A stretch of 64,000 nucleotides of DNA from Chrysomallon squamiferum (taxonomy: Eukaryota; Animalia; Mollusca). Positions 1 through 64,000 of this stretch are shown here, piece by piece. Where the stretch lies: NCBI GenBank assembly GCA_012295275.1, contig CM022670.1, positions 18,786,001 to 18,850,000 on the forward strand, written 5' to 3'. A program made the translations under genes and the position numbers. Below the pieces are notes generated by a model. It did no database searches. It worked only from the letters and a program-made list of their open reading frames with translations, and was not told the origin of the DNA. Positions within the stretch are counted from its first letter, which is position 1, and every line of letters begins with the position of its first letter.

Positions 1-1235
1 AATCGAAGTTATCCGAATATATAGGTGTTCTAAATGGAAGTGTTTTAAAGTGCTGGGCCTTTAACAAATGCTTGAGGGTATTTTCCCGTGAAAGTGTGAT
101 ACACACTAGGCTTATTTCACCTAAAAGTAAATGGCACCCACTGATTTGTGAAATCGTGAACAAACTTGTAAAACACAATTCCATTACCAATCTAAAGCAT
201 TCATTTCAGAAAACTGCACGTAGTTAATTAGGCGAAATGGAATAATTTATAACATAAAATTGCTTGGATTCTGTTCCAATTATAGGCGTGATTCATACCG
301 GGTTATTCAGATTTTCCCAACAATTAATCAACAAAATTTACAGTGACATTATAAAAAAATAAAAATAAAAAAAATACACATACATATACACAAACACAAT
401 CATACGAATTTGGCAAAACACCAACGTTCAGAAACATTTAGTGCAAAAACAGAGACGGACATATAGAGAGGAGAGAGAGGGAGAAAGAGAGGCTTAAATG
501 CTATCAGAAGATCGTTGACCTCTTTTTGTCTGATCTGTTATGAACAGGACAATTTTCATGTTACGGAATAAACATTAAACCAGTGTAACGAAGCATTAAC
601 TCGGAGTCTTAGTCAAACACATGGTTTCATTCCGAATTAAAGTCACGCAACTCTGACATATTGTCGCACCCCTATGTAAATTTATGTAATTTTATTTTGC
701 ATTGAGAAGGTTAATCGTTTGAATTAAGACAAACATTAACATAATACTGACGTGGATTTGAGCCTGAAACATAACTATTTGTCATCCTTTCAAGTTTTAA
801 ATTGAAAGATTACAGTAAAACTACACAAATACAGCATTGTTTTTTTTTTTTTTTTAATTCAGACTTCTTCCGTTAACCTCTGAACAAATCTAATTGCCCT
901 TACCAAATAGATGTAATACATGATGTGACTACATATTTATTTATATTATTTCATAAATAGGAAATAGTTATACTTTTGTCTTTTAGATACTAGATTCAGA
1001 AAAGAAACCCCTCCCCAAAACAAAAAAAATAAACGGACTACATTTTTTGCTAATACTTTTAATACATATTAGTTTCTGCTTATCACTGATATATATTTTT
1101 TTGTTCAGCTGCACATTATCACACAAAGAAAGACAGACAAACAGACGCGCAGATTAAACAATAACACAGAATACATTTTTGAAAAGAATAATATCTCTTA
1201 CTTGTTAAGCTAAGCATATCTCCAACAAAATCCAT
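1..1235 (-). CDS. N-terminal part of an unidentified protein-coding gene running off the left edge (coding parts 1235-1202 and 120-<1)
   Basis: Minus-strand exon 1259-1202 has acceptor tttcacttcag, ATG in gcaagATGG context at 1235 and donor gtaaga (phase 1). The next acceptor ttacttttag precedes 120 and the phase-1 frame stays open to the edge: MDFVGDMLSLT-SEISLVCITLSRENTLKHLLKAQHFKTLPFRTPIYSDNFD. No family recognised. Confidence 0.5.
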
Positions 1236-4000
1236 CTTGCTTTATTAGAAGGTATATTCCTGAAGTGAAATAACTATTTGTTTACAAGTACATTTATATA
1301 TATTTCGCTGATCATTTCGCAACATGGAGTGATTGTTAGAAATACTGTTAACGTATTGTATTTATAAACTGCACCACGGCTACGATTTGTAACAAATACG
1401 AACGTTTGTTCTTAACTGGAAATACAAGTACCTACAGCCAAACATAGGATTATAGGATTATCCGCACAAAAATATATTATATAAGTAAAAAGGGATCATT
1501 TTTTTTGTTGTGTTGTATGTAAGCTAGATATTCTGAATAACTGTGTGACATATTAAATTAATTAAATGTACAAAATTTTACTCATTCACACATGCACATA
1601 CTTACATCCGGACGTATCTGTGCGCATGTATCTACTCACACGCGTACACACAAACATATATAGTAATAAACAAACACACCTATACGCACACATGCGTCAA
1701 ACGCACTGGAGTTAACGTGAGAATCTGTCACATTTATTTTCTCGATAATTAATCTTCAAATATCAGTGTCAATTTTGATGTAGTGCTTAATTACGTAAAA
1801 TGGCGTATTGTGGTGTAATGCTAACCTCTCACTAAGAGGAAAGAAATAGCTGTGATAAATTCTGTATTTACATACAAGATTAAGCTCAATCTTGATTACA
1901 CCGCCAAAACAAAACAAAAAAACAAACAAAAAACAATACTGCAACAGTATACTAATACACAGACAAGTATAATTTTATCAAGCATTCGTAATGAAGACCT
2001 GCAAACTATATTAAATATTTTACTTAGGGTAAAAATCAAGATTTTACAGAAGAAACTTTAATTGCAATTAATTCTACTTATTTTTTAATAAACAAAAGTT
2101 CCCCAAGGAAGATTAAAAAAAAATGTTATCTATAAAAATAGTTTACCCTTTAGATTTTAACGTGTTTTAAGACATTAAGAGTAATCTCGTAACATGAATA
2201 GATTTAAAGATGGTGTTAATGAAAGTTTATTAATACAAATTTACACTAGCTGGTGAACATTCTAGCCTTTTTATTAACCTTCTCGTGTTAGCATTCTAAC
2301 CACTGAGCTTTAATTTCCCAGAACTGCTATTGAATAATCAGTTAAGGTAAAAGGGAGTCAAATATTATCAATAATTTAACGTGTGCAGTAATTCAGAAAC
2401 AAACTTTAAATATTTAAGTAGGTTCAAGCGCATGAAGATTACATGATATCTGAATTTTAAACCTCACTTAAATGTTTCGAAAGCTAGCCCATCTTTCCTG
2501 ATTTACATGAATCACATACAAATTTAAACATCGGTTTTTTATTTTACTTTTTTTTTTATTATTTTCATATTTATAATTATGTAAAAGAAAATTCAAGTGC
2601 AGTTAAATTGGCTTACATGAAATATATTCAGCTTATATCCAGAATTAATTATTTACAGTTAAATATATTTTCCAGACTTATATTAATGTTCTCCATACTA
2701 ATTTTATCCCAAAAATTCACCTTTCTAGTATTAGCAAAAATGTTTTTATACAGCAGTTTATCGTAAAAACCATTGTACACTTATGGGATTCGATCCTGTA
2801 CCGTTTTGAACTCAGATCGGTACAATGTTTTTTATCTGTCGGCTTGAAATTTCAATATTTATATGTCTTTGTTGCGTAACTCTTCGTAATATTTGTCATT
2901 TCCTATGGCGCTTGTTCGTTTAAATTTCCAAGTATATCTCAGGTTTAATTTGCAGTGTTTATTTCATACAGATGATAACATAAGACAGATAACGATTTTA
3001 GACCCTGTCATTACACGTGTTAGAGTCAGATCCGTTTTCACTGTGTTAACAGATGTATGTCTGTGTGTAGATCCATCTATCCTACCTAACATACAAACAT
3101 ATATTAATTAATTTTGACATAATCATGTTTTTATTTCAAGCCTAGATTCTGGTATCGTGTATGAAACATTTTCTACATAACCATACCAGTTCTCATGGGG
3201 CAGTTATAAAATAGTTGGGCTTAAGGCTAAAAAGTCTGGAATCATTACCGACTTCTATCCACATAGCAGAACCTTCAAATTACATTATAACTAATAATAA
3301 AATTCTGTTGTTTTCGGTGTTGCAGATGATATCAGTTTTATAATCATATGCTCCAACCGTTAAAATTCATTGTGTAAAATCGTCAAAACTTTTGTGAATA
3401 TGAGATAAATAAAACGCCGCACAACTAAATTATTAATATAGTCACAGTCAATATCTTATTTTATTAGTAGTATTCTTTGTTCATATATTAATTGATTTGT
3501 GAATGGTTAAACGTTGTTTTTTTTTTTTTTTTTGTATTGTTGTTGTATTGTTTTTTTATCATAAAATGCTGCTAAATGTTTTCAGAACATATAGACAGTA
3601 TTTCATTTTATCGGAATTAATATATTTTGTTTATATTATAGATTTTGTAAAAAACAAACAACTTAAATAACGATTTTTTTTCGCTCCACATAATCTCGCC
3701 TTGATCTTGTTCCCTGGTTATGAAAGTCGATTAAGGTGAATCGGCACAAGTGGGGGTAATGTAAGTTAAGAGTTATGATGTAAAAATTATATTAAACTGA
3801 AAATAAACTGTTGTTGTTATTACAACAAAGGATCTTGCTGTGCGAAATCCTTTAAAAGTAATGTTTATGTAGCAATTTATAAGTATATTGCTTAATTTAT
3901 GTTTAATATTGTATTGATTCTAAATAAATAAATATGATATCGTAAAAAGGGAACGATCTGTTAAAAAAAATAATAATAATAAAATAACAAATCAAAGGAC

Positions 4001-4052
<52 letters not shown>
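4001..4052. repeat. (AG)n microsatellite
   Basis: Seen directly. Confidence 0.95.
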
Positions 4053-4054
<2 letters not shown>

Positions 4055-4628
4055 AAGTGTTAATGTTAGATTCAAATCCAAATCCTGCTCTAAATTTCTG
4101 TTCCGTAATGGTCTTAAAATAAATACACAAAGACATACTCAAAATTAGCTTGATAACAAATAATTATACTAAATAAAATTACTGTTCCATGTAAATAATT
4201 ACAGATTAAAAAGAGCAGGCTATACGGTATCTTCCACTATAATTATCATAATACCTTGAAAACTAACAACAAAGATAATGGCCGCTACATGAGTTATATA
4301 ATTAAAACCGAACATTACAGCCTCTATTGATGTCAGGAAATTATATCTCTATTTTTAAAAATTCATTTAATATTAAAATTTAATGTACAATAAAATATAC
4401 ATCTCAGTTCGAGAATAAAATATCTAAAATAAAATTACCTTGAAATTAAAGTTAAAATGAAATCAAATTATCAACAAAGAAATCTGTAATATTAACATAT
4501 TTTATAATTTTTGTATTATTTTTCGATATTATTATTATTTTTTTTCTTTCTTTCTTCTGACAGATGTTAAATGTGTGAGTCACACAATTAAAGTTATAAA
4601 ATCAATCAATGGTCTTTGTTCTCCTTAC

Positions 4629-4890
4629 CTGCACTCTGGCTGAAGATGAAATCGCGAGACTGTTGTCAGTAAACCTGGTTAGAGTCGTCTGAGTGTCACA
4701 CTCGCTGATGTTGCCTCAGGTTAATAACGGATCTGTACCTTACACTTCGTCCTATCTCATTCTGCCTGTACGTATCTGACATGTACCATGTGTGAGAAAC
4801 AAAATTAGTAACAGCCTTTGTCGCTTCAGACGACACTACTCTGATTGGCTAAGCGCCGATTTTGTTGGACATCTGCAGCCAATAATGTCG
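4629..4890 (-). promoter_or_regulatory. Probable promoter and non-coding first exon of the left-edge minus-strand gene, with two opposed CCAAT boxes
   Basis: Locally CpG-richer patch; strong minus-strand donor CAG|GTAAGG (plus-strand ccttacctg, ~4623-4631); ctgattggct (~4841) and agccaataat (~4877). Confidence 0.4.
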
Positions 4891-5904
4891 CGTCGAGCAA
4901 GACATGCTCCTGAGGTCAGAATGTCACACCGTGTTCATTACCGATCAAACGCTTAATACATGGCGGTAATTTGCCACACAAAAGAACTTGTGTTAAACTG
5001 GTTTGTTGTTCATTTTGTCTGTGTGATCTATATTACCTACTTATCTACGACTCATATGAGGCCACACTTTACACGTTTATCTAAGAAACAATGGATGCCG
5101 TTATCTTTGTTTTTGCTCATGGGAATATTCAACCTCAAAAGTAAAGCTTAATGCATCCACCATTACGTGTGAAATCAGTCATGTAGAACCATTTGTATTG
5201 ATCACTCTGCAATAATATTATAACAAGCTATTGTGAGAATCCGAATTTAAATATTACTTTTGTATTAAAATTATTTCAGAATGAGGATCTGTATTTAATT
5301 TTAAAATTACATCCACTGGAGTAATAAATTTAATTAACTGTGTTTTTATTAAAATATCTTTTTTGTTTTCTCCAAAAAGTAAGCAGCTGAGAATGTTGAA
5401 ATATATATAAAGCTATAGTACAAATACAAATGACTATTTTAACAATTAATGAAGTATCTAAGACAGTATGAGATTTTATATAAAAAAGAGTAATTGAGTA
5501 CAAATTTACAAAAACGACTGCTTTTAAGATTTTTACAAAAAGAAATTAAAATAATCTTGTTATTAAACTGAATTTGTATTTTAGGACATGAAAATAACAC
5601 TGTTAATGAATTATCGTAATGCCAAAAACAATAATTATGGTCAGTCGGATAAAATATTTTATTCAAATTTCTTGTACATATTATTATGATTGTAATTAAG
5701 AAGATAAAAGAAATATATATTACATAATTATATTCAATTTACTTCGATTTGTAAAATAATGTTGTTGCATTTTATTTTTAATTTATATGCTTGTAGTTTT
5801 CTTACAATAAGAAATATTTTATTTCACATAAATTTAAAAATTTCGTCCTAGATGACAATATATTTTTTATCAGTATCGTTTCATTTTATAATGTATATAT
5901 ATAT

Positions 5905-5976
5905 AAGCACACACTCCCACAACAAATAACAATATATATATATTTATATTGTTATTTGTTGTGGGAGTGTGTGCTT
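5905..5976. repeat. Near-perfect 72-bp palindrome (32-bp perfect arms around an AT centre)
   Basis: aagcacacactcccacaacaaataacaatata ... tatattgttatttgttgtgggagtgtgtgctt. Confidence 0.9.
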
Positions 5977-6941
5977 GTGCATAGTTCGGTTATTTATCTA
6001 CACCTGCTTCTGAATAGTCCAGAATAGACTGGAAACAGCGTGTTCACCTTCATAGACAACATTTATTACTGTTTTCCTAGAATAACTTTTATTGGAAATT
6101 AACAAACCAAGGGGAATAACCGAGTTTCGATTTTTAACATAATTTTATAACAGTACTCAAGGGGCCAGAAAATCAGTTCGAACGATAAATACTTAAATAA
6201 AGGATTTAATAAAAAATTGTTACTGAAATTTAAAAATAGCCATTAATTCAAAAACTAAATTGTTATCCGTTTTTCATATTTATTTTTTAATTTCATCTTC
6301 TTACACAAATGGAATTGGGGTTGATATGAAAAAGCACTAAAGCCTGTGCAACCTTAAGTTACTACAAAATAAAGGTTCATTAATAAATTAAATCATGCAT
6401 TGCCATACCAGTATCCAGTTATTACCAGTATAAAAGTATTATGCTATTAAATTAAAAAAAAAAAAATACATCTAACCTTTTGTCTCGTAAATATCAGAAT
6501 AAATAATTTCGAAGATCACCTTAAATTTAAAATAAACGATTGTAGACTGTGTTTATAAATATTTTAAATGATTTATAATCATTTTTAAGTAACATAACCA
6601 TTGTTCAAGTTTGAAAAATATTGAACTTTAATAAAATAATGACTCGTCACAAGTGTATTTTAAACCTTTATCAACCAATTTTATCACTCCCGCATCATCA
6701 CCACAAAATCTACAGTATTCTTACATGAACAAAAAAAGTCTATTAAATATTATGAAGATAAAATATATTTGTTTATGTAAGCATGTCTCAATACAAATGT
6801 ATACATATACAATGACATATATGCACACTAATCACATTCCATCTAATAATAAAAATATACATAATGGATTTCTAATACTAACCATATTTAAATCAATACG
6901 AATACATCAACTGTGTGTCATTCTTTTTTCTTTTTTTTAAA

Positions 6942-6988
<47 letters not shown>

Positions 6989-7387
6989 TATTATTACTGC
7001 CTAAGAAAATACATAGTACAGATGATATAAAGTTTTTTTAATTTAAACAGCAACAACAATATACATACTGAATTATTAAAAAATATATATAAAATACAGT
7101 CGTAAAGTTCTGTCTTGATTTTTTATTTTTTATTTTTTATTTTTATTTTTTCAACTTTCAGACGGTTATTGGTACTAGTAGTATTTGTAGAAGTATATGA
7201 GATTAAATTTTGGAAGATTTAGAGAAGAAATGAAAAAAAAAAAAATTATCGGTCAGTATTTGTGTGAGATGATATTGCACAAATAATAATACCTGACAAA
7301 TGTTACAATGTTACTCGACTGTTGTATTAGATGCCGCGCTATATTTTTTCCTGTTAGTGAAAAGATGTGGATAAAAGATTAAGTATA

Positions 7388-7600
7388 GTTAATATGAAAG
7401 AGCAGACGATATGGCGACAGCGAGTTTAACAGTTGCGAACATACTTATCTGCTTTTTCGTAATCAGTGAAACGCTTTACAAAAAGTATACGTGTATATGT
7501 CAGTCATAATAATCATCATCATCATCATCATTTCAAGCATAGTTAATTTGTAAGAGCAGACGATGATATGGCGACCGCGAGTTAAACAGTCGCGAACATA
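7388..7600. repeat. Local direct duplication of a ~55-bp unit (agttaat...gagcagacgat...ggcgac...gagtt...aacagt...cgaacata)
   Basis: Copies at ~7388-7443 and ~7541-7598; a single copy in the duplicated segment at ~46217-46275. Confidence 0.75.
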
Positions 7601-7686
7601 ATAATAATAATAAACAACTGAAAAAACTTTAAATAAAATATGTGACATTAGGACGTCAATACTAACAACTTTATTTTTCTTCTAAT

Positions 7687-7729
<43 letters not shown>

Positions 7730-8781
7730 TTATGTTATATAGGATATAAAAATATATATACCCCATTTTTACATTAAAATATCAAAAATAATTTTCTGTT
7801 AAGGAATGAAACAATTCTCGTTTTCTTTTAAGCAGTAATAAAAAAATAATCTTTTTTCAGAGAATGACACAAATCATTTCCATTTAAGGAATAAAATACT
7901 TGTCATTTTCAGTAATCAAATAATAATACTAATAATAATAATACTAATAATTATAATAATAATAATAATTTCCAGTTAAGCAAAATAGGCAGGCAATAAT
8001 AAACACACTGGCAAGAATAATAACAATTAAAAATACTATTCAACTGCTGTTGAAGCTAGAAAAGATCATGTCTATTCGATCAATTATTGTATGATTTGTA
8101 ATATAATATAATATTCCCAGTAAGAAATTAATCAAAATATCCTCATATGAATGGATCTGGTTTAAAGGCACCGTAACCACCACAAGCAGAATGTAACAAA
8201 ATATTTATTATATTTAACTAACGTTGTTTCAAGTTTACCGAACATCTTTTCTTTTCTTTGTATATGTCTCTGTTTGCATGTTTGTGCTTGTGCATCTACA
8301 AAAAAATCATAATTAAGTGCATATTTATCTAGTCTAATTTATTTATATATTACAAATTTTATTTGATAGTTATTGATGAAGTCCGAGAATTTCGAACAAA
8401 TGGCTGCTGACCTGATATTTCAGTTATGATTTTGTTATTCATTAACTAACTTATATTTCTTAATGAATAATAAAATTGACCGAAAAAGTTAGACTGGATA
8501 TCTCTAAAGAATATGACATAATATTACAATTATCAGTTAATTTATAGATATAAATGTACATTTGTGAACTTGTTACTCTGAAAGATTTTTCTGTTTAATT
8601 TAGATTTTTGCTGACATTACTATCAGAATATATAGAAATATCATTAAAAAGTATATCCTGTTAGTACAATTTATACAATGAAAAGAAACTGTCTGTCTTT
8701 CTTCATCAAGCTTTATCATATTTCTTTTCATTACGTCATTCCTTCTAAAATTCTTCACTAAAAGAGAAGAAAAAAAAGGAA

Positions 8782-9186
8782 TCAATTCCCACGACCATTG
8801 TTTCTTAATACAACCCGTGGAACGCCATAAAAAACAAACTGGGTAGCGCGAAGTCCGTTTGCTTCTGTACTTCTTGGACCCATCATGTTTCCTGCTAAAC
8901 TGGCAGACTGTTCGTCGAATTTGATGAATCGGAACAATGGCGCTTTTGTTATGTACTTCCCAAATGGATGCTGGTTGGAGTCATCGGAGAACGTTTCTTG
9001 CAATTCGTCCACTATCCTTCCATTGACCGCTGTGCGCCACATCGTCCACAGATGTAGGTTTCTCATTGGATCAAACGTCTTGCTTAAGTTATCTTCCCGT
9101 TCCGGAATCTTCTCTTCGAATTTTCTCATTTCGATGAGTTTTTTCGTATCTTTGGTGTTGCCACTGGAAGGTCTGTGAGAAGACAT
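8782..9186 (-). CDS. Orphan 134-aa ORF or terminal coding exon (MSSHRPSSG...RNNGRGN)
   Basis: GC-richer island with an open frame, preceded immediately by acceptor cttttttgcag (CAG at 9190-9188) and then A-ATG. A decayed paralog lies at 47197-47505. No family recognised; upstream exons are uncertain. Confidence 0.55.
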   Translation of the reverse strand: MSSHRPSSGNTKDTKKLIEMRKFEEKIPEREDNLSKTFDPMRNLHLWTMWRTAVNGRIVDELQETFSDDSNQHPFGKYITKAPLFRFIKFDEQSASLAGNMMGPRSTEANGLRATQFVFYGVPRVVLRNNGRGN

Positions 9187-9318
9187 TCTGCAAAAAAGTA
9201 AGTGATATAATACTGTCATCGTCATGTACGTAATTATGTATGAATAATATTCTGTCGATCTTATGTTCATCTGATTAAACTGCAAACCTCACAACATGCA
9301 ATTAGATGGATTGGTATG

Positions 9319-9320
<2 letters not shown>

Positions 9321-9386
<66 letters not shown>
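9321..9386. repeat. (TG)n microsatellite
   Basis: Seen directly. Confidence 0.95.
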
Positions 9387-9387
<1 letters not shown>

Positions 9388-11917
9388 TTAAATAGGTAGA
9401 TGAACGAGTATTTATGATGGTTTAGGTGTGAGGGAAATGAGGGAAGGCCAGATGGAATGCTGGGTGATTTCATGGATTGATGGGTTGACTTTTGAGATAC
9501 GTAAATGGATATTAAAGTTATGAGTTATTTTATATTAAGAATATTATTATTCAACGTTTCAATGCTTACTTCAAATATGGTAAGTTAACCTTGCCAAGTT
9601 TTATCTAATTCATTTTTTCTTTCGTTATTATTATTATTATTACTGCCTCGTCATATCAAATCAGAACTTTAAATCAACCAGAGGCAAAGGTATTGAAACA
9701 ACACGTTTTAATAATAGTCTTAAAAGTAGGTAGCAACAACTGAATGAATCTATGCAATAAAGTGGCGAAGGCTTCATAATAAAGTCGGCCTATTCCTTTT
9801 TTTTTTTTTTTTTTTTTCAATGACAGAGCAATTTCTTTATGTTGCAATGTTTTGTTACATGAATACACAATATTAGATTGAAACACATGTACTTGGCTTG
9901 GTGTGATCCAGACGGTGATGAGATTTTCATACGTTTAAGTTTTTCTAATTAATTTAGCTGTAGGGCTTTAGATCAGATGAAGAAAACTGACATGAGGCAG
10001 AACTAATTATCTTTTGTGCCCCATTGAGCAATTTCCTGTTCCACCCTGTTTCTCATCAGTAAATAAAGTGTATTTAAGATCATCTTTGCTGCTAATTAAA
10101 AAGTAATCTGATGCAAGACAGCAGCGGTTTTCTGTCTGTTGTTCTTAAGAATAATTATGTATAATAGCAGATTAAATATGTACTGAATGCAATAAAGCCT
10201 ACTTCCTTGCTTGACAAAATGCTCGGGGATGACATTGTTAATTTTTTAACTGTTACTGTTTCATATCTGATTTAGAGAAATAACAACACATTCTCATGGT
10301 ATTAGAAAAAGAAATAAAAATACTTTTTAAGAACTAATTTGGAACAGGAGATTGCCAGTGTAAACAATGAGGAGAAATAATCCTTCGAACTGTCACACCT
10401 TCAGCCTCAGACTACCGTCCCGGACCCCAAGAACATTAAAAACAGCTAGAAACACTCAACTTACAAAGGTCTGTCAGCGCTGATAAATAAGACTTTGTTA
10501 TTGTGTACTAAGGGTCTTAGCGATTCTGGTATTCTGTTTAAGAAATATTCTTTTCCGTATCTTCACTAAACACCTGACTGATACACCTTTTTGGATCATA
10601 ACAATTATATCTTTGTTACTTGGGTGGAAAAAACAAATCGCATTAATAGTTTTAAACCAATACCTTTCTGTCAAATGTTTTTTATTTATTTTTTATTATC
10701 TTTATACAAGCAATATGTAATTCATGATTATTTGTTTTTGACCACATTGACAGATTTGTCATATGTTTAGTACATTCATATTTTGTCTTTCTTTCTTTCT
10801 TTTAATTACTTTTTATTTTATTTTTGTTTATTCGTTATAAACTACATATATATATTCCAAATATTTGGTTAGCTCTTCATTACACTGGCGGATATCATAC
10901 TTCACGAAGTACAAAATATATTTGAATTATTTGTTCACCCCACAAATAACAGTTAAATAGCATTTTGCTAGATGAATCGCTACGACTTTATTACCCATTC
11001 ATGTAACCAGAACATAATTAGTTCAATGGTAGGAATGGTGTTTGAGGAGCGACCAGTTTTTGAATCAGCCTCTCTGGAATAGGTTTGGCCAGCGATCCAC
11101 CACATTATATAACGGATTTTAAATATTATAATTATGTTAAAAAACTGTTAATAAAATGTAAGGATGAAAAATAAAATATCCACTGATTCAGCAATTCGGC
11201 TACATTTCTTTGCTACACAGATTATCGGCTAACTTCAGCAATGATCCGTGATTTATAATCTGCAAATAATATCTTTTTGACGTTTTAGATTACTTTCTTT
11301 CTTTTCTTTTTTCTTTCTTTCTTCCTTTCATTTCTTTTCTTTTCTTTTCTTTCTTTCTTTCTTTTTAATTAACGCCATTTGGTATAGAACCAGCAAAATT
11401 ATTTTAACATTTAGATGAAAGTATTTATTTATTTCTGAATGTCGTTGTTTGCGTTATGTTAAAGACCTTGATGGAAAGATAAGTGACCAAAATAAATGCC
11501 CACCAACAAGTTCTATACCACAGTAGCACAGTTAATAAACAAGTTCATAAATAAATAAACCGATGAACCTTCTGAAACATTCAAAGTAACATCGATCCAG
11601 AAGCCAAACATTTATCAGTTATATAAATTAAAAGGTATTTTAACAGAAAAAAACCCACCTATATATCCTAATAAATATTTTTTTAAATTATTTTTATTAT
11701 TATTTTTATTATTATTATTATCATTTGCTGAGGTGAATTCATGCTGGCAGTGGAGAAAAGCTAACAACAAAAATATCTGCGTAACAATATGAGCAAAGTT
11801 CTCCAAGGTTTTCATTTAATATAAGCTTACAGAAACGACGGAAGACAGCGACACGCGCTAATAGTTTTCAATGATTTCAAAACAGGCTCAGCTTTGAAGC
11901 ATATTTTAGTTATAAAG

Positions 11918-11951
<34 letters not shown>

Positions 11952-11996
11952 GAAGACAAAAACATTCAAATGCAAATGTACCCTAAATACGTTCAT

Positions 11997-12099
<103 letters not shown>

Positions 12100-12974
12100 C
12101 CATTTCATTTTCCTTCGTTTCATTTTTTCCCTGTTCACACATATTCAGTTGCTCATCACATTTGAAATTGACACGGTCTGATAATGCTAACATTTCTCCC
12201 TGTAATGCTTCCGTCTAAAAATGGGATTGACATTTACGTTTTACGTTATAAATCATCCAAACAACATTCTGAAAGTTGAAATATAATACTTCTTGTACAT
12301 GCATCTTTGTATTATCAAATGTTTTATTATTATTATAACCTATATTTAATAGCTTATCGTAAAAAGATAATGATAAAATGTATGTATCTATCTTTGTATC
12401 TGTGATAAATAATCAGTGAAAAATGTACATAGTATTAAGGGTTATTGCTTATGGAACATATTTTTAAACCGAATAAAGTATTCTGAAAGAATGTTTGGAG
12501 TTAATTTAACAGTATAAATTAATTAGACTTTGTAAGTCAAATTTGGGACAGTTTTTTATTCGTTTTTATGTATTTGTGTGTGTGTTTTTGAGAAATATAC
12601 ATAAATAAATAGATACATAGCTAGATAGACAGACAGACAGCTAGATAGATAGATAGACAGACTGACACACACATATATATACAGTGAAACAATATCTAAG
12701 TGTATGCGTTGCAGCTGAGATGAATGTAGCAGGTATAGGTATAATGATAAGTATTAATCAAGTTTGTGAATTTATGTATGTATATTATATATTTGTAATC
12801 GAGTCTGTGAATTGTTTGGTGTGTACATCTATGTTTATATATATCATGAAAATGTTATTCAAGTTTAAAAACTTCAAACATAAAAAGGAATTTTTTCCCA
12901 CAGTGCAGCAGTCGCCCCTTGATATTGAAACGACCCGGTTAAATAACTATTATAATGGAAATCCGAGTATTAGC

Positions 12975-13076
<102 letters not shown>

Positions 13077-13612
13077 GACAGTGCATTTTAAAATAAAAAT
13101 AAACATTTCTTTCTTTTTAAGTTTTTTGTATACCATCAAAACAAATCAAAAAGAAAGTACGAATTAGCTGTAAATCAGTGTACTTATTAGAATGAGGCTT
13201 AACTCCAACAGCTCATAATACCACGGTGAATGTTCGACTTAAGTACATTTCTGTGCATTATATAGAGTTCACCTGAACTTGAAAACATTATATTTTAATG
13301 ATATGTAACATTATAACTATTAAACTCTTCAAAAACAATGATTATAAATATATTTTAAAAATAAATGATACAATAAGTAAATCGCGGAAAATAAGTTATT
13401 TTTAGTTGTGTCTGTTTCAGAGCGATGATAGTCTTAATAAAAAATTATTCTAAAGTTTGGATTACGTGCAGAATTTATGCATAATTCCACCCGAACGCAC
13501 TCTATTTAATTATCTAATTTTATTGTTAATAAATAGGTTTTTGACTCTGCTTTCAATCCACAAATTACAACCCTTTCGTGATGGCAATCCTTTGAGCTTT
13601 TCTTTTTGCTCC

Positions 13613-13654
<42 letters not shown>

Positions 13655-16416
13655 GTTAAGTAATATGTATAATTATTATGATAGTGATGATAATATTAAG
13701 AATGACTAAATAAATGTATGTCGAATAAAATCAGACAAAAATAAATACCTGTTAAGTAAAATATTTTCAGAAGGTACCTCGTGAATTGTCTATCTTACAA
13801 ACACGGCGACGTGTACGATGAAATTTCCTCGCTCAGATAAACACACACAACAAACTATTTACATCCACTCGCTGGAAATACACAGTCACCTTGCATATTT
13901 GGAGATTTTTCGTTGCTGTTGATTACGTACTGTTTTTTAAAATCAGTTTTCGAAAGGTCTTTAAATCACACGAGAATCTGGTAAAATTTTCGACACGTTT
14001 TCCACATAAACAGCAACCGACAGCAATGTACCCATTTATGATTATCCGTGTAGCTGATATAACCATTCACTGGAAAGAAATTGAACGGGTGAATACCTCG
14101 CTAAGAAGGCCGTCTCTGTCGCGTTGCACATTCAAAAGACTGCTTATTTACCAAACCCAAACAGGTCATATCTGACCCGGCAGACCAAGAGTTGTATTTG
14201 ATCTCAAACTTTTGTTATTGTATACAGTCTGAAATTACACACACTTAAAATATTCTCACGATAAATAGACTGAAAAAAGAAAAAGAAATAAATGTAACAG
14301 TGTTATAATAATATTTTTGTTAAGATGACTGAAATTTCTTCTCGTGTTATAGATCACATCTCGTTATTTTAGTTTTTGTAACAATATACATGTACATGTC
14401 GTCTTTTATCATTTCCTTGCCACGATGCTGAGAGCAAAACGTGTATGTGAAACTGCATAAAATAAGGAATGGATTGTTTTTTTAAATGAAAAAGAATAGC
14501 AAATTATAGACAGACAAATAGATAGACAGACAGACAGACAGTAAGATAGACGATAGAAAGATAGTTAAACCGATAGCTACCTATAAAATAGATGACTAGA
14601 TGGTTAGATGCACGGATAAATGATAGGGATAAAAAGGGAATTGGCATAATCTTAGTAATGAGTCCAGAAATATAAACAAAATCTCTCAAAAATTTTGTCA
14701 TCTTAATGATGACATTATAATCGCTCACTCTCGGCGTGTCCAGTAACAAATGAAATATGTACGTGCTCACGCCTGACGTTATTTGCCTGTGATCGTGGGA
14801 TAACTAAAAAAAACATTGTATCTATAGATATATATCAGTCGTTGTTATGGTTGATGTTTGCCAGTCTTGTTATAGCTGTTGTGTCGATATACAACTGCTG
14901 TTTAAACACTGATTTTCTTTTCTTTTTTATGTAACATTCTGAACACATACTGACTCACTGTATTTAAATAAGATAGATATTTGCCTATAAAACTGCAAAA
15001 GAGGTCCGCGGACAAATGAGATTTTATGAAAGTCTTGGGTATACAGTGGGCGTTATCCGAGAAATAACCTTTTGTCTGTATGACGTAATGACTGCACCCA
15101 TCTTTGAACGACTGTGACGAAAAGGGTATTTAACCCATTCAAGATAAGCACTGTTACGGTATTTATTATATTCAACAGCAATTCGCTCTCGTAGAAACAT
15201 AAAGACAGACATATTCACAGAAGCTAATAATGAAATGCTTTTTGTATCTAATGCATATATGTCTGTATGTATCAATCTTTATACATATATATGCGTATGT
15301 ATGGTTGAATATCTATTTATCTGCATGTGTCTATGTTTCTCTGTCTAGCTACCTAATTGTCTATATCTAGCATTCTACAATCTGCCCACCCACCACTCTC
15401 TCTCTCCCCATATCTCTTTTCTATATTTTTAGATAAACTTATGCAGACAAACGTGAATCTGTTTACGCCTCTATGAATATATATTTGTCTTGGTGTGTAG
15501 ATATAAATTTGTATGGGTGTATTTATAATTTAAAGAGTGGTTATACTGCTAATTATAATATATGTGTTTTAATGCGTTTGTAATCACATTAGTAAATCAT
15601 GTAATTTACCGATAATCAAGGAGATTTTTTTTATTATCGTTTTTTTTAAAAATCTTCTATTTGTTTGGTACATACATAAACGTTGCTGGATTTGTTTGAA
15701 TTTTTAATTCTTTTGGAGAAGGAAGGGTATGGTTTATTTTAAACAGCTATTTCAGTATTTTGGGTACACGAATTAAGCACAAAAATTACAATCTATTTAC
15801 TATGTAAATTCAAAAATGTTAATAATAAAAATATTTAGTAAAGATAATTAATTACGAAATGTTAATAAATAACAATTGTGATAATAATATTCATGATAAT
15901 AACATAACAAATATCATACAAATAATTTAATCGTGTCTGTTTCAGAATAAATATATAAACAAAATGATGTAAAGATATTTCTATATTTTATCCATCAAGC
16001 AACTTAGACGAAACAGACACAAAAGCAAAATAGTAACTGATAAAAAAAATGTAATAATAATAAAAAAATGTTTACACCAAACAACCCGCGAAAATGTTAT
16101 CATATATATAACAGAATCGTGATCGCTTTAAAATAAATGTCACGAATAATAAAAGAATTTGTGAAACGGCAACGTACTGCTCGGAGAGTATTGTGATAAT
16201 TGTAACAACAGATTATAACACCTAAGAATAATTCACGTCAAACCTGTTCTCTGTTTATATAATGTATTATAACAGCATGTGGTTACATTAAGAACAAGCA
16301 CTTGAGAGTAACCTGGTTTGAGGCAGACATTGTTATTGACTAGAATATAGTCTCGTATGGACCATTGGTTTCAGTGATATTTTTAAATTAGTTACAGGCG
16401 CTTAATTTTAATTGTT

Positions 16417-16475
<59 letters not shown>

Positions 16476-16491
16476 GATGATGATGGTAGTA

Positions 16492-16835
16492 CAGGTGTAC
16501 CGGACCAATTATCAGGACTCCCTGAGGCCTGAGGCATTCCGGATTTCTGGATTTTCCGGTTTTCTGGTACCAAGGCATCTAAATCGGTAAATAATTAGGC
16601 ATAAACATTTTAAAATTAAAAACATAAGGAAAATTGACGATACACAACTCTGGCGACTCGACACGTAAACAATGTGGCGAGTGAATGAACACCACGCGCC
16701 TTGAAAGAGTAGTTCCGGTCTGGTGAAGACAACACCCTTGCGCGCGAACTTTGAAAATAGCGTCGGGAAAGAACTTCCGTTTTTTGTTTTGATCTTTCCT
16801 GATTTCAGGACGCCGGATAATTGGTCCGGTACCTG
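16492..16835. mobile_element. Non-autonomous Tc1/mariner-pogo-type MITE, ~344 bp
   Basis: Left TIR ta|CAGGTGTACCGGACCAATTATCAGG; right end CCGGATAATTGGTCCGGTACCTG|ta; flanking TA dinucleotides; no coding capacity. Confidence 0.85.
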
Positions 16836-18407
16836 TAATACCAATAAGAACAACCATAATTAGTAGCAGTAGTAGTAATAGTTTTAAGTGCAGTAGCCTA
16901 GTAATAGTAGCAGTAATAGTAGAAGCAGTGGCAGTAGTAATTGTAGTAATTGTAGTATCAATGTCTGTAGTTGTAGTAATAAGAGCAAAAGGTTAGTTCG
17001 GTTAACGGGGCGGAGGCGGCCCTGCTTTAGTAATGCATTGTTCTTTTTCATGGGTGGGGAATGTAAATTTTTGATTATGCAACAACATGTTGAGAAATAT
17101 TTGACTAACGAACTGTTTCCTTTTTCTTCACAAATTCATTTAAAACATTGCAAACCTTCCTTGATAAATAATAATAAAAATAATATATAACATACATTTT
17201 AAAAATAGGGTAATAAGGTGTAAATATAAATAGAATAAAATGTAACGTGTTTGCATTTTGCCAGATCACGTTCGTACTTGACAAATGCACATATGTAACC
17301 TGATAATTGTGGTTGCGATAGTAAAACACGGTCGTTCATCAAAGATATACCGAAGTATTTATTACTGAGTTATTCGTTTTTAATTAGTACGTCTATTTCA
17401 TTTATAATTAGCTGGATAGAAAATGTATAAATAAATTTTAAAATTTGTTTTAAAAAGTAATCGTGTATTATGAACTAATTAAATCTGACAGCAGATTGAG
17501 GTGCGAGTCAAAAAATAATTTTACCCACAACTACTTAGCACATTTATTTACACATATTCCATTTTCCAAAGGTTATTTTTATATATATTAATTTTTTTTT
17601 TTTTTTTTTTTGAAAAATGATACTTTGTTCATTTTTATTGTGCTTAAAAATCTTTTGTTCAATCTCTGTTTCTGAATAGTTATTTACAAAACAGGTTTTA
17701 TCTATAATAGTTTAATGCTCTAGCAGTAAAGATGCAATTTACAAAGAAATCACAGAATTGTAGACTGTTGCTGGTGAGTATGTTGTTGATCACTCACTAT
17801 AACGTATAAGCTAATACTGCTGAAAATCGGTTATGAACAATGTAGCGAAAGTTGAATTTGTATACGATATTAGTACATCGTATTCTCTTTATTCATTAAT
17901 ATTTATAATCGGTTTTGTTTCTTTTGAGATAAGAGACGTAATTATCAAAATTCAGACACCAGTGAGTGACCATCTAAGAATCTTAATAAGTTAATTTCAA
18001 TGTGTCGTTAGTAGAGGTGGCCCGTTATTCAAGACAGTATTGAGTATAATGAGTATTGAATATAAATATTAATATTCATTAATCATTGATAGTCAAATTA
18101 TGACAGTTTTATTTTTATAAATTAATTGATCTTATGACAGCAATCATTAATATGAATATAGAGCTTATTATTATAAATATATTTGAATACAACGATTATC
18201 AAGATATTATTGTTATATACTATATAATTTATAAATTCCTAACTAAAAAACATTTCAAAAAATTGCATTGCACTTCTGTGATGGTTTATTTTTATACTGA
18301 TTTACTCTTTATTTACTTTATAAATATTATTTTTCAGAGGAAAATTTCCAAACATAAAGAATTTGTTACTCCAGTCAAAGAAGAAAACAAATACACCCCA
18401 GTCAAAG

Positions 18408-21400
18408 ATGACTTCACATTTTCGACATGTTCCTGTTGTTGATGTCCATTCAGACAACTTTAAAGATGTGTGGCCATCATTGACATTAGCCATAAAAACA
18501 GCTACATTTATAGCCATTGATACTGTAAGTTACAGTAGCGAATAACTTGCTATTTAATTTTTCTGTATTCTAAACAGTCTTATAATGTCATTGATTTTAA
18601 TTTGCTGTTCAGTTCTGTAAAATCATTACTAGCTCATAATATATAAATAAGTATTTTAAAGTATTTTTACAGTTGATTTTATTTGAATTATATAGGCATT
18701 GCTTGATTAAATAGTAAAATAATAAATAAATAAATGTTGATAACTATGATTGATTTGTGTGTTTTACAGTGTTATGTATTTAAATTAATAGATATTGTAT
18801 TTGATCAAAGACAGTATAATTTAGCACATATTCACCAAAATAAAATAATCATGTTGATGCTGTCAGTTTAAAATAACTTTTAAAATTCAATTTGTTACAT
18901 TTTATTTGTTAATATTACCCCCAGTTTGCTGTATTATAGGAACTGAGTGGTCTTGGAAATAAGAGGCTTCTAAATGCAAGGTTTGTTTTGAATATTTGTT
19001 ATTTTTATTTTGTTCATTTCAAATAACATTTTAATGATATTAAGTTGGCCTGTCACATTCATTGTAAAAACCTATATCTCTCTGACAAATTAATTGATGT
19101 TTTCATAGTGTTAATTTAAATAATTTAAAATGCATTTTAACATGTTTTAATAGAAAATATTTTCAATATTGAGAAAAAGAGAGAAATATTATCTTAGTGG
19201 TAAAAGTTATGACGTAAACATTATGAACCTTAGAATCAGTTAAACTTGTTGCAAGTTTGGACTATTGTTTAAATAAAGTCATGTTACACGCTGACCTGTC
19301 TATGTGGAGTGCACCCAAAATACTACTTTTCTGCCTATTAGTGGCATCAAATTACAGCAGTCAGTTTTCTATGACAAATTATTTTATATTCAGCATTTCA
19401 GTGTCTTTAAAATTTGTTTCATCAGACATTCATTAGAAATCTGTTTTTCTTTCATTTCAGATCTATAGATGATCGGTATTCCAGTGTTAGTAATGTGGCC
19501 AAAACTCGATCAATTATAGCTCTTGGAATTTCATGTTTTAAATTAAACACAGTCAAGAATCAGCAAGCAAATTCAGATGTTACTTCAAATGACAAGAGTG
19601 TCACTATAAAACAGTGGTCATTCTTGGTTCAGACTTTCAACATTGTGGTTCTGTGTGGGGAGGAGTATGTAGTAGAGCCATCATCTTTAAAGTTTCTCAT
19701 TGCTCATGGCTTTGATTTTAACAAGCAGTATTCTACTGGAATTTCTTACTACAGAGGTAATGATAGGGTAAGTTCAAGATAATCTTTAAGACATATGAAA
19801 ACAAAAAAAAGTTAAGGTTCCTTAAAAGCCCCTCTTTACTGGATATACAATAAATATATATATAAACATAGACAAGTGTAAATAAATTATATACATTTCA
19901 AAGTTACTTTTTGTTTCTAATAAAAAAATATGATCTTAAAAATTGAAATATAAATATAAAAAGTAAGCTTTACAAAAACTGATATCATTTCATACAGAAA
20001 ATTGTGCAGCCATACACCTACTTTGCAATGAATTCTGCAGCTACATTTTATTATTAGTAAACATTTTTCTTATTTTCAGCAGACCACAAAACCAAGTTTA
20101 TCAGTTCGAGATCTCTTCTCTGTCTTGTTGGAGTCAGATACACCAGTTGTTTTTCACAATGCTTTGGTTGATCTTATTTTTCTGTATCAGAGTTTTTATG
20201 CTAATCTTCCTAGTTCATGCTCAACATTTTTAGCAGATCTTACAGAGATGTTTACTGGAGGAATCTATGACACAAAGTACATTACAGAATACAGGGAGAG
20301 ACTTACAGCTTCATATCTTGAGTTTGTGTTTCGAAAGTGGTATGTTGTCCAAAAAATGTCCTAAAATGTAATGCTTTTGTAAATTTTTGTTTGGGTAATT
20401 AACTTGAGTAAAACAGAAATAATAACGATATTTAAAAATTCCACTGTTTAAAAACTGAAACTTTTATTATTAAATCGGTTTCTTTTTTCTCTCTTTTTTT
20501 TTATATTATTTCATATATTTATTTATTTATATTTTTTTTATTTATTTATTTTTTTTTTTTGCCATTTAAAATTATTTTATTATTACTATATTTAAATTAT
20601 TTTTGTGTGCAGATTTATCTGGATTGTTAAAAATATTAAATATCTTTTTCACTACGAAATTAGCGCAGCTTGTTGTCATGTACTAAACTGTCCTTTTAGT
20701 TTTTCTGTTACATAACATGATACATTTTTTGAAAATAGATGTAATGTATTTATATTTACATTATTAAATTGTGTTATCCATTAAACAATTTGCATTTATT
20801 TTAATATTATTAATTAGTTCCCCAGGTTATGAATATAAATTAATATTACTAATTTTTCAAACTTTAAAATAACTAAATCAAGCTTAAAATCAGATGAAAT
20901 TTAAAATTTAAGTCATACATGATGTAAATTATTATTATTTTTTTTTTAATTATTATTTTCATTATGTCTAGTCAAAGAGCCAATGCCTACAGATGCCTGG
21001 AATGGAGAACTCTGGTTTGTCTAGAGTTTGTTAGATATCCAGACAGCTGTTCAGATGTCACACTGAGATTCTGTGGCTTGCCTAATGTTGCTGTTGAATT
21101 AGGCCACAAACCTAACAAAGAACACTTACACAAGATACTCTGTGATATATTTGCAGTAAGTATACTTTTAGTCATCCTTGTTTTAATTTTTAATTATTTT
21201 TATTTTAAAATGCTGAAGGAATTTGAATCTTAAGCATTTTATTTTTTTTATTTTTTTTTTTAATAAATATTCACTTAATGCTTTATCACTAATATTTTTT
21301 ATTTTGTAATATTCTCATTTCTAAGGTTTAATGTTTATTGAGGGGTGACTGAAAGCCCAGAATGTTAAGTTATGTTTAATTTAGAAACTAAATATTTTAA

Positions 21401-22482
21401 AATGTTGCTGACATGTCCAGAAAACTGATTTTTCATAATACATTTTATTAAGGTTTATTTTCCAGTTTATCAGTTGTATACTTTCAGACAGATAAAATAC
21501 ATAACTTTATTTCTCCATATAATTTTTGATCTTTCATAAAAGAAGAATAAGAAAAATCAGTTGAAGTTATTTACCTTGGTGGTGTTGTTACGGGAAAAAA
21601 TGTACATTATGTAAACTTCATTATTTTATAAATAATTTTCAGTCACATGGCTGGTGTCCTCGTGATACAAAATGTCACCAGTCACATGACATAGACATGA
21701 TAATAGACTTTGAAGGACTGAAAATGTGCAGCAGAAGAAGAAAACGAAAGCGAAGACAGAAAGATAATTCAGACAACACAGGCTCTATGGATGTTCCAGC
21801 AAATGAGGATGGCTCCACTGTTAGCACCAGGGAAGAATTGAAAAATAATAATCAAACTCCTGGCAGTAAGGAATATAATGAGGGAGAAGAAAATCTAACA
21901 AGTGTGGACACTGCTAGTGAAGTAGATATTTCTTGTGATTCATACAAAGAGATAAATGAAAATTCTTATACAGATAGATCTAAATCTAAAATGGGTACAT
22001 ATAATTCCACTAAAGATGAATCAGTTTCCTCCAGTTTGGATGGATCTAAATCCAGTATGGATGGGTCAGAATTCAGAACGGATGGGTCTAAATCCAACAC
22101 AGATGGGTCTAAATTTAGTATGGATAGGACTAAATCAAATACTGATGGATGTGAATCCAGCTTTCCTGATTCTTGTCCAGAGTTTGTGAGATGCAGCAAG
22201 GAATCAGTTGTGGAAGAAGCAAGAAGTGGGGGTCACAGAGCAGGCTATGATGCATTCATGACTGGGTTCAGTATGGCATTTTTTGCATCAAAGTATGGAA
22301 AGTTACCAGAAAATAACCATGATAAGATTACCTTATCAAATCTTGGACTAGATGACATGAAGAATAAGATTTACCTGTGTGGAAAAGACATTCCAATGAG
22401 CATTTCAAAAAGTGCTTTTACAAAGACAAGCAAAGACCACAGAGAAAAGATTCAAAAGTTGAGACAACCCAGTGTTGTTTGA
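18408..22482 (+). CDS. TOE1: Target of EGR1 protein 1 (CAF1-family DEDD deadenylase/snRNA 3' exonuclease), 582 aa, 6 coding exons
   Basis: Exons 18408-18524, 18940-18980, 19461-19767, 20080-20339, 20972-21155, 21643-22482; all GT-AG and phase-consistent (1749 nt). Motifs: [17 protein letters not shown]|[40 protein letters not shown] finger CDIFA|[15 protein letters not shown], basic [33 protein letters not shown]. Confidence 0.95.
22039..22164 (+). repeat. Coding 21-bp tandem repeat x6 in TOE1 ([42 protein letters not shown])
   Basis: gatggrtctaaatccaryay-type units seen directly in the last exon. Confidence 0.85.
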
Positions 22483-24119
22483 TTTATTTTAAAGCTGAAT
22501 ATCACTTCTACAGATTGCAGCCTGCATCTATTTTTAGATGGCACTGTAATCAGTAGCTCTGCCCACATGCCTGAAGCAGAAGAATTCAGACAAGCACAGT
22601 GCCTATTCAATAACTCACCACTGGATCCTTAGACAATTTTAGTCATAAAACTTAGCATTTATCTTTTCCCAAATTTATTTTTTGGTTTAAAGAGTGGTGC
22701 ATTTTCCATTTTTGCATTCATTGAATTTTAATTAATTAATTTATTTATTCAATTTAAAAAACAAAACATTACATTTTAATTTCACATAATTTATGTTTTA
22801 ACTAGGTGCATTTTTAAAGAATTTAGGATCATTGCATTTTAAGGTTAAAATGTCACAGCGTGCCACTTTTAAGAAGAAAAATTGAGATGTGTCTTAGAAC
22901 TTTGAATAGCACAGCATAACTTTCTTTATATATGTACCTTGATTTTTCAGACTTAAGTATTTTTAATATTTTTAATATTTGATTAATATAACACTCTAAG
23001 AAAGATGCTGTGTGTTTGTGTGTGTGTGTTTTGTGGCTTCTTAAGAGGAACTACAAGCATTTGATCTTTAACGATAAACTTAGCTAAAGCTTGGAGCCCA
23101 CTCCAGAAAGTGATGAAGGTAGTAATAATATCCAATAAAATGTCTGTAATCATGAGACTAAAGGCAATTAAATAATTAAGTAATTACTGGTATTAAAAAA
23201 GTTAACAGTTTCAGCATTTGAGCAAAATATCTTGACTTCACCAAATATAATTTTATTTTGTTTTGTATAGTTATGTTTATGATTTTGAAATCAAGTTTTA
23301 TTTGTCGTTTATCGCAAGAAGTTTGCAAACTAAATAATCACCTGTGTCTTAGAACACCAGGAATCTAATTTTCAGTAAGCTTAACAAGCTGCATGCGTGT
23401 TTTATTTTTGGAGCTTAGTTGTTTGTCCGAAAATGGACTTTGTGATAGTGCAATGAACGCATGAAGTGTAACTTAAGAGCACCAACAATTCGTACAATTG
23501 TGATACTTGTACATATCTGTAGTGGGTTTTAAAGAAAAAAAAATTAAATGATTTTATACTTAATGCTTCTTTGTTACTGTCTTATATTTTATTATTTTTG
23601 TTGATTTATTTAAATAATAATAATAAATTTATACTGTGATGATTAAATGGGGACAAATAATCCTTTTGTATTCTTAAAGCACATATTCAGTCTGGTCTAC
23701 AGTTTGTAAATTTATATAAAAATCAGAAAATTAGATAATTTTTAAAAGCAATCCTCAGAAATTTTAAATCTTATAAACATTTTTAATAATTCAGAATTAA
23801 TACTCTATTATATTCTTCCAGCATAAAGTAATATTAGGCATTAAAGGTGTGTATGTTAGTTACCTTAAACTTTGAAATTAGATGGAAGTGATAACTTCAA
23901 AGATTAATATGACAAACAGTTTATTTTATTAACACCTAACGGCAGCAATTTAAAGTGACTGAAATCACCACTCCCCTCAAATATACAGCAAATGAATCAG
24001 TCTTAATGAAGTAAGGATGTTTGAATAGATTATATTAGTAATTAAATATATTATTTGTTTTTGATGTTATATTTTTAAAGATTTATAAAGCATTACAGAG
24101 ATGGTTTATTATTATTATT

Positions 24120-24154
<35 letters not shown>

Positions 24155-24664
24155 GCATTAATTATTATTTTTATTTATATATGTATTTTTCTTTTTAATT
24201 TTATGCTTAACGTAAAATATTTAGTTATGTACTGCATAATATAAAACCTATAAATATATATTTTGAAATATTCCACCATTATTATTTTTGCTTCCAATAC
24301 AAGGTTAAATAAAAATATTTCGACTGGAATGTTGTCACAGAATGCTTTAAAACGAACACTGATGTAATAACTTCTTTTTCTTGCATCGATTAATATGTAA
24401 TTAGAACACACTTCGTGTATGAAGTCAGAATCAAAATAAGAAAATGACATAATATAAAAATGCCTGGAGAACACGTATTCCTCGGAAATTTGAATAATAC
24501 CCATGTTTAGAAAATCAATAAAGATTACAACATACAATGTTTTAGTTATTGAAAGCGTTCATTAAATGCGACTTGGTGTTTATGAACACCTAGGGTCTAT
24601 ATATATTTAGTAGTTTATTGTATTCAAATAGGGAATTTATTTTTCGTGTATCACGAAGATATTA

Positions 24665-24668
<4 letters not shown>

Positions 24669-24720
<52 letters not shown>
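24669..24720. repeat. (GA)n microsatellite
   Basis: Seen directly. Confidence 0.95.
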
Positions 24721-24723
<3 letters not shown>

Positions 24724-25485
24724 TTTTATCCACTACAGATTATGAAATTATTATAATTTGTTTTGTAACCAAGTTAATGGTTGTTTAGACCCATTGTTTT
24801 TAATATCCAATGACATTCAGTATGGCGAGTTGAGACAAATCATTAGAGCACTACAATAGACCTCAGGTATGAACAGATCCAAAATGTATAATAAGTGGCT
24901 TTGGGTCACTTTCTGGTTGAATGAACAGCTATCATATTTCGAAGTTATATTCCCATCATCATGTTATTTTTTGTGTTGTTCTTCTCTCCCACGGCGAAGG
25001 AAATATATCGTAATTTAAACTTTGCAAACATCTGACAGGTATATCTAAGTAACTGTACCGATTTCTAACATATGGTTCGTGTGACTCTTAGCAGAACTGA
25101 AACACATATTGTTTATGTCGTATTAAAAACCGATACAATGAAGATAACGTTTCTGCATGATTTCTTGTTATAAAATACTTACATAAACAGATGAAACTTA
25201 ACACGTCAAGATTTGTTCAATTTACTTTATTGTCTTGTTTCTCCACTGGCAACGTAGGCCATTTTAGATGTCGTTTATTCTATTTCAGAAGTTAAGTGTT
25301 ATAATTTTGTCTTTTCTTTTTCTTTTGTACAATTGATTACCAAGTAAACAGTACAGAATATTTCTTTACTTAATTTGACTGTGGATAATATCGCTGTTTT
25401 TCTTATATGCTGTAAGACACTAACATATTTAGGTGCAAACCGTGTCCAGTTTAAACAGTTTTTACTAGTTACATTACGTGCTGAC

Positions 25486-26040
25486 ATGAGCAGACGACAG
25501 TCAATTCGGCCTGTGGACAGTGATCTGCTGCACCTACCAGAAACCGAGAGACGTAAAAGTATTCTAACAACTGGGACAGGCCGACGTAGCAGCAGTATCC
25601 ATTCTGGGCCAATCGCTTCAGTTCTTGCCAATAAAAAATTTCTAAATAAAAAAACCGGCAGATTGGATACGGCTTCCAGGAATATAGTCTACGAGCCGAC
25701 CTATCGTTTGGAACCATCGGTGAATTTCAACGAACCAGCAGTACGAGTTATTATTCAAGAAGTACTGCAGGATCTTCTGCAAGGTCTTGAATACGACCCT
25801 ACGTCCACATCATTAATGTGTAAATCAATTGGGGAAGAGGTGAAGGACAGAGTCAAACAGCTTGGATACGACCGATACAAGATTATAGTTTATGTGGTCA
25901 TTGGAGAGAAGAAGAACCAAGGAGTGATGGTAACAAGCCGATGTTCATGGGATGTCAAGTTCGACAACTTTGCTGAAAGTTTTTACCAAAATAAATCTCT
26001 ATTCTGCAGCACCCAAGTGTACGGATTGTATTTAGATTAA
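25486..26040 (+). CDS. Tctex1 domain-containing dynein light chain (TCTEX1D1/DYNLT5- or TCTEX1D4-like), 184 aa, intronless CDS (gene A)
   Basis: First ATG at 25486 (the ORF-track start at 25375 is TTG). Tctex-1 signature YEPTYRLEP...L.GLEYD...I..EVKDRVKQLGYDRYKIIVYVVIGEKKNQGVMVTSRCSWDVKFDNFA...YQNKSLFC..QVYGLY. Confidence 0.9.
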   Translation: MSRRQSIRPVDSDLLHLPETERRKSILTTGTGRRSSSIHSGPIASVLANKKFLNKKTGRLDTASRNIVYEPTYRLEPSVNFNEPAVRVIIQEVLQDLLQGLEYDPTSTSLMCKSIGEEVKDRVKQLGYDRYKIIVYVVIGEKKNQGVMVTSRCSWDVKFDNFAESFYQNKSLFCSTQVYGLYLD

Positions 26041-26675
26041 TTTTCATTTTCATGGAATATAAGTCTTATATCTAGTGTATTTAAATTTCATATTATTTTC
26101 ATGGAACAGAGAGATTTTAAATATACATTTTAAACATTGTTCTAGCTATAAAAAACAAAAAACAAACATTATACACTTGACTATGAGATGTACAGCTTTA
26201 TGTTATTTTAAAATAATATACTGAATTTATTACAAATATTCCTCTGCTGGAGAATATATGAACCCTACAAAAATTAGTTTTTAGAAGTACTGTGTATGTT
26301 TTAGAGGAGTCCCATGATTGATACTGAAATGAAATAAATCATGCACTTGTTGATTTCCATACGAAGTTGAAATATATACATGCTGAGGTGTGCCTATGGT
26401 GGTACGAAGAAATAGTATACCATTTTATTATTATTATTATTATTATTATTAAAAAATATTATGATTATTTGATTTTATTTTCATTTTTTCTCGTTTTTTT
26501 GTTGGATCTTAATCTTCTGTTTAACAACAGCAGTGCATTGTTAAAAATATGATGATCATCTCTTTTTTTGTGGACCTGTTTGGTTTAATGTTTCTTAATA
26601 TACATCACACCAAACCACACACACACACAAAACCTTATCATTGTTTTTCTCAGATTAAAATTCATATCAAATGTC

Positions 26676-26714
<39 letters not shown>

Positions 26715-27240
26715 CATACTCCATATTCATTAAAATCAGGATCCAGCTTTTATGAACATTATAATTCAAAGGTTTCAGACTCTTTATATAATAAAGTAAC
26801 CGATACCTTGGCTGATTTTGTTTTTGTTGTTATTGCTATCTGTTTAAGAACTATTTTTATTGTTTTGCTGGGGTTTTGCGTGTGTTTGTGTTGTTGTTGT
26901 TTTTAAACCTATTCAACTGTGTCCTATACTTCTTCGCACCAACCCGTCTTTCATTCTGTAATTTAGCTATGGCTGAGAACTTTTTTTTTTGTAATTACAC
27001 TGCAATATACCAAATATAGTCATTAATCTTACTTAGGTGGGCACCTTATCTTTGAATTACTATTAGACAAAACTGTTTACAAAACAAAGTCAAGAGTTCA
27101 TTGCCATGTCTGTAAACACGCTAGGACAGGACAATAGTCTTCTACCTGTAGATATTAGCAACACAGGCTTCAGACAAACATACGATTTAATTTTATAAGT
27201 TAGACCATCAGGTGAGAAACCAGAACTTTATTTTATCATT

Positions 27241-27816
27241 ATGGCCCAAACTAGGAAACCATCCATTAAGCCGACAGAACAAATTTGTGATCATCTATGC
27301 GAGATGAATGAATTCGAAAATATCTGTCAAAGAAAAAGTCACCCTCGGGCATCACTGAGTCGTCGTAGTAGTAGTCTCTCCTCTGGACATTTGGCTGTAA
27401 TACCATTTTGCAAAAGATTTGGAAGAAACATTTCTAGGTACGATTTACCTTCACGCCGCACCTTTTTCCAAGCCACCTACAAGACTGAACCATCTGTTAA
27501 GTTCCATGTATTTGATATCCAAGTTATTGTCAACGAAACACTGACTGATCTGCTAGAGACTTTTGAGTACTGTGCAAACAAATGTTCTTTCATGAGTCTG
27601 ACCGTAGCAGAGGAAATCAAAGACCGCATTAAACGTTTAGGATACCACCGTTACAAGATTGTTGTGGTTGTTGTTATCGGTCAGAAGAAGAATCAGGGTG
27701 TCCTCGTATCAAGCAGGTGTGCATGGGAACCAAAATTCGATGACTTTGCAACGTGTAACTATCAAAATAAATCCATATTTTGCAGCGCGCAAGTGTTTGG
27801 TGTATACATGGAATAA
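27241..27816 (+). CDS. Tctex1 domain-containing dynein light chain, tandem paralog, 191 aa, intronless CDS (gene B)
   Basis: TYKTEP...EEIKDRIKRLGYHRYKIVVVVVIGQKKNQGVLVSSRCAWEPKFDDFA..NYQNKSIFCSAQVFGVYME; N-terminal RRSSS motif shared with gene A. Confidence 0.9.
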   Translation: MAQTRKPSIKPTEQICDHLCEMNEFENICQRKSHPRASLSRRSSSLSSGHLAVIPFCKRFGRNISRYDLPSRRTFFQATYKTEPSVKFHVFDIQVIVNETLTDLLETFEYCANKCSFMSLTVAEEIKDRIKRLGYHRYKIVVVVVIGQKKNQGVLVSSRCAWEPKFDDFATCNYQNKSIFCSAQVFGVYME

Positions 27817-29084
27817 TGTGACTGGTTAGAAGTTAATACACTAAATGAAAGTTTCATCAGATTTACATTACATGTACCTCAATGGTTCAAAAAACAACAA
27901 CAGCAACAAAAACAAAGAAAGAAAGAAAAAAAAAAACACATTGTAAATCTTTTCAGACTGTTATGGTTATTCTTCAGCAGTTAAATTAACGTTTCATCAG
28001 ATCTTCTTAAAATATCTATTTAACAGATATTCTGTGTTATCAGTGGATACATACATATTCTGTTATCGGAGTGCTATATTAATATTCACCAAGTGAGCTT
28101 TGGTATTCCAGCAGAGTTTTGTGTCCTTACCTGTTGTGTGTGTGCAGAAGATTTTTATCCTTTTATATTTGTGTACACAGTACTTAATTTGAACTCGTTG
28201 CATGATAATAAAAACTGAAATACATGTATCTGTTTCTGTATATGTATATTATATGTTTGTATATATGTATGTATTTATGTATGTATGTATGTATCTATAC
28301 ATGTATGGGTGGGTCTGTGTGTATGTATGTGTGTCTACGTATATGTATGTGTTGGTGTGTTTATGATTTTGTATGTATGTACATGTAAGCACGTGTGTAT
28401 GTGTGTGACTGTGTATACAAGGTGTTTGATGGTTTTCTTGAGTAAAATCCAGAATACACAATTGTCAGTCCAGTTCCTATGTTAAGTAATCATTATTGTC
28501 TTCAGCCAAGCAACAAAATAATAAATTTATGTTAATATGTCTAATTAAATTTGTATCTTCTACTTTATATGTATTATCATTTTTGTTGTTTTGTTGTTGT
28601 TGTTGTTTATTTCATATTTCATTATATCATTATTTATTACTTTATTTCATTACATGTGCATAGACACAAAAACAACATATACTATTTTTGTATATGTGTA
28701 TGGGTCTTTGAATTAACACTTCTTTTCCGTTCAGAAACGATTAAATGAGCATTACTGCTAAAATGCTGACAGCGTTCGGGACGTCAATTCATACAATACG
28801 ATCAACAATACAATCTAAGGATTTGCTGTGAATTATTCATGTGTCAGGGTGGTTACTCCATTCATCGAAATGTCTTTGTGTAACGTAAACCTTTATACAA
28901 AGTTTATTTTTTTACCTTTTTCATGATATCTATCAGTTTACGCTACTAAAGTATCTGCTAATGTGTAAGTTACATATTAATCTAACGTTAATGATAAAGT
29001 GTGTTTTCACAGTCACACCGTATATTGTATTTCCCTACCACATGAAATTTTCATTCCAAATGCTTTATATATAATGAATATATA

Positions 29085-29119
<35 letters not shown>

Positions 29120-29340
29120 TTATATCTATATCTATCTATCTCTCTATATATATAAATGAATCTTTGAATCTTTTGTATGTGGCAGTAGCATTATTTGCAG
29201 TATTTGATGAACAAAAATATTCACGCCTGGAGAATATTCTAAATAATCATAATAAAACTTTTCAGCACTGCTTGATACTTTTGATCACTTGGAATTGGAG
29301 TAAGATTTACAACTAAACTGTTTCCTTTAAAGACCAATCT

Positions 29341-29395
<55 letters not shown>

Positions 29396-29724
29396 TGTCG
29401 TTCTCTTAACACAAATAAAGAAATAAGTAACATGAACAACACCCATAGCTACATTTCTCACCCAATGTTGTTGATCGAAAAAGGCTGAAATATTTTATTT
29501 AACGGAGTATAAAGCCCATCTTGTATGGCGTTGTATATGTATTTAACACTGTATGACACAAACAGGCGTTCACTTTAAAAGTTACTTATATAATGCTGCT
29601 TTAGATCTCAAAAGACAGATATATGGTTAATTAAGAACTATTTTATTTTCATCTATAGCGACAACGAAATAGATATAATCTATTATTGCGGTATGTTTAT
29701 AAATAAAACAGTCAATTCCATTTA

Positions 29725-29756
<32 letters not shown>

Positions 29757-29823
29757 GGACCGCATTGATCATGAGCCCGGTAAAATAATGAACCTAAACT
29801 CCTTCTGAAACTGTTCAAATCCG

Positions 29824-29834
29824 ACGCATGCGCA
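29824..29834. promoter_or_regulatory. NRF1/ewg-like palindromic motif (ACGCATGCGCA) in the probable promoter of receptor copy 1
   Basis: gacgcatgcgcaaa in a CpG-richer patch; conserved at 53703-53713 upstream of copy 2. Confidence 0.5.
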
Positions 29835-30444
29835 AAATCAAATAACGCTAAAACGGGGACCGATCGAAAACGCAACAACAACTGAATGCCACAAGGAAGC
29901 AGGGAGAAAGAGAAACGAATCATATTTATAATGTTTTTAGGTTTGTAAAATTTAAGACATACTGCTAAATATTTATATATTTATTTATTTATTACATGGC
30001 TTTAAAAAAGCAACAATATATTATTGCTAATGCAGAGTACTTTTCACAGAATTAATACAATTAAAAAAAAAAAAAAAAACAATTATTAATAGTTATTTAT
30101 TTTTGTTGATTAACAGGTTTATAAGGTCATACAGCATGACAGTGTTGTTATTATTTATCATTTGTTATATTTTGTTATTGGTTTAAATTTCATTAGTTCT
30201 TTCCTATATATATTTTATTATTTTATTTACTGAAATAAGAAAAATATTATCCTTTTATTTAATATATTTGTCATCTGGTTTGAAATTACAGTATAATGCA
30301 AGTGAATATATAGGCCTAAGGCTAATGGATACAAAAAACAAAACCTTGAATATGTAGTTATATTTGTTTATGTGCATATAATTTTAATTAATATATAAAA
30401 TAATGCCTTACATGTTAATCAAATATTGTTTACATTATTTTCAG

Positions 30445-30622
30445 ATTATTGATAACCACTTAGATTAGTAATTAAAAAAAATTAAAAATTAAAAATATGC
30501 TCAGCATGTTTGACATACTACTTCCAACATGACAGGAATTATTTCCTAAATTCATGAAAATCTGGAAATGACAAGATACTTGATATCTGCATATGTACCA
30601 AACAACAAAGATGACCTTATTG
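30445..30622 (+). other. Probable 5'-UTR exon of receptor copy 1
   Basis: ttattttcag acceptor and TG|GTGAGT donor, both conserved in copy 2 (54548-54753); interior has indels, so it is non-coding. Confidence 0.55.
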
Positions 30623-30736
30623 GTGAGTATGTCATTAAATAAAAAGTATTTACATCTAAATAATCAGTTAACTGCTTTTCTGTTATGAGGAAACAAAATC
30701 TGATATATTATTTTTAATGTAAAATAAAATTTCGTA

Positions 30737-31227
30737 AGGGTCATTCAATTTTCTACATGAAACAAAAAAATATTACACCCAGGAAACTTTTATATGCTTT
30801 AGTTAACATGTGAGAGATTAAATTTCAATAAAGATCATCTCAAGGTCACATGATCCACAAGGTCAGTTTCAAGGTCATAACAAGGGTCAAATGGTCAGTG
30901 TACCCCAAAATTTTCCAAATTGAACAATAATGTCAGATTTGGAATCTTTCTTATATTGCCTTTTCAACAATACCAATTTTATGAAGATTGGCCCAGTAAT
31001 TCCTGAGATACAAGGGTTCAAAGGTTGGTGGTCACTCCCATTTTTGCCTAAAATCTCAAAATTCAGGGGGGCCATATCTCCCACAACACTGGTCCAATTG
31101 CCTAAAATTTCAGATTTAGTGCTGTGGGATCCCAATCAACAAGTATACCAAGTCTCATAAAAAATCTAAGACGGTCAGGTTTAAATTATTTTTTTTTGGG
31201 GGGGGGTGATTTGACACAGAATGACCT
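30737..31227. mobile_element. ~490-bp MITE-like insertion specific to copy 1 of the duplication
   Basis: Ends GGTCATTC...GAATGACC (inverted); GC-richer interior; absent at the orthologous position ~54843 in copy 2 (aaaatttc|acagagag). Confidence 0.7.
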
Positions 31228-32148
31228 ATATATATATATATATATATATTCAGAGAGAGAGAGAGAGATTTTATTAAAATGATTACTTGCAGTAACCTTG
31301 TTTACAAAAATCAGTTTTCTTTTGGTGTGCAGAAGTGAGTAACTGTTATTGATGTTGTTAGTGTCATATTGTTTTTCATTAGTTAAATACTTGTAAACTA
31401 TAAAATAGTGTATGATGTGATTTTTACTTTTCAAATTTGTTGTCTTTTAAGTTTTCTATGAAGATTGTATTATTCAGTTTAATGTTATATATCAAAATAT
31501 TTGTGCTTAATTAAAAAACCCACAAAAAAACAAAAAAATATGTAATCTGTATAAATCAAATCAGAATTAGTTTTACATAGAATATCTATACAGTAAGTGT
31601 GTATCCGTTAGTGAGTGAAGCATTTTAAATTCCTTATACAACATTATATATATATAAATATATCCATCAGTTCTATATATGATACACAATCATTGTTGTT
31701 ATTTTCAAACTATAACTGTCATGTCATTTAATATTGTCCTGATTGATTTCTGAAGTAAAATATGTGCCATTCCCTGTTGTTTTTTTCTTCAGGAAATAAA
31801 TTCTCAAAGAAATTGTTGTATTTTCTATTTTAGTAATATCTATTTATAAATGTTAAAATGTTTTTATACATCAGTGACATGACATCTATTTGGTCTGTCT
31901 GTATTGACAGGTATGGTTTTTGACTAGTTAAACTGGTGTTTTTATTAGTATTAAAAATTAGCTATTAATTTATTATTAATAAATTTACCTATTAATATTA
32001 TTATATTTACAATTATTTAACTTTTATTTCCTTACAAAGCAGTTGAATAAAAATTAATTACAATTTTTATTTATTTTTTATTTTTATTTTATTGTTATTT
32101 TTTATTCATTCATTATTTTTCAGTCTTGTTTCTGCCCACAGGGAATCT

Positions 32149-35100
32149 ATGGATTTAATTAACATTATTTTACTGTTTGGAATTTTTACAGTAATTGTTG
32201 CTATACAACCAAGTAAGTATATTTCATTTTGTTTTTATTCATTAATGTTTATCAAAGTGATTTTTATTTTGTAAAATTTTAACTGTAAGCAGCGTTGTTG
32301 TTTTTTTACTCCCATCTTTGTGTCTGTCTTTCTTTCTCCTTATATAATCTATCGTTTTATTCCTCTTTTTTTCTTTTTTTTTTTAGTATAGTTTTATTTT
32401 ATTTCATTTCATTTAATATTTTATTTATTTTTTATTTTTTTATTTTATTGGTTATAAAATTACTTTAATATTTCTGTTATATATATTATTTAAAATATAT
32501 ATATATATACAAAAAGAAAAGTCCAAATTCAAATAAAATCATCATTAGATGATAGAATAAAGTTAAACCAAGAAGATAAAATTTAGTGACACACACACAC
32601 ATTTAACCTTTGTACATCATAATAAAGTTTACAGGGATTTTTTTGGAATGACATTTTATTTAGCTCTGGATAAATTGAACCAAAAATATGAATATGTTTT
32701 AAATACTTTCAGTTTTATTTATTTTTAATTTTATTAATTTTATGATATATATAATATATAATTATTATAATTTTTTGGTTGTTTATATGTATTTTTGAAT
32801 TGAACAGAAATTGATCCTGATGATGATAAGCAATTTAAGAGAGTTGGTAAAAATACATATCTTTGGTGTACAGTGGAAGAGGACTTAACAGATAGGAGGC
32901 TTACATTTTTGTGGGAAAATGAGGTCATAAAAAATTCCTTCAGAAAGAATGTAACCAAAGTTAATGGTACAACTATACAGCTGGAAATAAGGAATGCCAC
33001 TAAAAATGACAATGGCATTTATAAGTGCTGCCTTCTGAGAAAACAAAGAGAAAATGACTGCACAAATGAGGCAGAACTTATCTTTGGCGGTAATATTAAT
33101 AGTTATTAAAAAATATTTATAAAAAACCCCAAAACATTATACATTCAAAAATAGTGTCTGCATATGCATGTGTTATGTCTATATATGTATGTTTGTGTTT
33201 GTTTGTGCATGCATATGGATGTATAAGTGTGTGGGTTTGTGTGAGACAGTGAGCGCATATTTCTCTATGAAAATATGCTTTTGTTTGTGTGTGTTTTTAT
33301 GTCATTGTTTGTGTAAGTGTATGTTGTATGTTTGTGTTTGTGTCATGTTTTACATGATGAATAATGTTTTAATTTGTTATTTTAATAGAACACAATAATT
33401 TTATTTAGGGTGAAATTTAATTAACATTCCAGCTAAACATTTTGTAGATATTCAGTATCAAACTTTTCAGTGCCTCGTGTTGCAAATGAGTTTTTTTTCA
33501 TTATAGAGCCACCTGCCGTTCCAGTTCTAAGTCCTGCAAACTGTACAAATTTCAACATGGAATACATGACCTGTCTCATTGACAAGGTGAAAACTGTACA
33601 AGATTTGGGCAATATCCCTACAAGCTGGAATGTATCATTTAGGTATTAGTAAGTAATATGTTGAATTTTATATACAAATTAAATGTTTTATTTAAGCAAA
33701 ATATGGAATATAACATTTTCATATTACGTAAATAATGTTGTATATTTAATTAATATTTGGTTCATATTAATTGCTTTATTTTGTTTGAAAACTAAGAAAT
33801 TCATAAGATTTAAATAAAAATATACTGAATGTTTTGTTTGTTTATTTTTTTCTAACAAACTTACAGTAATGGTGGTCGTAAAAGGTGTGATGAAACAAAA
33901 CCAGAGAAGAAAATTTTGATTTGTAATATAACAAATTTTTTGTCAAAGACTAATCATAGATTTGAAGTTGAAGCTGCAAACGAAATAGGAAATGCCACAA
34001 AAAGGATTACAATTAACCCCTTGAATGTCAGTAAGTATTTGAAATAGTTGTATCCAATCCCCAAGCTTTTTAACTTATGTTGTTCTGAATACATTACAGT
34101 ACATTTTAGCATTTTTGTAACATTTACATTACTGGTTAAATGGTTATTTTATATGTGATTTTCTGTTAATTTCAGATGTTGTACAATAGTATTATACATA
34201 ATATAGTAAATTTTGTCTGTGGATTAGGAATGTGAAATAAATCTATAGGACTTGAACATGCTGTATTATACAATATCATTTTGAACATTAAATTATTATT
34301 TTTGAATAATTTCAGTAATTTTATTTTAGTTATTCACTGGACTGTGGTTCTTTTTAGGATTTACACAGTACAAGCTTGAATATTAAATTATTATTTTTGC
34401 ATATTTCAGTAGTTTTGATTTATTTAGCCATTCATTGGACATAGGATATTATTATTTTTGTATAATTCAGTAGTTTAATCTTAATTTAGTGACTCACTGG
34501 ATAGAGGATTTATGGAGTACAAGTTTGAATATTAAATTATTATTTTTGTATTTTTCAAAAGTTTTATTTGCTTTATTTTCAGTACAACCTAGGCCAGTTA
34601 AAAAATTTCAAGTGAATTCACAACATTCTGGCTTGAACCTGAGTTGGACTTCACCTCTTGACTGCATTGATAAACATTTATTATTCATTATTTCGTACAC
34701 ATCTAAATGGGAAAAACCCAATTCAAATGTAAGTGAATAGTGTTTGTGTTTGTGTTTTATTTATTTATTTATTTTCGATTAATATATGTTATATTTTTTA
34801 ACTTATTATTATTTTTTTTAATTATATATTCATATATACATACATACAGACAGACAGACAAACGTGTGGGGCATTGTGTTGTTTTTTGTGGGGTTTTCTG
34901 GGGGAAAGATAATTTAATAAATAAACAAGTTATGTTCAGTGAAGATGCCAATACTAATTTTTTGTTTCTTGTTATGATAAATGAATTTTGGCTTATTGCA
35001 ATACTATTTAATGAATATTATTTTTTAACTTAAAACAAATTAATGTCAGTATTGTGAAAATGTTTTATTACTCATTTATAAATAGTTAATGGCAGGTAAC

Positions 35101-37185
35101 TCTGGGTTGTTTTCATGTTGAAACAGCACTAAAAGTCACAGGATTCAAGCTCTTATTCATTTTCATATTGCATTACAGACTGATATTTAAATGTAGTTTA
35201 CCTTTTATCATAAGCATCTTTATTATGTCAACACCTATTTTATCAAAATCAGTTTATTCTTAATGGTTCATTTCCATTCCAGCCATCACTGTACTATTAA
35301 ATGTATCAAAGCTATAGTATATTTATGTGTTGGTTGTTAAAGATTAGCATTTAAAATCACACTTTTGTGTGAATGTTCACTTCTTTTGTTTATATTTATG
35401 TTATTTAAAAATTAAAAAAAGGACCTGATTTTTTTTTTTTTTTTTATATTTATTGTCAAGTTTCATTTTAATATTTCCATTTAATCTTATCACATCCAGG
35501 TGACTGTAAATTGCACTAATGAAACTTTTTTGTCATCAATACTGCCAAGAAAGAGCTTGATTTCTGGTGTGCTGTACAAAGTGTGCATTAAGTCGAAACC
35601 ACTTGATGGGACAGGCTATTTTAGTCTATCTGTCTGCAAGTCTGTAACTACTTCTGTTGGAGGTAAGATGTTAAAGGAATCTTTTTTGAGAAATTTCCAG
35701 GAATGTTTATTCTCCTTAATATTATTGTTCTTGTCCAAAAACAAAATCATTTAAAATAATTGTTTTAATTTTACTTCTTTTTTAATAATATTTTTTTTAT
35801 TAATATTGATCATATATATATTTTTTTATTTACTTTATTTTTCTTTCTTTCGTAAACTGCAGTAAAGAAATTGGTATTTAAAAAAAAATATATAAATCTG
35901 GTGACAGATGAATGTGAATAAAAATGAAAAATAAAAAAATGTCTTTTTAAATTAAATTCTAATTGCTTTAGAAAGAGGGTGATTATAAAAACCTGTATTA
36001 TATATAAATAAAATATTATTTGTACATAAAATATTTACTTAAACATTTTAATCAGAAATAATCATATTTTGAAGTTCCTAAAAGTGGACCCATTGTACAT
36101 CCGTGGTTCTACAGCTTAGATTGCCGAGATTATCCTGCCTTAGCACTTTATTGGAAGGTAAATATATTTTGTTTACTCTTACAAAAAATGAATAGTAAAA
36201 ATTATTGGAGAAATACTGATATTTGGAAAAATATGTTTGAAATTTAAAATTTACAATAATCCTAATGTAAATAATCAAGTGATCTTAAAAAACAATATTC
36301 AAAATGTGGTATTATTGTTTTTCCTAAAAATGAGTTTTGATTTTTACTTCATTTTACTTCATTATCATATAAAGTTATTAATGAGTTAATTATGCGAGTT
36401 CTGTTTTAGAGCCTATATAGATACTATTCATGTATGGACATTCTAATACAGTTTTCTGCCTTTCCATAAATAATTGTATAATATTTTGTTTTTGCTGTGA
36501 ATATTATTGAAAAGTAAAAACAAATTATCAAGTACATTTTACAGTATGCCTATGCTTGGATATTTACATACAAATCCAATAAGGCAGACAGTTTTCTGTG
36601 GTTGAAAACTAGAATTGCTAAAACATGAACAATAAAAATTCCTTACTTTATTTATTTATTTATTTACTTACTACTACTTCTTCTTCTTCTTCTTCTTCTT
36701 CTTATTATTATTATTATTATTTTTATTTTTTTTTTTTTTTTTTTAACTTCTAGGAAGTGCCCTTACCTCAAAGGGGAAGCAAAAATTTGAAAAATTTCAA
36801 CATTTTTGCTGGATCTCAAGAGCAGTATGTAAATGGAACAGACATGTCTGTTATTATCAACATCAGTTACCCTGAGTTTTGTTCACGTGAATACAGAACA
36901 GCTTCCATTCAAGCAGAAACATCTGCTGGAGCTTCTATTAATTCTTCTATTAAAATATTTTCTCCAAACAGAGGTACGTAATAATACTTTATTAATTTAT
37001 TTATATATTAATCTTTAAGAAAACTTAGCATGTACTTTGGTTTAACTTCATTACTTATAATTAGTTTCAGAATATAATTATTATTTGAAACCTTTTTTTC
37101 TTTTTAATGGAAATCTGGGCATGATTCGATTTAATATATTTTCTAAATTTGGTGTTTAACTTATAAAATTACTTAGTATTGTTTG

Positions 37186-37224
<39 letters not shown>

Positions 37225-38764
37225 TTATATTATTATTATTAATTTTTTAGTTCCTGCAAAACCATACAGTGTTCAGAAAATTATGAAAAATTCAAAACTT
37301 AAAGTAACTTGGAAAACAGAAAAAAACACCCATCCACCTGATGTTATACGAGTTCACTGGTGTTATGGATATTTCTGGAAGAAAACAGATTTAGTCCATT
37401 GTCAGGTTAACAAAAAAAGTTTTCTTTAAAAAATTATGTAATTAAAAACTAAAATTATTTTAAATAAAAATCATATATAACTACATTTTCAGTATGTTAA
37501 ATATTTAATAAAAAATGTATTATTATTTTAATTTTAATTAAATATATCATTTAAGAAATACTTTAAAAATGCCAAGGAAATAAAACTTTGTATCATCTGT
37601 AATATTTTATTTTTTATTTATTTCAGAATGAAATTGGTGAAGTTAATGTTTCAGACACAGATGAAATCATGATTGACATACCTTTCTCTGGCAATCCTAT
37701 CAAATGTGCAAATTGTGATTGGAGAATTGCAGTTTCCATGGAGACAAGTGAAATCTCTAGTGGTCTGATATGGGAAAGGAATCCACTTGAAGGAATTACC
37801 AGTGAAAAAAGTAGAGTGGAAAAATTAAATATTTTGTTTATTATTTTGTGGAAATTAAAATATATTATTTTGATAAACATGCTTTTTTTTCACTTAAATA
37901 TATTTTTTTATTTTTCTCTAAAACAAACTCCTCTGTCATGGCCTCCATGTTTAACATCAGTTGCTAAAGTCTGCTTTTGGTAGTAGCAGCAAAACATTTT
38001 GTTTGTTTTATCATTTTAAGAACATTAGTGTACAAATGTTTGTGTATCAATAATCCATTCAGATTTTAGAATTTGCTGGACATTACTCATTTTCTGTCTT
38101 TTGGTTTTGTACAACTGCTGGTAATGATCACTGTGTTTTAAATTGCATAGCTAAATTTTTTTTGCTATGGCTTATTTTGCACAACTAATTTTTATGCAGT
38201 GCATTTGATGAAAGCTGTTTTATTAATTTCATTTTAGACTGCATTGAAAGTTCAAAGAAGCAGGATCATTTTAATTCAAACGATAGTCAAATTACATGTA
38301 AATTGCCATCATTGTTTAAAAAGTGATTGTACTTGCAAAATTTTGTGCCATTGTTGACAATGCTATTACTATATAAACTGTTCTTTGTTCTAGAATGTAT
38401 ACCTTAATCTGAAGCAGACAGCATATATATATACTAAATAACTGGAGATTAAAAATATGTTGCAGATATGATTAAATAATGCTTGTTCTTTTCACATATT
38501 GTACTTGCATAAGTACTGTTACACTTACATATACATAATTATAGATACCCATGTGTGTGTGTCTCTGTGTGTGTTTTTGTGTATGTATATAATTTGTTAA
38601 TTTTTTTTTTATACAGTAATATTTAAAGATAGTGATGGAAAAACGGTTATTATCATCTGTGTCTCTATTGCCCTTTTCATCCTAGTTCCAGTGTTTATTT
38701 GCTTTTTATGGTAATTACAATTATTGTTTAACTATTATTATTCAGCTGAACACTTATATATATA

Positions 38765-38798
<34 letters not shown>

Positions 38799-41732
38799 GC
38801 ACACATTCACATACATACATATATAAACAAACACACATATATATATATGAGATAAAAAGAGAAAAAAAATGTGACATTTTCACATTTAAATGCACTCTTT
38901 TCATTGTAATCTACATAAACATCAGTGTTGTACCAGTAACTGCAGATTTTTTAAATTTAATTATTTAATTTCCACTTTTTTCTTTTCTTTTTATTTTTAA
39001 TAGCAAGAAAAAACATCCAAGACAAAAATTTGAATATCCATCTAATGCATATAAAGTAAGTTTAAATTATTGGTTTATTTCTTTATTCTTGTTTGCTTGT
39101 CAAAAAAAACCCATACCATCATATAGTTGTCTTCTTAACTTTTACCTAACTGGACACTCTGAAGCTCACACACTGTTATAAATAGCCAACAGTAACCCTT
39201 CTCAAAAACAAATTTTCACAAATTTTGTGGCAAGGAAGATATGACAGTTAAATTCAAAATACTTCAGGTGAGAAGGCTGCAGAAATGAATGTTCACTAGT
39301 TTCATCAGTGTTGACTAATTATTAACAAAGAAAGAAAAATATGTTTTGACTGTGATATTTAGTGATTTGATTTTTTCTTTAGTTCTGTGTAGTTTTGTAT
39401 TCATGTACCTGTTACCCAGTGTTGTTCTTCTGTAATATTTGTCATTTCATGTTTATTTTTTAATTATTTTAATTATTTAATTTACTTTAATTTACTTTTT
39501 TATTTTATTTTATTATTTTTCAATTATTTTTTGTTTTTTGTTGAGCACATGAGTTTCCTGAAAGTACTTTTTGTGTTTTGACTTGTCTAACCTAATCACT
39601 GAAAATTATATTACTACATTAAGAGATTTTGGGGGGGGGTTGTTTGTTTGTTTGTTCATTTCAAATGTTTATCTTTTTTTAAGGGAGAGAGGAGGGATTG
39701 GGTTTTTACCCCAGTAATATATATATTATTTTTATTTGTAATTTTTAAAAGTCCAAACAATACAATCTACTGGAAAACAAAACTATAAGCTAGAAGCAGC
39801 AAACTTTGATTATCAGTTTAGACAGTAAATTCTTTGTGAATAAATTTGTAATCTTGAGATTTAGTTTTTAATGTACTGAATAAAATTAACATTATCCTTT
39901 ATGTTTAAATCAGAATTTTAGTTTCTTCTTTCCATTTATAATTTACTCATATTTGGACTCTACTGTAGATTAATAATGTTGTCTGAGATCAAAATTATTT
40001 ATTATTTCCAGATGGGGCAATCTCTGATTTAATGTGACAACTTTATTAATAGTTAAATAAGTGTGTGTGTGTGTGTGTGTGTGTGTGTTAGCAATGTTAC
40101 AATTATGCACTTTCCATTGTTCTCAAGTAGCAGTGGACTGGGTGAGGACCATCAAAAATGGCGTGTTGACAGGTTATAAATAGATTTCTAAGAATAAATG
40201 TTTTTTGATGATGTTCTGCACACATTTCTATGCATCCTCGTCTGTTTGAGGGAATGAGGACATGTCAACCAAATGTGCCTTCTGATCAATTGAGAACATT
40301 TGTTTACCTTATTTATAAACTATGTGAATGCTTTTGTTTATAATTTAATTCTACACATAGCAATTTTTCAGTTTTTGTTGATGTTTCCTTTGGCTTCAAC
40401 TAAAAACAAAAATGTTTACACTTTTCTTCTATGCATTTTTGAGGAGGTATAGGCATTTTTGTCAGGTTTTTTATTCAATATGTGGCCAATTAACATAATA
40501 AAAAAAATACGTAAAAATTGTACATTTTTCAGCATCTTCCATTTTCAGGATATTTCAAAAAAATTGGTCTCATTTTGTTTCTTTTTTAAGGCTCTATCCA
40601 ATGAAACAGGACATTTCTTGAGCTGAATTTTAGCTGAATTTTTTTGTAAATTACCTGCATATATTATATTATTTTTTAGTTAATTAACAATACAGAAGAT
40701 TCTAAACAATCAACTGAGGTAAATGTTTTTCTGTTGCTTTCATTTTCATTTTAAAATTACAGAATAAATGGAATGTGATTTATATAAATTACATAATCCC
40801 AAACACATCAGTATAAATATAATTACTTACACTAACTCATTCAGATTCTATATTTATTATTATTTTCTTTTTATCTCTTTTTTTTTTGTGACAACTTGAT
40901 TAATAGTTAAATAATTATGTGTGTGTGTGTATATGAAACATTAGCAATGTCACAATTATGCACTTTATGCTATCTAGACTTTACCAATGATCACTGATAA
41001 TGTCATTCTCAAGCAGCGGACAGGGTGAGGATCATCAAAAATGGCTTGCTGACAGTTTATAAATAGATTTCAAAGAATAAATCTCTTTTGATACTGTTCT
41101 GCACACATTTCTATGCATCCTTGCTTTCAAAATTTAATTTCTTTTAACTGCAATCATCTCCAATATTCTTATGAATAAAAGTTAAAAATTTGCCTTACAA
41201 AGTCAAATAAGTAGGCTTAGCAGATGAGATTTTTAAAAAAAACAAATACACTTTCAACAGATCATTTATTTAACTTTATTTCTGCCAAATTTCATGGAAA
41301 TCTGTAATTGCAATCATGGTTTGTTCAATTATGATAATGGATGTCACTATTTGAGGGAATGAAGACACATAATCCAAATGCTGTTGATCAAGAGCATTTG
41401 TTTACCTTATTAATGTGCACTAATTCTGTCCTCAGCAATTTTTCAGTTTTTGTTGATATTTCCTTTGGCAACTGATTAAATAATTGTTTACACTTCTCTT
41501 TTATACATTTTTAAGGAGATACGGGCATTTTTGTCAGGGTTTTTTACTCAGAGTGTGGCTAATTGACATAATAAAACAATAGGTAAAAACTGATACATTT
41601 TTCAGTGTCCTTCCATTAACAAGATATTTCAGAAAATGTGGTCTCATTTTGTTTTGTTTCTTAAGGCTCTAACCAATGAAACAGGACATTTCCTGATATA
41701 TTTGAACTGAAGTATGTATAATATAATGAAAA

Positions 41733-41763
<31 letters not shown>

Positions 41764-42935
41764 TATATTATTTTATTTTTTAGTTATTTAAGAATACAGA
41801 AGATTCAAAAAAATCAACTGAGGTAAATGTTTTTCTTTTGCTTTCATTTTCATTTTAAAATTACAAAACAATTGGAATGTGATTCATATAAATTATATAA
41901 TCCCAAACATATCAATATATGTGAGCATTAGTTTCGGAACATTAATTGCATTCACTTAATATTTATAATAAGTATATAAAAATATGTATATTTGAACTGA
42001 AGTATGTATAATATAATGAAAATAATATTATATATATATATATATATATATTATATTATTTTATTTTTTAGTTATTTAAGAATACAGAAGATTCAGAAAA
42101 ATCAACTGAGGTAAATGTTTTTCTGTTGCTTTCATTTTCATTTTATAATTACAGAATAAATAATCCCAAACACATCAGTATAAATATAATTACTTAAACT
42201 AACTCATTCAGATTCTATATTTATTATTATTTTCTTTTTTTCTCTTTTTTTTTTGTTTTTTTTTCATATTTACGTGAGCATTAGTTTTGGAACATTAATT
42301 ACATACACTTAATATTTATAATAAGCATATAAAAATATGTATATCTAAATTGTTTTCCTAGATATGTGTGTGACTGTGGTTGTGTGCCACTGAATGAAAA
42401 GTTGATGAAAAGACATTTATCAAAAAAATGTATATATAATAACACTTCTATTAATATTTAAAATATGTTGGGGGGGTTGGTATGTGTTGATTAAATAGTT
42501 ATTCCTTTGATTTTTTTGTTTTTATTGATTTTTTTGTTGTTTTTTGTTGAACAGCGGTTATGTGATGAACATTCTAGGACAGATGACAAAGACAACGAGA
42601 AACCAGCAATGAAAGTCAGTGGACATAAAAGCAGCCCCAGTGACAATAACATGAAAAGCACTTTAAATTTATCATGTAATTCAGTTTTTAAATCAGAAAT
42701 GACAGCAGCTTCAGAAAGGACAGCAGCTTCAGAAACAACGTTAAATAGTGGAATACATTCCTCTGATAAGAGATTACGAGGACCTGGAGAGTTTGATATC
42801 CAAGACAGTAGCATGTCTGGAACATGCTGTGATCTGAACAGTGGTGTATCTCATCACTATGAGATGACTGTTGTAAATAAACTTGACACTAGCTGTGAAG
42901 CTTGTCCAAGTTCTCAGGAAACTTTGTTAGTTTAA
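32149..42935 (+). CDS. gp130/IL6ST/domeless-like class I cytokine receptor family type-I membrane protein, copy 1 (~748 aa: SP-Ig-4xFnIII-TM-tail)
   Basis: Exons 32149-32212 (signal peptide MDLINIILLFGIFTVIVA), 32808-33089 (Ig: LWCTV..W..LEIRNATKNDNGIYKC), 33507-33648 (EPPAVP..NCTNFNMEYMTC), 33867-34030 (C..C..FEVEAANEIG..INPLNV), 34583-34728 (QPRPV..LNLSWTSP), 35500-35662 (LISGVLYKVCIKSKP..GTGYFSLS), 36075-36157 (VPKSGP..LYWK), 36754-36973, 37251-37405 (LKVTW..VHWC), 37627-37810 (WRIAVS..SSGLIW; weak donor), 38617-38710 (TM VIIICVSIALFILVPVFICFL), 39004-39055 (CKKKHPR), 40680-40718, 41784-41822, 42072-42110, 42555-42935. All phases are consistent (2247 nt). Confidence 0.85.
34280..34582. repeat. 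Degenerate intronic minisatellite (attatttttg.atatttcagtagttt..att..tttag.cattca.tgga..taggattt) ending at the exon-5 acceptor
   Basis: Several imperfect units; more units at 58470-58827 in copy 2. Confidence 0.7.
40040..42345 (+). repeat. Nested intragenic tandem duplications carrying three 39-nt microexons
   Basis: ~40040-40800 resembles ~40895-41915; ~41697-41985 resembles ~41987-42345. Each block contains ttttag|TTA.TTAA.AATACAGAAGATTC...AATCAACTGAG|gtaaat. Confidence 0.85.
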
Positions 42936-43788
42936 ATTCAGATTAAAATCATGGTTTCACACCGCTGCATCAAATATAAAACATAAAAACTGCTGAATCA
43001 CACATTACTGTTAATAATTTACTTACTCTATTTATTGTTTGTTTGTTTGGATTATATATTTTTTTGAAGTTTATTATTTTTATGCACTTTTATTCATAAC
43101 AGTGTTTACATGCTGTGTTTATCATAACAGTGTTTATGTGTTGTGTTTTATAAAAAATAGATTAGAACAAATCTTAAACCATATTAATGTGAAATGTTCG
43201 TAACCACCTTTTCCAGTAAGATGTTGTTTTTTAGAAATGTACACGAACCACCTTGTTTAAAATAATTCTACAGAATATTTTCATTGTTTTTTCTTTCTTC
43301 AAAACAAATTCTCTGTCCCATTCCAACCAGTGCTGTATTTTAATGTTTTATCATTTTAATTTAACCACAAAGGACACATATTCAGTTTCTATTTCATTTT
43401 AAAATATTTTCAAACAATTATCTATCTTTTGTTAAGTTTACAGCAGCTTTTTATTTTTCCCAAGCCATATAAGTGTACATTTAAAAAAAAAGAAACAAAA
43501 AGATATATTTTATGATTAAAACTAATGAGCAGTAATTAATAGGGAGCTCTCAGTAGGTTATAAACTGAAAGCTATTTTTTGTATGTTATTTTCTGTCTTT
43601 AACCTAAATCTTTATAAAATGTTGAGGCCATTAGAAAAAATGTGTGATATTTAAGTCTTGATCCAGTCATACATTTAAAATATTTTTATCTGAGTTTTTC
43701 TCATTATTGACACATTTACAGCAGTTTGAAATTAGTTTTTAATCGTTTTACAATTTAACTTTTTTATGACATTTTTTTAGTATAAATC

Positions 43789-43794
43789 AATAAA
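43789..43794 (+). terminator. Candidate polyadenylation signal (AATAAA) of receptor copy 1
   Basis: aataaa ~850 nt after the stop, followed by T/GT-rich sequence; AT-rich background limits certainty. Confidence 0.35.
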
Positions 43795-44261
43795 CTGAAT
43801 TTAGCCATTTAATGTATTTGTTATTTATTCATTAAATATTTAGAAAAGAAGAAAGTAAAAGTCTGTGTGTATGGATGGATGGATGTGTATCTACGTGAAT
43901 GTTTTTTTCTTCTAGATTGAAAAAGTTGATTTAATTTGTTCTGAATTTTTCAGCAAAGTTTATCTTTATAATCAGACAAGATACAGAGATGAGTGTTGTG
44001 TCAAAAGTTTTAAAGGATGTGAACATATCACTGTGAAGGATCACAAAGGAAAATATGAAAAAATATAGTTTTTTACTGTTTGAAAAGAAATCAATGAACT
44101 CAGTGTAATATATTGACCTTAGGTGTATGTCTTACTTGACACAACATTATTGGCTGCAGATGTCCAACAAAATTGGCGCTTAGCCAATCAGTGAATGGTC
44201 ATAACAACTACAAGGATAATCATAAATGAGTATGTTATCAGTATCGTTTCATTTTATAATG

Positions 44262-44306
<45 letters not shown>

Positions 44307-47196
44307 CATGTATATGTATATATCATTTTATAATGTTTATATATGTATATACATACATATTGTTATTTGACACTGCATAAGTCTATGTTATGGGAGTGTG
44401 TCCTTCTGCATAGTTCGGTTATTTATCTACACCTGCTTCTGAATAGTCCAGAAGAGACTGGGAACAGTGTGTTCACTGAAAATCTAAAACTGAAAAAAAT
44501 TAACATGTTAATCAGAGCAAGCTGTTGTGAAGCACTTGTGTTCACCTTTAAAGACAACATTTATAATTGTTATCCTGGAATAATTTTTATTGGAAATTAA
44601 CAAACCAAGGGAAATAATCGAGTCTCGATTTTTAACATAATTATATAACAGTTCATAAGGGGCCTGACAATCAGACGTGCTTCACAACAGCTTGCTCTGA
44701 CACGTTAATTTTTTTCCATCAGATCGAATAATAAATACTTAAATATAGGATTTAATAAAATAATAAAAAAAAAATTAGTTAAAAAGTTGTTACTGAAATT
44801 TAAAAATAGCCATTAATTGAAAAACTGAACTATGTGTTTTTCATTTTCACTTTTTGATTTCATCTTCTTCCCAAAGTGTCTTTTCAAAAATGGAAATGCG
44901 GTTGATATGAAAAGGCACAAAACCTGTGCAACCGTATGTAATTACAAAATAAAGGTTCATTGATAAATTAAATTATGCATTGCCATACCACTATCCATTT
45001 TAAAAGTATTATATTATATAAAAAAAAAAAATATTTTTAAAAATCATCAAACCTTTTCTCTCGTGTAAATATCCGAATTTCTCTCAGAATAAATAATTTC
45101 AAAGATCACCTTAAATTTAAAATAAACGATTGTAGACTGTGTTTATAATTATTTATAATTATTTTTAAGTAACGTAACCATTGTTCTAGTCTGAAAAATA
45201 ATGAAACTTTGATAAAATAATGACTCTTCACAAGTGTATTTTGAATCTTTATCAACCAATTTTACCATTCCCGCATCATCACCATAAAATCTATCGTATT
45301 CTCATATGAACAAAAACAAAGTCTCTTAAATATTACCAAGATAAAATATATATTTTTTTTATCTAAGAACGTCTCAAAACAAATGTATACAATGACGTAT
45401 ATACACACAAATCACGTTCCATCTAAGAAAAAAAAACATATAATGGATTTGTAATAGTAAAAATATTTTCTAAATCAATACGAATACGAATTCTTTTCTT
45501 TTTAAATTATTATTATTAGTAGTAGTAATATTATTATTATTTATTTTTTTTTTTTTTTTTTTTTTTATTATTGCCTAAGAAAATACAGAGTACAGATGAT
45601 ATAAAGATTTTTAAATTTAAATAACAACAACAATATACATACTGAATTATTAAAATATATACATAAAATACAGTCGTAAAATTCTGTCTGTTTTTTTTTT
45701 TTTTTAACTTTCAGACGAGCTGATGGTATTAGTAGTATTTGTAGAAGTATATGAAAATAAATTTTGGAACTATTTTTTCAGAAAAAAAATGCGAATTACT
45801 CAAAAAAATTAATGCACAACTGAAAAATGTTACTGAAACTCTCTCTATAAAAAAAAAAAAAAAAAACATTGTAAAGAAAACAAATTTTGTTCTCCTAATC
45901 ATTATTCTCTGTAGTTAAAAAAAAGTTATTAAATCTGAATTCATGGTTTCATTCTAATTAATAAAATGACTGACTGTTTTTATAATTACATTAATGTAAA
46001 AAGTCCTAATTCAGATGAAATTATGGAAACATTCATTATCTGTATAAATAATAATTGATCCGTAATTTCTTTTTTCTTTTAAGGAATAATTTTGTTGATT
46101 AACATAAAACCAGTGGGCACTTTCCCGTTCCAGCCAGTGTTATTCGACTGTTGTATTAGATGCCGCTCTATATTTTTTTCTTGTTAGTGAAAAGATGTGG
46201 ATAAAAGATTAAGTGTGGTTAATTTGAAAGAGCAGACAATGATATGGCGACAGCAAATTTAACAGTCTCGAACATACTTATCTGCTTTTTCGTAATCAGT
46301 GAAAAGCTTTATAAAAAGTATACATATATACGTCAGTCATAATAATAATCATCATCGTCATCATTTCCAATTAAGCAACACAAATAGGCAATAATTTACA
46401 CACTCGCAAGAATAATAACAATTAAAAATATGATTTTAATACTCGTAACGGCAACTGTCGTTGAAGCAAGAAAAGAAAATGTCTATTGAACCAATTATCG
46501 TATGATTTGTAATATAATATAACATTCCCAGTAAGAAATGAATCAAAATATCCTTATATGAATGGGTTTGGTTTAAATGCACCGTAACCACCACAAGCAG
46601 AATGTAACAAAATATTTATTATATTTAACTAACTTTGTTTCAAGTTTACCGAATATCTTTTCTTTTCTTTGTATATGTCTCTGTTTGCATGTTTGTACTT
46701 GTGCATCTACAAAAAGTCATCATAATTAAGTGCATATTTATCTAGTCTAATTTATTTATATATTACAAATTTTATATGATAGTTATTGATGAACTCCGAG
46801 AATTTCGAATAAATGGCTGCTGACCTGATATTTCAGTTTTGATTTTGTTATTCATTAACTAACTTATATTTCATAATGAATAATAAAATTGACCAAAAAA
46901 GTTAGGCTGTATATCTCTAAAGAATATGACATAATGTTTCAATTATCAGTTAATTTACAGATATACATGTAGATTTGTGAACTTGTTACTTTGAAAGATG
47001 TTTCTGTTTAATTTAGGTTTTTGTTGACATTACTATCAGAATATATAGAAATATCATTAAAAAGTATATCCTGTTAGTAGGATTTAAACAATGAAAATAA
47101 TATTTCTCAGTCTTTTTTCATCAAGTTTTTTCATTGTTCATTTTTCTTACATCATCCCTTCTAAAATGCTTCACAAAAAGAGAAGGAAAAAAGGAA

Positions 47197-47505
47197 TCAA
47201 TTCATTCGACCATTGTTTCTTAATACAACCCGTGGAACGCTGTAAAACCCAAACTGGGTAGCGCGAAGTCCGTTTGCTTCTGTACTTCTTGGAACCATCA
47301 TGTTTCCTGCTAGACTGGAAGACTGATCGTCGAATTTGATGAATCGGAACAATGGCGCTTTTGTTATGTACATTCCCAAATGGATGCTGGTTGAAATCAT
47401 CGGAGAACGTTTCTTGCAGTTCGTCCACTATCCTTCCATTGACCTCTGTGCGCCACATCGTCCACAGATGTAGGTTTCTCATTGGATCAAAAGTCTTGCT
47501 TAAGT
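47197..47505 (-). pseudogene. Truncated, frameshifted copy of the 8782-9186 orphan ORF
   Basis: NLSKTFDPMRNLHLWTMWRT.VNGRIVDELQETFSDD and YITKAPLFRFIKFD are split across two frames (1-nt insertion near 47371). The acceptor and start are lost by deletion of the ~9090-9430 equivalent. Confidence 0.8.
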
Positions 47506-48978
47506 TGTGAAGGGAATGGGGGAAGGCCAGATGGGATGCTAGGTGAACAGATGGATTGATGGGTTGCTTTTTGAGATACGTAAATGGATAGTTGAATGGC
47601 GTGTGCATGTACGAATCTATATTTGAATGTATGTATGTATCTATATATTTATGTATGTATGCATCTATGTATGTATGTATGCATGTATGTAAATGTGCGG
47701 GCGTATGTGTGTATGTGTGTGAGAAAGAGTGTTTGTTACTATAGTTGTTATTGAATTATATCAATTTTGAATTTCTGAAGGAAGTAAAGTTATGAGTCAC
47801 TGGTTATGCTTTATATTAAGAATATTATTATTCAACATTTCAGTGTTTATTTCAAATATGGTAAGTTAATATTGCCAAGTTTTATCTAATTCATTTTTTC
47901 TTTCGTTATTTTTATTATTATTATTTTTTTGTTTGTTGTTGGTTTTTTTGTTGGTTTTTTGGCTGTTGGTTTTTTCAAGCAATGAATTCATTATAATATA
48001 TTCTGGCGTATAATTCATTCATGTATAATCAGTACATGCACAGACCCACTAATCTTTGGCACGTCGGCCTGAAGTTAAATAGCACGGCGCCTTACTGCCA
48101 TGTCATATCAAATCAGAACTTTAAATCAACCAGATTTTGTAACAACACACATTTTAATAACATTGTCTTCACAGAAGTAGCAACAACTGAATGAGTCTAT
48201 GCAACAGAGTGGCGAAGGCTTCATATTAAGGTCAGCCTATTTCGGTTACATTTTTATTTTACGATGACTGAGCAATCCCTTTTGATTGCTACGTGTTTTT
48301 ATCTTTCCATCAACGTCTTTAATATAACGCAAACAACGACAGTCAGAAATAAAGAAATACTTTCATCTAAGTATTAAAATAATTTTACTTGTTCTATACC
48401 AAATGGCGTTAATTAAAAAAAATCAAAATAAATGATTTTATTCTTATTGCTTCTTTGTTACTGTCTTTTATTTTATTATTTTCGTTGATTTATTTAAATA
48501 ATATTAATAAATTTATACTGTGATGGATAAATGGGAACAAATAATCCTTTTATATTATTAAAGCACATTTTCAATCTGATCTACAGTTTGTAAAAACATA
48601 TAAAAATCAGAAAATTAGATAATTTTTAAAAGCAATCTAGAGAAATATCAAACTGAGATTCAAAATTTATATTATAAACATTTTAACAATTCAGAAATAA
48701 TACTCTCAAATATGCTTCCAACATAAAGTAATACAAAGCATTAAAGGTATGTTAGTTACCTTAAACTTTGAAATTAGATGGAAGTGATAACTTCAAAGAT
48801 TAATATGACCTAACAGCAGCAATTTAAAGTGACTGAAATCACCACTCCCCTCAAATATACAGCAAATGAATCAGTCTTAATGAAGTAAGGATGTTTGAAT
48901 AGATTATATTAGTAATTAAATATATTATTTGTTTTTGATGTTATATTTTTAAAGATTTATAAAGCATTACAGAGATGG

Positions 48979-49031
<53 letters not shown>

Positions 49032-49760
49032 CATACTTTAATTATTTATTTTTATTCATATATGTATATATTTTTTTTTTTTTTAAATTTCATGCTTAAT
49101 GTAAAATACTTAGTTACGTACTACATAATATAAAACCTATAAATATATATTTTGAAATATTCCACCATTATTATTTTTGCTTCCAATACAAGGTTAAATA
49201 AAAATATTTCGACTGGAATGTTGTCACAGAATGCTTTAAAACGAACACTGATGTAATAACTTCTTTTTCTTGCATCGATTAATACGTAATTAGAACACAC
49301 TTCGTGTATGAAGTCGGAATCAAAATAAGAAAATGACGTAATGTAAAAATGCCTGGAGAACACCTATTCCTCGGAAATTTGAATAATACCCATGTTTAGA
49401 AAAACAATAAATATTACAGCATACAATGTTATTGTTACGGAAAGCATTCATTAAATGCAACTTGGTGTTTACGAACACGTAAGTTCTATATATATATTTA
49501 GTAGTCTATTGTATTCAAATGGGGAATATATTTTCTCATGTATCAGGAAGATATTAATGAAAAAACGTACTGGATAGCTGACAAGTGTATATTTAGCACT
49601 ATATCCGAAATGAGTGCCAGATGATTATATTATTTTATCGACCGCTGAATATGAGATTATTATATTTTGTTACCGGTGTTTTGTAACCAAGTTAATGGTT
49701 CTCTTTGAATTTTTTTTTCTTTACTGGTTTCGTATCCAGGTTATAAACTTGGCAATGTTG

Positions 49761-49839
<79 letters not shown>

Positions 49840-50498
49840 TTTTATTATATTTTATTTTATTTTATTTTATTTTTTATTTTTTATTGTTATTATTATCCCC
49901 CCATCTTAATATTCAGTTTAACAACAGAAGTGCAATTGTTATAATTGATGATCACCCATTTCTCTGTGGACCTGTTTGGTTTAATGTTTCTTCTAGTTTT
50001 ATGAAAATGTTCAGTAATCTGTCTCCAAGAATGTGACAGTGTCAGTCCACGGATTTGAAGGGGTAAAATGTTACATTTTAAGCAACTGTTGTGATATTGG
50101 TTTGAAAACTGAAACGACAAGTTTCAACTTACTTTATTTCTGTGCGCCTATACAGTGTCCTATACCTCTTCGCACCAACCCGTCTTTCTTACAGGCGTCA
50201 TTCTGTGATTTGGCTATACCTGAGAACTTTTTTTTTTTTTTTTTTTTTGTAATTACACTGCCATATACCAAATATAGTCATTAATCTTACCTAGGTGGGC
50301 ACCTTATCTTTGAATTACTATTAGACAAAACTGTTTACAAAACAAAGTCAAGAGTTCATTGCCATGTCTGTAAACACGCTAGGACAGGACAATAGTCTTC
50401 TACCTGTAGATATTAGCAACACAGGCTTCAGACAAACATACGATTTAATTTTATAAGTTGGACCATCAGGTGAGAAACCAGAACTTTATTTTATCATT

Positions 50499-50833
50499 AT
50501 GGCCAAAACTAGGAAACCATCCGTTAAGCCAACAGAACAAATCTGTGATCATCTATGAGAGATGAATCAATTCGAAAATATCTTCTAGACTTTTGAGTAC
50601 TGTGCAATAAATGTTCTTTCATGAGTCTAACCGTAGCAGAGGAAATCGAAGACCGCATTAAACATTTATAATACCACCGTTTCAAAATTGTTGTGGTCGT
50701 TGTTATCGGTGAGAAGAAGAATCAGGGTGTCCTGGTATCAAGCAGGTGTGCATGAGAACTTTGCAACGTGTACCTATCAAAATGATCCATATTTTGCAGG
50801 GCGCAAGTGTTTGATGTATTATACATGGAATAA
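50499..50833 (+). pseudogene. Pseudogene of Tctex1-domain gene B
   Basis: ATG at 50499, TGC>TGA at codon 20 (50556), ~230-bp internal deletion (27325-27550 equivalent), TGG>TGA near 50753 and further frameshifting indels. Confidence 0.92.
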
Positions 50834-52186
50834 TGTGACTGGTTAGAAGTTAATACACAAAATGACAGTTTCATCAGATGTACGTTACATGTAGCTCAGT
50901 GGTTCGAAAAACAACAACAGCATAAAAAAAGAAAATGTATGTTAGAGCCATTAAAGAGCTAAAAACAAATCATTCTTTAACTTAAAAAAAAAAAAAAAAG
51001 ACATATTTTTTTATTTGTTGTGTTAATGTATTAGCCAGTATTCTTGATTTTTAGGTTTATAATAAATTTTTGTAATGACATGGGTTAATTCATTTACTAT
51101 TGAATTTTTAAAAGGTAGCAAGAAGTGAAAGTTTGTTGACAATACAGCAGTAATTTCAAGAATTATTGTACATAATAATTTTATGTTATAGCCTGAGTTT
51201 GTATCCACATAATGCATTTTGATTTAAGCATTTCAGAAGAAATAAAATAAAACCTAAACATGCTGTGTTTATATACTCTTTCCATTGTAAATCTTTTCAG
51301 ACTGTTGTGGTTATTCTTCAGGAACTAAATTAACGTTTCATCAGATCTTCTTGAAATATCTATTTAACAGATATTCTGTGTTATCAGTGGATACATACAT
51401 ATTCTGTTATCGCAGTGCTATTTTAATATTCACCAACTGAGCTTTGGTATTCTAGCAGAGTTTTGTGTCCTTAACTGTTGTCTGTGTGCAGAAAATGTTA
51501 ATCTTTTTAATGTGAACTTGCTGCATGATAATAAAACTGTAATAAATGTATCTATGTTTCTGTATATGTATGCGTTATAATGTATGTATTTATGTATCTA
51601 TGTATACATGTATGGGTGGGTCTGTTTGTATGTATGGGTGTTGTGTTGTATATGTGTGTCTACATGTATGTATGTATGTACGTGTAACTAACTACCTGTG
51701 CTCGTGTGTATGTGTAAGTACCTGTGCTCATGTGTATGTGTAAGTGTGTGTATTAGTGTTTGTATAACGTGTTTGATAGTTTTCTTTAGTAATATGCAGA
51801 ACACACAAATTATCAGTCTAGTTCCTGTACTAAGCAGTCATTGTTGTCTTCACATCAGCAATAAAATAATACTAGCCCTGTTAGGATGCACCATAACGGT
51901 ATATTGTATTTCTGTGTCACATGGAATGTACGAAAGCACACTCTCTATATTATCTATTATATACATAGGCCTATATAGTGAATACATATTATTTTTCCTT
52001 CGTGATGAATTTGGTTTATGTATATGGCAGAAACATTATTTGTAGTATTTAATGTTCAAAAATATTCAAGCCTAGAGAATATTCTAAATAATCATAATAA
52101 ACTTTTCAGCATTGCTTGATACTTTTGATCAGTTGGAATCGGAGTAAGATTTACAACTGAACTGTTTCCTTTAAAGACCGATCTAA

Positions 52187-52228
<42 letters not shown>

Positions 52229-52257
52229 GTTCTCTTAACACAAATAAGGAAATAAGC

Positions 52258-52445
52258 AGTAAGTTATAATTCTCTGACCTAATATTAGACTAATAGTGCA
52301 TCCTAACCGGGCGCGTACTACGCGAGCGACGCAAGCGTTATTATTTTTTTTTTTTAAACAAACCATTGTTTTCAGCTGGTGCATCCTAACTGCACGCGTA
52401 CGGCACGACAGTTTTAGCGTTCGCGTGCAGTTAGGATACAGCATT
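52258..52445. mobile_element. Short GC-rich hairpin-forming insertion (MITE fragment) specific to copy 2
   Basis: gcatcctaactgcacgcg...cgcgtgcagttaggatac inverted arms; the gtgcatcctaac motif recurs at ~52296 and inverted at ~51880; absent near 29428 in copy 1. Confidence 0.5.
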
Positions 52446-53557
52446 ACATGAACACCCATAGTTAAATTTCTCAGAAGTTAGTTACTTATATATTTTATTA
52501 TTTGTATTAACCCAATATTGTTCTTCGAACAAGGCTGAAATCTGTATTTAACGGAGCATAAAGCACATCTTGAATGACGTCGTATATATTTTTTTCTGTT
52601 TCTTTAACTTAGCAAATTGGTCATAACTAAAAAAGCCACGGACTGCAATTTAGGTTATACCTACTTGTAGAATCCGCATGTAGCTTTTTTTTTTTTTTTT
52701 TCTTCTTATTATGATATTTAATATTGCTGTACTATTTAGGTACAGTTTTTGAAAATGTCAAAAACATATTTATTATAAACCTAAATGGCTTATTTTACTA
52801 CAGTTTAACATCTCGTAATTAACCTGTATGCATCATTAAAGTAAGTAAATATGTTAACCATTCATTTCTACAAATATTCCTAACAGTATGTATTAATTAA
52901 ATATCTACTGTTGGTTAATAGCAATCCGATTTCTGAAATCACCTAACAATTAACAATAATTAGCGAGAGACAAAAGGAATTTTTGTCAGCTACGCTCTGC
53001 TGACTCAGGGAAATATATTTTGCCATATCTTTGTTTAAGTCGGAAGCAGGGAACAAATGGTTATCCTGTTTCTGTAAGCACTGTTTGATTTGTTGATCAG
53101 TTTGATTTAACCTGTATATGCTCCATAGAGAGTTAACCTGTTAGGGAAAATTAAAAGAATTAAGAATTATAGTATTTCATTTATCGCCAACTCCCACGTC
53201 CTCAACCACTAAATAATAAGTATACATGTGTAAAATATATAATTATCTTTTAATATAAATATTGTGTTTTGTTTTGGTGTTCATAATGCATACTTGATAT
53301 CTGTAGCATATACAAATATATGTATCTATTATAATCACCCGTTACAATTTGTTAATTACACAGTCAGCGGGTTCACGAAAGGATGCAATCCCTAGACAAG
53401 GAACGAGCCATATTTTAATAGGGTCGTTAGCACTTGAAAGCTAACTTCTCCATGACAATTAAGAACTATTTTATTTGGATGTATAGCGACGACGAAGTAC
53501 TACCATCGCGGCATGATGATAAATAAAACAGTTGATTCCATTTAGTTCTTGTTGTTG

Positions 53558-53616
<59 letters not shown>

Positions 53617-53702
53617 GAACGCATTGTTCATGTGCACTGTTTAATAATAAACCCAAGCTTTCTTTGTACTTGTTCAAACTGTGGTTTGAGAAATGACATA
53701 CT

Positions 53703-53713
53703 ACGCATGCGCA
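53703..53713. promoter_or_regulatory. NRF1/ewg-like motif upstream of receptor copy 2
   Basis: tacgcatgcgcag, conserved with 29824 although the flanks diverge. Confidence 0.5.
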
Positions 53714-53933
53714 GAAAAAAAAAAAAAAACACACTTTAACTGGCACAGCAACCGAAACCAAAACAACTGCTGAATACCATTTATCTTTATAATGTTTTTA
53801 GATTTGTAAAATTTAATACATATTGCTAAAAATGTTCAGATTACTTTCAGTTATCATTTTCTGTTTTAGTTTCTGTTTTGGTTTTCCGAAATGGCCAGAA
53901 CATCAGAACAACGCAGTAACTCTGAGTAAGTTG

Positions 53934-53984
<51 letters not shown>

Positions 53985-56222
53985 AAGTAATTGATAACCC
54001 GATGAAGGTATGACTATATCAGTATCACTCATTCTTTTACGTAATCGTGTACAGAGTACATGTTTATTTATATTACTAATGATTCTAGTAATAGCTTTAA
54101 AAAAGAAACAACCTATTACAGCTAATGCAGGGTACTTTTCACAGAATTAATACAATTATTGAATTAATAAATTGTTAATAGTTATCTTTTTGTTGATTAA
54201 CAGGTGTGTCACGTCATATAGCATGACAAATATGTTATTATTATTTGTTATTTTTTCATATTGGTTTAAAATTCATTTCTTCTTTGTTACATATATTTTA
54301 TTATTTTATTTAAATAAATATGAAAAATCTTATCCTTTTTTAAAAATATATTTGTCATTTGGTTTGAAAATACGATATAATGCAAGTGAATATATAGGCC
54401 TAATAGATAAAAAAAAAAAAAAAAAAAAAACCCCTTGAATGTGTATTTATGTTTGTTTATGTGCATTAATTAATGTTAATTAATCAAAATATTATATATA
54501 AAATAATGTCTAGCATCTTATTCAAATATTGTTTACATTATTTTCAGATTATTGGTAACCAGCTAGTAATTAAAAAAAATAAAAAATAAATTAAAAATTA
54601 AAAATAATGTTATCAGTATATTATCATTTGATATTTCTGAAACAAGACATACTACTTAAAACATGAAAGGAGTTATTTCCTAAATTCATGGAAACCTGGA
54701 AGTGTCAAGAAACTTGATATCTGCATATGTACCAAACAAAGATGAGTTTATTGGTGAGTATATTATTAAATAATCAGTTAACTGCTTTTCTGATAGGAGA
54801 AAACAAAATCTGATATATTATTTTTAATTTAAAACAAAATTTCACAGAGAGAGAGAGACATATTTTGAAAATCATTATTTGCAGTAACCTTGTTTACCAA
54901 AATCAGTTTTCTTTTGGTGTGCAGAAGTGAGTTGTTATTATTGATGTTGTTTGTGTTGTATTATTTTTCATTAGTTAAATACTTCTAAACTATAAAATAG
55001 TGTAATATGAAGTTTTTACTTTTCAAATTTGTTATCTTTTAAGTTTTCTATGAAGTTTGTATTAGTCAGTTCAATGTTATGTATCAAAATATCTGGTTAA
55101 TTAAAAAAAAAAAAAAAAATGTATGTATCAAAACAGAAATTAGTTTTATATAGACTATTCATAGAGTAAGTATGTATCCTATGGTGAGACATTTTAAATT
55201 CCTTATATTGCATAATATATATATATATATATCTAATCAGTTCTAGAATATTTTTACTTTTTACATTTCTGTAAACACAACATATTTATAAATCCTGAGA
55301 AATGCTATCCTCCATGTATCCATGAATTTTTTTTGTGAGTTTCATACTTAATTATTAACAAAGATTGGTACTAAGATGTAAAGAAAATACAGTTAGTCAG
55401 AAGAGTAAATGAGTATAATTATGTCCTATTTGAATCTGGTATATCTGTACAACAAAAATAAAAACAACCTTACTATTATTCGTGTCTGTTGTTTGAATGG
55501 GCATTATTTCCAAATATTCTAGTATTGTACTGTTATTTTCTTCTGTTCCTGTTTACAAGTGTTGAAAAAAACCACACCAAAAAAACCACCTATATATATA
55601 TATGTATATATTTATATATGGAAAACACACCATCCAAGGAAACTGAAAGAGGGCATTTTTTTTTAAAGTTATGATGTATTGTTGTTATTTTCAATGGAAC
55701 AAGTATGCATAAGTTTCTGTGCCTATTTAGATGTTCCTTTTTTCTTTCTTTTTTTCTTTTAATAAAAGTTATAACTGTCATGTCAATTTAATATTGTTCT
55801 CACTGATTTCTGAAGTAAAATATGTCCCATTCATTTATAATGTTCCTGTTTCCTTTTTCTTCAGGAAATAAATTCTCAAAGAAATTTTTGTATTGATAAC
55901 TAGTTCTTAGTAATATCTATTTATAAATGATAAATAAAATAAATGTATACATCAGTTTGATGACATCTATCTGGTCTGTATAATTGACAAGTATGGTTTT
56001 TAACTAGTTAAACTGGTGTTAAAAATTAGATATTAATTCATTATTATTAAATATAATTTATCTATTAATATTATTTTATTTGCAATTGTTTATTTTTTAT
56101 TTCCTTATAAAGCAGTTGGATAAAAATTAATTAAACATTTTTTTTTATTTTTTATTTTATTTTATTGTTATTCTTTCATTCATTAATTATTTTTCAGTCT
56201 TGTTTCTTCCCACAGGAAATCT

Positions 56223-56633
56223 ATGGATTTAATTAACATTATTTTACTGTTTGGAATTTTTACAGTAATTGTTGCTAGACGACCAAGTAAGTATATTTCA
56301 TTTTGTTTTTATTCATTTTCTTTTATAAAACTGATTTTCCTTTTGTAAAATTTTAGTATAAGCAGTGTTGTTGTTGTTGTTGTTTTATTCCTTTTTTTCT
56401 TACTTTTTTTTAGTATATAATTTTATTTTATTTCATTTCATCTGCTGCTTTTTGTTTTAATTTAATTATTTTGTTAGTTATAAAATTACATTAATATGTT
56501 TAAAACAAGAATTTTAAAAATGTTAAATAAAATTAAAAATTTATGTTAAATAATGATTATAATTTTCTTTTTTGTTGTTGAATAGTTTTTTGTGTTAATT
56601 TTTGTTTAATAATTTCAGTTACATATATTATTT

Positions 56634-56673
<40 letters not shown>

Positions 56674-56892
56674 CATAAAAAAGAAAAGACCAAACTCAAA
56701 TAAAATTATCATTAGATGATAGAATAAACCAAGAAGATAAAATTTAGTGACACACACACACTCATTGTACATTATAATAAAGTTTACAGAGATTTTTTTT
56801 GAATGACATCTTATTTAGCTCTATGAATATGTTTTAAATACTGTCAGTTTTATTTATTTTTAAATTTATTAATTTTATGATTTATATATATA

Positions 56893-56926
<34 letters not shown>

Positions 56927-59900
56927 ATTATTTGTTTGTTTATTCATTGTTGTTTTTATGAATTGAACAGAAATTCTTCCTGATGATGATAAGCAATTTA
57001 AGAGAGTTGGTAAAAATGCACATCTTTGGTGTACAGTGGAAGGGCACTTCAAAAATCCAAAAAAAGTATTTAGGAGACTTACATTTTTGTGGGAAAATGA
57101 GATTATAAAAAATTCCTTCAGAAAGAATGTAACCAAAGTTAATGGTACGACTATACAGCTGGAAATAAGGAATGCCACTAAAAATGACAATGGCATTTAT
57201 ATGTGCTGCCTTCTGAAAAAACAAAGTGATAATAACTGCAAAAAAGTGTCAACTGCAGAACTTGTCTTTGGTGGTAATATTAATAGTTATTAAAAAATAT
57301 TTATAAAAAAACCCAAAACATTATACATTCAAAAATAGTGTCTGAATATGTATGTTTGTGTTTGTTTCTGCATGCATATGTATGTATAAGTGTATGTTTG
57401 TGTGAGACAGTGAGTGCATATTTCTCCACGTATATATACTTTTATTTCTGTGTGTTTTTAATGTCACGGTGTGTAAGTGTATGTTGTATGTTTGTGTTTG
57501 TGTGTGTCATGTTTTACATGATAATAAATGTTTTAATTTGTTATTTTAATAGAACACAATTTTATTTATTATGAAATTTAATTAACATTCCAGCTAAACA
57601 TTTTGTAGATGTTCAGTGTCAAACTTTTCAGTGCCTTGTGTTGCAAATGTTTTTTTGTTCATTGTAGAGCCACCTGCAGTTCCAGTACTAAGTCCTGCAA
57701 ACTGTACGAATTTCAACATGGAAAGCATGACCTGTCTCATTGACAAGGTGAAAACTGAAGAAGATTTGGGCAATGTCCCTACAAGCTGGGATGTATCGTT
57801 TAGATATTAGTAAGTAATATGTTGAATTTTATATACAAATTAAATAATTTTTAAGCAAAGTTGATTTTGGTACAGTTTTAAAATGTAGAATGTAATATTT
57901 TAATATTAAGTAAATAATGTTGTATATTTAATAATATTTGATCCATATTTATTGCTTTATTTTGTTTGAAAACTTAGTATTTGATGAGATTTAAATAAAA
58001 ATATACTGAATGTTTTGTTTGTTTATTTTTTTCTAACAAACTTATAGTAATGGTAGTCGTATAAGGTGTGATGAAACAAAACCAGAGAAGAAAATTTTGA
58101 TTTGTAATATAACAAGTTTTTGGTCAAAGACTAATCATAAATTTGAAGTTGAAGCTGCAAACCTAATAGGAAATGCCACAAAAAGGATTACAATTAACCC
58201 CTTGAATGTCAGTAAGTATTTGAAAAAGTTGTATCCAATCCCCAACTTTTTTTCATTTATGTTGTTCTGAATACATTACAGTACATTTTAGCATTTTTGT
58301 AACATTTACATTACAGGTTAAATGGATATTTGGTATATGATTTTCAGTTAATTTCAGATGTTATACAATAATATTATACACCATATAATAAATTTTGTCT
58401 GTGTTTGCCATTAGGGATGTGAAATAAATCTATAGGACTTGAGCATGCTATATTATACAATACCGTTTCGAACATTAAATTACTATTTTTTAATATTTCA
58501 GTAATTGTATTTTAGTCATTCACTGGACTTTGGCAATTAGGATTTACATAGTACAAATCTGAATATTAAATTATTATTTTTGCATATTTCAGTAGTTTTA
58601 ATTTATTTAGTCATTCATTGCACATAGGATTTATTATTATTTGGGTATATTTCAGTAGTTTTGATTTATTTAGTTATTCATTGGATATAGGATTTATTAT
58701 TTTTGTATATTTCAGTAGTTTAATCTTAATTTAGTAATTCATTGGATATAGGATTTATGGAGTACAAGTTTGAATATTAAATTATTATTTTTGTATTTTT
58801 CAAAAGTTTTATTTGCTTTATTTTCAGTACAACCTGGGGCAGTTAAACAATTTCAAGTCGATTCCAGTCATTCTGGCTTGAACCTGAGTTGGACTTCACC
58901 TCTTGACTGCACTGATAAACATTTATTATTTATTATTTCATACACATCTAAATGGGAAAAATCAAGTTCAAATGTAAGTGAATAGTGTTTGTGCTTTATT
59001 TATTTTAATTTTATTTATTTTATAATTTATATACAGTGGAACCTCGGGTTATGAAGCAGGAAATAATTTAAATGTAAACAATCCATTCCAGCCCCCAGAA
59101 TAATTTTATTTTCATTGTTTTCAGAGCTTTTTACATGAATAAATACAGAATTTTGTTAAATTAACCATATAGATAGAAAACCATTAAATTAAATACCGAG
59201 ATTACTGTGCATTTATTTTAATGCAACTTACAATGTGGTGGAGAGTCAATGTCATGGGGGAGGGGACGGTGTTGGTGAAGAGGAAGAAGTTATCGTTTGG
59301 AAAGCAAGTCTCCTTCCATAGTAACACTGGGCTCTGCTACTTCAGCGGTATGTTTTTGCTTTGCTATCTGTTAAGGAAAAAATCAAGAGAAATTTGCTTC
59401 TCTCTTTGTCGGAGAATGTTATCATTCATTAAGGTCACTGCCCTGTTTGCCACAAGTTTGTTTGGGTGATGGTGTCCAATAAGATCTTCAATATCAGCTC
59501 ACTTATTGTAAATATCTTTTATTCTAGTATTAGAAACCTCAGTCCTTTCCTCCTTATCGTCAGACAATTGCTCATCCTTTAATGCCTTGAGTTGTTCACT
59601 CTGTCTACCTTGAATATCTCTAAGCTTTTCTCTACTATACATCCTGGCCAAAGTTTTCTCCAGGCAGAGTACAAAGTGCAGGTTGAAGTGATATTTCCAG
59701 AAGTCTCTGAGGGTCAATTCAGTATCATTTGTGATCTGAAAACACCTCAGAAAAAGAGCCTTTGTGTACAGTTTCTTGAGTTTTGAGATCACTTGTTGAA
59801 GCAAAGGAGTGGAAATGAGAGGCAGGAATTTGACCTTAATAAAGTTATACTTGATGACCAGGTCCTCCTCCAAATCTGGGGGCATGTTCAGGAGTATTAT

Positions 59901-62900
59901 TTATATCAAGAGACATCTAAGAGGCATATTGTTTTTTCCTCCTCTTCACACTTCGGGCAGACACTTTAGTCAGCCATTCCATGAAGATAAGTCTCGTCAC
60001 CCATACCTTCTCATTACCTCTCCACATCACAGGGAGTTTGTTTTCCTGGGTGATAAATGTCCCCTTTGGCATTTTCTTCCAGAAGAAACCTATCTCATCA
60101 CAGTTAAAGATAAAGTTATCAAATTTCACCTTAAATGTTGGAACTTGCAGCTTCCCCATATCTAATAACTGTGAATACCCATTCTTTTTTTAAACTTCTC
60201 AAACCATCATCTACTGGCTTTAAACTCATCACTTTTAGCAAAAGCCTAGCCTTTTCACATATTCTTGCCTCACTAACACTATCTCCAGTAAGTTGCTTTT
60301 CATTGATCCAAATTAAGATAAGCTTTTCAACTTCATCTAAAAGTTTGGACCTTTGCCTTGTTCATTTATCACACTTTTGGCCACATTGGCTGATTTGATT
60401 ACCTTGTTTTACTTGAGGATGGTCCAAATCGTCAATTTCGCCATTCTGTAATCCCTAGTAATGTCAGACACACGATAGCCACTCTCATATTTCTTTCTTA
60501 ACCTCTTCTGTGATATGTTTATACTTTCTACCAGCATTATCGCTTTCATTTTTTATATTCTTGGGCACCATATTGGATAGAATATAATAAAAGAATATAG
60601 ACATAAAAGCAGCAACAATTTAAAAATTGCAAGTGCACAATCTCAATGCAAAAGCTATTGAGCTACAACTGCATATTGAAGACTAAAGGCCCTAATTTAT
60701 GATACATATTTGCTATAGGGAATGCCTATAATCCTTACTTTTACCTCAGTTTTGACGTAAGCATCTGTTGGCATCTTAACGAGATGTTGATGTCAAAACC
60801 AACATCAAAAGAAAGCTTGTTGTGGCGCATCACTGTAGTTCGTAACTCAGAACATCAGTCATAAACTGCTCAAGAACACAGTTCATAATCCAATTTATTA
60901 GTGCTTCAAGGTGTTCATAACCCAAGGTTCCATTGTATTTAAAAAATGTTATATACATACATAAATACATGTGTGTGTGTGGAGTTTGTACTGGTTTTGT
61001 TTTGGGGGGGCGATAATTTAATAAATAAACAGATTAGATATTCAGTAAAGATGCCAATACTAATTTTTTGTTTATTGACTCATTGTTATGATAAATGAAT
61101 TATTTGCATGAATGACGATAAGAAACAGATATGTTATCAAGTTATTCTATTTTTTCCCATCTTAAGTATATCCTTGTACTGACATTAGGCAAATCTGAAA
61201 TTTTGGCTTATTGCAATAATATTTAATGAATATTATTTCTCAGTATTGTGAAAATGTTCTATTACTCATTTATAAATGGTTAATAACAGGTAACTGTCTC
61301 GGTTGTTTTTGTGTTGAAACAGCACTAAAAGTCACAGGATTTTTGCTCCTATTCATTTTCATATTGCATTACAGACTGATATTTAAATGTAGTTTACCTT
61401 TTATCATAAGCATCTTTATTATGTCAACACCTATTTTATCAAAATCAGTTTATTCTTAATGGTTCATTTCCATTCCAGCCATCACTCTACTATTAAATGT
61501 GTCAAAGCTATAGTATATTTATCTGTTGGTTGTTAAAGATTAGCATTTAAAACGCCACTTTTGTGTGAATGTTCACTTCTTTTGTTTATATTTGTTATTT
61601 AAAAATTTTTTAAAAAGGACCTGATTTTTTTTTTTTTTTTTTTTTTAAATATTTATTGTCAAGTTTCATTTTAATATTTCTATTTAATCTTATCACATCC
61701 AGGTGACTGTAAATTGCACTAATGAAACTTTTTTGTCATCAATACTGCCAAGAGAGAGCTTGATTTCTGGTGTGCTGTACAAAGTGTGCATTAAGTCGAA
61801 ACCATTTGATGGGACAGGCTATTTTAGTCTATCTGTCTGCAAGTCTGTAACTACTTCTGTTGGAGGTAAGATGTTAAAGGAAACATTTTTGAGAAATTTC
61901 CAGGAATGCTTATTCTCCTTATTATTATTGTTCTTGTCCAAAAACAAAATCATTTAAAATAATTTTTTTAATTTTACTTCTTTTTTGATATTTTTGTTAT
62001 TAATATTGATTCATATATATTTTTTTATTTACTTTATTTTTCTTTCTTTCGTAAACTGCAGTAAAGAAATTGGTATTTAAAAAAAATATATAAATCTGGT
62101 GACAGATGAATGTGAATAAAAATGAAAAATAAAAAAAGATCTTTTTAAATTAAATATTAATTGCTTTAGAAAGAGGGTGATTATAAAAACCTGTATTATA
62201 TATAAATATAATATTATTAGTACATAAAATATTTACTTAAACATTTCAATCAGAAATAAATTTTAAAAAGTTGTATCGTATTTTGAAGTTCCTAAAAGTG
62301 GACCCATTGTACATCCGTGGTTCTACAGCTTAGATTGCCGACATTATCCTGTCTTAGCACTTTATTGGAAGGTAAATATATTTTGTTTACTCTTACAAAA
62401 AATGAATAGTAAAAATTATTGGAGAAATACTGATATTTGGAAAAATATGTTTGAAATTTAAAATTTACAATAATCCTAATGTAAATAATCAAGTGATCTT
62501 AAAAAACAATATTCAAAATGTGGTTTTATTGTTTTTCCTAAAGATGAGTTTTCATTTGAACTTCATTTTACTTCATTATCATATAAACTTATTAATGAGT
62601 TAATTCTGCAAGTTCTGTTTTAGAGCTTATATAGATACTATTCATGTATGGATATTCTAATGCACAATTTTCTGCCTTTCCATAAATAATTGTATAATAT
62701 TTTGTTTTTGCTGTGAATATTATTGAAAAGTAAAAACAAATTATCAGGGACATTTACATGCAAATCCAATAATGCAAACAGTTTTCTGTGGTTGAATGTT
62801 TGGCAACACTAGAATTGCTAAAACATGAATAACAAAAATTCTTTAATTTCGTAATTCCTTAATTTATTTATTTATTTATTTACTTACTTACTTACTTTAT

Positions 62901-63708
62901 CTTCTTCTTCTTATAATTATTATTATTATTATTTATTATTACTTTTTTTTAATTATTTATTTCTAGGAAATACCATTACGTCAAAGAGGAAGCAAAAACT
63001 TGAAAAATTACAATATTTTCATTGGATCTCAGGAGCAATATGTAAATGGAACAGACGTTTCTGTTATTATCAGTTACACTGAGTTATGTTCAGGTGGATA
63101 CAGAACAGCTTTCATTCAAGCAGAAACATCTGCTGGAGCTTCTGATATTACTTCTATTAAAATATTTTCTCCAAACAAAGGTATGTGATAATACTTTATT
63201 AATTTCTATATATTAATCTTTAAGAAAACTTAGCATGTACTTTGGTTTAACTTCATTACTTATTTGTATTTTCAGAATATTTTTGTTCTTTGTATCTGTT
63301 GTATATATATATATTTTTTTTTTTTTTTTTTTTAAATGGAAATCTGGGTATGATTCAGTTTAATATGATTTCTAAATTTGGTATAATTCTTCTTATTATT
63401 ATTTTTTTTTTTATTATTATTTTTTTTTTAGTTCCTGCAAAACCATACAGTGTTCAGAAAATTATGAAAAATTCAAAACTTAAAGTAACTTGGAAGACAG
63501 AAAAAAACACCCATCCACCTGATGTTATACGAGTTCACTGGTGTTATGGATATTACTGGAAGAAAACAGATTTAGTCCATTGTCAGGTTAAAAAAAAGTT
63601 TTCTTTAAAAAATGATGTAATTAAAAACTAAAATTATTTTAAATAAAAATCATATATAACTATATTTTCAGTATGGAAACACAGTTATGTTAAATATTTA
63701 ATAAAAAA

Positions 63709-63760
<52 letters not shown>

Positions 63761-64000
63761 TATTATTTTTATTATTATTTTTAATTAACTTAAAATTAAA
63801 CATATCATTTAAAAAATACTTCAAAAATATCAAGGAAATAAAATTATATCATCTTTAGAATATTGTGTACATAACTGCATTTAATATTTAATTTTTTATT
63901 TATTTCAGAACGAAATTGCTGAAATTGTTGTTTCAAACACAGATGAATTCATGATTCACAGACGTTTCTCTGGCAATCCTATCAAATGTGCAAATTGTGA
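56223..64000 (+). CDS. gp130/domeless-like receptor, copy 2 (3' partial; first ten coding exons, frame intact)
   Basis: Exons 56223-56286, 56971-57273, 57668-57809, 58048-58211, 58828-58973, 61703-61865, 62289-62371, 62967-63180, 63432-63586, 63909->64000. Phases match copy 1; length changes are in-frame only (+21 nt in the Ig exon, -6 nt in exon 8); no stops seen. Confidence 0.85.
59034..60935 (-). mobile_element. Tigger/pogo-family DNA transposon (defective) in intron 5 of receptor copy 2
   Basis: TIRs ta|CAGTGGAACCTCGGGTTATGAA and TTCATAACCCAAGGTTCCATTG|ta (2 mismatches in 22 bp), TA target duplication; absent from copy-1 intron 34729-35499. Confidence 0.92.
59499..60571 (-). pseudogene. 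Fragmented Tigger (TIGD1-like) DDE_1 transposase
   Basis: FNCDEIGFFWKKMPKGTFITQE, LPVMWRGNEKVWVTRLIFMEW and VKFLPLISTPLLQ-QVISKLKKLYTKALF..TLRDFWKYHFN in different frames, with stops and deletions; likely start ATGGTGCCCAAG at 60571. Confidence 0.88.

What the first reader, a model, noticed from the sequence alone, without database searches (positions are those of the whole stretch)
32149..64000. Tandem, apparently diversifying pair of non-canonical gp130/domeless-like receptors
Seen: two intact paralogs with SP-Ig-FnIII architecture; copy 2 runs off the window, so the array may continue. Known: invertebrate models generally have one or very few domeless/gp130-type receptors. Seen: every other gene in the duplicated block was deleted or pseudogenised while the receptor kept its frame and its splice sites. 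Inference: a lineage-specific expanding family of cytokine-receptor-like immune or recognition receptors, the best candidate for an undescribed system here.
Basis: partly seen in the sequence, partly recalled or inferred. Interest (0 to 1): 0.85.

Follow-up and report, generated by a model that had tools for sequence, protein, structure and literature searches.

The report
Young duplicated snail gp130-like receptor pair
A snail genome carries two neighbouring, spliced and transcribed copies of a stripped-down gp130-like surface receptor gene that stayed intact while the other genes copied with it decayed, and the copies likely differ in which signal protein they bind, though nothing here shows a larger or positively selected family.

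Summary
A ~38 kb tandem duplication carries two open copies of a signal peptide–Ig–4×FnIII receptor (copy 1 about 745 aa; copy 2 open for 508 aa to the window edge; 87% identical). The co-duplicated genes are deleted or broken. RNA contigs show both copies spliced. An orthologue with the same layout exists in the vent snail Gigantopelta aegis (50.6% to each copy), and its nearest ESM Atlas clusters are gp130-family receptors (0.96–0.97). It is non-canonical: the four CHD cysteines are kept, but there is no CxW Trp, WSXWS or D6, and copy 1 has no YXXQ.

The 'expanding, diversifying family' reading is not shown. Only two variants appear in two DNA runs, and one relative was found. dN/dS is 0.84 (0.55–1.34), change is symmetric between copies, and a likely gene-conversion tract is present. 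Selection does keep frames and Cys/Trp, and the differences cluster in two Ig loops. Two Dome-type genes are already known in flies, a tick, a spider and a centipede. This scan earlier noted a tandem domeless pair in an arthropod (e1-7596349), not this locus. Verdict: a real, modest variant of a known kind.

The parts
32149..42935 (+). Receptor copy 1, 16-exon model, about 745 aa: signal peptide, Ig D1, FnIII D2-D3 (cytokine-binding module), FnIII D4-D5, TM (about residues 542-560), 185-aa Ser/Thr-rich tail
   Evidence: junctions E1-E2 to E5-E6 seen in copy-1-like RNA contigs; exons 7-16 rest on splice signals and homology to P0001
32149..32212 (+). Copy 1 exon 1, signal peptide
   Evidence: hydropathy; loose end of RNA contigs matches its 3' end
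32808..33089 (+). Copy 1 exon 2, I-set-type Ig domain D1; carries 15-nt and 6-nt in-frame deletions relative to copy 2 and G. aegis in the BC and FG loop regions
   Evidence: Pfam ig/I-set E about 1e-5; NCAM-type PDB hits; alignment
33507..34030 (+). Copy 1 exons 3-4 (33507-33648, 33867-34030), D2 with four CHD-spaced cysteines, CxW Trp replaced by Ile
34583..35662 (+). Copy 1 exons 5-6 (34583-34728, 35500-35662), D3; WSXWS position reads GYFSLS
   Evidence: weak fn3 hit E 0.09
36075..37801 (+). Copy 1 exons 7-10 (36075-36157, 36754-36973, 37251-37405, 37627-37801), D4 and D5; exon-10 donor weak (score 1.9)
   Evidence: exon 10 is 69% identical to P0001
38617..39055 (+). Copy 1 TM exon (38617-38710) and juxtamembrane exon (39004-39055) with a degenerate Box1-like stretch
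   Evidence: not RNA-checked
40033..42352 (+). Local repeats holding three 39-nt phase-0 micro-exon candidates (40680-40718, 41784-41822, 42072-42110), homologous to one stretch of the G. aegis tail
   Evidence: use in mRNA not checked
42555..42935 (+). Copy 1 last exon, Ser/Thr-rich, one Tyr, no YXXQ
56223..64000 (+). Receptor copy 2, exons 56223-56286, 56971-57273, 57668-57809, 58048-58211, 58828-58973, 61703-61865, 62289-62371, 62967-63180, 63432-63586, 63909-64000+; open for 508 aa; TM and tail lie beyond the window
   Evidence: spliced RNA contigs with 0 differences across exons 2-3-4 in runs X8 and X9
59031..60940 (-). Decayed DDE_1 (pogo/Tigger-like, label recalled) DNA transposon in copy 2 intron 5, with ~22-nt terminal inverted repeats
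   Evidence: Pfam DDE_1 E 1.1e-5; TIRs
35154..36450 (.). Likely gene-conversion tract between the copies (covers exons 6-7 and flanking introns; counterpart about 61.4-62.7 kb)
   Evidence: intron differences 30 of 920 inside versus 206 of 2307 outside; 0 of 2000 permutations as conserved
44386..64000 (.). Second unit of the tandem duplication, a reduced copy of 5957-37718+; unit junction near 44.4 kb
   Evidence: self-BLAST; sequence
50499..50830 (+). Pseudogene of Tctex1-B: large deletion, 3 frameshifts, 3 stops at ~9% divergence; internal neutral control
27241..27813 (+). Intact single-exon Tctex1-domain gene B of the first unit
   Evidence: Pfam Tctex-1 E 7.5e-28
25348..26037 (+). Intact single-exon Tctex1-domain gene A; no counterpart in the second unit
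   Evidence: Pfam Tctex-1 E 3.3e-29
18324..22479 (+). CAF1-family nuclease gene (TOE1-like, name recalled; start not modelled); no counterpart in the second unit
   Evidence: ORFs; Pfam CAF1 E 4.6e-4, below cut-off

Best explanation
A tandem duplication left two intact, transcribed copies of a fast-evolving gp130-like receptor gene, and each likely encodes a ligand-binding chain that would dock JAK but likely needs a partner chain to recruit STAT, with the copies likely diverging in ligand preference through their Ig-tip loops. Shown: duplication, open frames, splicing of exons 1-6, decay of neighbours, selection against stops, frameshifts and Cys/Trp loss, missing WSXWS/D6/YXXQ in the copy 1 model, and clustering of differences in D1 loops. 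Inferred from gp130 biology: a secreted protein ligand binds D2-D3 and D1; JAK binds the degenerate juxtamembrane Box1-like stretch; a DSGxxS-like degron (motif recalled), perfect in G. aegis and degenerate in copy 1, would control turnover. Inferred: since duplication both copies changed at near-neutral rates outside the structural core, while gene conversion kept the D3 C-half and D3/D4 hinge alike.
For: Atlas features of the orthologue: all 10 listed clusters are gp130-family tall receptors at 0.96-0.97, best structural TM 0.55. Four CHD cysteines at the spacing given in PMC1963337. The same architecture, also without D6, in G. aegis at 50.6% identity to each copy. Spliced contigs for both copies in 2 of 2 RNA runs laid. 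No stop where 7.4 are expected, 3 of 3 exon indels in frame, 0 of ~6 expected Cys/Trp losses, against a wrecked Tctex1-B duplicate. 11 of 17 aligned BC/FG-loop residues differ versus 7 of 76 elsewhere in D1. gp130 D1 binds cytokine site III (PMC7378365 passages). No tail-exon candidate creates YXXQ.
Against: No direct sequence hit to any solved cytokine receptor, and Pfam finds only the Ig domain. Both AlphaFold models were poor (pLDDT 33.5 and 53.9). WSXWS and the CxW Trp are absent, and gp130 needs each of D4-D6 to signal, so the protein may not signal at all. The tail model is unverified by RNA and copy 2's tail is unseen. The loop enrichment sits beside indels where alignment is ambiguous, the loop limits were set with the differences in view, and these loops also vary between species (13 of 22 versus 32 of 76). 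Differences fall on outgroup-conserved sites about as often as on others (32 of 65 changed sites match G. aegis), which fits plain relaxation. No ligand or partner is known.
Confidence: 0.5

Rival explanations
1. Both copies are Eye transformer/Latran-type antagonists: they pair with a canonical Dome/gp130 encoded elsewhere and form signalling-dead complexes.
For: No YXXQ in the copy 1 tail, no WSXWS, fewer FnIII modules. Et/Lat lacks YXXQ, binds Dome, JAK and STAT, and blocks signalling (PMC2914635 passages; PMC4751595 first part).
Against: Lat has no FnIII after its CBM region and sits beside dome. This protein has two extra FnIII, a 185-aa tail with three tyrosines, and its neighbour is its own twin. 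No canonical Dome could be looked for (no genome).
Confidence: 0.2
2. This is the lineage's only, highly derived Dome/gp130 orthologue; it signals itself through non-YXXQ tyrosines to a STAT5-like factor, and the duplicate is kept for dosage or tissue partition.
For: Molluscan IL6R-like receptors are reported together with JAK and STAT5-like STATs (PMC13203501 passages). One juxtamembrane Tyr-Lys is shared with G. aegis, where it reads YKSQ. No second paralogue turned up for P0001. Change is symmetric between copies.
Against: The loss of WSXWS and D6 is extreme for a sole essential receptor. The shared Tyr lies where JAK would bind. Exon 10 retrieved no molluscan homologue beyond G. aegis among 1.84 billion representatives, although that query was short.
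Confidence: 0.15
3. One reading: a lineage-specific, expanding, positively selected family of recognition receptors.
For: Amino-acid change runs at the neutral rate despite a protected core (N/S 2.98 versus 3.07 neutral), which a mix of purifying and positive selection could give. Changed residues are clumped (18 adjacent pairs versus 8.5 expected, P 0.0002). Two extra variants in copy-1-like contigs are both non-synonymous.
Against: Only two variants at 85% likeness or more in runs X1 and X2; no third copy upstream in the window; one protein in G. aegis; the dN/dS interval spans 1.
Confidence: 0.07
4. Copy 2 is truncated or disabled beyond 64000, giving a soluble decoy or a young decaying copy.
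For: Its TM and tail are outside the window; the second unit has lost much other sequence and gained a transposon.
Against: 1524 nt are open with every splice site kept. Even on one lineage 3.7 stops and about 9 frameshifts are expected. It is spliced in RNA and shows no rate excess (16/16). This argues against decay, not against a soluble form.
Confidence: 0.06
5. The two units are allelic haplotypes joined by mis-assembly.
For: The unit junction could not be checked with reads, and contig depth cannot give copy number.
Against: The units differ in gene content (two genes deleted, two broken in unit 2) and by ~7% in introns. Both variants are in 4 of 4 runs laid, from two studies.
Confidence: 0.02

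Closest known systems
Gigantopelta aegis LOC121376557 (XP_041360402.1, 'uncharacterized protein', P0001)
   Same: SP-Ig-D2-D5-TM layout, no D6, no WSXWS, same cysteine pattern, homologous tail blocks; 50.6% identity to each copy
   Different: One protein found; a ~52-aa insertion in D3 of its model; tail has YKSQ and a perfect DSGxxS, both lost in copy 1; synteny not testable
Vertebrate gp130/IL6ST, CSF3R, LIFR, IL12RB2 (group 2 class I cytokine receptors)
   Same: Ig + CHD + FnIII + TM topology; four CHD cysteines; nearest Atlas clusters
   Different: D1 scores as I-set/NCAM-like; CxW Trp, WSXWS and D6 missing; Box1 degenerate; no distal YXXQ
Drosophila Domeless and Eye transformer/Latran
   Same: A tandem pair of class I-type receptor genes; absence of YXXQ as in Lat
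   Different: Lat is an old, short partner with no FnIII modules beside a full signalling Dome; here both copies are 87%-identical twins with an Ig domain and two extra FnIII
Duplicated Dome in Ixodes, Strigamia and Parasteatoda; tick Dome1
   Same: More than one Dome-type gene in an invertebrate (PMC4833078 Table 1); tick Dome1 is reported to have gained a new ligand, IFN-gamma (PMC11754740 passage)
   Different: Arthropod genes; no data here on their age, adjacency or motif loss
Molluscan IL6R-like receptors (PMC13203501)
   Same: Signal peptide, Ig, 3-4 FN3, TM and tail described for IL6R/gp130
   Different: Those are described with an IL6R domain, which Pfam does not detect here; relationship untested

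Membership tests
[quoted passage not shown] | Signal peptide and a single TM segment | tested here: met
   Hydropathy peaks at the N-terminus and at residue 542 of copy 1 (crude Kyte-Doolittle); copy 2 TM is beyond the window
[quoted passage not shown] | N-terminal Ig domain | tested here: met
   Pfam ig and I-set above cut-off; nearest PDB sequences are NCAM/contactin/IgLON, not gp130 D1
[quoted passage not shown] | Four CHD cysteines, C-x9-10-C ... C-x10-15-C (PMC1963337) | tested here: met
   C128, C138, C170, C182 in copy 1; same in copy 2 and G. aegis
[quoted passage not shown] | Trp of the CxW motif | tested here: not met
   Ile in both copies and in G. aegis; strict pattern fails
[quoted passage not shown] | WSXWS at the end of D3 | tested here: not met
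   GYFSLS in both copies; no WS.WS in any of the three proteins
[quoted passage not shown] | Three membrane-proximal FnIII domains (D4-D6) | tested here: not met
   D5 runs into stalk and TM in copy 1 and in G. aegis; no D6-sized exon between exon 10 and the TM exon; not RNA-checked
[quoted passage not shown] | Box1 JAK-docking motif | tested here: inconclusive
   No PxxP/PxP pattern in the tail; one hydrophobic-Pro stretch ~13 residues after the TM in both species
[quoted passage not shown] | Cytoplasmic YXXQ STAT site | tested here: not met
   None in the copy 1 tail under any candidate exon; one juxtamembrane YKSQ in G. aegis; copy 2 unseen
[quoted passage not shown] | Overall likeness of the ectodomain to gp130-family receptors | tested here: met
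   Tested on the orthologue only: 10 of 10 listed Atlas clusters, 0.96-0.97, 202-212 of 256 features shared; TM up to 0.55
[quoted passage not shown] | Phylogenetic placement with Dome/IL6ST; JAK-STAT signalling | not testable with these tools
   No Dome or gp130 sequences were retrieved
Eye transformer/Latran-type short receptor | No FnIII modules after the CBM region | tested here: not met
   Two further FnIII domains present; Lat has none
Eye transformer/Latran-type short receptor | Tail without YXXQ | tested here: met
   (copy 1 model only)
Eye transformer/Latran-type short receptor | Lies in tandem with a full-length signalling Dome | tested here: inconclusive
   The only neighbour in the window is its twin; DNA beyond 64000 could not be read
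Eye transformer/Latran-type short receptor | Dominant-negative effect on JAK-STAT | not testable with these tools
   Needs cell assays
Expanded, positively selected immune receptor family | More than two copies | tested here: inconclusive
   Two variants at 85% likeness or more; near-identical or distant copies cannot be excluded without the genome
Expanded, positively selected immune receptor family | dN/dS above 1 | tested here: not met
   0.84, bootstrap 0.55-1.34

The most novel reading that the evidence does not exclude
Peltospirid-type vent snails evolved a JAK-linked receptor class without WSXWS, D6 or a STAT3 site, built on an I-set Ig tip. In this lineage a young duplicate pair is splitting ligand recognition (host cytokine versus a symbiont- or microbe-linked protein) by reshaping the D1 BC/FG loops, while gene conversion keeps the D3/D4 contact region matched so that the twins can heterodimerise.
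Probability: 0.12. Interest if true: 0.75.

Novelty: new variant of a known kind. Interest (0 to 1): 0.36.

Why it matters
Molluscan cytokine receptors and their ligands are poorly known, and annotation misses this one (the orthologue is 'uncharacterized'; Pfam sees only the Ig domain). A conserved receptor lacking WSXWS, D6 and YXXQ would test which parts of the gp130 design are dispensable. A young pair differing mainly in D1 loops gives ready domain-swap baits for ligand fishing, with a co-duplicated pseudogene as a neutral clock. As it stands it is a two-copy duplication of a known receptor kind, so a specialist would find it useful rather than surprising.

Tried and rejected
No genome was held, so genome-wide copy counting was impossible. 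Word-based protein searches with exon 2 (0 of 46 candidates) and exon 6 (0 of 16) found nothing. PDB sequence searches with exons 4 and 5 and with P0001 gave no cytokine receptor. Two metagenome scans meant to extend the DNA past 64000 found nothing. Alignment A1 of P0001 with 18 exon fragments was misaligned and not used. AlphaFold of P0001 alone (pLDDT 33.5) and of D1 with three rows (53.9) were too poor; Foldseek gave no hit at E 0.001 or better (only weak generic FnIII rows for the former). D1 loop limits therefore rest on strand landmarks and a low-confidence model. Of the 4 hits, P0002-P0004 are repeat or zinc-finger proteins with no real alignment and were dropped. Relic D6 exons near 37.9-38.1 kb were considered and rejected because G. 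aegis also lacks D6 and no strong D6-sized exon scored. A read-through of exon 10 that mimics a TM segment was judged less likely than the spliced TM exon on composition and homology, but is not excluded without RNA. Shrimp 'Dome1/Dome2' turned out to be protein fragments, not paralogues. Contig depth was not used as copy number or expression level.

Full report
Setting. The window is 22-33% GC with many microsatellites. No genome is held. The only true relative retrieved is a protein of the peltospirid vent snail Gigantopelta aegis, so the source is likely a related gastropod. It is not G. aegis itself, given 50.6% identity.

Duplication. Self-BLAST shows collinear direct matches from 5957-37718 to 44386-64000, with offsets falling from about 38 kb to 24 kb through deletions in the second unit. 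The first unit has a minus-strand ORF near 8.8-9.2 kb, a CAF1-family gene (TOE1-like; name recalled), two Tctex1-domain genes and receptor copy 1. In the second unit the CAF1 gene and Tctex1-A are absent. Tctex1-B has a ~230-nt deletion, three frameshifting deletions and three stops at about 9% divergence, and the minus-strand piece is 5'-truncated with a 1-nt insertion. No receptor exon occurs upstream of copy 1.

Gene models. Copy 1 has 12 exons open for 580 aa through the TM and juxtamembrane exons. Three 39-nt exons inside local repeats and a last exon give 745 aa. The exon-10 donor is weak (1.9 against 5.3-12.0 for the 20 training donors) but gives a stalk of the same length as in G. aegis. 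Copy 2 has 10 exons in the same phases, open for 508 aa to the edge, with a DDE_1 transposon in intron 5.

Expression and paralogy. Nine of 11 listed runs hold the copy 1 stretch or part of it, from three studies; two are RNA. Four runs were laid on copy 2 exons 2-5. Both RNA runs (one study) have a 289-nt contig with no difference from copy 2 that joins exons 2-3-4 at GT..AG. Both also have copy-1-like spliced contigs, with loose ends matching exon 1 and exon 6. One contig in X9, identical to copy 2 over 94 nt, runs 21 letters into exon 6 across the transposon intron; that is below the tool's 31-letter bar and only a hint. Both DNA runs, from two studies, hold both variants. Of the 40 variant letters shown (50 more were not shown), 35 equal copy 1's letter. 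Of the other five, three lie at indels or repeats, and two are in copy-1-like contigs and change residues (Trp to Cys, Leu to Phe), probably alleles. No third paralogue was visible, but near-identical or under-85% copies cannot be excluded. Depth is not copy number. Nothing past the start of exon 6 is RNA-checked.

Identity. Pfam finds only an I-set/ig domain in exon 2 and in the orthologue; the PDB sequence hits are NCAM/contactin/IgLON Ig domains. Exon 10 searched against 1.84 billion representatives gave 4 hits; one is real (P0001, 69%, E 1.5e-14) and three are repeats. P0001 aligns over the whole model and also passes from D5 straight to the TM. A word search with P0001 returned only itself among 7990 scored candidates, which is weak evidence for a single copy and for fast evolution. 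The ESM Atlas puts P0001 next to gp130, LIFR, LEPR, CSF3R, IL23R, IL12RB2 and IL31RA clusters at 0.96-0.97, with best TM 0.55. Against the CHD definition in PMC1963337 (passages), the four cysteines are correctly spaced, but the CxW Trp and WSXWS are missing in all three proteins. Box1 is degenerate, and copy 1 has no tail YXXQ under any of the 6 candidate phase-0 exons or the last exon. It works like a gp130-type receptor by layout, but it fails defining motifs, so I do not file it as a canonical member.

Selection. Exons differ by 6.4% and introns by 7.3% away from gaps. NG86 gives pN 0.067, pS 0.079 and dN/dS 0.84 (bootstrap 0.55-1.34). A neutral simulation at intron rates predicts N/S 3.07 (observed 2.98) and 7.4 stops (observed 0); 44 of 56 intron indels would shift frame, but 0 of 3 exon indels do. 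If only one lineage were neutral, 3.7 stops (P 0.025 for none) and about 9 frameshifts are expected; the indel figure is inflated by microsatellite slippage in introns. About 6 of 27 Cys/Trp codons should have changed and none did. Polarised changes are 16 per copy, and 32 of 65 changed sites match the outgroup, so there is little extra protection of conserved sites. Both copies are therefore functional, but their surfaces change at about the neutral rate; relaxation cannot be told from mixed positive and purifying selection. A 1.1-1.3 kb low-divergence tract over exons 6-7 (introns 30 of 920 versus 206 of 2307; 0 of 2000 permutations) indicates gene conversion. Changed residues clump (P 0.0002; densest 12-residue window P 0.046). 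In D1, 11 of 17 BC/FG-loop residues differ versus 7 of 76 elsewhere, and both D1 indels are deletions in copy 1. Caveats: these sites lie next to indels, loop limits were set with the data in view, and the D1 model is low-confidence.

Mechanism. In gp130, D2-D3 and D1 bind cytokine, D4-D6 are each needed for signalling, JAK binds Box1 and STAT3 binds distal tyrosines (PMC7378365 passages). I infer a ligand-binding, JAK-docking chain that lacks the usual STAT3 site and needs a partner, with the twins drifting or adapting apart at the D1 tip (0.5). Rivals: Et/Lat-like antagonist (0.2), sole derived Dome orthologue (0.15), expanding recognition family (0.07), truncated copy 2 (0.06), haplotype artefact (0.02). 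The DSGxxS degron label and the D3 contact role are recalled, not from a call.

Literature. Drosophila dome and lat are a tandem pair, and Lat lacks FnIII and YXXQ (PMC2914635 passages; PMC4751595 part 1 of 5). Two Dome genes are tabulated for Strigamia, Ixodes and Parasteatoda (PMC4833078 passages). Tick Dome1 is reported to bind IFN-gamma (PMC11754740 passage citing Rana 2023). Molluscan IL6R-like receptors are reported (PMC13203501 part 1 of 6 and passages). An Aplysia survey lists one JAK and one STAT and has no occurrence of 'gp130' or 'domeless' (PMC9334734 passages). PMC9195186 was read in passages. Eight searches (listings only, open-licence library) showed no paper on this gene or on a gastropod duplicate. 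That is weak evidence of absence, and no supplements were read, where gene-family tables might list it.

Verdict. The finding is real and well supported as a retained, expressed two-copy duplication of an unusual gp130-like receptor. It is not shown to be an expanding or positively selected family. New variant of a known kind; interest 0.36.

Noticed in passing
window 40033-42352: Nested local repeats have tripled a 39-nt phase-0 tail exon; G. aegis has one homologous stretch, so alternative inclusion could vary tail length.
   Followed up: partly
window 25348-27813: Two adjacent single-exon Tctex1-domain genes, 43% identical: an older tandem pair.
   Followed up: partly
window 8785-9187 (minus strand): An ORF of ~134 aa with no convincing Pfam hit; its duplicate near 47.1-47.5 kb is truncated and frameshifted. 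Identity unknown.
   Followed up: partly
window 59031-60940: Decayed DDE_1 DNA transposon with ~22-nt terminal inverted repeats in copy 2 intron 5.
   Followed up: partly
window 57092 and 57736 (copy 2 coordinates): Copy-1-like contigs carry two letters found in neither assembled copy; both change residues (Trp to Cys, Leu to Phe).
   Followed up: partly
window 37802-37983: Read-through of exon 10 gives an open hydrophobic stretch that tblastn aligns to the G. aegis TM; probably AT-rich intron chance, but an intron-retention isoform is not excluded.
   Followed up: partly
window 38238-38297 and 39684-39713: Two further in-frame exon candidates with fair splice scores and no counterpart in G. 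aegis.
   Followed up: no
P0001 residues ~276-335: The G. aegis model has a ~52-aa Cys/His-rich insertion inside D3 that both window copies lack; it may be an annotation artefact or an extra exon.
   Followed up: no
window 4841-4939 and 44093-44191: An inverted 99-nt match just before each unit start, likely a repeat element near the duplication breakpoint.
   Followed up: no

What the first reader, a model, noticed from the sequence alone, without database searches (positions are those of the whole stretch)
56971..57273. Ig-domain divergence concentrated in the CDR1- and CDR3-equivalent loops
Seen: the core RRLTFLWENE(V/I)IKNSFRKNVTKVNGTTIQLEIRNATKNDNGIY differs at one residue between copies. 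The loop after the first Cys is rewritten (CTVEEDLTDRR vs CTVEGHFKNPKKVFRR, +5 aa, acidic to basic). So is the loop after the second Cys (CCLLRKQRENDCTNEAEL vs CCLLKKQSDNNCKKVSTAEL, +2 aa, extra Cys pair kept). Known: these are the BC and FG loops, the ligand-contacting loops of Ig V-type folds, and gp130 D1 binds cytokine site III. Inference: a shift in ligand specificity or pathogen-driven selection.
Basis: partly seen in the sequence, partly recalled or inferred. Interest (0 to 1): 0.8.

Follow-up and report, generated by a model that had tools for sequence, protein, structure and literature searches.

The report
Duplicated snail receptor with remodelled tip
This genome, likely a snail's, holds two neighbouring, spliced copies of a gene for a cytokine-receptor-like protein, and the upstream copy, not the one first flagged, appears to have shortened its outermost loops and made them more acidic, so the two copies likely no longer bind their unknown partner in the same way.

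Summary
Exon 56971-57273 (copy B) and exon 32808-33089 (copy A) are first (Ig) domains of a tandemly duplicated gp130-like receptor. 12 of 20 aligned loop codons differ, all non-synonymously, against 6 of 74 elsewhere in the exon; both indels lie there.

The interpretation needs three corrections.
(1) Direction: the only full-length relative (Gigantopelta aegis) has long, basic loops like B, so A is likely the derived copy (shorter, more acidic).
(2) The domain is I-set-like, not V-type, and the second indel lies in strand G of the model, about where gp130 has its site-3 tyrosine (inferred register).
(3) There is no hypervariability. Four of four runs laid carry both FG-region types, identical to the window's copies, and no third type.

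Loop divergence (20%) beats introns (8.1%, p=0.003) but only marginally beats non-coding DNA beside indels (11.7%, p=0.04-0.07). An FN3 exon is about as divergent as the whole Ig exon. Best reading: changed partner binding in copy A after duplication; relaxed constraint is a close rival. No ligand is known, and the tail lacks a canonical JAK box.

The parts
56971..57273 (+). Copy B exon 2: N-terminal Ig (I-set-like) domain, ancestral-like long basic loops
   Evidence: RNA contigs end at both exon borders
57036..57071 (+). Copy B BC loop region (model residues 22-33): 5 substitutions plus 15 nt absent from copy A
57216..57254 (+). Copy B end of strand F, FG loop and first half of strand G (residues 82-94): 7 substitutions plus 6 nt absent from copy A (best single gap 57249-57254; exact place ambiguous by a few codons)
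32808..33089 (+). Copy A exon 2: Ig domain with shortened, more acidic loops (likely the derived state)
32149..42935 (+). Copy A whole gene, predicted 720-749 aa. Signal exon 32149-32212; Ig; CHR-like exons 33507-33648, 33867-34030, 34583-34728, 35500-35662; FN3 exons 36075-36157, 36754-36973, 37251-37405, 37627-37801/37810; TM exon 38617-38710; tail exons 39004-39055, one to three 39-nt exons (40680, 41784, 42072), 42555-42935
   Evidence: only exon 1-2 and 2-3 joins seen in RNA, the rest predicted
56223..64000 (+). Copy B gene, cut by the window end in exon 10. Exons 56223-56286, 56971-57273, 57668-57809, 58048-58211, 58828-58973, 61703-61865, 62289-62371, 62967-63180, 63432-63586; frame open through nine exons; tail not visible
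   Evidence: exon 2-3 join in RNA
44386..64000 (.). Second unit of the tandem segmental duplication (copies of about 5957-9857 and 23529-37718), with decayed copies of two neighbouring genes

Best explanation
A tandem duplication made two spliced, in-frame copies of a gp130-like receptor gene, and copy A (32808-33089) then likely remodelled the membrane-distal surface of its Ig domain under selection, so that it would bind the family's unknown ligand or co-receptor differently from copy B. Shown: duplication, open frames, splicing of the Ig exon of both copies, clustering of changes in BC, FG and early G, and the charge difference. Inferred from one outgroup: copy A is the derived copy. Inferred by analogy with gp130: this surface is the site-3 binding surface, with the 2-residue loss near the place of gp130 Y116. 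Untested: any ligand, any change in affinity, and JAK/STAT signalling.
For: Loops: 12 non-synonymous and 0 synonymous changes, pN 0.24 against pS 0.078 over all nine exons and 0.081 in introns (p=0.0014 and 0.003). The core is conserved (pN 0.01, pS 0.11), so it is under purifying selection and not recently converted. Polarity: substitutions where G. aegis equals B vs A are 7:1 in the Ig exon and 7:11 elsewhere (p=0.036), and both indels are losses in A. Charge: BC net -3 in A, +3 in B, +2 in the outgroup; FG region 0, +3, +4. A shift of -7 from 12 random non-synonymous changes has P=0.015-0.027 starting from B. The model (pLDDT 86.6) aligns 1..100 to residues 30..123 of 7z0l_A (IL-27 complex; Z 12.2, rmsd 2.3, 91 aligned) and 8qy4_C (IL-11/gp130; Z 11.3), which I take to be gp130 D1. 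Y116 is the site-3 anchor (passages). Both copies are kept: 3 coding indels, all in frame, against about 21 expected from introns, while two co-duplicated neighbours carry stops or a frameshift.
Against: Non-coding DNA within 20 nt of an indel differs at 11.7%, and the loops exceed that only at p=0.04-0.07. 8 of 34 isolated non-coding indels have a flank as diverged as the BC cluster. 12 of 12 changes being non-synonymous has chance 0.10, and the within-loop N vs S test gives p=0.19. The charge test weakens to P=0.03-0.07 starting from A. pN/pS is 0.66 in the other exons too, and exon 8 is as divergent as exon 2. 13 of 25 differing Ig columns match neither copy in the single, distant outgroup. 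The loops are also the less conserved parts between B and the outgroup (5 of 12 and 6 of 15 identical, against 25 of 45 in the core). All regions and the charge test were chosen after seeing the data.
Confidence: 0.45

Rival explanations
1. Relaxed constraint: after duplication the Ig tip of copy A no longer mattered. Two in-frame deletions with clustered neighbouring substitutions drifted in, and copy A may now be a weak binder or a Latran-like dampener.
For: Indel-adjacent rate 11.7% and 8 of 34 similar non-coding clusters; scan test P only 0.04-0.054; gene-wide pN/pS 0.73; a Drosophila neighbour-duplicate of Domeless does not detectably bind ligand (PMC4751595, passages).
Against: The Ig core of A stays conserved (pN 0.01). 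No synonymous change among the 12. Directional acid gain: 5 gains, P=0.002-0.017. Both clusters fall on the surface predicted to bind.
Confidence: 0.35
2. Pathogen- or symbiont-driven arms race on an exposed receptor tip, with ongoing diversification.
For: Non-synonymous excess at an exposed surface. Microbial mimics of site-3 ligands exist for gp130 (viral IL-6; passages).
Against: B-type FG pieces have 0 other letters in 4 of 4 runs, A-type pieces equal the window's copy A, and no third type was seen. The one new letter is in the core, not a loop. Only two copies lie in the window. Limits: contigs drop rare alleles, 4 of 11 listed runs were laid, and no whole genome was held.
Confidence: 0.1
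3. Patchy gene conversion homogenised parts of the two genes, so the loops only look accelerated.
For: Divergence varies along the unit: intron 6 at 3.5% against 7-15% in others, and exons 4, 6 and 7 have no synonymous difference.
Against: The Ig core has pS 0.11 and its flanking introns 7-11%, so it is not converted. The loops exceed, not equal, the unconverted level.
Confidence: 0.07
4. The two copies are alleles of one locus placed in tandem by the assembly.
For: No whole genome was available for a depth check.
Against: Both FG types are present in 4 of 4 runs from 2 studies. Introns differ by 8% with large insertions, and neighbouring genes are decayed in one unit only.
Confidence: 0.03

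Closest known systems
Gigantopelta aegis XP_041360402.1 / LOC121376557 (uncharacterized, 819 aa; P0001)
   Same: Matches the ectodomain exons 2-10 of both copies at roughly 40-60% identity, with the same layout and the same extra Cys pair in the Ig domain.
   Different: Its loops resemble copy B (53% vs 44% in the Ig exon). It has an insertion in D3 and one YxxQ in its tail, which copy A's predicted tail lacks. Its copy number was not checked.
Vertebrate gp130 (IL6ST) and tall class I cytokine receptors (GCSFR, IL12RB2, LEPR, OSMR); CRLF1
   Same: Ig plus cytokine-binding module plus FN3 plus TM. Atlas structure neighbours of P0001 have TM 0.52-0.69. CRLF1 matches at E=3e-4 across Ig-D2-D3. 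The D1 fold matches at Z 12.2.
   Different: Two rather than three membrane-proximal FN3 domains; WSxWS reduced to a Trp-free GYFSLS; no PxxP Box 1 in the predicted tail. No IL-6-type ligand was detected in invertebrates (PMC13203501, passages).
Drosophila Domeless and its neighbour Eye transformer/Latran
   Same: Adjacent duplicate of a class I-type cytokine receptor whose binding diverged (PMC4751595, passages).
   Different: Et/Lat is a short receptor. Here copy A is predicted full length, the copies are about 88% identical, and copy B's tail lies outside the window.
Molluscan 'IL6R' receptors (PMC13203501)
   Same: Described with signal peptide, Ig, IL6R domain, FN3s, TM and tail, and traced to Mollusca (passages).
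   Different: Orthology was not tested here. The main text has no occurrence of 'gastropod' or 'Gigantopelta'.

Membership tests
gp130-type tall class I cytokine receptor | Signal peptide and single transmembrane helix | tested here: met
   Hydrophobic N-terminus and one hydrophobic segment in exon 38617-38710, read from the translation; no predictor was run; copy B's TM is outside the window
gp130-type tall class I cytokine receptor | N-terminal Ig domain | tested here: met
   Pfam ig 25.9-26.5 bits, above cut-off 21.8; Z 12.2, rmsd 2.3, 91 aligned to 7z0l_A 30..123
gp130-type tall class I cytokine receptor | Cytokine-binding module with four Cys in its first FN3 domain (feature recalled) | tested here: met
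   Four Cys in exons 3-4, aligned with those of CRLF1 through a P0001-dominated profile, E=3e-4; the Trp of C-x-W is absent
gp130-type tall class I cytokine receptor | WSxWS motif (recalled) | tested here: inconclusive
   GYFSLS at the expected place, no Trp; GYSSEP in G. aegis
gp130 (IL6ST) proper | Three membrane-proximal FN3 domains, six ectodomains in all (passage) | tested here: not met
   About 220 residues between the motif and the TM, room for two
gp130 (IL6ST) proper | Box 1 PxxP JAK site and YxxQ STAT sites (recalled) | tested here: not met
   No PxxP in the predicted tails of copy A or P0001; no YxxQ in copy A, one in P0001; tail splicing is predicted only
gp130-type tall class I cytokine receptor | Binds a helical cytokine through sites 2 and 3 | not testable with these tools
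   No ligand known
V-set Ig domain with CDR-like loops | V-set profile, C' and C'' strands | tested here: not met
   V-set 22.5-22.8 bits against cut-off 26; I-set 23.7-25.3 against 23.7. The model has a 2-residue C' and no C'' (its alignment was I-set rich). The Atlas's own model of the outgroup domain is nearest to NCAM/fasciclin domains. Some V-set chains tie.
V-set Ig domain with CDR-like loops | Many variants differing in the loops | tested here: not met
   Two loop types only in 4 of 4 runs laid (contigs, rare variants dropped)

The most novel reading that the evidence does not exclude
The duplicates split the two binding jobs of one ancestral homodimeric receptor. Copy A changed its site-3 Ig surface and kept the ancestral cytokine-binding module, while copy B kept the Ig surface and changed the module. 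An invertebrate would then be independently building an asymmetric site-2/site-3 receptor pair like gp130 with LIFR. The only support is the opposite polarity of change: in D1, B is closer to the outgroup at 12 sites and A at 2; in D2+D3 it is 6 and 9 (p=0.02; identities only 7:1 vs 2:5, p=0.04).
Probability: 0.1. Interest if true: 0.7.

Novelty: new member of a known kind. Interest (0 to 1): 0.3.

Why it matters
Molluscan gp130-like receptors have no known IL-6-type ligand (PMC13203501, passages). Two copies about 88% identical that differ mainly by length and charge at one predicted binding surface make a ready matched pair for fishing out the ligand and testing whether invertebrate receptors use a site-3 contact. 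The evolutionary pattern itself, loop-biased and asymmetric divergence after tandem duplication, is common (own knowledge), and the statistics here are marginal. It is a useful lead, not a surprise.

Tried and rejected
No whole genome was held, so copy number elsewhere and copy B's tail are open.

Word-indexed protein searches found nothing for the exon and only P0001 itself for P0001. Polarity therefore rests on one outgroup. In the full HMMER search (48 hits at E<=0.001) only P0001 matched the whole domain strongly; the rest looked like generic Ig repeats and served only to deepen the fold alignment.

The single-sequence model of P0001 failed (pLDDT 33.5) and was not used. phmmer of P0001 against PDB gave 0 hits at E<=0.01. 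Profiles A5 and A6 gave no cytokine receptor at a useful E-value, so site-2 loops could not be mapped. The structure tool returns no coordinates, so co-localisation of the variable residues was not measured. It rests on strand assignment plus the recalled Ig topology (BC and FG at the same end).

Reads were laid only on 56966-57300. Joins beyond exon 3 are predicted. B-type BC-loop pieces were not among the RNA contigs listed, and A-type BC pieces were not listed for X3; a hole proves nothing. Contig depth (A-type higher than B-type in both RNA runs) was not used as expression evidence.

Literature: searches gave no title or abstract start on this gene or on duplicated gastropod gp130-like receptors. 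The G. aegis genome paper's main text has 0 occurrences of cytokine, interleukin, gp130, JAK or immunoglobulin; its supplements were not read and might list the gene. One search gave no paper that I read on indel-flanking mutation, so the control is my own.

Rejected: V-type/CDR reading, acidic-to-basic direction, allelic artefact, conversion as the main cause.

Full report
What is there. The window is AT-rich, microsatellite-rich animal DNA. It holds a tandem segmental duplication: blocks at about 5957-9857 and 23529-37718 recur between 44386 and 64000. Each unit carries a multi-exon gene on the + strand. Copy A runs from 32149 to about 42935 and can be spliced into an open frame of 720-749 aa. 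Copy B starts at 56223, is open through nine exons and is cut by the window end. The finding is exon 2 of copy B, and its partner is exon 2 of copy A. No whole genome was held.

The observation. Lengths (+5, +2), the near-identical core and the extra Cys pair are as described. With the most favourable gap placement, 12 of 20 aligned loop codons differ, each by one non-synonymous base and with no synonymous change. The rest of the exon has 6 of 74, and the other eight exons compared have 40 of 377. The 43-codon core has pN 0.01 and pS 0.11, so it is conserved by selection, not by recent conversion. A scan over all 471 codons gives only P=0.04 and 0.054 for the densest windows. The Ig exon as a whole (18 of 94) is no more divergent than FN3 exon 8 (14 of 71, one indel); pN/pS over nine exons is 0.73.

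Well-aligned intron blocks differ at 265 of 3287 bases, 8.1%. The loops differ at 12 of 60, 20% (p=0.003), so that test is passed. A fairer control, from 8 introns and 6 other paralogous non-coding blocks, is DNA within 20 nt of an indel: 429 of 3659, 11.7%. Against it the loops give p=0.04-0.07, and 8 of 34 isolated 5-30 nt indels have a flank with 5 or more changes in 21 nt, like the BC cluster. The evidence for positive selection from rates alone is therefore marginal.

Identity. A full HMMER search gave 48 hits, of which one, P0001, matched the whole domain strongly. It is Gigantopelta aegis XP_041360402.1, uncharacterized, and it matches ectodomain exons 2-10 of both copies, so the window is likely from a related gastropod (inference). 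The Atlas's model of P0001 is nearest to gp130, GCSFR, IL12RB2, LEPR and OSMR clusters (TM 0.52-0.69). A P0001-dominated profile hits CRLF1 at E=3e-4 with the four Cys aligned. Against strict gp130 membership: two instead of three membrane-proximal FN3 domains, a Trp-free WSxWS equivalent, and no PxxP or YxxQ in copy A's predicted tail. I file it as gp130-like, not as gp130.

Direction of change. The outgroup has long basic loops like copy B. In the Ig exon 10 differing columns match B, 2 match A and 13 match neither; in the other exons it is 7 for B and 11 for A. Counting substitutions only, the ratio is 7:1 against 7:11 (p=0.036), and both indels are losses in A. Net charge of the BC loop is -3 in A, +3 in B and +2 in the outgroup; of the FG region 0, +3 and +4. 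Random non-synonymous changes reach the observed -7 with P=0.015-0.027 from B, or the reverse with P=0.03-0.07 from A (a test chosen after the fact). The flagged exon is thus likely the conservative copy, and the remodelled one is at 32808-33089.

Structure. An AlphaFold2 model of copy B's domain from a 24-sequence alignment has pLDDT 86.6, with strands A' 7-10, B 16-21, C 33-40, D 51-57, E 60-65, F 74-82 and G 89-99, a 2-residue C' and no C''. Pfam favours I-set over V-set. Foldseek's best rows are neurotrimin, titin and NCAM-type domains, and the Atlas's independent model of the outgroup domain agrees. The first stretch is the BC loop. Of the second, three changes are in the FG loop, one ends strand F, and three plus the 2-residue indel lie in the first half of strand G. 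VIA-align ranks 7z0l_A 30..123 (IL-27 complex) at Z 12.2, rmsd 2.3, 91 aligned, tied with NCAM2 Ig1, and 8qy4_C 30..123 at Z 11.3; I take both ranges to be gp130 D1. Two structure papers (passages; 10.1101/2022.06.30.496838; 10.1101/2022.03.08.483525) name gp130 Y116, the N-terminus and the tip of D1 as the site-3 contacts. If strand G aligns without gaps from the C-terminal end (123 to 100), Y116 falls on residue 93, the first codon of the best placement of the 6 nt that copy A lacks. This register is inferred from range ends only.

Other individuals and RNA. Eleven runs were listed. Four (two RNA, two DNA, two studies, all contigs) were laid on 56966-57300, and 18 of 20 pieces were shown. 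All four hold both FG-region types. B-type pieces have no other letter, and A-type pieces carry copy A's letters. For the BC loop, X1 shows both types, X3 the B type and the two RNA runs the A type. RNA contigs stop at 56971 and 57273, with loose ends equal to exon 1 (A type) and exon 3 (B type in both runs, A type in X9), so both copies are spliced. No third loop type appeared; contigs drop rare variants. Both copies are being kept: 3 coding indels, all in frame, against about 21 expected, while the co-duplicated Tctex-1 gene has stops and another neighbour is frameshifted in the second unit.

Mechanism and verdict. Most likely (0.45), copy A's D1 tip was remodelled under selection and binds the unknown ligand or co-receptor differently. 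Close behind (0.35), the tip was released from constraint and indel-linked changes drifted in, perhaps towards a Latran-like dampener (PMC4751595, passages). An arms race (0.10) lacks the expected diversity. The boldest reading left open (0.10) is a split of site-2 and site-3 roles between the copies, resting on opposite polarity in D1 (12:2) and D2-D3 (6:9), p=0.02. Molluscan IL6R-like receptors are in print without an IL-6-type ligand (PMC13203501, passages). Five library searches (listings only) and a term search of the G. aegis genome paper (main text only) showed nothing on this gene. The scan's own index has no look-alike by sequence. Verdict: a real and correctly seen pattern, misread in direction and fold class; a new member of a known kind; interest 0.3.

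Noticed in passing
window 58992-60970: An insertion of about 2 kb in intron 5 of copy B, absent from copy A; a minus-strand frame at 59920-60189 hits Pfam DDE_1 above cut-off. Likely a decayed DNA transposon.
   Followed up: partly
window 40680-40718, 41784-41822, 42072-42110: Three tandem copies of a 39-nt in-frame exon in the tail region of copy A; all have AG..GT borders and keep the frame. Their use is unknown.
   Followed up: partly
window 25486-26037, 27199-27816 and 50457-50830: Two intronless Tctex-1 family genes upstream of copy A; the second unit holds only a remnant with stops.
   Followed up: yes
window 8785-9288 (-) and 47200-47521 (-): An unnamed frame in the first unit whose copy in the second unit is frameshifted; no clear Pfam family.
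   Followed up: partly
window about 19400-22480 (+): Exons of a CAF1-family ribonuclease gene, present once; this part is missing from the second unit.
   Followed up: partly
window 57092 (run X7, A-type contig): One RNA run shows G>T, turning the Trp codon of the Ig C strand into Cys; not seen in the other three runs.
   Followed up: no
window 36754-36973 vs 62967-63180: FN3 exon 8 is as divergent as the Ig exon (14 of 71 residues, one 2-codon indel) but has pS 0.17 and no polarity bias.
   Followed up: partly
window 35159-36530 vs 61355-62747: A stretch of unusually high identity (intron 6 at 3.5%; exons 6-7 with no synonymous change), possibly a gene-conversion tract.
   Followed up: no
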